38,111 nucleotides of DNA, taken from an uncultured Methanosarcinales archaeon (GTDB lineage: Archaea; Nanobdellota; Nanobdellia; Woesearchaeales; JAGVZT01). The notes beneath the pieces are model-generated. The model saw only the letters and a program-made list of their open reading frames with translations, had not been told where the DNA came from and ran no database searches. Positions 1 through 38,111 of the stretch are shown here, piece after piece. Position numbers and translations under genes: made by a program. The stretch spans positions 1 to 38,111 of the forward strand of contig CAYQPU010000014.1 in assembly GCA_964419615.1 (NCBI GenBank), written 5' to 3'. Positions within the stretch are counted from its first letter, which is position 1. Every line of letters begins with the position of its first letter.

Positions 1-1334
1 AATCTGGAAGTTAAAAATAAATATTCCTTACTAATGGCATCTCCAGCCATATCAAGTTGGGTTGTAATATCTTCTCTAACATTTACAAGGTCATCAATAT
101 AATCTGGTCTAAGATAAGAACTAATCATTTTCAGATCTTTGAGAATCGCAACCAAATTAAACAATTGGTTTGCCAAAGAAAAATCCTCATCTGAAATTTT
201 ATCCTTTCCATACTGGATAATCTTTCCTAGTTCAGAGGGACTCATGCACTTAACATCAACCATATCATCTAATCCACTTTGGTAAACAGCAATTGCACTT
301 ACAACATCCTCTAAAATACCTGCCTCTTCCTCTGCACTCATGCCAACAAGAATATTATCTAAATGCGCAAGACTTGTCAGGCAACTTCTTTTTTTATCTG
401 CATTATCAGTATCAATGGATACAAATGAATGATACACTTGGCCATCTGATGTCACGCTTTTCTTCTGCAGCAGATTAAATATCCAAATATCATAATAAGG
501 AAGACAAAAATCAATACCATTACCATCAATCCCGCCTTTTTTTAGCTCTGCTTCTAAAGACGAAATTTTTGTTCTTAAAACATCTAATACCGAGTGCATC
601 CCAAGTTGTGATACTCCATAAACATCACTTGATCCCTCTGCAATTTTTGAAATTGAATAATCAGCGTCCTTATGCACAAAACCATCAAAAGGATCTGCAT
701 CATCCATATAAAACATGTAAATTAGATAATTATCAACAACAGAATCTAAAACTGCACTCCTTTGTGACCTTGCAACTTCACTTGGGACTCCACTATTTAG
801 ATACTCAAACTCATCAGCCAATGTCATCTCATCTGCATGATCTGTGAAAGCAACATGTCTTCCAAAATCATCAAATCCAAACCACACAAAAGGAGCATCA
901 AGCCAAGGGTGCTCTCTTAGTAAATCATTAGTAACACTCAATACTTCATACTTATCAGGCTTAATATATTTGGCAGCAACTTCTCTATCGCCAATTCTAA
1001 GTTTCCAAACCTCTTTTGCGGGATCATACTTAGTTGCCTCATACATATATCCAAAAACTTCCTTTTCAACCTCTTGCAATAACCTTAGAAAAACATTAAT
1101 GTCAGTTGGACCATATTCTTTTAGTAATAATGGCCAGTCAATATTGTTTTGAGCTTGCATTTGTGAAAGCAAATCAATCAATTGAGGTTGCCCTACAGTA
1201 GGCATATAATCAGAAGGTTGATTTGCATTTCGATCAGAAATTATAGCATCTAGCTTATCAGCAAAACCTTGTCTTGTGGATTCTAAAGTGCTAACTGGTA
1301 ATCTTTGCTCAAATGATAGAGTTGCCTGTTGCAT
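1..1334 (-). CDS. Partial (runs off window start) hypothetical protein with APH/choline-kinase-like phosphotransferase motifs
   Basis: Manual translation from ATG at 1334 is open to base 1 (>444 codons, MQQATLSFEQRLP...); absent from the ORF track. Contains EVAAKYIK (beta3 Lys-like), YYDIWIFNLL (DxxxxN) and SIDTD (DFG-equivalent) in the right order. Confidence 0.6.
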   Translation of the reverse strand, partial: MQQATLSFEQRLPVSTLESTRQGFADKLDAIISDRNANQPSDYMPTVGQPQLIDLLSQMQAQNNIDWPLLLKEYGPTDINVFLRLLQEVEKEVFGYMYEATKYDPAKEVWKLRIGDREVAAKYIKPDKYEVLSVTNDLLREHPWLDAPFVWFGFDDFGRHVAFTDHADEMTLADEFEYLNSGVPSEVARSQRSAVLDSVVDNYLIYMFYMDDADPFDGFVHKDADYSISKIAEGSSDVYGVSQLGMHSVLDVLRTKISSLEAELKKGGIDGNGIDFCLPYYDIWIFNLLQKKSVTSDGQVYHSFVSIDTDNADKKRSCLTSLAHLDNILVGMSAEEEAGILEDVVSAIAVYQSGLDDMVDVKCMSPSELGKIIQYGKDKISDEDFSLANQLFNLVAILKDLKMISSYLRPDYIDDLVNVREDITTQLDMAGDAISKEYLFLTSR

Positions 1335-1408
1335 TTTAGTATTAATTATAAGGAACAAAGGCAATTTATAAGCATTTCTGGGCTTTATTACCTAAAAGTG
1401 GGGAAAAA

Positions 1409-2074
1409 TCAGTCTTTTTTACACACAAACATGATATGATCTTTTTGAAAAGGACTTAAAATCCTTTTATCCACTATTGTTACGTGCTCTTCAAGCTTTT
1501 TTCTAACCTCTGTAAATACAACACTAGGTTTCTTAGTAATATCAATAGAACGCGCCTTTACACACAAAATAGCAAATCCACCGTTCTTAAGTAATTTTAT
1601 ATTATCTAAGAATATCTCAGCTTGATGTCTTTGTGCAATATCTTGATACATAAAATTAGCAAGCTTTACTTTATGGAAATACTCTTCTGGATGAGAAGCA
1701 TCTGCTAAAATAGGAACAATGTTATTTCTTTTTCTAGCTAAAAACACAAGCTCCCTCATAACTCTTGGAGCACTATCCAAAGCAAAAACCACACCTTCAT
1801 CACCAACAATATCACTAACATGGGAAACAGTTGTACCAGTTGAAGAACCTAAATACAAAATTGTATCACCTTCAACAAAATTTAATTGACTTAAACCTTT
1901 AATCATAGCAGCAGCAAGTTTTGACTTATGGGGATCCCATTCTCTGAATTCTGTTTTATCTTTGATAACTGTCCTCTCAGAATAAACCGTTTCACCAGGT
2001 GTAAGATTCCTAGTATACAATAATTTCCTCTTACCTTTTCTCTGTTCAAACACTCTTGGAAATTTTTGTTTCAT
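1409..2074 (-). CDS. flpA: Fibrillarin-like rRNA/tRNA 2'-O-methyltransferase
   Basis: Motifs YSER, FREWDPHKSKLAAA, ILYLGSSTGTTVSHVSD, YQDIAQ, CVKARSID, LSPFQKDH; start overlaps nop5 stop (ATGA). Confidence 0.97.
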   Translation of the reverse strand: MKQKFPRVFEQRKGKRKLLYTRNLTPGETVYSERTVIKDKTEFREWDPHKSKLAAAMIKGLSQLNFVEGDTILYLGSSTGTTVSHVSDIVGDEGVVFALDSAPRVMRELVFLARKRNNIVPILADASHPEEYFHKVKLANFMYQDIAQRHQAEIFLDNIKLLKNGGFAILCVKARSIDITKKPSVVFTEVRKKLEEHVTIVDKRILSPFQKDHIMFVCKKD

Positions 2075-3015
2075 CTGAATCTCTCTTCTAATTCTGCTTT
2101 TAACCTATCACCAATAAAATCGCCTTTGAAATAATCAACTCTTGCAGCTAATGAGATTTTGTCTGCAAGAGCTCTTGCAACTTTCCCATGATCTTTTCTC
2201 TTTGCTCTCGAAATCATCGGATGCTCATGGATAAATCCATATTTTGGAGGCAATGCTCCCTTTGTCAAATGCCTAAACAATGCTTTCTCAGCACCAAGTA
2301 ATTGAACCGTAGAGGAAGGCATGCTTGCCATTCTCTTTAACGAACCTGCAGCCTCCATTAACTTAGCTCCAATTAAAGCCCCTGCAATTTCTGTAATATT
2401 AGGACAAATTTTCTTCATACTTTTATCTAAATATTCTGTTAACCTATTCTTTAACTCAAACAACTCTTTAGTACTACTGGCTAAATCAAAAATAGGTTTC
2501 AAATCTTTCTCTTTAAGATCTGCTCCCATCAAACCTCTGTCCTTAACTCCTTTGATTACTGTATTTACAAAAGCCTCATGATCACTAATATTTTCATTAG
2601 TTTCTGGATCATATAATGAATACCATTCTCTCAATCTTTTAACCATTCTATTAATATCCTGATTCAAATCATCAATAGTGTTAATACACTGGATAATTAG
2701 CAGGTCAGAAGTAACTGACTCTTTAATTTTAATTTGAGTAATCTTTAAATTAGCAGGTCTGAAATCCAATTCAATTTCATGTACTAGACTCAAATCCTGC
2801 GAAAGCTTCAATTTATCATCTTTTTTAAAACCAATAAATGTTCCAGGATTGTGTTTTTTAATTAACTGTTCTTCTTCATCTATCCATAATCCTTTTTCTA
2901 ATTTTTTGTTTCTGTCTAAAATATCTTTGAATTCAATTTTGTCGATAACTTTAGAATCCTCAATAACAAAACTTTCAAAACAAGTTGAATAAAGGTATTT
3001 CATAAGCAAAAGCAA
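2071..3015 (-). CDS. nop5: Nop5/Nop56-58 C/D-box sRNP protein (likely start ATG at 3003)
   Basis: RLREWYSLYDPE, AGSLKRMASMPSSTVQLLGAEKALF, PKYGFIHEHP, GKVARALADKISLAARVD; directly upstream of fibrillarin. Confidence 0.95.
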   Translation of the reverse strand: MLLLMKYLYSTCFESFVIEDSKVIDKIEFKDILDRNKKLEKGLWIDEEEQLIKKHNPGTFIGFKKDDKLKLSQDLSLVHEIELDFRPANLKITQIKIKESVTSDLLIIQCINTIDDLNQDINRMVKRLREWYSLYDPETNENISDHEAFVNTVIKGVKDRGLMGADLKEKDLKPIFDLASSTKELFELKNRLTEYLDKSMKKICPNITEIAGALIGAKLMEAAGSLKRMASMPSSTVQLLGAEKALFRHLTKGALPPKYGFIHEHPMISRAKRKDHGKVARALADKISLAARVDYFKGDFIGDRLKAELEERFR

Positions 3016-3231
3016 ATCCTTGATTTATTTAAAATCTTTGGTAATAGATTCCATGTTGACTGATTATATTCATATATTTAAGTAAAGATTTTAAATTCCA
3101 AAAAAATGGGTAAATGTCAAAAAGATTCTATTATTTGCAATCATTGATGCAACAGCCCACTTTTTTGTTATATAAATGTTTTGAACATGGTAAAAGAAAA
3201 CTATTAAAATAATATTAGTTTAACAAGCATT

Positions 3232-3552
3232 ATGCACGAAACATCTATGATCAAAGATATAATTAATCAGGCTGAAAAACAAGGAGATGTTAAATCTATC
3301 ACAATTGAGGTTGGAGAACTTGCCAACATTGAGCCACATCACCTAAAAGAACATTTGTCTGAAATCGTAGATTGGGATATTAAGGTTAAAACAATAGATG
3401 CAATTACAGAATGCGCATGCGGATTCAAAGGAAAACCCAAGACAATAACAAGAGGCCACGACTTTGTATTGTTCACATGCCCATGGTGTAATGATGTTCC
3501 TAAAGTTGTGCAAGGAGATCAGATTGTATTAAAGGAGGTAAAATGTGTTTAG
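3232..3552 (+). CDS. hypA: Hydrogenase nickel metallochaperone HypA
   Basis: N-terminal MHE Ni motif, IEVGELANIEP, Zn-type Cys motifs (CACG; CPWC), QGDQIVLKEV. Confidence 0.9.
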   Translation: MHETSMIKDIINQAEKQGDVKSITIEVGELANIEPHHLKEHLSEIVDWDIKVKTIDAITECACGFKGKPKTITRGHDFVLFTCPWCNDVPKVVQGDQIVLKEVKCV

Positions 3553-3746
3553 CTTTTCCAGGTAAAATAATTAGCATAAATCAAAAAAAAGCTCAAGTAG
3601 TCTTCAATGGAGACACAAGAGAAATAGATTTATCCTTAATTGAAGCTGAAGTTGGGGACTATATAATCTCAAATGCAGGCTTTGCAATAAAAAAAGTGCC
3701 AGAAAAAGAGGCAATTGAAAGTATAAAATTACTAAAACAAATATGA
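3543..3746 (+). CDS. hypC: HypC/HybG/HupF-family hydrogenase chaperone (conserved His replaced by Asn)
   Basis: MCLAFPGKI N-terminus; GDYIISNAGFA where the family has GDYVLVHxGFA; SD GGAGGT at 3534-3539. Confidence 0.9.
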   Translation: MCLAFPGKIISINQKKAQVVFNGDTREIDLSLIEAEVGDYIISNAGFAIKKVPEKEAIESIKLLKQI

Positions 3747-4207
3747 AACCAGAACTACTATTTTTCAAATATGCATTTCCATGTGCACAGGTTCTATTAG
3801 ATCAAAAAAAAATTAACAAAGAAACTTATCAAGAATTAAAAGAAATGTTTGAGCAAAATCAAACACCCAATAAAGAATTTTTAGAAAACACATTCAAAGC
3901 AGGATTTAGAAGATTAAAAACAATTGCAGATCAAATGAACAGATCCCCTTGGGATAATGATGTTATTGAAAAATACTTTTTGGAAGATCACAATAAATTT
4001 ATTGACAATGGTGAGGGAGATTATGCAACAGCCCCAGAATCATTTAAAAAAATCTGTAAAGTATACAAAGTAAAAGTCATTGATGTTCAAGGCAATATTC
4101 TCTCAGTTTCAAGTGAAATAACTCCCAGAATTTTACATAATCTAGAAGATGTTAGAGTTGGAGATATAGTCACAATTCACCTAGGGTTTGCAGTCCAGGT
4201 AATCTGA
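3743..4207 (+). CDS. Hydrogenase-cluster protein, DUF6390-like, with HypC-like C-terminal motif
   Basis: LLFFKYAFPC N-terminus, PWDNDVIEKYF, C-terminal VGDIVTIHLGFAV; ATGA-coupled to hypC. Family assignment is from recalled similarity, not a search. Confidence 0.55.
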   Translation: MKPELLFFKYAFPCAQVLLDQKKINKETYQELKEMFEQNQTPNKEFLENTFKAGFRRLKTIADQMNRSPWDNDVIEKYFLEDHNKFIDNGEGDYATAPESFKKICKVYKVKVIDVQGNILSVSSEITPRILHNLEDVRVGDIVTIHLGFAVQVI

Positions 4208-5088
4208 ATTCTATTAGACAAACTGACAATTCCAAAAACACCTGATATTAGTAGGATCACACCAACAATCTGTGGAACAGAAATTATTTTATCAAGAAAA
4301 ACAAAATTAAACACAGTTGTAATTGGGCTTCCTAATAATAGTATACTGGTTGCAGTTGTTGGGCTAACAAACTTTAGTCCATTATAATATGTATAAACAA
4401 ACCCCAATAATAATAATGATGTGAATCCAGTCCATAGTACTTGAGATAAACTCAAATTAACAATACCTTGAATGTTTCCACTGAAAACTAAAAACATCAA
4501 AATAAACAATGATCCAAAAAACATCCTGCCAAAGGCAATTGTTTTTCCATCAAGATCTTTAAGGGCATTCTTTGAAATAATATTCTCAACGCTCCAAAAT
4601 AAAGTTGCAACTAAAACCCAAGTTTCACCCATTCCCCAGGAGAATGAATTAATACTTAATAGCAGAAAATTCCCCAGTACTACTAACAAAGCTGGGACAA
4701 GGAATTTTTTATTGATTCTCTCTTTCATAAAAACAAAAGCTAAAACAGTTACCCATATAAACATAGTTTTATGGATAAAACCTGCTGAGGCAGCGCTTGT
4801 TAATTGCAAACCTTTGAAAAACAGCAAAAATGGAATAGAGCCACCAAACAAACCAATAGCTCCTAATTTGATATACTGTTTTTTTGATAAACTAAAAATA
4901 GTTTTATCTTTTAAAAGTAAAATTAATGATAGTAAAAACACTGCAACTGCACTATTCTTAAGAAAAGTAAAAACATAAGGATTCATTCCCTTAACACCAA
5001 ACTTGTTCAGAAATATGGAAAACCCTGATATGATTGCAGTCATTAAAACAAGCTTCAACCCTTTTTTTTCCATGCAAACAAAAAACAA
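4177..5088 (-). CDS. EamA/DMT-family transporter
   Basis: About 10 hydrophobic segments in two repeats; FLLFFKGLQLTSAASAGFI and YNGLKFVSPTTATSILLL motifs. Confidence 0.85.
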   Translation of the reverse strand: MFFVCMEKKGLKLVLMTAIISGFSIFLNKFGVKGMNPYVFTFLKNSAVAVFLLSLILLLKDKTIFSLSKKQYIKLGAIGLFGGSIPFLLFFKGLQLTSAASAGFIHKTMFIWVTVLAFVFMKERINKKFLVPALLVVLGNFLLLSINSFSWGMGETWVLVATLFWSVENIISKNALKDLDGKTIAFGRMFFGSLFILMFLVFSGNIQGIVNLSLSQVLWTGFTSLLLLGFVYTYYNGLKFVSPTTATSILLLGSPITTVFNFVFLDKIISVPQIVGVILLISGVFGIVSLSNRIQITWTANPR

Positions 5089-5170
5089 GTTAGAGTTTTT
5101 ATAGGTTTTGTTTTATTCAGTTTTGTCAATTTCTTATATTTTATTAATTTGAATGTGAACAATTGTCACA

Positions 5171-5962
5171 ATGTTTATATTCTCCTCATGCTTTCCAATA
5201 TATATGGGGGATTTTGAGTTTTATGTGAGTGGAGAGGAAATTTCCACAAGTGGTGATATTAGTTTATTCTTTCCTGGCTGGCGTGATGAAAATGTGGCTT
5301 TCATAGCTCCCCATGATGACGATGGAGTTATTGGTTCAGGTCTACTTATGCAAGCTGTTAAAGCTTTCGGTGGCAAAGTGCATCTGATGATTGTTGGGGA
5401 TGGAAGACAGGGTTATTGTTCTGAGGAAGAGATATCCACAATTTATGATACAAGAAGAAAAGAAACAGAAAGATCTTCTGAAATCTTGGGTATTGATGAA
5501 ATTCATAGATTTGAATACCCCGAAGGTGACTTTGCATTATACTTCAAAACCTCAGACGGTATTATAAGAACAACAACTCAAAAACTAAAAGAAGTTAATG
5601 CTACTCGAATTGTTGTTCCTACTATTAATGATGCTCACCCAGACCATCAGTATGTGAATCGAGCTGCGAGAATCGCTTTTTTTCATGCAAATGGGGGTCT
5701 GTGGGATGGTTACAGCACAGATATAAGAGATTTATTGGAATCTGCAATTTATTGTCCATTTGATACCTCACCTGATCGAGCTGTTAAAACTTCAGCCAGA
5801 ATATTTAAAAAGAAAAAAAAAGCTATTTCTGCATTCAAATCTCAAAGGCAGATCCGTGATCTGGTTGAAATATTGGCTGATGACGGACCTCAAGAAACAT
5901 TTAGAAGCATACCTCCTCCAAATTATTCCTCGCGTGTAATGTTTGAGCAATATTTTCAGTGA
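5171..5962 (+). CDS. PIG-L/LmbE-family deacetylase
   Basis: FIAPHDDDGVIG, GDGRQG, RRKETERS, AHPDHQ motifs. Confidence 0.85.
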   Translation: MFIFSSCFPIYMGDFEFYVSGEEISTSGDISLFFPGWRDENVAFIAPHDDDGVIGSGLLMQAVKAFGGKVHLMIVGDGRQGYCSEEEISTIYDTRRKETERSSEILGIDEIHRFEYPEGDFALYFKTSDGIIRTTTQKLKEVNATRIVVPTINDAHPDHQYVNRAARIAFFHANGGLWDGYSTDIRDLLESAIYCPFDTSPDRAVKTSARIFKKKKKAISAFKSQRQIRDLVEILADDGPQETFRSIPPPNYSSRVMFEQYFQ

Positions 5963-6116
5963 ATGATGTAATTATCTCTAAATTATTTTGCTGTCTTTAT
6001 TTTCAAAAGCATTCAAAAGTTCTATAATAATGTATGCACTTGAGTTTTTATAGGTTTTGATAATTCAGTTAGATAAAAACATATGACCTTAATGCAAAGA
6101 TAGTACTAACTTTGTT

Positions 6117-6413
6117 TCAACTCATTTTTTCTTCCACACTTTGGACCTTTTTTACAAGCCCGTTTTCCCGGCCTTCTCTGTAATCAATATTAATCCTAAC
6201 AGATATTCTTGGACAATCTTGTCTCATCCTCTTATAGCATTCACTCACCACATCCATTAGATCATACCAATCCCCCTCCAGGATTGTACCCATTGGTGTG
6301 AGCATATAATCAATGCCAGACTTATCAATTATTTCCAAAGATCTAGCAACATATTTACTTAGGCTTTCCCCTTCTCCGATCGGAGACATAGCAAATTCCA
6401 ATAGAACAGACAT
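6117..6413 (-). CDS. MTH1187/YkoF-family thiamine-binding protein
   Basis: EFAMSPIG..SLSKYVA, YMLTPMGTILEG, RISVRINIDYR; SD GAGGTG upstream. Confidence 0.88.
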   Translation of the reverse strand: MSVLLEFAMSPIGEGESLSKYVARSLEIIDKSGIDYMLTPMGTILEGDWYDLMDVVSECYKRMRQDCPRISVRINIDYREGRENGLVKKVQSVEEKMS

Positions 6414-6587
6414 GTTTTCACCTCAATAATAAATTAGGAAATTAGATATTTTAATTTTGCGTTAAAGTAGGTCTGTCTAGAATAACAAAAAAACACATAT
6501 TAACCTCTTATTCAAAATGCTACTGTTCCGAACAAAGCCTAAAATCCAATACATTTATATCTTACAATTTATTACTTCTCTGTAGGA

Positions 6588-8093
6588 ATGACAAATACAA
6601 AGAAAAATTCAGTAAGACTTACAGAATTTGGTGCTGCAGAACAGGTGGGAGGCTCAAAATTAGGCTTGGGAATAGGTGAAGAAAGCCATTTGTTTGAAGT
6701 TGGAGTTTCTTATGACCCAGAAGAAGATAATTCCCCTCTTCCATTCAACTCAAAAGGCATTGAAAGTCTGACATTAACACATGGTCATGCAGATCATATG
6801 GGAAGAATGCCCGATCTTTTTCTTGATGGGTTCAGGGGGCCAGTATATTCTACACCATGCACAGCAGACATTGTGAGGCATCAGCTCAATGGCCAGTTCC
6901 AGTTTGCATTTAGAAGCTCTGACCGTAGATTTAGAAATGCTGTCGATAACAACAAAATCTCTCTTGAAATGATAATGGAACTATTTGTTAGAGATTCTGA
7001 AACAGGTGAATTAGGTATACCTTATGGAAAACAGGTAAAAATATCTGACCATCTTGCAGTATCGTTTTATGAAGCAGGTCACATACCTGGCTCAGCCCAA
7101 ATTTTGTGCGATATCCAGTTAGGTGGAAGAAAACCAATAAAATTTCTGACAACAGGAGATCTAGGTAGAACAGATTATAAATTATCAGAACATCCAATAA
7201 CAGACACTCCTTTTGTTAAATTCCCTCACAAGGATTTCCCAAAAGACATTGATTACATTGTGGTTGAGGCAACTTACGGTGGCCGAATGCACACATCAAT
7301 TGATGAGTCTATTGAAATTTTGGAAACATGCGTGAATAAGGCTTTTAGGGACGAATCCAAATTAATCATCCCTTCTTTTAGCATCATGAGAACCCAGATG
7401 CTTTTAAATTTCTTATTCCAGCTTGAGAAGGGAAGTAAAATTCCAGAAATCCCAATCTATATGGCAAGCCCTTCCGCGATTGAAGTGAATAGGATAATGT
7501 TGGATTATTACACAGACATGGATGATAGAGCAATAGAAGATTTCAAGGACGAAGGTTATAATCCTTTCCACTTTGATAATCTAATTTATGTTAGAAAATC
7601 AAAAGATAATAAGAAATTGTGGACAAAGAAGGGGCCAATGGTTGTAATCGCATCATCTGGCATGTGTAACATGGGTAGGATTGTTAACCATCTTTATCAT
7701 GCAGTGGAGGATCCAAATAACATGATACTTCAGACAGGCTATCAAAGTCCTAGTACTCTTGGTGGTGTAATCTCAAGAAAAGCCAAGGACCCAAATACAG
7801 ATATAACACTAAATTTTCCATCAGGAATTCCATACCAAGAGTCTGGTAAAAGAAAGCTGAATGCCCAAGTGTATAGGATGCACGGTTTGTCAGGTCATGC
7901 TGATGGGAGAGAAATTGCGGCTCACTTGAAACATATAAGAGATCCAGCTAAGTACGGACCATACAAAGCAATATTCATCAAGCATGGGAGGAAGAAGCAG
8001 TGCGAAGAACTAGAAGATCTGATTGTAAAAGCAGGCTATCCTGCTGACAGAGTTCATGTAATGAAAAAAGCACAAGAGTATCTTCTTGAATAA
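6588..8093 (+). CDS. Metallo-beta-lactamase/beta-CASP fold ribonuclease (CPSF/YSH1-like)
   Basis: THGHADHMG, AGHIPGSA, TGDLG, VEATYG, ASSGMC, LSGHAD, HG motifs. Confidence 0.88.
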   Translation: MTNTKKNSVRLTEFGAAEQVGGSKLGLGIGEESHLFEVGVSYDPEEDNSPLPFNSKGIESLTLTHGHADHMGRMPDLFLDGFRGPVYSTPCTADIVRHQLNGQFQFAFRSSDRRFRNAVDNNKISLEMIMELFVRDSETGELGIPYGKQVKISDHLAVSFYEAGHIPGSAQILCDIQLGGRKPIKFLTTGDLGRTDYKLSEHPITDTPFVKFPHKDFPKDIDYIVVEATYGGRMHTSIDESIEILETCVNKAFRDESKLIIPSFSIMRTQMLLNFLFQLEKGSKIPEIPIYMASPSAIEVNRIMLDYYTDMDDRAIEDFKDEGYNPFHFDNLIYVRKSKDNKKLWTKKGPMVVIASSGMCNMGRIVNHLYHAVEDPNNMILQTGYQSPSTLGGVISRKAKDPNTDITLNFPSGIPYQESGKRKLNAQVYRMHGLSGHADGREIAAHLKHIRDPAKYGPYKAIFIKHGRKKQCEELEDLIVKAGYPADRVHVMKKAQEYLLE

Positions 8094-8183
8094 GCAATGT
8101 TAAATTCTAGTTTGAAATTACTTTCTTTGCAGCTGAAAATTAAAAGCATTTTTGTGGTATTTGTTTACTGTTCAAAGAAATAG

Positions 8184-8196
8184 ACGCCGGGACTGG
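8184..8196. repeat. 13-bp direct repeat ACGCCGGGACTGG, copy 1 (reverse complement resembles a tRNA 3' end)
   Basis: Identical to 9315-9327; GC-rich in an AT-rich context. Confidence 0.8.
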
Positions 8197-8280
8197 AGTA
8201 GTACTTTTAATTGCAATAAAATCCGGAGTTTACTGGTAAAAAGCAAAAACCATATATACTTCTTGAATAATAGGCCAAGC

Positions 8281-9288
8281 ATGACCAAATATAAGTCAGC
8301 TGAATTATCAAACGGAAAAGTTAGAATTATTACTAAAAATCTACCAATTCCAGATGATAACACAATTATTATAAAAATTCATCTATCAGGTATTTGCAGA
8401 GCAGATGTTAAGGAAGTATCAGAATCTAGGGACATACCAGAGGATAGAGGACCATTATTTGGCCATGAAATTAATGGGATAATTACCTATGCGGGTAAGA
8501 ATACTGGATTTGAAAAGGATCAATTAGTTTCTTTCAATCCTAATGTTACACCCCAGAGAACCACAGGATTTGCAGAGTATATGGTAATTAAGGGTCCTCA
8601 GAATATACTAAAAGAAACAGTGATACCTTATACTACTTTGGATAATGAAAAGGCAATCCTAGTAGAACCCTTATCTGCAACATATCACTCAATGGAAAAA
8701 TTAATTGAATATACTGGGTCTATTAAAAATATAAAGATAGCAATATTTGGTGCTGGAAATGCTGGTACAATGTTAGGTTTATTTGCAAAACGAAAAGGCG
8801 CATCTATTAAGTTATTTAATATTGATGATGGAAGAATTCAATTTGCTGAAAAAATCTTTGAAAAAGGTGAGATTTTTAGATTCTCCGATTATTCAAGATT
8901 TGAATTTGATATAGTTATTGTTACCATAACTAGAATTACACACGATAGTTTGAAAATGGCATATGAATGTGTAAAGTCAAATGGTTATATCCATTTATAT
9001 GGTGGAACAAGATCAATTGACAAATTTTTAGATACAGAAGTTAATATTGATAAAATCAGAAGAAATGAACTATTGAAGACAATAAATTATAAAGGAAAAA
9101 TTATTAATTTAACAGGAGCCTATGGAAGTGGACCTTATGATTTCAAAAGGGTTTTTGAAATATTAGATGATTTACCTGTAACCATACTTATTTCCAAGCA
9201 AATTAAATTTGAAGAATTTCCTAAACTAATTATGGATATGGCTTCTGGTAAAGAGGATTATCCTGGAAAGGTTATTGTAAGGTATTAA
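8281..9288 (+). CDS. Zinc-binding medium-chain dehydrogenase (MDR) family protein
   Basis: GICRAD, FGHE, LVEPLS, IFGAGNAG Rossmann motif; no structural-Zn four-Cys loop. ATG 8281 preferred over the ORF-track GTG 8152. Confidence 0.8.
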   Translation: MTKYKSAELSNGKVRIITKNLPIPDDNTIIIKIHLSGICRADVKEVSESRDIPEDRGPLFGHEINGIITYAGKNTGFEKDQLVSFNPNVTPQRTTGFAEYMVIKGPQNILKETVIPYTTLDNEKAILVEPLSATYHSMEKLIEYTGSIKNIKIAIFGAGNAGTMLGLFAKRKGASIKLFNIDDGRIQFAEKIFEKGEIFRFSDYSRFEFDIVIVTITRITHDSLKMAYECVKSNGYIHLYGGTRSIDKFLDTEVNIDKIRRNELLKTINYKGKIINLTGAYGSGPYDFKRVFEILDDLPVTILISKQIKFEEFPKLIMDMASGKEDYPGKVIVRY

Positions 9289-9314
9289 TTCTAATGATAA
9301 TTTAGTAAGATATA

Positions 9315-9327
9315 ACGCCGGGACTGG
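9315..9327. repeat. 13-bp direct repeat ACGCCGGGACTGG, copy 2
   Basis: Identical to 8184-8196; reverse complement of 9316-9328 is CCCAG-TCCCGGC-G. Confidence 0.8.
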
Positions 9328-9396
9328 GCTTTTCTTGTATTCAAAAACAACATTCACCCAAAACAATTATTAACCCTTTATTTATTTAATAGTACT

Positions 9397-9771
9397 ATGC
9401 AAACAATCCTATGCTTTGGAAATCCTCATCTTGACCAAGACTCACTAGCAGTTAGATTAGCAGATGAACTAAAAATCAAAGGTTTTCAATTCAAAAAATG
9501 CGCTAGACCAGAGGAACTTCTTGAAAACACAGAGCCAGAAATAATCATAATGGATGTAGTCAAAGGTCTAAGTAAAGTAGATATTATTACAGATATTGAT
9601 GAATTCAGATTAAACAAGATAATAACATTACATGATATGGATCTAGGATTTATTCTTAAACTGTTAAAAGAAACAGGGCAAATAGAACAAGTTAAGATAA
9701 TTGGACTTCCACAAGATCTTAATATTGAAATAGCAAAATCACAAATAAAACAATTAACAAAAGAACTTTAA
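9397..9771 (+). CDS. Hydrogenase maturation endopeptidase (HycI/HybD-like, short form)
   Basis: CFGNPHLDQDSLA, IIIMDVV, TLHDMDLG, VKIIGLP match the GN..D / D / H pattern; hydrogenase context. Confidence 0.8.
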   Translation: MQTILCFGNPHLDQDSLAVRLADELKIKGFQFKKCARPEELLENTEPEIIIMDVVKGLSKVDIITDIDEFRLNKIITLHDMDLGFILKLLKETGQIEQVKIIGLPQDLNIEIAKSQIKQLTKEL

Positions 9772-9822
9772 CAATCTTGTTTAATGTTAATATTTTTTAA
9801 CATCTGTTAAGTATTTTTAACA
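9768..9822. promoter_or_regulatory. Cluster of TTAACA/TGTTAA half-sites, candidate operator for the MNT-HEPN operon
   Basis: Half-sites at 9768, 9785, 9797, 9805, 9817; 9797-9810 is TTAACA-TC-TGTTAA. Confidence 0.4.
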
Positions 9823-9856
9823 AAATATATATATCATTAATAGTTATTTTATCTGT

Positions 9857-10372
9857 ATGTTAAAAATACTTGATGACTTAGAGCCTTTTTTCCAAGATAA
9901 TTACAGGAGAATCCATGTAAGGATGTATGCAAGGATGAAAAACATAAGTCCTCCAACAGCATCTAAAATCCTTAATAATTACTCTAGAAACAATCTACTA
10001 ATAAAAAATGAAGACAAAGGTTACCTAGAATTTCACTCAAATAATGAAAATCCTCTTTTCATACAAATGCAAAGAACATATTATTTAGATAGATTCACAA
10101 AAGTAGGTTTGATAAATCACATAAAGCAACACTATATTTCACCAGTTATATTATTGTTTGGTTCATTTGCAAAAGCTGAGATATCAGAAAACTCAGACAT
10201 TGATCTAGCAATATTTTCTGTAACCAAGAAAAACCTTGACTTAACAAGATTTGAGAAAAAACTTGGAAGATCTATACAATTATTTCAATTCAAGGACCGA
10301 AAAACTTGCGAGAAAAATCCAGAATTACTTAATAATATCTTAAACGGATTCCCTTTACAAGGGAGTTGGTAA
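9857..10372 (+). CDS. wHTH-fused minimal nucleotidyltransferase (MNT) antitoxin
   Basis: LFGSFAKAEISENSDIDLAI (GS-x10-DxD); N-terminal HTH-like ARMKNISPPTASKIL. Confidence 0.85.
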   Translation: MLKILDDLEPFFQDNYRRIHVRMYARMKNISPPTASKILNNYSRNNLLIKNEDKGYLEFHSNNENPLFIQMQRTYYLDRFTKVGLINHIKQHYISPVILLFGSFAKAEISENSDIDLAIFSVTKKNLDLTRFEKKLGRSIQLFQFKDRKTCEKNPELLNNILNGFPLQGSW

Positions 10373-10833
10373 AACTGGATTGGAGAAGTTGCTTAAAAGA
10401 AAAAATTGTTAAAAAAGTAAATGAAGACAGAAATAGAATACTAGCCCTAAAAAGAATTTCACAAAAAAAGTTTGAAGGTGCAAATATATTACCAAAACAA
10501 CATTATTATTCTAAAATCACCCTTTTATATGATGCAATAAGAACAAACTTAGAATGTCTTGCATTAGAAAATGGATACAAAATTTATAATCACCAATGTT
10601 ATGTTCCATTTTTAAAAGAAGTACTGCAAAAATCCGACCTTGCAGATATGTTTAATAAGCTAAGGCTTATCAGAAATGGGATAAATTATCAAGGTACAGA
10701 GATTGATTTACAGGAAAGTAAATATGTAATAAAAGACCTTAAAACACTTTGTGAAAAATTACAAAATCTTCGTACCAAAAGTAAGAAACCTGCAAATACA
10801 ATAAAAAATATTAAGAAAAAACTTTGCAAATGA
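10366..10833 (+). CDS. HEPN-domain protein (MNT-HEPN toxin partner)
   Basis: TTG start overlapping the MNT stop; LYDAIR, YNHQC, LRLIRNGINYQG (R-N-x3-Y variant of the HEPN motif). Confidence 0.7.
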   Translation: MVKLDWRSCLKEKIVKKVNEDRNRILALKRISQKKFEGANILPKQHYYSKITLLYDAIRTNLECLALENGYKIYNHQCYVPFLKEVLQKSDLADMFNKLRLIRNGINYQGTEIDLQESKYVIKDLKTLCEKLQNLRTKSKKPANTIKNIKKKLCK

Positions 10834-10989
10834 ATCACAACTCCACATGATATGGATCTTGGGTTTATGCTTAAGCTGTTAAAAGAAACTGATCAAATAA
10901 ATTCTGTGAAAATAATAGGACTTCCAATTAATGGAAAAATCTTTGAAACAAAGGTACAAATAGAAGAGTTAATTTCTGAAAATTTCTAA
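10834..10989 (+). pseudogene. 3' remnant of a second, diverged hydrogenase maturation protease gene
   Basis: Translates ITTPHDMDLGFMLKLLKETDQINSVKIIGLP...ENF*. 10846-10926 vs 9631-9711: 66/81 nt and 23/27 aa identical; no start codon or N-terminal half. Confidence 0.85.
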
Positions 10990-10996
10990 TGAAAAA

Positions 10997-11383
10997 CTAA
11001 TATTCTCCTAATCCTAATTTTATTTTAGTCAGCATATCCTGTTCGGGTGCAGCGTATAAAACATGTTCACCTGCTTGAAACTCGAAGTTTGAAACCAGTA
11101 ATCCAGGGAAAATCATAAATGGATCTGCCTTAATTGATCCTTGGTTTTTAAGTAAACCATTATCATCTAATTCAAACTCAATAGTTCCCCAACCATAAGC
11201 TTCAGGTATATTTATTCTTTCTTCATTAAGAACTAAATAAACCTCTTCTGGAAGACCTTCACTAAGCCTTTCAAACAATTCTTTCTCATCAATCTCATCA
11301 ATATTAAATCTATCCAAATGCTCATAAAGAGGACTATCAAAATCTAACTCACCTACTAAATTATAATTAGCAAATTTAGGCAT
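10997..11383 (-). CDS. Hypothetical acidic protein (128 aa)
   Basis: Only long ORF in the interval; plausible composition; no recognised motif. Confidence 0.6.
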   Translation of the reverse strand: MPKFANYNLVGELDFDSPLYEHLDRFNIDEIDEKELFERLSEGLPEEVYLVLNEERINIPEAYGWGTIEFELDDNGLLKNQGSIKADPFMIFPGLLVSNFEFQAGEHVLYAAPEQDMLTKIKLGLGEY

Positions 11384-11539
11384 AACTTATTTGCAAAGAT
11401 TTGTAATATATAAACTTTACTATTTTAACTACTCAAAAGTGGTCTTTCTTACAGTTTGGTTTTTTTTGTTAATACTAAAAATTTCTGCAATTTTTTCTTA
11501 AGGAAAACTTTATAAATCTCCAAGAAAAATCAAGCTTAG

Positions 11540-12496
11540 ATGAAATTATTAAAAAAAGAGGCTTTACCAGAGTTTTTTAGCAAGCTCACAAAAAAATATG
11601 AAATCATTGCTCCTGTTAAAGTAAAGAGCATTCACAGATATGAAATTGTTGATTCTTTTGATCAAATAGATCTTGACTTTATCAATACAGCATATCCTGC
11701 AAAAACATTTTTCTTGCCTAACTATGAAAAATTGTTCTCATACAAAAATAACAAAATAAAAGCACCTTTAACAGACACAAAAAGAATCATATTTGGAATC
11801 AGACCATGTGATGTAAATGCTCTTTTGACAATGGATAGAATATTTGTTGAAGATTATGTTGATCCATACTATCAAAAAAGAAGAGAAAATACAATATTAA
11901 TTGTATTAAACTGTCTAAAAACAGGTGATGATTGTTTCTGTGGCTCATTTAAAACCAACGAACTAAAAGAAGGTTTTGACTTATTATTAACAGAAACAGA
12001 TCAAGGATATGTAATAAAAACAGGAAGTGAAACTGGAATAAACCTTGTAAAAAACCTTCCAAACACTTCACTTGATCCTAAGCCAAATTTAGAATTTAAA
12101 AAATCAGGAAATCCCAAAGACATAATCAACTTAAAAAACAACTTTGAAAATGAAATCTGGGAAAAGGAAGCAAAAAATTGTCTATCCTGTGGAGCATGTA
12201 CAATAACATGTCCAACCTGTGGATGTTTTTTTGTAGAAGATGTTCCAGAACTTGATTCAAATTGTGGTGAACGTTGCAGACATTGGGCATCATGCCAATT
12301 AAAAAACTTTACAAAAGTAGCAGGCAATCATGTATTTAGAGAAGCAAGAGCTTCTAGATTAAAACACAGAATATACCATCAACTAGTATATTATAGAGAA
12401 AAATTTAACAAACAAATGTGTGTTGGATGTGGCCGATGCACAACAAACTGTCCAACTGGAATTGACATGTGTAAAATAATAGAGAACTTAAGATGA
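11540..12496 (+). CDS. hydB: Group 3b [NiFe]-hydrogenase/sulfhydrogenase beta subunit (4Fe-4S dicluster, AsrA-like)
   Basis: GIRPCDV, CFCGS, CLSCGACTITCPTCGC, CVGCGRCTTNCP. Confidence 0.9.
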   Translation: MKLLKKEALPEFFSKLTKKYEIIAPVKVKSIHRYEIVDSFDQIDLDFINTAYPAKTFFLPNYEKLFSYKNNKIKAPLTDTKRIIFGIRPCDVNALLTMDRIFVEDYVDPYYQKRRENTILIVLNCLKTGDDCFCGSFKTNELKEGFDLLLTETDQGYVIKTGSETGINLVKNLPNTSLDPKPNLEFKKSGNPKDIINLKNNFENEIWEKEAKNCLSCGACTITCPTCGCFFVEDVPELDSNCGERCRHWASCQLKNFTKVAGNHVFREARASRLKHRIYHQLVYYREKFNKQMCVGCGRCTTNCPTGIDMCKIIENLR

Positions 12497-13284
12497 ATGA
12501 ATATATCCCAGAATTTTACAAAATAATAGAAAAAACCCAACAAAGCCCAGACACTTGGCTATTAAAAGTAAAGGCAGATCTTCCTCATGAACCGGGTCAA
12601 TTTTTCCAAGCATCTGTATTAAACATGGGTGAAGCACCAATTTCTGTTTGTTCATATCAAAAAGGAGTAATAGATCTAAACATACGAGATGTTGGAAGTG
12701 TAACACATGCTATGTGCAACATGAAAGTTGGAGACAAGGTTGGAATCAGGGGACCATATGGGACAGGCTATCCAATGGAGTCTATGAAAAACAATGAAAT
12801 AATAATAATTGCTGGAGGCTCTGGTTTTAGTCCGGTAAGAGGAGTAGTAGAATATATTGAACAAAATCCCAAAGACTACAAAGGAATCACAATGTTCCTT
12901 GGATTTAGATGCCCATCTGAGGTTTTATTCAAGGATGATATTGAAAAATGGAGCAATAAATACAAAGTCAATTTAACTGTTGATAAATGCGAGCCAGAAG
13001 ACAAATGGGAAAAAAATGTTGGACTTGTAACAAAAATCCTAGAAGAATCTGGAATGGATAATAAGGAGAAAATAGTTGTAACTTGCGGTCCGCCAATCAT
13101 GATCAAGTTTGTAATTCAAACACTAAAAAAATTGGGCTTTAATGACGATCAAATATATGTCTCATTAGAAAGAATGATGAGCTGCGGAATACAAAAGTGT
13201 GGCAACTGTCTTGTTAAAAGCAAATACGTTTGTAAAGACGGCCCAGTATTCAATTACAAAGAAGGAAAAGATTTAGTAGATTAA
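12493..13284 (+). CDS. hydG: Sulfhydrogenase gamma subunit (FAD/NAD(P)-binding, 2Fe-2S)
   Basis: PGQF, GEAPIS, RGPYG, AGGSG, CGP, MSCGIQKCGNC, CKDGPVF. Confidence 0.9.
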   Translation: MNEYIPEFYKIIEKTQQSPDTWLLKVKADLPHEPGQFFQASVLNMGEAPISVCSYQKGVIDLNIRDVGSVTHAMCNMKVGDKVGIRGPYGTGYPMESMKNNEIIIIAGGSGFSPVRGVVEYIEQNPKDYKGITMFLGFRCPSEVLFKDDIEKWSNKYKVNLTVDKCEPEDKWEKNVGLVTKILEESGMDNKEKIVVTCGPPIMIKFVIQTLKKLGFNDDQIYVSLERMMSCGIQKCGNCLVKSKYVCKDGPVFNYKEGKDLVD

Positions 13285-13298
13285 AAATTTCATATGTG

Positions 13299-13470
13299 AA
13301 ATCCAGCCAACCACGGCAGCTGTCGGCCAAAGCCTTGCTTTGTCCTCGTTCGACATTCGCCTCACCAGCGCCATGCCTGGATTTTAAGCAATGATGTTGG
13401 CCGGGCGAGGCATATGCCGAGTAGGGCTCGTGTTACGAGACCGTCCGTGCCTGTATCATCATCGCCGACC
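13299..13470. ncRNA. Unidentified GC-rich structured element (candidate ncRNA or cis-element)
   Basis: 99/170 G+C over 13301-13470, versus ~30% in sampled flanking coding lines. Stems: AAATCCAG 13299-13306 / CTGGATTT 13377-13384; CTCGT-GTT-ACGAG; GGCGA/TCGCC; palindrome GGCATATGCC. Confidence 0.55.
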
Positions 13471-13486
13471 AATAAAAAACAATAAA

Positions 13487-14251
13487 ATGAACAAAAAACC
13501 AAGACTAGGAGTATTTTCGGTAACAGGCTGCTTTGGCTGTCAGCTAAGTTTAGCTTTTGTAGAAGATATTCTCTTAGAACTCCTCGGTAAATTTGAAATT
13601 GTTGCATTCCCAATGTTAAAAGAAAACAACAGCTATGAAAATCTGGACATTGCATTTATTGAAGGAAATGCTTGCAGACAAGAGGAAGTTGAAGAATTAA
13701 AAAAAATAAGAGAAAACTCAAAAATTGTGATAGCACTTGGTGCATGTGCAAACACCGGATCAGTTCAAGCAATAAAAGAAGTATGCAACAAAGAAAAAGT
13801 AATGAAAGCTGTATACAATAATAAAGAAAATTACTCAAAATACAACTCAATTGAAATTGCAGGAATCGACAAACACATTAAAGTTGACTTTCACATATAT
13901 GGGTGTCCGCCAGACAAACATGACCTTGTTCAATTCATAAAAGAAGTGTTAGTTGGTAAAACAAATCCAAAGCAAGTTGATTGGAATGTTTGTGTTGAAT
14001 GCAGAGCAAAAGGAAATGTTTGTTTACTTCAAGAAGGAGAATTTTGCATTGGAGCTGCAACCCATGGAGGATGTCAAGCACTATGTCCATCAAATGGCCA
14101 TCATTGTTTTGGTTGCCATGGTTTTTGGGACGATGCTAATATTGATGCATTAATTGAATTATTCAAAGAATATGGATTTGAAAAAGAACTAAAAAACATA
14201 TTTGCAAAATTTGATCCAACATCAGAACATGCAAAAAAGGTGCTCAAATGA
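13487..14251 (+). CDS. hydD: Group 3b hydrogenase small (delta) subunit
   Basis: GCFGC, IEG, GACA, GCPP, VCVEC...C...CIG..T.GGC.A.CP...C.GC.G. Start MNKKPRL at 13487; the ORF-track extension from 13391 runs through the GC island. Confidence 0.92.
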   Translation: MNKKPRLGVFSVTGCFGCQLSLAFVEDILLELLGKFEIVAFPMLKENNSYENLDIAFIEGNACRQEEVEELKKIRENSKIVIALGACANTGSVQAIKEVCNKEKVMKAVYNNKENYSKYNSIEIAGIDKHIKVDFHIYGCPPDKHDLVQFIKEVLVGKTNPKQVDWNVCVECRAKGNVCLLQEGEFCIGAATHGGCQALCPSNGHHCFGCHGFWDDANIDALIELFKEYGFEKELKNIFAKFDPTSEHAKKVLK

Positions 14252-15516
14252 GAACAGTAAAGCTAGATCACATAACAAAAATTGAAGGACATGCCAAACT
14301 GCACATAAAAGCAGAAGATAATAAGATAACTCACCTGGAACTAGGTGCGTTTGAAGGAGCAAGATATTTTGAAGGCCTGATTGTTGGAAGAAAACACTAC
14401 GACATCCCAATAATAACATCTAGAATCTGTGGAATCTGCAGTTGTATTCATGTAACAGCATCTGTTCAAGCAGTAGAAGCTGCATTTGGAATCAAGGCAA
14501 GCGAGCAAACAAACAAACTAAGAGAATTAATGGTGATAGGAGAAAGAATCCGAAGTCATGCCTCGCATCTATATTTATTTGCACTTCCAGATTATCTTGG
14601 ATTTGAATCCTCAATAGCAATGGCATCAAAACACAAAAAAGAAGTTGGCCAAGCTCTTGAACTAATAAAACTTGGAAACAACATTGTAACTGCAGTCGGT
14701 GGCAGAGAAATGCACCCTATCTCAACAGTTCCAGGCGGCTTCACTTCATTACCAAAACAAGATGAACTCCGAGAATTATTATCTCGATTAAAACAACAAA
14801 AACAACAAGCCATTAGTACTATTGAGTTATTTGCAAGTTTAAATTATCCTGAATTTGAAAACAAAACACAATACCTTGCTTTGGATGACAATGGATACTC
14901 AACAATATCTGGAAATATTGTAAGCTCAGATCAACAAATAAACTCAGATGATTATCTAAAACACATAAGCGAAGAAATCAAAGAATACTCAACAGCAAAA
15001 TTCTCAACAGTAAATAATAAACCTTTCTTTGTTGGATCACTATCAAGACTAAACAACCATGCAGACTCAGTGAGCAAAGACACTCAAAAATTCATAAAGA
15101 AATTCAAGTTAAAATTCCCAATCTATAATCCATTCATCAATAATCTATGCCAAGCACTTGAAATGGTGCATCACTTTGATGAAGCAATTAATCTTATTGA
15201 AAACCTTAGCATAAAACAAGAAGTACCTGTAAAAGTTGAAGATAAAACTGGCAGAGGAGTATCAGCAGTTGAAGCACCAAGAGGATTATTATTTCATGAC
15301 TATGAATTCAAAAACGGAAAACTAATCAAGGCAAACATAATAACACCAACAGCTCAAAACCTAAACAACCTTGAATCTGACTTAAGAGCATATGTTCCTT
15401 CACTACTAAAGCTTTCAGAAAAACAATTAAAACTAGAAATAGAAAAACTAATCAGAGCATATGATCCTTGTTTTAGTTGTAGTGCTCATTTCTTACAGTT
15501 AAAATTAGAAAGATAA
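14248..15516 (+). CDS. hydA: Group 3b [NiFe]-hydrogenase large (alpha) subunit
   Basis: KIEGH, L1 RICGICSCIH, EAPRG, TPTAQN, L2 AYDPCFSCSAH plus cleavable C-terminal tail FLQLKLER. Confidence 0.95.
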   Translation: MRTVKLDHITKIEGHAKLHIKAEDNKITHLELGAFEGARYFEGLIVGRKHYDIPIITSRICGICSCIHVTASVQAVEAAFGIKASEQTNKLRELMVIGERIRSHASHLYLFALPDYLGFESSIAMASKHKKEVGQALELIKLGNNIVTAVGGREMHPISTVPGGFTSLPKQDELRELLSRLKQQKQQAISTIELFASLNYPEFENKTQYLALDDNGYSTISGNIVSSDQQINSDDYLKHISEEIKEYSTAKFSTVNNKPFFVGSLSRLNNHADSVSKDTQKFIKKFKLKFPIYNPFINNLCQALEMVHHFDEAINLIENLSIKQEVPVKVEDKTGRGVSAVEAPRGLLFHDYEFKNGKLIKANIITPTAQNLNNLESDLRAYVPSLLKLSEKQLKLEIEKLIRAYDPCFSCSAHFLQLKLER

Positions 15517-15531
15517 AAAAAAGATCTATTC

Positions 15532-16113
15532 CTAATATTCTGGTACAGGATGTGATCTTACTAGTTCACATTTGATGAATTTTGTTAGGTCATAATGTTT
15601 TATATCTGTTAGACCTGGAACAACACTTGAAAGACTATCTACTGGTGTTCCATCGCTGTAAACCTGTTGAGTTAAAAGGATTTCCGTATCTCTTACTTTT
15701 GCTACATATCCTACAACTTGAACTCCTTTACCAAATAGCTCAATCCTTTGACCTTCAACACCTTGCCCTAATGACTCTTCTGTTATACTTCCTACATGAG
15801 TAACTGAAGGTTCATCTGTTAGAAAAGTTCCTTTTATTTCAAAGTCTTGGTATGCTAATAGATCATACACTACCCAATCACTTAAGTTTGGAGCTGCATG
15901 TGACTTAAGGTCTACAGGTGTCCCATCACTAAAAATATGCTGTGATAATGCGATCCGCTTTGCGTCAAGAATTGCGACGTATCCAACAGTTTGTACACCG
16001 TCACCAAACATTTCTATTCTATAGCCCTCAATATCTTGCCCTAAATTGTCTTTTGTTAGCACACCTACCAAACTAGCAGGTGGTTCGTCCAGTTTAAAAT
16101 CATCTATATTCAT
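15532..16113 (-). CDS. Hypothetical protein made of two ~85-aa internal repeats
   Basis: LGQDIEGYRIEMFGDGVQTVGYVA...FSDGTPVD versus LGQGVEGQRIELFGKGVQVVGYVA...YSDGTPVD. Confidence 0.75.
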   Translation of the reverse strand: MNIDDFKLDEPPASLVGVLTKDNLGQDIEGYRIEMFGDGVQTVGYVAILDAKRIALSQHIFSDGTPVDLKSHAAPNLSDWVVYDLLAYQDFEIKGTFLTDEPSVTHVGSITEESLGQGVEGQRIELFGKGVQVVGYVAKVRDTEILLTQQVYSDGTPVDSLSSVVPGLTDIKHYDLTKFIKCELVRSHPVPEY

Positions 16114-16202
16114 AGTTAATGGAAATCAAATTGCGTATTTAAATATTGTGACTATTTAAAAGTGGCGAAAGATTTATAAATTGAGAATCTTCCCCACATA
16201 AT

Positions 16203-16700
16203 ATGGCAATTCACTTTCAAGATCCAAAGCCTGGTTTATTAAGAACTACTTTTGGAATAAAGGGAACCGAAAACTTGCATGCAACAATAATTCAATCAAT
16301 GGAATTAGATAATATTACATCAATTTTACCTTTAAGAGATGAGCTTGAAGCAACACTAAAATCAATAAATGTTTACAGAGATCAAGTTGTTCTTATAAGT
16401 AATGATATTTCTATTTTCTATACTCCTTTTACACCACTGGGAATGACTTCTTGCGCCATTTATGTACCACATTCTGATGATATTCCATCTATCGGGCAAG
16501 TTGACACAAGATACGATGATGAATATACTCGTACAATTTTACCAAATATGATTGAACAAGTGGTTATAAAAGGTTTTTTGAAAAAACTCGAACTAATGAG
16601 TGAAGCAGTCATAATTGATGAAGAACACCAACAAGTCTCGGTTGGAGGTCAAATCTATCTACCCGCAGATTATGGATTACCAAGATTTGGTTTGGGCTAA
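16203..16700 (+). CDS. Hypothetical protein (165 aa)
   Basis: Sole long ORF, with TATA-like TTTATAAA upstream; no recognised motif. Confidence 0.6.
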   Translation: MAIHFQDPKPGLLRTTFGIKGTENLHATIIQSMELDNITSILPLRDELEATLKSINVYRDQVVLISNDISIFYTPFTPLGMTSCAIYVPHSDDIPSIGQVDTRYDDEYTRTILPNMIEQVVIKGFLKKLELMSEAVIIDEEHQQVSVGGQIYLPADYGLPRFGLG

Positions 16701-16778
16701 TTAATTGTATTTGATTCTACTTATAACTAACAAATTCTCTTTTTCTCTTTCTACCAAATAAACTTGGCCAGTCTATGT

Positions 16779-17819
16779 CTATGGTATCTCAATTACCAAG
16801 GTAGAATCTTTCACACCCCACGGTTCATCTGTGGTTACGTTCAAGTACAAGTCAATATCAGCTTCGTCATTAGCTTCTGTGTTATTCAACTCATACAGCA
16901 AGCTGACATTGTAACTTGTCATGTTAGTCCATGTGATTTGTGATAATGATCTGTTAAAGGATCCAGCTTCTGTCCTGTCATCTACTTTGAACATGAAGTG
17001 TGATGTATTCAGTAGAGCATCTGGATGTGTGAACAAGGTATCGTTCGCATATATTGTCAAGTTCACTGGGATGTTACCAATGTTTCTTACTCTTAGAGGC
17101 ACTGGGTTATCATCTACAGTTGAGTTAGTTCTTGTCCAATTCAGGACTGATGCGTTGACTGAGTCACAGAATGCTCCACATGAGAACATCTCGCCGAAGT
17201 CAGTTACGTTCACAACCATCTCAATTGCCTGGTAACTTTCAATTGTAAAGTTCCAGATTGAGCTGTTCACTCTGTACGTGCCATCATATACTTCAACTCT
17301 CCAGAAGTACATCATATCTACTTTCAACTCAGTTGAACTTGTAATATTCTCAGCTACTGTGATGTTTGTATATACTGGACTTGTTAGATCAGATGAGTTA
17401 CTGACCCAGATTGTGAACTCAAGTGGATCATTATCTGCATCTTCTCCGCTCCAGGTGAACTCTGTGAATTGCTCATGTATACTATCGTTTCCGTTAGTTG
17501 GAGTGAGTAATGTTATTGTAGGCTTACTATCAGTCTCTGCTCCACTCCAGAATCCTAAGGAGGTCTGGTAATTACTACTCTCACTATCTCCAACTAATAC
17601 TTGTGATATAGAGGCGTCCGTGCTATAGGTTGCAGAGCTAATTGGGACTCCTCCGCTTGATATTAGCGTTAGCTTGGAATCATAATTACTTCCAAGCGTG
17701 ATGAATGGTTGGGATAGACCAACCATTAAAACCATCATCAAGAGGATTATAGGTAAGACTACTAGCTTTTTGTCTACCTTAAACCTTTTCTCCGTCCGTG
17801 GCTTAGGTGGTCTAATCAT
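16779..17819 (-). CDS. Secreted or membrane-anchored glycoprotein with Ig/fibronectin-III-like domain
   Basis: Basic N-terminus plus hydrophobic helix; PTITLLTPTNG...FTWSGEDADNDPLEF...YFWRVEVYDG; many N-x-S/T sequons. Confidence 0.7.
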   Translation of the reverse strand: MIRPPKPRTEKRFKVDKKLVVLPIILLMMVLMVGLSQPFITLGSNYDSKLTLISSGGVPISSATYSTDASISQVLVGDSESSNYQTSLGFWSGAETDSKPTITLLTPTNGNDSIHEQFTEFTWSGEDADNDPLEFTIWVSNSSDLTSPVYTNITVAENITSSTELKVDMMYFWRVEVYDGTYRVNSSIWNFTIESYQAIEMVVNVTDFGEMFSCGAFCDSVNASVLNWTRTNSTVDDNPVPLRVRNIGNIPVNLTIYANDTLFTHPDALLNTSHFMFKVDDRTEAGSFNRSLSQITWTNMTSYNVSLLYELNNTEANDEADIDLYLNVTTDEPWGVKDSTLVIEIP

Positions 17820-18252
17820 TCTTTTTCATATTCTTCTTTCTAGCTCGATCGTAAACAGTCCAAACAGTCTTGGAGCTCCTGCCTAGAAGCTCAGCTATCT
17901 CAGAATTCTTGAGGCCGCAGTCATCACGAAGATAAACTACAACAACCTCAAGAATTGACAAAGAGCGGTCACGCAAAACAGAAATCGGAATTTGGACTAG
18001 TGGAACATCAGTGGGCGGCGAGAAAATATCATCACCAAGTTTTTTAGCCGCCCTGTTGTAAAGAGTCCAGATGTTTCTCTGGTCACGATTTAGCTGTTTT
18101 GCGATTTCCGCATAAGTCAATTTGTGGATCTCTTTTAGATAAACCACAACTGACTCAAGAAACGACAAACGTCGCTCCAAAAAAATAGAGCTTGGGAGAA
18201 GTATTTCTACAGAAAAGTCACTGTCCCTACTAGAATTTGCTCTATTCATCAA
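17812..18252 (-). CDS. Tandem helix-turn-helix (sigma-70 region-4-like) DNA-binding protein
   Basis: Two repeats: LTYAEIAKQLNRDQRNIWTLYNRAAKK and LKNSEIAELLGRSSKTVWTVYDRARKK. Confidence 0.8.
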   Translation of the reverse strand: MMNRANSSRDSDFSVEILLPSSIFLERRLSFLESVVVYLKEIHKLTYAEIAKQLNRDQRNIWTLYNRAAKKLGDDIFSPPTDVPLVQIPISVLRDRSLSILEVVVVYLRDDCGLKNSEIAELLGRSSKTVWTVYDRARKKNMKKND

Positions 18253-18334
18253 AAACTGGCCAGTTTTTTTCTTACAATGTGTGTAATACTTTAAAAAGTT
18301 TGTGTAGAAAATGAAAAAAGGTCAAAACCAAAAG

Positions 18335-18414
18335 TTTTATATACAATTAGTACTGGAATAAGACTGAAAAAGTAGATTTACTGAAATAAAAGAGGGCTAA
18401 ATTAGTACTAATTT
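18335..18414 (+). promoter_or_regulatory. Putative TATA box (TTTTATATA 18335-18343) with two AATTAGTACT sites, one within a perfect 16-bp palindrome
   Basis: AATTAGTACT at 18345-18354 and 18400-18409; AAATTAGTACTAATTT at 18399-18414, 6 nt before ATG 18421. Confidence 0.55.
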
Positions 18415-18420
18415 CCAAAA

Positions 18421-18591
18421 ATGGTTAGAGTAGTTGAGAATTATGGCCAATACAAGATCACTATTCCAAAGGATCTAGCAGAAGATAAAGGCTGGAAATC
18501 AGGCACAGTTCTAAGATTTGTTGAAGATATGCAAGGCAGAGTTTTTATCAAAGTAGTTAGAAAATCAAAAAATGAAAAAACCAAAAAATAG
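18421..18591 (+). CDS. AbrB/MazE/SpoVT-family DNA-binding protein (56 aa; below ORF-track cutoff)
   Basis: MVRVVENYGQYKITIPKDLAEDKGWKSGTVLRFVEDMQGRVFIKVVRK...; fits the G.itIPk......g...G..l.f pattern; overlaps the giant ORF start by 20 nt. Confidence 0.85.
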   Translation: MVRVVENYGQYKITIPKDLAEDKGWKSGTVLRFVEDMQGRVFIKVVRKSKNEKTKK

Positions 18592-21500
18592 ATACAAAGT
18601 AAAAAATCCAGAAAAGTACTTTTATCTAAAGAACGGTAGAGTAATCAAGAGTCTTGAAGAACTCCCTTATGCAATCAGAGTTATCAACCAATCAGAATTC
18701 TCAGAACATGTAAATGAAAAGAAAAATGACTTTGCAAACTGGGTCAAACATGTATTTGGAAAAGAAGCACTAGCAAAATCTCTAAATAACAAAACCTCAA
18801 AAGAAGAATTTACACGAGAAATAGACAATTACCTAAACAAAGATAGAACTCATTCATTCTCAAGTGCAATCATCGCAACAGCAATAATCTTTATGATCCT
18901 AATTGCAGGACTATTTGTATTAAAACCAACTATCACAGGATTTGTAGTGCAAGAAGAACTAACAAAGTACACCAATGAATTAAACCTGCAGATTAATGAA
19001 AGTGGAGCTTTCCAACTCGACATGCCAGTCCAAGGAGAATTAACATCATTTACAATAACTGGACAATTAATAGGAAATGGAACTGCAAGTGTATACTTTG
19101 AGGACAAATTAGTGTACAACTCAAAGAAAAATCTGATTAACTCAATAACAGGATTAATAGCTGGCAATGAAAAACAAGTAAAACTAAAAAACAAAACAAA
19201 ACAAAAGCAAGACAACAATACCAATCAAAGCATCAATAACTCAAACAACTCAGAAGAGCAGCCAAAAGAAACACAAAAACAAGAAACTGATGAAGTGATT
19301 ACTACAGAATTCTCAGATATATGTCAGGAAACCTGTTCACTAAATATAAACAAGACCTCCTATACAATCTCATATAATATTGAAAACGTCAAGCTGTTAA
19401 TTAAAAACATCTCTTACACCCTTAGAACTAAAGAGGAGGTTGACAATGAACCTCCTCTTTTTGTTCTTACAGATGAATTAGTGGCGAAAGGAGAACAAAC
19501 ATATGATCTTAATCAATTCTTTGACGATCCTGATAAAGACTCTTTAGTATTTGTCACACTAGATACTGAAAACTTGACACTTGATGTAAATAACAATATC
19601 TTAACAGTTTCTCCAGATCAAGGGTTTGAAGGAAAAAGAGAAATAACTGTTTTTGCAAGTGATTCATATAGCACAGTCAAAGACAAAATTCAAATTGTAG
19701 TTGTAAATGAAAGTTTTCAGGTTGGGGAAATTGTTGTTGAAATTCCAAAAGAAGAACCAAAAGAACAACAACAAGAAAACACAACCCAAAAACAAAACAC
19801 AACTGTAGAAGCAAACCAAACAATTGAGCAAAACACAACAGAAATCATATTTCAAAATGAAACAGTAAACTTGACTACTCAAACAAATCTAACTGATATT
19901 AATTTAACTCTACTTAATGCTAGTGAACTAAACATCACAGATCAAGATCTAGAAGAAGAGCTTGCAAACCTAACACAGATGCAGGCTGAGGTGGGAAAAC
20001 CTGTTAAATGGGTAAAAGAGGTAAGTGCAATTAATCTTGGACCTTCACCTAAGCCTGTCATCTTTTCTTTAGACATTCCACTTGAATCAACAAATATTGT
20101 AATTAAAGAAAAAAGAAGCGGGAACACTGTATCAAAAGAACTTAAAGTCAAAGAAATAAAAGATAAAAAAGAGAAAAAAGCAAAACGAATATCATTCCAG
20201 CACACACTAGAACCTGAATATATTGCTGAATTTGAAATAGAATTTGAAACAGAATCTCCAAAACTAGAAGAAAAACAAGCAGTAACAGACATCAGATATA
20301 CAAAAGAAATTGTAATCAAATCAAATGCCTCTGTACACTACAAAAATGTGATGGCTTTTACAGATATTGCAGAAGCACCACAAAACATGATTAAATTATA
20401 TCATGTGGTGAATGGAACTCGAACAGAAGTACAAATTGATGTTTACAATGACACTAATGAAAACGGAAGAATTGATAGAATACATTGGACAGTACCAATG
20501 CTAAGCGAGCAAAGTTATGAAGTAAGCATTGACATACTGAACCTGCAAAGCAACCCACAAGTTGGCAGCTATTGGACAACAAACTTTGTCACAGTTGGAC
20601 AGGCAGATCTAACAATTAATGGTTCATCAGGCACAATATATGGCACAGATCTTGAATTTGTAGAATTAAAATGTGGAGACACTGTTGTTAATACAAACTA
20701 TGATGGAAACAAAGTCCAAGTCTCAAACTATCAATGTGATGAAACATCCCACCACAAAGTAAGAGTAATCACATCTGGAAAACACACTCAAAAATTCATG
20801 TTTGGTGGAGCAGTAGGATATGCAAATAACTTTGCAAGCGAATTACCAAGCACACTTAATATTCAGGGTAAATTAACAAACTCAACAGGCGGACTAGTAA
20901 ATGCATCAGCTGATTTTGTATTTAGAATATATAATGTGAGCTCTGGAGGAACAGCGCTTTGGACTGAGGCTCAGACTTTAACAGTTGATACTGGAATTTA
21001 TGACGCAATCCTAGGCTCTGTAACTGCTATCACACTAGAATTTGATGTACCGTATTATCTTGGTGTTGAAGTAAACAGTGATGGAGAAATGAGTCCAAGG
21101 TTAAACTTGACAAGCGCCCCATATGCAAGAAGAGCACACAAAGCAGAAATGGCACTATTAGTTGAAAACAATGTTGTTGGAAGTGATCAATTAAATGATA
21201 CTGAATGTAGTGATGGTGAAGTTTATAAAAAATCAGGAGGTACTTGGGTTTGTGCTCTTGACTCTGGCCTAGGAACTGAATCAGACACTCTTGAAACTGT
21301 TGCTAATAGAAGTTCAGTAACCACGCATGGCTTAACAATAGATAGTGATGGAAACAATCTAACAAATATTTCAAGCACATTCTATGTTGATGGTAACCAA
21401 AGTAAAGTTGGTATACTAACAGCAAGCCCTTCATCTGAATTTCAGGTTATAGGTACTGGAAACTTCTCAACAGATGTTATAGTAGCAGGCCAGAGTGTAT

Positions 21501-24500
21501 GCCAAGAAGATGGAACCAATTGTCCAGCAGGAGCAGGGTCTGTTAGTCCATGGACAAATGACTCAAGCAACATCTATCCATTATATAGTAACCTAAATGT
21601 CTCAATGGACAACAATCTATTTTTCATGCATCCTGTATTAAATAGAATTGGTCTGAACACATACTTTCCAACTGTACTATTAGATATTAATGGTAGTATG
21701 AATGTAACCTCATTAACTGGGATGGTCTCAACTCCGACTTTGTGTTTAAATGGGAGTTGTAGAGCCACTTGGCCCTCAGGTACAATCACAGGATCAGGAG
21801 CAATAGATACAATCACCTTTTGGACTGGAACAACTTCAATAAGTTCAAACACAAACCTAACCTGGAACAACAGCCTCAGCAGATTAGGAATTAAAACCAC
21901 ATCTCCCTCACATGAACTAGCAGTTGTTGGCACAGCCAATATAACCGGAGATGTTATAGTTGCAGGCCAGAGTGTCTGTCAAGAAGATGGAACCAACTGT
22001 CCAGCAGGAGCAACCTCAGTAAGCCCATGGATTAATGACTCAAGTGACATATACCCATCAAGTAGTCTGAACATAACAGTAGACACAAACCTAATGTTTA
22101 TCCACCCAGGTATTGATAGAATTGGAATTGGCACAATGTATCCTTCAACAAAATTAGATGTCAATGGTTCAATTAACATAAGTGATGCAAGTGCAAGTAT
22201 GTACACTCCCGAGCTTTGCTTGAATGGTAGCTGTAGAGGAGATTGGCCAGCCGGAACAATCACTGGATCAGGAGCAATAAATACAATAACCTTCTGGACA
22301 TCAGCAACTACAATTAGCTCTAATACAAACTTAACCTGGAACAATACAATTAGTAGGTTAGGAATAAAAACCATGTCTCCTTCTCATGAATTAGCAATAG
22401 TTGGAACAGCCAATGTAACAGGAGATGTTATTGTTGCAGGTCAGAGTGTCTGTCAGGAAGACGGAACCAACTGTCCAGAAGGAGCAACATCAGTAAGTCC
22501 CTGGACTAATGACTCAAGTGACATATATCCCTCAAGTAGTTTGAACATAACAGTTGACACAAATCTAATGTTCATACACCCAGGCATTGACAGAATAGGA
22601 ATTGGGACGGTAAATCCAGCAACAAAACTAGATGTGTTTGGAGATATAAATGTAAGCAGTGCTATATCTGGAGTTTACACACCTCAATTATGTTTAAATG
22701 GCAGCTGTAGATCCACTTGGCCAGCTGGTACAATCACAGGAGCAGGAGCAGCAGATGCAGTAACATTTTGGACAAGTGATAGTTCAATCAGTTCAGATTA
22801 TAATCTAACTTGGAACAACACTCAAAAAAGATTAGGAATAGGAACAAGTTCGCCAGCAGCACCAGTACATATAACAGGAATGGCATCAGGATATGATGCA
22901 AGTCCATCACTAATAATAGACACACTCTCAAACACAGTTGCAGATCTATTATATAATGCTCAAAATGTTCAAAAATGGATAATCTCTATGAGAGATGCAG
23001 CAGCAGACAATGATCTAAGATTCTACAGATACAATGGGTCATGGCAACCTGTTTTAGTCTTAAACAGAACAAAAGGCTATGTTGGAATCGGAACCATTAC
23101 TCCAAAAGCTTTAATGGACATAGGTGGAGGAGTAGCAAACTTTATTGATGGAGCTAATGACTTACTTGTAAGAAACGATGTTGAAATAGATGGCAACCTT
23201 TATGTTGGTGGTAACATAAGTGGAAGCCTTGGTGCAACAGATATTCAAGACATCTGGGTGAATGAATCAGGTGATACAATGAATGGTTCACTAACATTTA
23301 ACAATGTAGCAAAAGACATTGAAACCCCAGCATCTCAGAACTTTGTAATATTCCCTGGAGCAAATGTTGGAATTGGAACAACCGGACCTTCAGTAAAACT
23401 AGATGTTAATGGATCAATAAATGTAAGTGACAGTACAGGTTCTTTACATACTACACAAGTATGTTTGAATGGCAGCTGTAGAGGAGATTGGCCAGCCGGA
23501 ACCATTACTGGATCAGGACTTGCAAACAGAACTGCATTTTGGCTATCAGCAACAGAATTAAGTTATGATGGAAACTTTACTTGGGACACAACAGCAAAAA
23601 GATTAGGAATAGGAACAGACTCACCATCACATGAATTATCAGTAATTGGAACAGCCAATGTATCAACAGATGTAATCGTTGCAGGTCAGAGTGTATGTCA
23701 AGAAGATGGAACAAATTGTCCGGAAGGAGCAACCTCAGTAAGCCCATGGACAAATGACTCAAGTAATATTTATCCAGTTGGAGATCACAATGTAACAGTT
23801 GACACTAATCTATTATTTGTCCACCCTGGAATAGATAGGATTGGAATCAATACAATCTACCCTACAACAGAACTTGAAATAAATGGATCATTAAATGTGA
23901 CAGGATCCACAAGTTCAGTCTTTGCAACACAATTATGCCTGAATGGAACTTGTAGAGGAGACTGGCCAGCAGGAACAATCACAGGCTCAGGATCAATAGA
24001 CACAGTAACATTTTGGACAAGTGAAACATCGATAGGATCTGATTCAAACTTCATATGGAATAATACAGACAAAAGACTCGGAATCGGAATGGGTTCTCCA
24101 TCTCATGAACTAGCAGTTTTAGGTTCAGCAAATGTAACTTCAGATGTAATAGTTGGACGAAACTTATCTGTAAATGGTACAGGTACTTTTAATGAAGAAG
24201 TAAAAGTTGCAGGACAAAGTGTATGTAGAGCAGATGGAACAAACTGTCCAGCAGGAGCAACCTCAGTAAGTCCTTGGGTTAATGATTCTAGTGATATCTA
24301 CCCAACAAGCATATGGAATGTTACAATAAATAACACACTGTTCTTTGCAAACCAAGTATTATATAGAATAGGAATTGGGACAGCTGGACCAAACGCACTA
24401 TTTGATATTGGTGGAGGAGTAGTAAGTTTCATTGATGGAGTTGATGATTTATTAGTAAAGGGAGATGCAGAAATTGATGGAAGTCTATGGGCTGAAAACA

Positions 24501-27500
24501 ACATCTCTGCAAATATTGTATCTGGAAACACAATCATAGGTAACATTAGTGCAGGTTATGTAGAAGATATTTGGGTAAACACTTCAGGAGACAACATGAC
24601 AGGGAGTCTTCAGTTTACAAAAGTAACAGAAGACATCAAAACAAATGCTTCAGAACATCTTGCCTTAATGCCTGGAGGCAATGTTGGAATAAAAACAACA
24701 AATCCTTCACACGACTTCACAGTATTAGGAGATGCAAATATTAGTTCAGATTTAATAGTCGGAGGCGTGGGTAATTTCACAACAGATGTACAAGTTGCTG
24801 GAGAAAGCGTATGTCAAGAAGATGGAACAAACTGTCCAGCAGGAGCAACCTCAGTAAGTCCTTGGGTTAATGATTCTAGTGATATCTACCCAACAAGCAT
24901 ATGGAATGTTACAATAAATAACACACTGTTCTTTGCAAACCAAGTATTATATAGAATAGGAATTGGGACAGCTGGACCAAACGCACTATTTGATATTGGT
25001 GGAGGAGTAGTAAGTTTCATTGATGGAGTTGATGATTTATTAGTAAAGGGAGATGCAGAAATTGATGGAAGTCTATGGGCTGAAAACAACATCTCTGCAA
25101 ATATTGTATCTGGAAACACAATCATAGGTAACATTAGTGCAGGTTATGTAGAAGATATTTGGGTAAACACTTCAGGAGACAACATGACAGGGAGTCTTCA
25201 GTTTACAAAAGTAACAGAAGACATCAAAACAAATGCTTCAGAACATCTTGCCTTAATGCCTGGAGGAAATGTCGGAATAAAAACAACAGATCCTTCTCAT
25301 GATCTTACTGTACTAGGAGATTCAAATGTTAGTTCTAACCTTTATGTTGGAGGAGATGCAATAGTTGAGGGTGTTGGTAACTTCACCACAGATGTTCAGG
25401 TTAGTGGTCAAAGTGTATGTCAGGAAGATGGCACCAATTGTCCAGAAGGCGCAACCTCAGTAAGTCCCTGGACCAATGACTCGAGTAAAATATATCCATC
25501 AAGCAGCTTGAATGTGACTGTTGACACTAACTTGCTATTTATACATCCCGCCATTGACAGAATAGGTATTAATACAATCTACCCTACGACAAAGCTTGAT
25601 GTAAATGGTTCAATAAATATAAGTGATGCTAGTGCCAGTATGTACACTCCACAACTTTGTTTGAACGGAACATGTAGGGGAGACTGGCCACAAGGAACTT
25701 TGACTGGAGCAGGAGCAGCAGATACAATAACTTTTTGGACTGGAGAAAGTACAGTCAGCTATGATTATAACTTGACTTGGAATAACACTCAAAAAAGATT
25801 GGGGATCGGAACTTCAGAGCCAAGCCATGAATTGGCTGTTGTTGGCTCGGCAAACATAACTTCAGATATAGTTGTGGGAGAAAACCTGACAGTTTCAAAT
25901 ACAGGTACATTCACTCAAGACGTAATAATTGCTGGCCAAAGTGCATGTAGAGAAGATGGCACAAACTGTCCAGAGGGAGCTTCTTCAGTAAGTCCATGGA
26001 TCAATGACACCACAAAAGTTTATCCAAGAGACATATGGAATATTACAATAAACAACACCCTATTTTTTGCAAACCAGTTCCTTGATAGGATAGGAATTGG
26101 AACTGCAGGTCCTAATGCATTATTTGATGTGGGCGGGGCAACTTTAAGTTATGTGGATGGTGTAGATGATTTGATAGTAAAAGATGATGTTGAATTAAAT
26201 GGTGCCCTTTATGTTGGTGGGGCAAATGAAAGTGTGATTGGCAGTGGTGGTCTGTCTCTTGAAGGAAATCTTACAATGAATGATCAGAACATATTTGATG
26301 CTGGAACAGTGCAGGCAAACATTCTCACTGATCCTGATGATGCAGTATTAACAGTTGATGATGACCTTGCACTAACTTCTGGAGACCAGATCACCTTCCC
26401 TAGTGAAGACACAGATAAAATATACTGGAGCGGAACTGATTATGGGACAGGAATTGAAGCAAACACACTAACATCTTGGGCAGTTGCGCAGTTCCGATGG
26501 AGAATAGGTGGAACAACTGCAGGAACAGGTAATGAAACAATGACCTTAGATAGCGCTGGAGATCTAAGTGTTGACGGTGCACTCAGTGTTGGAGATACTA
26601 CTCCTGATGGAAATAATTATCATACCTTTGGAACAGGAGATGCAGATGAAGTTGAAATTAATGGAACAAGTGATGTGTACATATCTGGAGATCTTGAAAT
26701 AGATGGCATATTTTATGGTCTCATTGAAGCCTCAAATGTTGTAGATATCTGGGTAAATGAAACAGGAGACACCATGAGTGGAAACCTGAATATGTCTGAT
26801 ACAAATATCACAGATATTAACATAATAATTGTTGATACAATTACTGACAAAGACTCCTCAATCACAATAGATGATGATCTAGCGCTCACATCACAAGATC
26901 AAATTTCATTTGTAAGTGAAGTAGCAGACAAAATACTTTGGAGTGGAAACACATATGGAACCGGAGTTGAAGCAAACACACTCACTTCATGGTCAGCAAA
27001 CCAATTTAGATGGAGAACCGGTGGAACAAATGTTTCAACTGGAACAGAAATAATGAAAGTGGATAGGGGAGGTAATCTAAGCATAGATGGCCTACTCTCT
27101 GTTGGAGACACCTCACCAGACGGAAACGAATACCACACATTTGGAGTAGGAGATGCAGATGAATCAGGAATCAATAGTACTGATGATGTTTATGTAAGTG
27201 GAAACTTAGAAATTGATGGAACATTCTATGGGACAGTTGGGGCTGGAAATGTAGAGGACATTTGGGTAAATGCGAGTGGAGATACAATGACTGGCAACCT
27301 AACAATGGCTGACAGCCACATATTTGATGCAAACATAATCGAGGCAAACACACTAAGAGATCCTGAAGATGAAGCAATAACAATTGCAGACAACTTATCC
27401 ATGGGTTCAACAAACAGCATAGTATTTGCAAGCGAAAATGGAAACAAGATCTTTTGGAGCGGAACTGGTTATGGAACAGGTGTAGAAGCAAGTGCTTTAA

Positions 27501-29086
27501 CAATGTGGTCTTCCTCAATATTTAGATGGAGAGCAGGAGGTGGAACCGCATCGTCAGGAACCGAAACAATGCTTTTAGAAAGTGATGGAGCCCTGAGCAT
27601 TGATGGTCCACTCTCTGCAGGAGACAGCTCTCCAGATAGTAATGATTACCACACATTTGGAGTAGGAGATGCAGATGAATCAGGAATCAATAGTACTGAT
27701 GATGTTTATGTAAGTGGAGATTTGGAAGTTGACGGTAACTTCTATGGTGTGATTGACTCTGGAAGTGTAGTTGATATCTGGGTAAATGCTAGTGGTGATA
27801 CAATGACTGGAGACTTAAACATGTCTAATAACCAGATCAATAACGCAAGTGTTGTTGAAACAGACATTCTATTGGTGTCAAGAATTGAAGATTCTGATAG
27901 TTCTGTAACAATGAATGACACCTTGCTATTTACAACAGATAATCAATTGGAATTTGCATCACAAAATGCTGATAAAATATATTATAATAGTAATACCTTT
28001 GGTCTTGGCACTGAAGCAGATGCCTTAACAACATGGGCTGCGAATGGATTTAGATGGAGATTTGGTGGAACGTCTGCTAGCTCTGGAACAGAAATAATGA
28101 CTCTGGATAGATCAGGTAATTTCTCTATAGATGGTGCAATATCTGTTGGAGACTCCTCACCAGATAGTCATGCTTGGCATGTATTTGGTTCAGGTGAAAA
28201 AGAAGAAATAGGAATTACTGGCCTAAATGATGTATATATTTCTGGAAATTTAGAAGTAGATGGAAACATATTTGGAAGTGTTGACAATGGTTCTGTTTCA
28301 GACATTTGGGTCAATGAATCCGGCGACACCATGACAGGCAACCTAACCATGGGAGACAATAGTATCCTTGATGCAAATGTCATCCAAACAAACATCATAG
28401 AAGATTCTGAGGATGGAGCTGTAACAATAAATGATAATTTAACATTAGCATCAGGAGGTAGAATAAACTTTGCAACAGAAATTGGTGACAAAATCTGGTG
28501 GAATGGGAACATATATGGTGCAGGTCTTGAAGCAGACACAATAACACTTTGGTCAGCTAATAGATTTAGATGGAGAGTTGGTGGCACAAATGTTAGCACT
28601 GGAACAGAAACAATGGTATTACAAAACACAGGTGCTTTGAGCATTGATGGTGTGTTAAGTGCAGGAGATACAACTCCTGATGGCAATGCTTACCACACAT
28701 TTGGAACTGGAGATGCAGACGAGGTAGCTATTGTTGATGGAGAAGATGTATTCATAAGTGGAGATCTTGAAATAGATGGAACACTATATGGTTCAATACC
28801 TCCAGGAAGTATCCAGGATATTTGGGTCAATGAATCCGGCGACACCATGACAGGTAACCTAACAATGTCAGACACCAACATATTTGATGTAAACACACTT
28901 CAAACCAATACAATTGAAGATGGAGAAGATGGCTTCCTAACAATTGATGACAATATCACTTTGACCTCTGGGGACAGAATAAACTATGCAAATGAGGTAG
29001 GAGACAAAGTATATTGGAGTGGGTCCACATATGGAACTGGAATTGAAACAGACACCTTATCCTCTTGGTCAGCAATCCATTTCTGA
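18572..29086 (+). CDS. Giant membrane-anchored surface protein, part 1: DUF5752-like head, TM helix, Ig/cadherin-like region, then phage-tail-fibre-like repeats
   Basis: 3504 aa; TM FSSAIIATAIIFMILIAGLFVL plus ITGFVV; EMSPRLNLTSAPYA domain; 8x CxxDGTNCP, 6x CLNG[ST]CR, many RLGIGT..P and WVNx[ST]GD.M.G motifs; ends at a TGA inside a repeat. Confidence 0.88.
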   Translation: MKKPKNRYKVKNPEKYFYLKNGRVIKSLEELPYAIRVINQSEFSEHVNEKKNDFANWVKHVFGKEALAKSLNNKTSKEEFTREIDNYLNKDRTHSFSSAIIATAIIFMILIAGLFVLKPTITGFVVQEELTKYTNELNLQINESGAFQLDMPVQGELTSFTITGQLIGNGTASVYFEDKLVYNSKKNLINSITGLIAGNEKQVKLKNKTKQKQDNNTNQSINNSNNSEEQPKETQKQETDEVITTEFSDICQETCSLNINKTSYTISYNIENVKLLIKNISYTLRTKEEVDNEPPLFVLTDELVAKGEQTYDLNQFFDDPDKDSLVFVTLDTENLTLDVNNNILTVSPDQGFEGKREITVFASDSYSTVKDKIQIVVVNESFQVGEIVVEIPKEEPKEQQQENTTQKQNTTVEANQTIEQNTTEIIFQNETVNLTTQTNLTDINLTLLNASELNITDQDLEEELANLTQMQAEVGKPVKWVKEVSAINLGPSPKPVIFSLDIPLESTNIVIKEKRSGNTVSKELKVKEIKDKKEKKAKRISFQHTLEPEYIAEFEIEFETESPKLEEKQAVTDIRYTKEIVIKSNASVHYKNVMAFTDIAEAPQNMIKLYHVVNGTRTEVQIDVYNDTNENGRIDRIHWTVPMLSEQSYEVSIDILNLQSNPQVGSYWTTNFVTVGQADLTINGSSGTIYGTDLEFVELKCGDTVVNTNYDGNKVQVSNYQCDETSHHKVRVITSGKHTQKFMFGGAVGYANNFASELPSTLNIQGKLTNSTGGLVNASADFVFRIYNVSSGGTALWTEAQTLTVDTGIYDAILGSVTAITLEFDVPYYLGVEVNSDGEMSPRLNLTSAPYARRAHKAEMALLVENNVVGSDQLNDTECSDGEVYKKSGGTWVCALDSGLGTESDTLETVANRSSVTTHGLTIDSDGNNLTNISSTFYVDGNQSKVGILTASPSSEFQVIGTGNFSTDVIVAGQSVCQEDGTNCPAGAGSVSPWTNDSSNIYPLYSNLNVSMDNNLFFMHPVLNRIGLNTYFPTVLLDINGSMNVTSLTGMVSTPTLCLNGSCRATWPSGTITGSGAIDTITFWTGTTSISSNTNLTWNNSLSRLGIKTTSPSHELAVVGTANITGDVIVAGQSVCQEDGTNCPAGATSVSPWINDSSDIYPSSSLNITVDTNLMFIHPGIDRIGIGTMYPSTKLDVNGSINISDASASMYTPELCLNGSCRGDWPAGTITGSGAINTITFWTSATTISSNTNLTWNNTISRLGIKTMSPSHELAIVGTANVTGDVIVAGQSVCQEDGTNCPEGATSVSPWTNDSSDIYPSSSLNITVDTNLMFIHPGIDRIGIGTVNPATKLDVFGDINVSSAISGVYTPQLCLNGSCRSTWPAGTITGAGAADAVTFWTSDSSISSDYNLTWNNTQKRLGIGTSSPAAPVHITGMASGYDASPSLIIDTLSNTVADLLYNAQNVQKWIISMRDAAADNDLRFYRYNGSWQPVLVLNRTKGYVGIGTITPKALMDIGGGVANFIDGANDLLVRNDVEIDGNLYVGGNISGSLGATDIQDIWVNESGDTMNGSLTFNNVAKDIETPASQNFVIFPGANVGIGTTGPSVKLDVNGSINVSDSTGSLHTTQVCLNGSCRGDWPAGTITGSGLANRTAFWLSATELSYDGNFTWDTTAKRLGIGTDSPSHELSVIGTANVSTDVIVAGQSVCQEDGTNCPEGATSVSPWTNDSSNIYPVGDHNVTVDTNLLFVHPGIDRIGINTIYPTTELEINGSLNVTGSTSSVFATQLCLNGTCRGDWPAGTITGSGSIDTVTFWTSETSIGSDSNFIWNNTDKRLGIGMGSPSHELAVLGSANVTSDVIVGRNLSVNGTGTFNEEVKVAGQSVCRADGTNCPAGATSVSPWVNDSSDIYPTSIWNVTINNTLFFANQVLYRIGIGTAGPNALFDIGGGVVSFIDGVDDLLVKGDAEIDGSLWAENNISANIVSGNTIIGNISAGYVEDIWVNTSGDNMTGSLQFTKVTEDIKTNASEHLALMPGGNVGIKTTNPSHDFTVLGDANISSDLIVGGVGNFTTDVQVAGESVCQEDGTNCPAGATSVSPWVNDSSDIYPTSIWNVTINNTLFFANQVLYRIGIGTAGPNALFDIGGGVVSFIDGVDDLLVKGDAEIDGSLWAENNISANIVSGNTIIGNISAGYVEDIWVNTSGDNMTGSLQFTKVTEDIKTNASEHLALMPGGNVGIKTTDPSHDLTVLGDSNVSSNLYVGGDAIVEGVGNFTTDVQVSGQSVCQEDGTNCPEGATSVSPWTNDSSKIYPSSSLNVTVDTNLLFIHPAIDRIGINTIYPTTKLDVNGSINISDASASMYTPQLCLNGTCRGDWPQGTLTGAGAADTITFWTGESTVSYDYNLTWNNTQKRLGIGTSEPSHELAVVGSANITSDIVVGENLTVSNTGTFTQDVIIAGQSACREDGTNCPEGASSVSPWINDTTKVYPRDIWNITINNTLFFANQFLDRIGIGTAGPNALFDVGGATLSYVDGVDDLIVKDDVELNGALYVGGANESVIGSGGLSLEGNLTMNDQNIFDAGTVQANILTDPDDAVLTVDDDLALTSGDQITFPSEDTDKIYWSGTDYGTGIEANTLTSWAVAQFRWRIGGTTAGTGNETMTLDSAGDLSVDGALSVGDTTPDGNNYHTFGTGDADEVEINGTSDVYISGDLEIDGIFYGLIEASNVVDIWVNETGDTMSGNLNMSDTNITDINIIIVDTITDKDSSITIDDDLALTSQDQISFVSEVADKILWSGNTYGTGVEANTLTSWSANQFRWRTGGTNVSTGTEIMKVDRGGNLSIDGLLSVGDTSPDGNEYHTFGVGDADESGINSTDDVYVSGNLEIDGTFYGTVGAGNVEDIWVNASGDTMTGNLTMADSHIFDANIIEANTLRDPEDEAITIADNLSMGSTNSIVFASENGNKIFWSGTGYGTGVEASALTMWSSSIFRWRAGGGTASSGTETMLLESDGALSIDGPLSAGDSSPDSNDYHTFGVGDADESGINSTDDVYVSGDLEVDGNFYGVIDSGSVVDIWVNASGDTMTGDLNMSNNQINNASVVETDILLVSRIEDSDSSVTMNDTLLFTTDNQLEFASQNADKIYYNSNTFGLGTEADALTTWAANGFRWRFGGTSASSGTEIMTLDRSGNFSIDGAISVGDSSPDSHAWHVFGSGEKEEIGITGLNDVYISGNLEVDGNIFGSVDNGSVSDIWVNESGDTMTGNLTMGDNSILDANVIQTNIIEDSEDGAVTINDNLTLASGGRINFATEIGDKIWWNGNIYGAGLEADTITLWSANRFRWRVGGTNVSTGTETMVLQNTGALSIDGVLSAGDTTPDGNAYHTFGTGDADEVAIVDGEDVFISGDLEIDGTLYGSIPPGSIQDIWVNESGDTMTGNLTMSDTNIFDVNTLQTNTIEDGEDGFLTIDDNITLTSGDRINYANEVGDKVYWSGSTYGTGIETDTLSSWSAIHF
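24232..25266 (+). repeat. Two identical 447-bp blocks (24232-24678 and 24820-25266; 588-bp period) within the fibre gene
   Basis: Base-by-base comparison showed no mismatch; the ORF track also has identical antisense ORFs at 24298 and 24886. Confidence 0.9.
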
Positions 29087-32000
29087 TGGAGAATGGGTGG
29101 AGTTGCTGTAGATGGTGGTACTGAAACAATGTTGTTAGATAACACTGGAGATCTTAGTATTGATGGTGTGTTAAGTGCAGGAGATTCAAGTCCTGATGGA
29201 AACGCTTACCACACATTTGGAATTGGAGATGCAGATGAAAGTGGAATTAATGGAACAGATGATGTTTATGTAAGTGGAGATTTGGAAATTGATGGAACCT
29301 TCTTTGGAACAATCGAAGCAACCACGGTTGTAGACATTTGGGTCAATGAATCCGGAGATACTATGACTGGCAACCTGACAATGGCAGACAGCAATATATT
29401 TGATGCCAACACCATACAAGCAAACATAATTGAAGATTCAGAAGACAGTAACCTTGTTGTAAATGATGACTTGCAAGTTAGTGGAGAACTGGATGTTGAT
29501 GGCACAGGAGATAGCACAATAGCTGGCAGACTTGTAATGGCTGGCAACATGTCTATGGCAGATAATAATATTCAAGATGCAAATATAGTGCAGGCAAATA
29601 CTCTCCTAGACATTGAAGATAATAACTTGGTTATAAGTGACAATCTTGACATCACAGGGGTGCTAAGCGCAGGAGACTCAACCCCAGACGGAAATGCATA
29701 CCACACATTTGGTACAGGAGATGCAGACGAATCCGGAATTAATGGAAGCGATGATGTTTATGTGTCAGGAGATCTAGAAATAGATGGTACCTTCTACGGT
29801 TCATTATCAGCAGATGTTGTAGAAGATGTCTGGGTAAATGAATCCGGAGACACCATGACTGGTGACCTTAACATGGGAAGCAACAGCATATTGGATGTTG
29901 CAGGAATTCAGGCAAACACAATAGAAGATAATGATGATGGTACTCTTACAATAAATGATGACTTAGCTCTAACCTCTGGTGATCAAATTAACTTTGTTAG
30001 TGAAACAGGAGATAAGATATACTGGAGCGCAAATACTTATGGAACAGGAATAGAAACTAATACTCTGACCTCATGGTCTGCAAACCAGTTCAGGTGGAGA
30101 ACAGGAGGAACTGCAGTAGGAGGAGGTACTGAAATACTATTATTGGATAATACAGGAGATCTAAGCACAGATGGAGTTATATCAGCAGGAGACTCAACTC
30201 CCGATGGAAATGCATATCATACATTTGGAACCGGAGATGCAGATGAAGCTTCTGTTTCAGATGCAGACGATGTATATGTGAGCGGAGATCTAGAGATAGA
30301 TGGTAATTTCTATGGCCAGATTGGAGCATCAAGTGTAGAAGACATCTGGGTAAACGAGACAGGAGACATAATGACTGGCTCCTTGAATATAACATACACC
30401 TCAGATCCCGGACTCAAAGTAGGAGACGGCACAACAGGCTATATTGCAGTTGGAGGCTCAAGCATATATGATGCAGCCGGAGACTTGACTTTAGATTCTG
30501 ATAGCGGAGAAGTATATGTTGCAGATGAATTGGGAATTGGAACCAATGCACCAGTTAGACAATTAGATGTAAGGGGGGATGGTTACTTCGGTAGAGACAG
30601 TGCTCAAACATTGTTAAGGGTTTATCGGGCTGGGGATTGGACAACATCTGGCACAAATATAGGGATTGCATTTGGGGGAAGAGGTGATGGCACACATGAT
30701 AGTGCTTCTGATTATAGAGCAGGAGTGTTTTCTGAGTATAATGGAGATATGTATCTGAGTGCCCAAACAGCGACAGGTATCTTAACAAACCCAAAACTTT
30801 ATTCGAAATTATTTATTGAGGGGAGCAATGGGTTCATTGGAATTGGAGACACAACACCAGATGCAAAATTAGATATATTGCACAATGGATCTGGGGCATC
30901 CTTCAGAGTTGATGATGATAGTGAAACAGACACCACACCATTCATAATAGAAGCAGACGGTGATGTAGGTATAGGGGAGGATGTGCCAACTGGAAAACTT
31001 GAAGTAGAAGGAAACACAGTAATTGATACTCAAACTGGAACATACGGGTTTTATGTGACCAGGTTAGGAGGAACATCTAATCAGTACAATAAAATGTATG
31101 TAAATGATGCTTGGGCTTACTTTATCCATGAGCAAGATGAGGATTCAGGAACAAGAGGAGGATTTATATTTAATATGGATGATGATGGTACACAGGATCC
31201 TCACTTTTACATTCAAACAAAGTCAGGAAGTACAGTATTAGATGTAAATAAATCAGGAAGTTTACTTGCCGATGGAGTTTTGTCTGTTGGTGATAGTTCC
31301 CCAGACGGAAACTCTTATCACACATTTGGTACAGGAGATGCAGACGAAGCAGGAATCTCAGGAGCAGAAGATGTATACATATCAGGAGATTTGGAAATAG
31401 ACGGAACACTATATGCAACAGTCAGCGCAGATAATGTGGAGGATATTTGGGTGAATGAGTCTGGTGATACTATGACTGGAGCATTAACTATTGCTGTTAG
31501 TGCTAATCCAGGTTTAACTGTCAATAATGGAGGAACAGGCTATATCACTCTTGGTGGTTCAAGCATCTATGATGCTGCTGGTGATTTAACACTAGATTCT
31601 GATAGTGGGGAAGTTTATATCCCTGATGAGTTGGGGATTGGAACAGCTTCACCTAGTGCTGCATTGGATGTTGAATTAGTAGGCAGCGGAAAAGCATTAG
31701 AACTTGTTGGTGAAAATCTTGATGTTGACTTGCATCTTGGCCATGATGGATCTTCATATGGATTCTACTGGAGGTACAAAGGAACAGATAGTGGGAATAA
31801 CAATGATCTTGAGCTTTGGGCTAATAACCAAGGTGGTGCAGATGTCCAAGTTTACAATGTACACCAAGATGGAAACATGGGAATTATACAAAATGTAGGA
31901 GTAGGGGACACAGATCCGGATGCAAAACTTGATGTGCTAAACACGGGTTCAGGAACATCTTTCAGAGTGGATGATTCTGCTGATGGTGACACAACTCCAT

Positions 32001-33000
32001 TCATAATAAATGCAAGCGGGGCAGTAGGTATTGGAACTGCCACTCCTAGCTATAAACTTGATGTTAATGGAAATGCAAGATTCACAGGTGATGCTATATT
32101 ACAAGGCAATGATGCTGCTTTAACTATTACTGATGGTGGCTCAAATACACATGTTATTGATAATTGCGATACTAATGAGTTATGTATTGAATCACAGACT
32201 TATGTGAATATAGATGCTAACAAAAATGGGGATAGAGAGGTTGAAATAAAGGAGGATAAAATAAACTTACTGGATAATGCAGAATCTTATGGTTATCATT
32301 ATATCAGAGGAGTCTTATCAGCAGGGGACTTAACCCCAGATGGAAATGCCTATCACACATTTGGAACCGGCGATGCAGACGAGGCAGCAATAACAGATTC
32401 AGAAGATGTTTACATCTCCGCAGATCTGGAAATAGACGGCACATTCTATGGAACAATTGATCCTGGCAGTATTAATGATATCTGGGTAAATGAGTCAGGA
32501 GACACCATGTCTGGAGATTTAAATATGAATGATAATGATATCCAGAATGCACAAAGCCTTTCCTTTAATAATGAAGAGCCATATGGATGGAGCAGTCCAG
32601 GAAGCTCAACAGGCCAGATAGCATATGACCTTTCAGGAGGACTTTGGTTCCATCCTGGAGGAAGTGCATGGGGATCTTACACTAGTGGAACTTGGTATAG
32701 AATAATGGACACAGGCAACACAAGATGGGGGGATCATATAAGCATAGATACGGGAGGAGACTCAACACCAATAACAATAGATGTGGATGATGACTGGGTC
32801 AATGAATCAGGAGATTCAATGTCCGGCGACTTGAATATGTCAGATAATAATATCTATGATGCAAACACAATCCAGGCCAACATATTAGAAGATGGAGAGG
32901 ATGGAGTCTTAACAATAAATGATGATCTGACAGTTTCAGGAGGAGATATCTCAATAACCTCAGCATCATCAAATGCATTTGAAATGTCTGGCTCAGGAGA
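26250..33000 (+). repeat. Degenerate ~172-aa (516-bp) fibre repeat array spanning the internal stop codon
   Basis: Recurring DIWVNxSGDTMTG, FRWRxGG and YHTFGxGDADE motifs, with 516-bp spacing for several units; 72-bp identical stretch at 27131-27202 and 27647-27718. Confidence 0.85.
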
Positions 33001-35395
33001 AGTTGATATTCATTATACCTCAACTGCAGGAGGAGGTACATGGCAGGTTGGTACTGGTTGGGCAGGTGCAAATTATGGAGCAGACAGTTTCTTTTGGTAT
33101 AAAGCAGCTGAGAGGATGAACTTAGATGATGATGGAGATCTTAGGATTACAGGAGATGCTACAGTTGTTGGCGGGAATTTGTATATTGGAGATGATGCAG
33201 AATGGAGAGATAATGGTGTAAACATAATTTACACTCCAGATTCATTAGATGTGGATGGTTATTCTTACTTTGATGGATTTAGGCTAGATTCAACTGCTAA
33301 TATCAACAACAGAAATTTAGATAATATTGGCAGACTTGATATGGCAGACAATGGAATTGGAGAAGGTCTGCAATGGGCAGATGGGGCAATAGATTACAGA
33401 ATTGCGGTTGCATCAGAATCAAAAACAGAAAGCTATGACACATTATGGATAGACAATAATGCTGGCGCAGGAAGATTAAGAATAGATGGATTTGCAAATG
33501 GTGTAATAATCAATGATGCGCACTTTTATGTTTCAACAGGAGATGCATATATCCAAGGAGGAAGTGTGTTTATAGGAGATGACACAGAATTAAGAGATAA
33601 TGGAGCTAACTTAATATATACTCCTGACAGCCTTGATGTAGATGGATATTCTTACTTTGATGGTTTTAGATTAGATTCCACAGCAAATATTAACAATAGA
33701 AATCTTGATAATATAGGCAAGTTAGATATGAATGACGTTGGAATAAATGAAGGTTTACAATGGACAGATGGAGCAGTAGATTATAGAATTGCTGTTGCTG
33801 ATGAATCTAAAGGAGAAATTAATTATGAAACCTTATGGATAGATAATTTTGCAGGTACAGGAAGATTAAGAATAGATGGATTCACAAATGGTGTGTATAT
33901 TAATGACGCAGATCTCACAATAGGAGGAGGAGATATTGCAACAAATGTGATTCCAAGGATAACTCCAATTTATCTCAGAGGAACTGGATTAAACAACAAT
34001 GCAAACAAAATACTTGAAATTGGGAGCTCAACCCAGTATAATACAGGTGGTAGGGGCTTAAGGTTAACAGTTATTAGGAAATCAGATCATGTAATATTAT
34101 CAGATAGTAATTATGATACTTATGGGAGTGCAGCTGCCTCAAACAATCTGGCAACTGCATTGAATGCAATGACAAATGCCCAGATTGGAGTTTTAACTAG
34201 TTATGATGCATGGGAAGCTTCTGTTACTGCGAACTTGGACACAGCATTCCAAAGAAAAGGGTTGTATAAAGCAGCTGTTTCCCCAAATAGTGGTTCAAGA
34301 AGACCTTATGCTGCCATATTTGAAGGAGCCAGTAGCTCAGAATATAGTGACAAAGCTGTTGAGTGTTTATTAGATGATACAGTTAACCAACCTTATTGTG
34401 AAATAAGGGGATGGTTAATTGATGGGTCTTTTACTGCTACTGGAACTACTAAGAATACATTAACAAATACACAAGGCACTTCAGCAGGAGTTGTTGTAAA
34501 TGAAGCAGGTGCAGTTGGTTTGGGAACGATCAGTCCTTCAGGCGGTGCAGGAGATCTGACAGTTATGGGAGATAATGTTTACTTTGGGACTAGTATACCA
34601 TATATAACAGGATCAGGAGCATACATTGACTGGAACGCAGACCATGCAACAGTTTCAGGAATGAGATTTTATAACAATGGAGCCTCATTATATGGTTATA
34701 TATACGGAACAAGCTCATACTTTGGACTATTAAACAATGCAGGAAACTGGGGAATTCGAATACCAAGCGGAACCCAGAATGTACAAGTATTAGAAGACCT
34801 TTATGTGGGATATAACAGCGGCTCAGATAATGACTATGTTTACTTTGACCAGAGTAACGAATACCTTGCATATGATGATCCAAGTGCAACAGATATTGGG
34901 GGAACTGGAACAGGAAGATTTGAATTAAGTGATGATTTAGAAGTTGAAGGAAATGTCAGGCCATCAGGAGCATTAGCAGACAACTATCATTTGATTGGAG
35001 TCACAACTTTGTTTGGGAATGCTGGTCAGAGAGCATTCAGAACAACCTCAACCTCATTTCAACAATTTTCAGAAGTTTATGGTCCTTTCAGTTATTCAAT
35101 CCCAACATGTCCATCTGGAACAACAGTCCAGTACAAATTATATGTAGAATATGTTGACAGTATGACAACATCTGGAAGCTCAACTTTGAGAATCGACTTT
35201 TCTTCAGGAACAGATAGAGACTTTACCTTATCAAGAACATGGGGAGCATCACCTTATTTTAGAAATTACCTCTCCTCATTTTTCACAGAATCAAACACAA
35301 ACCATGCAACATTACAAATAAGATTAAACAGTCCAACACCACCTAGTGCATATATAGAATTAAGATTAGCACAACTTTGGACTTACTGTACATAA
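29087..35395 (+). CDS. Giant surface protein, part 2 (in frame with part 1): fibre repeats, GIGT..P modules, ILEI/PANDER-like domain, C-terminal tip domain
   Basis: 29093-18572 is divisible by 3; the repeat continues across the TGA (AIHF*WRMGG); no signal peptide at Met 29093. Confidence 0.85.
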   Translation, partial: WRMGGVAVDGGTETMLLDNTGDLSIDGVLSAGDSSPDGNAYHTFGIGDADESGINGTDDVYVSGDLEIDGTFFGTIEATTVVDIWVNESGDTMTGNLTMADSNIFDANTIQANIIEDSEDSNLVVNDDLQVSGELDVDGTGDSTIAGRLVMAGNMSMADNNIQDANIVQANTLLDIEDNNLVISDNLDITGVLSAGDSTPDGNAYHTFGTGDADESGINGSDDVYVSGDLEIDGTFYGSLSADVVEDVWVNESGDTMTGDLNMGSNSILDVAGIQANTIEDNDDGTLTINDDLALTSGDQINFVSETGDKIYWSANTYGTGIETNTLTSWSANQFRWRTGGTAVGGGTEILLLDNTGDLSTDGVISAGDSTPDGNAYHTFGTGDADEASVSDADDVYVSGDLEIDGNFYGQIGASSVEDIWVNETGDIMTGSLNITYTSDPGLKVGDGTTGYIAVGGSSIYDAAGDLTLDSDSGEVYVADELGIGTNAPVRQLDVRGDGYFGRDSAQTLLRVYRAGDWTTSGTNIGIAFGGRGDGTHDSASDYRAGVFSEYNGDMYLSAQTATGILTNPKLYSKLFIEGSNGFIGIGDTTPDAKLDILHNGSGASFRVDDDSETDTTPFIIEADGDVGIGEDVPTGKLEVEGNTVIDTQTGTYGFYVTRLGGTSNQYNKMYVNDAWAYFIHEQDEDSGTRGGFIFNMDDDGTQDPHFYIQTKSGSTVLDVNKSGSLLADGVLSVGDSSPDGNSYHTFGTGDADEAGISGAEDVYISGDLEIDGTLYATVSADNVEDIWVNESGDTMTGALTIAVSANPGLTVNNGGTGYITLGGSSIYDAAGDLTLDSDSGEVYIPDELGIGTASPSAALDVELVGSGKALELVGENLDVDLHLGHDGSSYGFYWRYKGTDSGNNNDLELWANNQGGADVQVYNVHQDGNMGIIQNVGVGDTDPDAKLDVLNTGSGTSFRVDDSADGDTTPFIINASGAVGIGTATPSYKLDVNGNARFTGDAILQGNDAALTITDGGSNTHVIDNCDTNELCIESQTYVNIDANKNGDREVEIKEDKINLLDNAESYGYHYIRGVLSAGDLTPDGNAYHTFGTGDADEAAITDSEDVYISADLEIDGTFYGTIDPGSINDIWVNESGDTMSGDLNMNDNDIQNAQSLSFNNEEPYGWSSPGSSTGQIAYDLSGGLWFHPGGSAWGSYTSGTWYRIMDTGNTRWGDHISIDTGGDSTPITIDVDDDWVNESGDSMSGDLNMSDNNIYDANTIQANILEDGEDGVLTINDDLTVSGGDISITSASSNAFEMSGSGEVDIHYTSTAGGGTWQVGTGWAGANYGADSFFWYKAAERMNLDDDGDLRITGDATVVGGNLYIGDDAEWRDNGVNIIYTPDSLDVDGYSYFDGFRLDSTANINNRNLDNIGRLDMADNGIGEGLQWADGAIDYRIAVASESKTESYDTLWIDNNAGAGRLRIDGFANGVIINDAHFYVSTGDAYIQGGSVFIGDDTELRDNGANLIYTPDSLDVDGYSYFDGFRLDSTANINNRNLDNIGKLDMNDVGINEGLQWTDGAVDYRIAVADESKGEINYETLWIDNFAGTGRLRIDGFTNGVYINDADLTIGGGDIATNVIPRITPIYLRGTGLNNNANKILEIGSSTQYNTGGRGLRLTVIRKSDHVILSDSNYDTYGSAAASNNLATALNAMTNAQIGVLTSYDAWEASVTANLDTAFQRKGLYKAAVSPNSGSRRPYAAIFEGASSSEYSDKAVECLLDDTVNQPYCEIRGWLIDGSFTATGTTKNTLTNTQGTSAGVVVNEAGAVGLGTISPSGGAGDLTVMGDNVYFGTSIPYITGSGAYIDWNADHATVSGMRFYNNGASLYGYIYGTSSYFGLLNNAGNWGIRIPSGTQNVQVLEDLYVGYNSGSDNDYVYFDQSNEYLAYDDPSATDIGGTGTGRFELSDDLEVEGNVRPSGALADNYHLIGVTTLFGNAGQRAFRTTSTSFQQFSEVYGPFSYSIPTCPSGTTVQYKLYVEYVDSMTTSGSSTLRIDFSSGTDRDFTLSRTWGASPYFRNYLSSFFTESNTNHATLQIRLNSPTPPSAYIELRLAQLWTYCT

Positions 35396-35499
35396 ATAAA
35401 AAAGACAAAAATGTAGAGATTATTCAAAAGTAGTCACATAAATTATATTAATATGTTAACAAAAAAGAATATATTAAGGGGGAAAAAGAGGTAATTCAA

Positions 35500-38111
35500 A
35501 TAAACAAAAATAGTTTATTTTGGAGAATAGTAGTTATCTTTATATTTATAATTAGCTTAGTCTCTTTTGCAAGTGCAGTCCCAATTGTATATTATGATGC
35601 TGACAAAGACCAATTTATTACTGATAAAGACTTGATTGTTACCACCCAGAGAATTATCCTGGGAAGTGATGAAAACTTGATATTAGCAAGAGGAAGCGGA
35701 TATGCCCTTAGAGTAATAACCGAATCAGGCTGGGGGGATCTTGGCTCAATGAACTCAGGCTGGTTCCACCTGCAGACAGACAGGCCAAGGTATTATTTTA
35801 ACAAAGAGGTAAGGGTGGACACAGGTCTGATCGGAAGCTATAATGAGGATCTACAATTAAGAAGAGCCGGAACTACAAAGTTAAACCTGCAAAGCGGAAA
35901 AGCTGATTTTGCTGATGATATTGAGACCAGCTCTGGAGGAGCATATGGTTATGGTGCAATTTGTGGAACATCAGGAACCCAATGCTTAAACTTTAGAAAT
36001 AATGGGTGGGTATATTTGTCTAATACACAAGGAAGTGTATATGGCGGCCAGGGAGTTGCAATGGGAAATCTATGGTCACAAGGAACTTCCTATTTAATTG
36101 GTACAACAAACATAAGAGGACCTATTAGAAATGATGGGGGTTCATATGGTGGTGCTGTGTATATCAATGACCCTTTAACAGTTGTTGGTACTTTTACATT
36201 TGGAAGTGCTACAACAGATAGGCTATACAAAGCTTCAGCCTCACCAGGTGGGTCTGATCCAACTCTGATTGGGGCTCAGAGTGAGTGGAGCCAGGGAGAA
36301 GTTCCCATTATTTCCTTAGGTTACGAGCAGGGAGTTAATTCAGGAACAGATATGGATACAAAAATCTGGTCTTATAGACGAAATCCTTCTGAGTCTTACA
36401 ATTACCTAACCATTGGGAGAAATAGACTTTCATCATCTGGAAATTTTTATGTTGAGAAAGATACTCCTATCATTCGGGTAGTTGATACTGGCGAAAGTAA
36501 TAAGTATATTGAGATGAGATACCAAAGTGGTTGGGGTAGGTTATATAGCTCAAGTAATATATACACAAATCGAATGTTCAGAGCAGATGGTGGATTAAGG
36601 GTGGGTAACGATGAGGGATGGTATAGATATTCTGAGGATGTAATTGCTCCTTATTATGATCATATTAATATGAGGGGATATAGAATAGAAGGATTGGGAG
36701 ATCCTAATAGTGGAGATGATGCAATGGATAGAGACTATGCAGACAGCAGATATCAAAGAAGACAGTCTAATTCTGGTTCAGTTTCTTCTGGTAATTGGTA
36801 TAGAATTGCATCAAATTCTGGAAACCGGGCTAATGCAGAGTTTACTTTAAGGGATTATATCAGTGGAGGAGGGCATTCCACTCTAACTTTTAGGTTGGGT
36901 ATCTCTTATAATGACGCTGGAGGAATTAGTTTTACTGTCTTAAATCATAACAGGTATAGTACTGCCACATTCAGATATGTAAGAATATGTGAAAAATCAA
37001 CTTATGACCCAATGTATGTTGAAGTCTATGTTCAAAGGAGTGGTAGTGTTGATTATTCTATATATGATAATTATCAGAGTTCAGGATGGACACCTGTAGA
37101 CTGGCAATCAGTAGGTAACTGCCCAAGTGGTTATACATCGCGACAATATGATGTGGACAAGATTTTTGTGGTTGGAGACTACTCCAGAAGGTTTGATATA
37201 AGCAGAGGAGGTAATGCTTATTTTTCAAATGATTTAACTGTCGCAGGCGGAGATATATATAATAATAATGGAAATTACCGTTGGTCAGCAGGAGGTAACT
37301 GGAATACGTTTTATACTCCTTCAGGATATATCCAGCTTGGACCTGCGAATAGTGGTTGGGCTCATATTTACTCAAATAAAAACTTCTATTTTAATAGGCC
37401 CCTATACAGATCTGGAAACCTCGTTTGGGATGCTGGAAATGATGGTTCTGGCTCAGGACTAGATGCTGATCTTCTTGATGGTCAGGATGCTTCTTATTAC
37501 TCACAAACAGATGGATACTTGCCAGATGATCCTGCAACCAGCAATGTGGATATGAATGGATATAGTATAACAGGACTAAATTTAATCCAAGACACCTGCT
37601 CAGAAACCTATAATGACTATTGTGTGCAAGGAGACTGGTCTGTTGGAGGCACTGGTGAAAACCTTGAATTCAGAGAGCCAGAAGATGGAAATAAATTATG
37701 GGCATATATCCAGGATGATTGGGGATATAGAACATCTGGTGCTCCAAACATTGGAGTTGGCGGAGTAATCCAATTTGATGGAGATAGTAACAGACAAATT
37801 TATGGTGCTTCAAGAAGTGGTAGTGATACAGTTGTTTTGGATGGGAGGTGGGATGAGCTTGAAGTTAAAGGAAGAGTTATTGACTGGACTGGAAGCAACT
37901 TGCATATAGGATATCAGAGAAGCCATTCTGGTCATTCTATTTATATGGGAGATGGAGGATTAACCAAAGTTCATATTAGAGGAGGAGCTTACCTTAGAGT
38001 AGATAATGATGTTTATGTAGGCTCAAGTTCAGGAGATAATAGTGCTGATTTATGGATAGCAGATAAGATGTATGACTGGGACAACACAGGCTATTATGTT
38101 GATCCCGCAAG
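35500..38111 (+). CDS. Partial secreted phage-tail-fibre-like mosaic protein (non-canonical ATA start proposed; runs off window end)
   Basis: Frame 1 is open from after TAA 35449-35451 to the window end. GAGGT at 35488-35492 precedes ATA 35500, giving MNKNSLFWRIVVIFIFIISLVSFASA-VP. Contains GSGSGLDADLLDG, GDPNSGDDAMDRDYAD and DNTGYYVDPA motifs. Confidence 0.85.
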   Translation, partial: MNKNSLFWRIVVIFIFIISLVSFASAVPIVYYDADKDQFITDKDLIVTTQRIILGSDENLILARGSGYALRVITESGWGDLGSMNSGWFHLQTDRPRYYFNKEVRVDTGLIGSYNEDLQLRRAGTTKLNLQSGKADFADDIETSSGGAYGYGAICGTSGTQCLNFRNNGWVYLSNTQGSVYGGQGVAMGNLWSQGTSYLIGTTNIRGPIRNDGGSYGGAVYINDPLTVVGTFTFGSATTDRLYKASASPGGSDPTLIGAQSEWSQGEVPIISLGYEQGVNSGTDMDTKIWSYRRNPSESYNYLTIGRNRLSSSGNFYVEKDTPIIRVVDTGESNKYIEMRYQSGWGRLYSSSNIYTNRMFRADGGLRVGNDEGWYRYSEDVIAPYYDHINMRGYRIEGLGDPNSGDDAMDRDYADSRYQRRQSNSGSVSSGNWYRIASNSGNRANAEFTLRDYISGGGHSTLTFRLGISYNDAGGISFTVLNHNRYSTATFRYVRICEKSTYDPMYVEVYVQRSGSVDYSIYDNYQSSGWTPVDWQSVGNCPSGYTSRQYDVDKIFVVGDYSRRFDISRGGNAYFSNDLTVAGGDIYNNNGNYRWSAGGNWNTFYTPSGYIQLGPANSGWAHIYSNKNFYFNRPLYRSGNLVWDAGNDGSGSGLDADLLDGQDASYYSQTDGYLPDDPATSNVDMNGYSITGLNLIQDTCSETYNDYCVQGDWSVGGTGENLEFREPEDGNKLWAYIQDDWGYRTSGAPNIGVGGVIQFDGDSNRQIYGASRSGSDTVVLDGRWDELEVKGRVIDWTGSNLHIGYQRSHSGHSIYMGDGGLTKVHIRGGAYLRVDNDVYVGSSSGDNSADLWIADKMYDWDNTGYYVDPA

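Follow-up and report, generated by a model that had tools for sequence, protein, structure and literature searches.

A GC-rich island in a woesearchaeal hydrogenase operon consists of two oppositely oriented copies of a dispersed structured repeat

The GC-rich island between hydG and hydD

What is the GC-rich, self-complementary stretch that separates two subunit genes of an archaeal hydrogenase operon, and how did it get there? The window (the whole stretch of DNA analysed here, 38,111 nt of contig C14 in the 1.48-Mb, 33.4% GC genome G000) carries the genes hydB, hydG, hydD and hydA. An earlier note on this DNA had described ATGA overlaps at the other subunit junctions, and these are indeed found at hydB/hydG (12493-12496) and hydD/hydA (14248-14251). 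The gene ends that it gave for the remaining junction are also correct, with the hydG stop at 13284 and the hydD start at 13487. The gap between them measures 202 nt and is filled by a GC-rich island at 13299-13470, for which we obtained 57.6% GC (58% in the note); the fraction of 172-nt segments of the 1.48-Mb genome that reach 58% GC is 1.4e-5 (mean 33.4%, sd 4.5%). A chimeric assembly, also considered there, is excluded, since the identical 202-nt spacer is present in five JGI metagenome contigs from different samples, four of them covering all 202 nt and the shortest only the last 103 nt. The hydG copy in metagenome contigs, which is identical, matched Pfam NAD_binding_1/DHODB_Fe-S_bind, and homologues of hydD match PF01058 and bear the source name 'sulfhydrogenase subunit delta'. 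This population is present in the JGI samples 3300009128, 3300009320, 3300009008, 3300013119 and 3300007511. A tRNA or tmRNA search of the window yielded none.

The island is formed by two members of one dispersed repeat family, placed head-to-head with their 5′ ends touching. We refer to them as copy A and copy B. The features of the locus are listed below, with bit scores from the two covariance models (R1 and R2) presented in the next section.

11540-12496: hydB
12493-13284, plus strand: hydG (sulfhydrogenase gamma-like subunit), the upstream neighbour, stop TAA at 13282-13284, from the open reading frame list
13285-13301, plus strand: AT-rich left linker from the hydG stop to the first repeat copy
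13302-13385, minus strand: repeat copy A (domain 1 of the earlier note), outer stem P0 formed by 13299-13308 with 13376-13385
13386-13464, plus strand: repeat copy B (domain 2 of the earlier note), 89.6 bits with R1 and 72.3 bits with R2
13391-13396 with 13457-13462: P0 of copy B
13399-13406 with 13443-13451: P1 of copy B, U13448 bulged
13407-13408: J1/2 of copy B, GA
13409-13418: P2 of copy B
13419-13423: J2/3 of copy B, GAGUA
13424-13442: P3 of copy B
13465-13486, plus strand: A-rich tail from copy B to the hydD ATG, largely kept in the sister species G001, with neither a T-run nor a Shine-Dalgarno-like motif
13487-14251, plus strand: hydD (sulfhydrogenase delta subunit), the downstream neighbour, from the open reading frame list
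14248-15516: hydA

The pairings proposed from the single sequence are present: AAATCCAG at 13299 with CTGGATTT at 13376, ATGATG at 13391 with CATCAT at 13457, and GGCCGGGC at 13399 with GTCCGTGCC at 13443. Folding of the island as a single sequence does not go beyond chance (z = -1.1 for the plus strand and -2.1 for the minus strand), and hence the case for structure rests on comparison with relatives. The idea that the island folds on the minus strand holds for domain 1 and fails for domain 2, a plus-strand folder with a covariance-model match of 72-90 bits on that strand. The fold of copy B was returned by RNAalifold, with compensatory pairs. Copy A is a variant, in which GAACGAGGA and CCGAC replace GAGUAGG and CCGUC.

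Two further observations concern copy B. The 5′ strand of its P1 (13398-13409) may pair instead with the tail past P0 (13461-13471; TTGGCCGGGCGA with TCGCCGACCAA), in competition with P1, and a comparable alternative pairing exists in G001, so that it is seen in two sequences only. Upstream of hydD, its reading frame contains no stop across the whole of copy B, back to an ATG at 13391, which would add 32 codons. In G001, of the same genus, the open stretch extends over only ~17 codons and orthologues of HydD begin at the annotated ATG, so the open frame across copy B is probably due to chance.

A dispersed repeat family with a strand-specific fold

Relatives of domain 2 were found in other genomes of the same order. 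The covariance model R1, built from five of these relatives, matches 21 of the 151 genomes sampled from the order, each with 1-19 copies. An alignment of 56 matches (A3) gave the second model, R2, from which seeds of the domain-1 type are absent, and this model matches 22 of the 151 genomes of a second sample, all of the same order, with up to 23 copies each. About 15% of the sampled genomes of the order carry the family, in 1-23 copies, and about 85% have no match; G000 itself holds about 5-7 copies by R2. Domain 1 recurs in G000 at C50:2862-2948, 90% identical to copy A, and at C26:14221-14313, with the same AAATCCAGCC...GGCTGGATTT ends, so that this genome has three A-type copies with a common P0 at separate loci. 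A-type copies are hit by R2 at E values from 5e-7 to 2e-14, with 27 bits (E 5e-7) for copy A at 13302-13385, 35 bits for the C50 copy and 47 bits for one copy in genome G003. As R2 was built without A-type seeds and still matches A-type copies, domains 1 and 2 belong to one family. Two of the genomes compared are unpublished: G006 contributes one empty hyd junction and one long A-type copy (L006), G138 contributes two of the 56 aligned copies (L018 and L041), and no conclusion rests on either genome alone.

The unit is a non-coding repeat of about 70-160 nt. According to the models, every copy adopts its fold on one particular strand, as a three-way junction made of P0, of P1 with a bulged U, and of the hairpins P2 and P3. 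P0 comprises about 7-11 bp and depends on the subfamily (AACAACA/TGTTGTT, AAATCCAGCC/GGCTGGATTT or ATGATG/CATCAT); a small internal loop, 2x2 in the consensus, separates it from P1. The latter has GGC/GCC outside, the bulged U and five inner pairs, and is followed by GA. P2 is a hairpin that often reads GGC-GGGG..CCCC..GGGG-GCC, after which comes GARUA (GAACGA in the A variant), and P3 frequently ends in a GCGAAGC or GCAAAGC cap. Directly after P3 comes the 3′ strand of P1, whose opening GUC is nearly invariant. Across the family, GA and GARUA at the junction are conserved.

Some copies depart from this plan or add to it. In many of them (for example L021 864-965 and L019 1501-1598) the C-run of the GGGG..CCCC..GGGG sequence in P2 can pair with either G-run, giving mutually exclusive helices or a pseudoknot. 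The subfamily of G003 and G057 has an extra 5′ hairpin, UUCUCC-GNA-GGAGAA, just before P0 (L019 1488-1500, and upstream in L037 and L017).

Covariation among homologues, which the earlier note had proposed as a check, is present. In A3, which was fitted to the model and therefore favours the structure, 92.2% of the cells fall in standard pairs, compared with 70.1% after shuffling and 31-52% with slid partners, and both sides have changed in 25 of 26 pairs. RNAalifold gave the same fold on an independent MAFFT alignment of six copies. The fold is, furthermore, strand-specific. In 53 of the 56 copies, folding is more stable on the model strand than on its complement, and A3 holds 89 G-U or U-G cells versus 25 A-C or C-A cells, although much of the G-U excess comes from three positions and the signal is mainly site-specific. 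At one P1 position the 56 copies have G-U 35 times, A-U 21 times and G-C never.

These data bear on a reading in which the family is a palindrome at the DNA level only, its stems being kept by template switching in quasi-palindromes at replication, with no RNA role and no selection. In its favour, the arms co-vary even within a coding gene (see below), one P3 loop is its own complement (GCTTTGC for GCAAAGC), and P3 loops are of the C(GNA)G type. Loops of this type form very stable DNA mini-hairpins. Template switching, however, gives perfect Watson-Crick palindromes, whereas in the 56 copies one position alternates between G-U and A-U without a single G-C; moreover, unpaired junction bases are conserved and the fold is specific to one strand. 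We consider this reading unlikely.

The three-helix topology, with GA on both sides of the second stem and GUC after the third, also raises the question of a variant self-cleaving ribozyme of the hammerhead type. The likeness to hammerheads (RF00163, RF03152) extends to three helices round a junction, tandem GA closing the second helix and the GUC triplet. AU-rich variants of the family read CAGAUGA...GAAUAGG...CCGUC, and the AU-rich copy L019 gives a full-length, sub-threshold RAGATH-1 match (20.6 bits against a gathering threshold of 56.3, E 0.14); the extra 5′ hairpin of the G003/G057 subfamily added to this weak score. On the other hand, whole-genome scans with RF03152 and RF00163 match no other copy and give equal noise in control genomes, so that scores stand at noise level. 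The family also lacks the core positions, and what would be the core is a covarying helix. The column equivalent to U4 is A in 28 copies, G in 15, C in 5 and U in 4 and covaries as a base pair; the position equivalent to A6 is G in 35 of 56 copies, and both A6 and A14 are G in the two window copies. A hammerhead-type ribozyme is, in our opinion, most improbable.

Comparison with known RNA families led to no match. The absence of a known family, which had been anticipated, was borne out with Rfam on both strands: Rfam 15 gives 0 matches in the window at the gathering threshold and only noise for the island at E up to 10, and a search of 14 loci with copies at E up to 0.1 gave only a tRNA elsewhere. 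Nothing supports the likeness to domain 5 of group II introns that had been mentioned for the island. An origin from the Alu domain of SRP RNA, with the same three-helix topology and a GGCCGGGCG start, was rejected because the SRP RNA of G000 (C3:32984-33257) shows no likeness by eye. An archaeal bulge-helix-bulge intron was likewise rejected, as the ends lack the motif, the consensus showing instead one bulged U and, where P0 meets P1, a 2x2 internal loop. As for a K-turn, tandem G-A pairs could arise from the GA that flanks P2 on either side, with the unpaired GUA on the wrong side for the standard form. We found no description of the family in the literature, and it is apparently undescribed.

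Insertion at the hyd junction and turnover of copies

We compared the hydG-hydD junction across relatives. Four further genera of the family to which G000 belongs (G002, G003, G004 and G006) have a hydG stop and a hydD start that overlap or lie one base apart, and the empty junction of related genera is typically GATTAAAATG (TAAnATG, 1 nt). Three metagenome relatives whose HydD is 70% identical have TAAnATG or an overlap likewise and no island; a metagenome contig scan for closer relatives of the hyd locus yielded none that were useful. In more distant families the gap measures 5-35 nt, except in G019 (about 167 nt). A gap of about 200 nt is found only in G000 and G001, and the repeat is absent from all 14 other hydG-hydD junctions examined. 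Because related genera have TAAnATG where the pair sits, these junctions place the insertion of the repeat pair in the ancestor of the genus. The G019 gap (L077, G019:C65) is of another nature, and holds an in-frame, lysine- and glutamate-rich N-terminal extension of HydD with a threefold tandem repeat (gagagatcagggaagact).

TAAAA occurs at both ends of the filled hyd site (13285-13301 and 13482-13486). It could represent a 5-bp target duplication, in sequence of low complexity, and is only suggestive. No target duplication is visible when the G001 C39 copy is compared with its empty counterpart in G000 (C46).

The two copies at the hyd junction have different histories. Copy B and its orthologue in G001 are identical at 68 of 79 positions (86%), and the eleven differences lie in loops, in the outer region of P0 or in compensating pairs. 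For hydG and hydD, the same two genomes agree at 57% of third codon positions and at 41-47% of four-fold sites (binomial P = 3e-8 for copy B against coding sites). From this difference in identity, copy B has been under constraint at the hyd junction since the genus ancestor, unless recently exchanged. The G001 hyd site has no A-type copy. There, the 5′ partner of copy B is an AT-rich copy that resembles other G001 copies, while in G000 it is A-type. The second copy may have been acquired by each lineage on its own, with position and orientation coinciding, or gene conversion from paralogues may have replaced a left arm already present in the ancestor. Copy A is the younger of the two and, given its 90% identity to the G000 C50:2862-2948 copy, derives from that copy, which lies in a phospholipase-D-like (PLD-like) gene, presumably either by new insertion or by conversion of an older left arm.

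The head-to-head arrangement is not peculiar to the window. All 18 adjacent pairs (less than about 200 nt apart), from seven genomes and including two pairs in G000, have the minus-strand copy first and the 5′ ends facing. Under random orientation 18 of 18 would have a probability <1e-5, related pairs not being independent. The two arms of a pair are usually of different subtypes, so pairs are not simple self-copies.

Turnover of copies is also seen at other loci. A G001 copy between two convergent genes (C39) corresponds to the empty site in G000 (C46). Conversely, the G000 C21 copy is reduced to a 10-nt remnant in G001 (GAAACACCAC; L232, G001:C50, about 21556-21561). At the G000 C26 locus G001 keeps the left arm, and the right arm is a hairpin consisting of P0 only (AGAAATCCTGC...GGCTGGATTTC; L233, G001:C43, about 28389-28412). 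The C21 locus suggested that P0 might be formed from the target site; this was rejected, as P0 is the same in three A-type copies from different loci and the empty C46 site of G000 lacks the P0 sequence.

The G000 C50 copy lies in frame inside a PLD-like gene of 354 residues. The 28-36 extra residues that it contributes are absent from the orthologues of G003, G004, G017 and G024. The G001 gene has a copy at the same place, in frame and stop-free, with compensatory changes in P0 and P1. Two stop-free copies in frame argue for translation through the element rather than splicing. Three orthologous G000/G001 copies keep the fold by compensatory change, at a divergence where synonymous sites are saturated. 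Selfish DNA in decay would not usually retain its structure in this way, which suggests function, gene conversion or self-correction of the palindrome.

Mobility and possible roles of the repeat

The family is small, non-coding, multi-copy and present or absent between relatives, as expected for a MITE, and it behaves as a non-autonomous mobile element. Of the interpretations offered in the earlier note, that of a 'small non-autonomous mobile element' is the best supported, by a dispersed multi-copy family and by empty sites in relatives. We looked for a mobilising enzyme among three transposase families. Y1_Tnp (PF01797; IS200/RAYT type) is found in 57 of 151 genomes and, by table reading, in 9 of 21 carriers; it does not track the element, and none was seen in the high-copy genomes G001, G003, G048 and G057. 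Five high-copy genomes lack a TnpB-type domain; of these, three contain DDE_Tnp_1 and two do not. In these three transposase families, and among the genes within 2.5 kb of the 56 copies, no transposase or other mobilising gene linked to the family was found, nor any parent insertion sequence with matching terminal inverted repeats.

Prokaryotic MITEs, SPRITE and the clustered BOX/RUP/SPRITE elements of pneumococcus, reviewed together with Rickettsia palindromic elements (RPE) in PMC10969869, resemble the family in being small, non-autonomous and multi-copy, in presence/absence polymorphism and in adjacent landings, and share with many copies a terminator-like stem with a T-run. Unlike MITEs, the family lacks a clear target duplication, and no insertion sequence whose ends match was found as its parent. 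Its outer stem varies by subfamily while the inner core and the junction are conserved, which is the opposite of the pattern of elements with terminal inverted repeats. One Woesearchaea genome was counted among the MITE-densest of archaea in a MITE census, with 105 MITEs/Mb (PMC11602168).

REP and REPIN sequences of bacteria (Bertels and Rainey 2011, PMC3116915; PMC3337134) are also short, non-coding, dispersed, palindromic, mostly intergenic and persistent within lineages, and REPINs offer the closest parallel to the head-to-head rule, both consisting of inverted doublets in fixed relative orientation (PMC3116915). They differ in that REPs are hairpins of 20-40 nt whereas our units are three-way junctions of 70-160 nt, in that the arms of our doublets are usually of different subtypes, in the archaeal host, and in the Y1 transposase, which does not track the family. 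RPEs (PMC10969869) provide a parallel for the PLD-like gene, being palindromic repeats that can lie in frame in protein genes and be translated as an extra peptide (here 28-36 residues, in two species). Unlike RPEs, the family gave one in-frame case among >60 copies examined and no conserved peptide family was seen; fold and host also differ.

The same fold occurs at dozens of unrelated loci. Most copies are intergenic, and about two thirds are co-oriented with the gene on their 3′ side. Many lie between a stop codon and the TATA-like box of the 3′ gene, and therefore outside the transcript of that gene. No neighbour gene recurs within 2.5 kb of the 56 copies. Only 3 TATA-like motifs were found in the 20-39 nt bins upstream of these copies, without positioning, which gives no sign of a promoter of their own. 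A run of at least five T directly after P0 is present in 18 of the 56 copies versus 4.7% of random windows, with a matching A-run before P0, and many copies look like bidirectional archaeal terminators. The two copies of the window are exceptions, copy B being followed by the A-rich tail and the reverse complement of copy A by only four T; a terminator scan of the island gave no terminator-like site.

The earlier note had put forward, as its main reading, a non-coding RNA or riboswitch of the hydrogenase operon, possibly responsive to Ni or redox. This distribution speaks against it: the same fold stands beside unrelated genes in many genomes with no recurring neighbour, and it is absent from hydrogenase operons outside the genus, that is, from 14 other hydG-hydD junctions and from three metagenome relatives. 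A dedicated cis-regulatory RNA (riboswitch or Ni/redox sensor) would agree with the location within the operon, with the conservation of copy B in both species of the genus, and with the alternative pairing of 13398-13409 with 13461-13471 that competes with P1. It is largely refuted by the distribution, and we give it hardly any weight. The related proposal of an element 'tuning hydDA versus hydBG' survives in part: a dedicated hydrogenase switch is not retained, and a local RNA-level role of copy B at the hyd junction is plausible, copy B having been kept under constraint since the genus ancestor.

Probable, in our judgement, is the following account as a whole: two oppositely oriented copies of a non-autonomous mobile repeat family of Woesearchaeota were inserted between hydG and hydD in the genus ancestor and now form an RNA structure between cistrons that is read through. 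The island most likely forms part of the hydBGDA transcript, as it contains neither a promoter of its own nor, in the sense direction, a T-run. With it, the coupling of the hydG stop to the hydD start would be lost. Upstream of hydD there is no Shine-Dalgarno-like motif, though such motifs are common before genes in the order. Intercistronic REPs of bacteria stabilise the mRNA portion upstream of them and thereby set expression ratios within the operon. By analogy with these elements, the fold of copy B most likely serves as a stable RNA structure between cistrons and would thereby set how much hydBG message there is relative to hydDA message. The locus thus offers a concrete case in which stop/start coupling in an operon was broken by an insertion that was then fixed. 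DPANN genomes are tiny and tightly packed, yet the family has entered an operon junction, a coding frame and intergenic spacers, and the fold has been kept for as long as the genus.

Selection for a benefit to the host is a possible, though less probable, explanation of the same observations. The repeat would then be an RNA module acting at transcript ends, as an insulator or in protein binding, and copy B an exapted intercistronic element rather than a passenger. The conserved GA and GARUA, the nearly invariant GUC and the one fixed G-U argue for it, as do the three orthologous G000/G001 copies with a fold kept by compensatory change. The T-runs of five or more after P0 (18 of 56 copies versus 4.7%), with the A-run on the 5′ side, have the shape of a bidirectional archaeal terminator, and the position of many copies between a stop codon and the TATA-like box of the next gene is also in keeping with such a module. 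Against it, occurrence is patchy, with about 85% of the sampled genomes lacking a match and copy numbers of 1-23. Copies lie on either strand relative to their neighbours, at about 2:1, one copy is in a coding frame, and both window copies lack a T5 run on the sense strand.

A bolder proposal is that the junction is a functional RNA, catalytic or protein-recruiting, and that the head-to-head doublets are the two polarities of an RNA- or single-strand-based archaeal mobile element, viroid-like or retrozyme-like, with no transposase of its own. It would explain why the fold keeps to one strand and the junction is conserved, why a transposase is missing, and why doublets obey one rule; we nevertheless think it very improbable. 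Should the conserved junction prove to bind protein or to be catalytic, the family would represent a new RNA class. Otherwise, it would stand as a well-documented counterpart, in archaea, of REP/REPIN and RPE elements. In either case it is a structure-defined repeat without a known mobilising enzyme, with a head-to-head rule for neighbouring copies.

A loose pattern scan of genome contigs was swamped by chance matches in GC-rich bacteria, and 51 pattern matches in IMG/VR viral contigs included 0 confirmed by the model. Public records in which the core motif occurs bear the name Candidatus Woesearchaeota archaeon (isolates SI047_bin3, SI074_bin25 and Bin_274; L098, L114, L126, L134, L137, L144, L149, L159, L160, L163, L166 and L172), and in SI047_bin3 at least ten contigs have a core-motif match.

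Finally, an intron-bearing tRNA gene (intron of ~85 nt) lies ~40 nt downstream of the C26 repeat pair (L003 1564-1718; G000:C26, about 14351-14505). It was missed by ARAGORN and scores 49 bits with the Rfam tRNA model, and its anticodon region, read by eye as GTG, suggests a tRNA-His.

Follow-up and report, generated by a model that had tools for sequence, protein, structure and literature searches.

The mosaic adhesive trimers (MAT fibres) of the predatory bacterium Bdellovibrio bacteriovorus are chromosomally encoded and cell-borne, and they include both S74 and non-S74 members (Caulton et al. 2024, PMC10769870). In MAT fibres and in phage fibres, such as T5 pb1 and the K1F endosialidase, the S74 domain drives trimer folding and then self-cleaves (PMC10769870). 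Two further groups of giants, the nanohaloarchaeal SPEARE proteins and the products of the Omnitrophota giant genes (bioRxiv 10.1101/2023.11.21.568195), are like the proteins described below in being very large, exported and repetitive, in belonging to organisms with small genomes and in being suspected of a role in cell-cell interaction; the Omnitrophota preprint does not contain the terms 'tail fib', 'S74' or 'trimer'. Cryo-ET of cultured DPANN pairs has shown nanotubes and unexplained filaments, with no adhesin genes (PMC11329633). Little is known about the means by which DPANN archaea find their partners and keep hold of them. The locus described here provides a concrete candidate, with an anchor, a stalk, a presumed tip and a putatively self-processing partner, and it uses the module set employed by phages and Bdellovibrio for cell recognition.

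The window (the whole stretch of DNA analysed, 38,111 nt) comes from the genome, with an archaeal SSU rRNA, of a tiny marine DPANN-type (Woesearchaeota-like) archaeon, which we assume to be an episymbiont. It encodes two genes, g1 and g2, which we interpret as chromosomal cell-surface fibres, a membrane-anchored archaeal counterpart of the MAT system with adhesion as the probable function (probability roughly 0.7). Both are good candidates for the means by which this cell grips other cells. The features are arranged as follows.

18421..18591, + strand: small AbrB/SpoVT-like ORF of 56 aa (phrog_661, E 1.2e-8) that overlaps the start of g1, in a region conserved in a genome of the same genus (G001)
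18572..35395, + strand: giant fibre gene g1, 5,607 codons including one in-frame TGA
18572..18931, + strand: g1 N-terminal basic domain (aa 1-92) and single transmembrane (TM) helix (aa 97-120), a signal-anchor
18947..21283, + strand: stalk base (g1 aa 126-904), non-repetitive and sequon-rich, with a weak Big_9 Ig domain; 71% identical in G001
21284..26251, + strand: Cys-paired repeats (~aa 905-2560), units of 79/158 aa with IWVNxSGDxMTG connector modules
26252..30451, + strand: His/acidic repeats (aa 2561-3960), eight tandem units of 172 aa, modelled as an intertwined homotrimer
29084..29086, + strand: in-frame TGA in place of the first Arg of FRWR; sister repeats have AGA, CGA or AGG there
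30452..33958, + strand: mixed distal shaft, a ~350-aa super-repeat (aa 3954-4320 and 4321-4700) with HTFG units, then two 129-aa repeats (aa 4832-5090)
33959..34456, + strand: ILEI/FAM3-like (POMGnT1-stem-like) lectin-fold module (g1 aa 5130-5295; AF2 pLDDT ~90)
34457..35392, + strand: g1 C-terminal region, sequon-free, without S74, the presumed tip (low-confidence model)
35500..38111, + strand: partner fibre gene g2, signal peptide at aa 1-26, running off the window onto contig C36
36757..37227, + strand: conserved globular module of g2 (aa 420-576)

The initial annotation described g1 as a frame of 5,607 codons; its span was correct, and the frame is broken by the single TGA. Because of this interruption, gene callers split g1 into ORFs of 3,504 and 2,100 aa. 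The N-terminal domain gave a weak DUF5752-like match below the cut-off (E 8.9e-4), and it recurs in small ORFs and at N-termini in relatives. Archaeal export signals had been proposed for both proteins: g2 does begin with a signal peptide, and g1, lacking a cleavable signal, has its TM helix. The proposal that the locus is cell-anchored is supported by this helix and by N-terminal base modules, including those of the stalk base, that are common to giant ORFs in 39 of 41 related genomes (~30 matches in genome G004). The small ORF that overlaps the start of g1 is possibly a regulator. A tblastn search of the whole genome detected no paralogues of g1 or g2 other than the N-terminal 69-aa domain, the Big_9-like stretch and the continuation on C36.

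Two successive repeat families had been reported in the shaft, and both were recovered (Cys-paired, 21.3-26.25 kb; His/acidic, 26.25-32.85 kb), with further His/acidic copies following the tandem array up to ~aa 4760. Motif counts agreed with the earlier description (HTFGxGDADE-like, 10; GDxMTGxL, 13; RLGIGT-like, 14; CLNGxCRxxWP, 6), CxxDGTNCP was found eight times, and g2 contains one copy each of GSGLDADLLDG, NTGYYVDP and DP....DA....Y.D. The Cys-paired region matched phrog_5906 (E 1e-43) and the tail fiber family phrog_9942 (E 9e-19), and its repeats are 28% identical to the distal tail fibre of Thermus phage phiFa. Across the order, 23 of 201 genomes contain this family; several have it inside or beside S74-carrying ORFs. 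The His/acidic repeats showed no match to cultured phages, and the tandem 172-aa array is essentially private to this genome. A search for a 24-base linker repeated exactly between modules found none; exact repeats in g1 and g2 are confined to the Cys-paired units, where the copy number is uncertain because a 430-nt stretch is exactly duplicated in the short-read assembly (24239-24670 = 24827-25258).

To the fibre-like, trimeric character proposed for these repeats, structure prediction lent support. Three copies of a 325-aa His/acidic segment (g1 aa 2726-3050) were predicted to form an intertwined homotrimer rather than a monomeric non-fibre fold, scoring 0.81 against 0.00 for the best control; the model covers one repeat family, and a homotrimer with a shallow custom alignment lies beyond the calibration of the tool. 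Of 30 proteins solved as one-chain pairs, 20 reach this score mark, compared with 1 of 23 proteins with single-chain structures. Homotrimer runs agreed in at least 94% of contacts, with partner pLDDT of at least 92 and ~1,550 contacts spread over residues 9-302. An AF2 monomer of two 172-aa repeats gave a mean pLDDT of 58 and a pTM of 0.27. Trimer formation by g1 is a prediction.

Towards the distal end of g1, the ILEI-like module scored 22.5 bits against Pfam ILEI (PF15711), under the cut-off of 27, and its close homologues carry PF15711. Its predicted fold matched FAM3B/C and the POMGnT1 stem (E ~1e-5, target-normalised TM 0.65-0.78). At the sequence level the module is 50-60% identical to bacterial and DPANN fibre proteins and 37-42% identical to Bacillus phage tail fibres. 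For the region beyond it, the ESM Atlas returned weak C1q-like viral leads (0.79), which serve as leads only.

From 35452 the second frame stays open as far as the window end, with 870 codons counted from 35500, as originally described. There is no ATG, GTG or TTG ahead of the signal peptide; the start is probably an ATA at 35500, with a GAGGT Shine-Dalgarno sequence 7 nt upstream. The last 55 nt of the window overlap contig C36, where the g2 frame continues (L010:56-3838) to a total of at least 2,061 aa, two 100-N scaffold gaps included; the window contig (C14) and C36 were joined on the basis of this unique 55-nt overlap, frame continuity and synteny, without a spanning read. Dependent on this join, the C-terminus of g2 is a Peptidase_S74 domain (PF13884; 72.1 bits against a cut-off of 22, E 4.6e-20) with an SDRRLK motif (SDxxxK) and a match to PDB 6f45 (E 8.6e-7). 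The earlier statement that no S74 chaperone is visible therefore holds inside the window and fails just beyond it.

The globular module of g2 (aa 420-576) is 65-71% identical to S74 proteins of Bacteroidota annotated as 'tail fiber domain-containing'. At 34-40% identity it also matches tail-fibre proteins from cultured phages of bacteria, as well as a hypothetical protein encoded by a tailed virus of archaea (Halorubrum virus). In the bacterial fibre homologues its counterpart stands just ahead of S74. The nearest ESM Atlas entries were bacterial and viral clusters (0.93 and 0.91, leads only).

Sequons had been attributed to both genes, which proved wrong because g2 has zero. Within g1 their distribution is polar: aa 126-2560 contain 111 against 41.8 expected (2.7-fold enriched), and the last 847 aa contain 0 against 11.3 expected. 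In g2, 0 were found against 27.4 expected. Named bacterial homologues carry sequons at the expected numbers, and AglB/STT3 is encoded in the genome. This polarity, with an enriched anchored stalk and an empty g1 end and g2, is a new observation, and it provides a simple sequence rule separating the stalk from the working end in archaeal fibres.

Domestication of tail-fibre modules had been suggested. Homology to phage tail fibres is indeed present (26-42% identity), and a search of BFVD folds matched tail fibres, receptor-binding proteins and gp35 hinge connectors. The closest relatives, however, are cellular, namely S74/PTL_trimer fibre proteins of Bacteroidota, CPR and other DPANN (50-71% identity), and from these identities the direction of transfer between phage and cell cannot be told. 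Modules held at 50-70% identity in common with CPR and Bacteroidota point to a reservoir of fibre cassettes shared across domains. PDB sequence searches with shaft segments and g2 gave nothing beyond chance level. IMG/VR scans with g2 and the Cys-repeat alignment found no relatives, a weak null because the patterns derived from near-identical internal repeats. Among proteins of 3.1-9.8 kaa only three scored, one of them the 3,504-aa ORF of g1 itself, and none had the same overall architecture. About 15% of the genomes sampled from this archaeal order contain S74-type fibres, so the result generalises; the literature searched held no description of S74-type fibres in archaea.

Compared with the known systems, the locus most resembles MAT, and the proposed analogy to the adhesive trimers of predatory bacteria stands, with an S74 member (g2) accompanying a non-S74 member (g1) as in Bdellovibrio (PMC10769870). 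Common to both are modules of phage-tail-fibre type, mosaic interchangeable distal modules, a predicted intertwined trimer and a variable C-terminal tip, formed in g2 by S74 and in g1 by the ILEI-like module and an end domain. In contrast, g1 does not begin with the conserved ~130-aa beta-rich N-domain that follows the MAT signal peptide: Bdello_MAT_N (NCBIfam) reached 24.9 bits against a cut-off of 60 in the stalk base (aa 752-819, nt 20825-21028), at a distance from the N-terminus; g2 gave no match to Bdello_MAT_N. The archaeal setting also differs, with a single membrane, a g1 that is 5-6 times longer, its N-terminal TM helix, and a sequon-rich stalk with sequon-free tips. Phage S74 long tail fibres (e.g. 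PDB 6f45) are similar in the C-terminal S74 of g2 with its SDxxxK motif, in homologous shaft and tip modules, and in the likeness of the ILEI-like module to gp35 hinge connectors and Bacillus phage tail fibres. They differ in that g1 and g2 are not virus-encoded and possess a membrane anchor or signal peptide in place of a baseplate-binding N-terminus, at 26-42% identity.

Fibre proteins of Bacteroidota, CPR (Patescibacteria, Saccharibacteria) and DPANN ('tail fiber domain-containing'/PTL_trimer/ILEI) use the same module vocabulary, many of them with S74; they measure 0.5-2.4 kaa, and each has one or two modules in common with the locus. A single giant SPEARE protein unites serine protease and adhesion domains with restriction-endonuclease domains. 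More generally, the SPEARE and Omnitrophota giants incorporate enzyme domains (protease, nuclease, glycosyl hydrolase and others), whereas none were detected in g1 or g2, the protease and nuclease families of SPEARE included.

In the model that we propose, a single N-terminal helix would hold g1 in the membrane and leave a short basic domain on the cytoplasmic side. Extrapolating from the model of one repeat family, three g1 chains may wind together as a homotrimer, giving a fibre with a length of several thousand residues. Its membrane-proximal two thirds, packed with sequons, would probably form a sugar-coated stalk, and the last ~850 residues, sequon-free and comprising the ILEI-like lectin fold and the end domain, a presumed binding tip. 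For g2, export via a cleavable signal peptide is predicted, S74 serving as an intramolecular chaperone that may subsequently cleave itself off. Both proteins would behave as MAT fibres do, or as phage tail fibres placed on a cell, reaching out to bind surface glycans or proteins of a partner cell.

A more speculative arrangement, which we regard as doubtful at best, places the two proteins in series as one two-segment cell-borne long tail fibre, an anchored glycosylated g1 trimer followed by a sequon-free, S74-matured g2 trimer, with the sequon-free g1 tip (gp35-hinge-like ILEI) acting as the joint. The T4 long tail fibre measures ~145 nm for ~2,900 residues in series. By a rough estimate based on T4, such a fibre, if it exists, would reach perhaps 0.3-0.4 micrometre, approximately the diameter of the cell itself, and the absence of sequons would mark surfaces kept sugar-free for assembly and binding.

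Homology to phage tail-fibre modules, the S74 domain and a regional G+C of 0.38-0.41 compared with 0.33 for the genome could indicate a tail-fibre module belonging to a provirus or to some other mobile element. The genomic context makes this highly improbable. Upstream lie fibrillarin, Nop5, hyp genes and a NiFe-hydrogenase operon; downstream, on C36, are a wHTH gene and an aldehyde:ferredoxin oxidoreductase (AFOR). The same order of housekeeping and metabolic genes is found in G001, which has the upstream genes, 1,192 aa of g1 (71% identity), the S74 tail (70%) and then AFOR (83%); the N-terminal 870 aa of g2 and the distal 2,102 aa of g1 were not found in that assembly. The earlier remark that no phage genes lie nearby agrees with these flanks, and since both consist of cellular genes and keep their synteny in a same-genus genome, the locus is not a provirus in our assessment. 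Capsid, terminase and integrase genes were not found in the window, as originally stated, and no capsid, terminase, portal, tail or integrase genes were detected in 18.5 kb upstream (Pfam, PHROGs) or 12 kb downstream (Pfam alone). Moreover, a tRNA is absent, and g1 has a membrane anchor, not a virion-attachment domain.

Two other explanations bear on function. The fibres may be real and serve purposes other than host attachment, such as a spacer or glycocalyx-like coat, the binding of particles or polysaccharides, or a decoy or shield against viruses. The extreme sequon content of the stalk fits such a role, as does the multi-copy occurrence of N-anchored giants with the same base modules across the order, which is expected of general envelope proteins. 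We nevertheless consider it unlikely: receptor-binding-type modules are positioned distally (the ILEI lectin fold; g2 aa 420-576), the distal parts are strictly free of sequons, and the other known proteins with an S74 architecture are receptor-binding fibres (PMC10769870). The remaining explanation concerns the TGA, which, if real, would leave an anchored 3,504-aa stump as the sole product of a freshly inactivated g1 and turn the distal 2,100 codons, themselves devoid of an export signal, into a dying remnant. The TGA differs from an Arg codon by a single base, and the distal part of g1 was not found in the congener assembly. Contigs of four other public runs contained no alternative letter, at a depth of ~1-5x, on short contigs and with cover of position 29084 not established. 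Set against this, the frame stays open through the 2,100 downstream codons, its repeats there are conserved and it has zero sequons, so that an inactivation, if any, would be very recent. It is just as possible that the consensus is in error or that a metagenome bin has picked up a minority allele. On balance we judge inactivation improbable and retain the interpretation of g1 and g2 as anchored, MAT-like adhesive fibres.

Recoding of TGA as a sense codon was ruled out because TGA is an ordinary stop in this genome, terminating 181 of 707 long ORFs. A JGI metagenome scan for a close relative in which to check the codon returned one match only, at 42%. At the other end of the locus, two contigs from public runs extend beyond the window end.

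The giant fibre gene g1 forms a single frame of 5,607 codons in a 1.48-Mb genome bin of 64 contigs (marker completeness 99%, archaeal SSU rRNA present), in which the window is the whole of contig C14 (38,111 bp). All of the motif counts given in the initial annotation were reproduced, and the encoded protein could be divided as follows.

18572-35395 (+): giant fibre gene g1
aa 1-92: basic domain, weak DUF5752-like match; in relatives also found as stand-alone small ORFs and N-termini
aa 97-120: signal-anchor, assigned because this is the only hydrophobic helix of g1
aa 126-904: base without repeats, weak Ig (Big_9) match; sub-threshold Bdello_MAT_N match at aa 752-819
aa ~905-2560: Cys-paired family, 79/158-aa units
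aa 2561-3960: His/acidic family, eight 172-aa units
aa 3961-4760: ~350-aa super-repeat with further HTFG units inside
aa 4832-5090: two 129-aa repeats
aa 5130-5295: ILEI-like module
aa 5296-5607: C-terminal end region, no family given
35500 (+), running off the window: partner fibre gene g2

The sole in-frame stop in g1 is a TGA at 29084-29086, because of which the locus is listed, both among predicted ORFs and in the public protein record, as separate products of 3,504 and 2,100 aa. This codon takes the place of the first Arg in FRWR, encoded in six sister repeats by AGA, CGA or AGG. Recoding was rejected as an explanation, since TGA is a common stop in this genome (terminating 181/707 long ORFs). 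Because the 2,100 codons 3′ of the TGA are still open and their repeats conserved, the stop has either arisen very recently or represents a minority allele or an error in the consensus. No alternative letter was found in public contigs of four marine runs, at a depth of ~1-5x and with contigs that perhaps do not cover the base. An exact duplicate of ~430 nt within the Cys-paired repeats (24239-24670 = 24827-25258, 588 nt apart) indicates either recent duplication or gene conversion, or an unreliable repeat assembly; in a short-read assembly it makes the repeat copy number of g1 uncertain. The fibre genes (window 20001-38111) have a G+C content of 0.37-0.415 versus a genome mean of ~0.335, with strongly positive GC skew. 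This may simply reflect a Gly/Asp/Thr-rich composition, foreign origin not being required.

The frame of g2 is open from 35452, with ATG, GTG and TTG all absent before 35632. Initiation at the ATA at 35500, located 7 nt 3′ of GAGGT, would give the protein a textbook signal peptide whose last residues are ...FASA and appears to be the only sensible start, while a standard gene call at TTG 35632 would drop this peptide. The final 55 nt of the window reappear unchanged as the opening 55 nt of contig C36 and occur in no other contig. Within C36 the frame remains open in the same motif style (NxGYYxxP, ICLDNGCRRTWP), runs through two scaffold gaps of 100 N each and terminates at C36:3838 (L010:56-3838). 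Its last piece contains a Peptidase_S74 domain (72.1 bits against a cut-off of 22) with an SDRRLK motif and a coiled-coil tail, and has a further match to 6f45, the structure of a long-tail-fibre chaperone. Thus g2 encodes an S74-type fibre of at least 2,061 residues, and the S74 domain that the initial annotation proposed to look for downstream is present.

Upstream of the fibre genes lie Nop5, fibrillarin, hypA, a hypC-like gene, an EamA transporter, PIG-L, a beta-CASP RNase and hycI, together with an HTH protein gene and a set of four NiFe-hydrogenase genes; downstream on C36 are a wHTH gene, aldehyde:ferredoxin oxidoreductase (AFOR) and more surface-protein genes. Genes for capsid, portal, terminase, tail or integrase were absent in Pfam searches of both flanks and PHROG searches of the upstream ORFs, and no tRNA was found. 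In a congener, G001, the upstream genes are kept at 66-81% identity. Its g1 counterpart matches the N-terminal 1,192 aa at 71%, up to a contig end inside the Cys repeats; at another contig end the S74 tail (70% identity) precedes AFOR (83%). This synteny indicates that the locus is chromosomal and inherited within the genus, upholding the non-viral setting proposed initially. While the fibre modules themselves could suggest a provirus module, the cellular flanks on both sides, the lack of matches to viral structural and integrase genes in these searches and the synteny in the congener make this reading highly improbable. The G001 assembly yielded no match to distal g1 or to the N-terminal 870 aa of g2, which may reflect non-assembly of repeats or true divergence.

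Relatives of individual modules were found in both phages and cells. Residues 420-576 of g2 share 65-71% identity with a module directly N-terminal of S74 in 'tail fiber domain-containing' proteins of Chitinophagales and other bacteria, and 34-40% with phage proteins of tail-fibre or tail type (from Rossellomorea, Salinibacter and Vibrio phages) and with a hypothetical protein from an archaeal virus, Halorubrum virus Serpecor1. The ILEI module shows 50-60% identity to homologues in Bacteroidales, Chitinophagales, Elusimicrobia and an Aenigmatarchaeote, which also bear PTL_trimer and/or S74, and 37-42% identity to tail fibres of Bacillus phages. In the PDB, its structural model (pLDDT ~90) matches FAM3/ILEI and the POMGnT1 stem, which binds carbohydrate; in BFVD the matches are to tail fibres, to receptor-binding proteins and to gp35 hinge connectors of T4 type. 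Cys-paired units occur at 53-59% identity in three Patescibacteria genomes. Assignment of this family as a putative fibre module rests on three things: PHROG matches (phrog_5906, E 1e-43; phrog_9942 'tail fiber protein', E 9e-19), a distal tail fibre, that of Thermus phage phiFa, matched at 28%, and its location in or beside S74-carrying ORFs of related archaea (e.g. G166, G058, G162). The 172-aa unit is rare (67 matches at E<=1e-3 among 1.84 billion cluster representatives), and beyond this genome it is matched best by a partial protein from Woesearchaeota and a protein from Saccharibacteria. Judged by these homologies, the modules are truly of phage-fibre kind, with cellular fibres of bacteria and other ultrasmall organisms as their closest known kin. 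The initial proposal of domesticated tail-fibre modules holds for the kind of module; these homologies do not demonstrate domestication from phage.

When two His/acidic units were modelled as a monomer in AF2, the result was poor (pLDDT 58). Modelled as a homotrimer, g1 aa 2726-3050 scored 0.81 (best control 0.00), using a copy number and a shallow self-made alignment that both lie outside the calibration of the tool, whose mark is reached by 20/30 proteins solved as same-chain pairs and 1/23 solved as single chains. Runs agreed in at least 94% of contacts with partner pLDDT of at least 92, and ~1,550 inter-chain contacts were distributed over residues 9-302, a pattern that predicts a trimeric shaft of intertwined chains instead of beads touching at one face. 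The model supports trimerisation of the His/acidic repeats, and to that extent the trimeric fibre initially proposed, short of demonstrating it.

N-glycosylation sequons showed a strong polarity relative to shuffled sequences, with 111 observed versus 41.8 expected in g1 aa 126-2560 (2.7-fold enriched), 34 versus 21.8 in aa 2561-3960, none versus 11.3 in the last 847 aa, and none versus 27.4 in the 2,061 known residues of g2. For the last two, no shuffle equalled or undercut the observed count. Named bacterial homologues of these modules have sequons at expectation, without bias, and the genome encodes AglB/STT3. We infer that the g1 stalk is glycosylated and that the distal parts are kept sugar-free through selection. 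Sequon-free distal parts fit folding and binding surfaces, and link the g1 tip with g2.

Our main reading, at a probability of roughly 70%, is that g1 and g2 form cell-surface trimeric fibres acting like the MAT fibres of Bdellovibrio (PMC10769870), which they resemble in pairing an S74 member (g2) with a non-S74 member (g1); adhesion to a partner cell is our best guess at function. A non-adhesive coat or a different binding role for the same fibres seems unlikely. It is similarly doubtful that the TGA marks a freshly broken g1, a reading compatible with the others. Assembly of g1 and g2 in series, as one fibre joined at the gp35-like tip, we consider somewhat less likely still. Cell-borne fibres from phage-tail-fibre modules, with or without S74, are already published for Bdellovibrio (PMC10769870), and no description of archaeal fibres of this kind was found in the literature searched. 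The present case adds a TM-anchored giant (5.6 kaa), an adjoining S74 partner, a positive trimer model and sequon polarity.

Across the order, N-terminal base modules of g1 were found in 39/41 related genomes (including one unpublished genome, G006, on which no individual claim depends), often in ORFs of 2,000-11,800 codons and with ~30 matches in G004. Among 201 sampled genomes, this one included, S74 occurs in 30 (usually as a single copy), the Cys-paired unit in 23 and the His/acidic unit, by weak matches, in 6; the first 870 aa of g2 occur in 0/40 relatives. In the size range of 3.1-9.8 kaa only three proteins gave a score, one of them the 3,504-aa ORF of g1 itself, and none has the overall g1 architecture. 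The picture is of anchor and base as a conserved chassis, with lineage-specific, exchangeable distal cassettes.

In related archaea, S74-carrying genes lie directly beside non-S74 fibre genes with g1 modules, as in G034 (L025 8318-11137; 547 and 388 aa) and G162 (L026 5605-14072; 808, 525 and 1,376 aa). Such clustering would suit multi-part fibres. C36 downstream of g2 is rich in surface-protein genes, with two Big_9 Ig-domain proteins at 12306-16161 (+), one resembling g1 aa 290-481, and a 1,125-aa ORF matching no family at 6972-10349 (-). Beside g1, a protein with two sigma-70 region-4-like HTH domains is encoded divergently (window 17812-18252, -), and a 56-aa AbrB/SpoVT-like ORF (18421-18591, +) overlaps the g1 start by 20 nt. 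Each has a conserved counterpart in the congener, and the two may regulate the fibre genes. The NiFe-hydrogenase genes, together with hypA, the hypC-like gene and hycI close by, lie at window 3232-4207, 9397-9771 and 11540-15516; the four encode Fe-S, FAD/NAD, small and large subunits in a sulfhydrogenase-like layout, a notable metabolic capacity in a 1.5-Mb DPANN-type genome.
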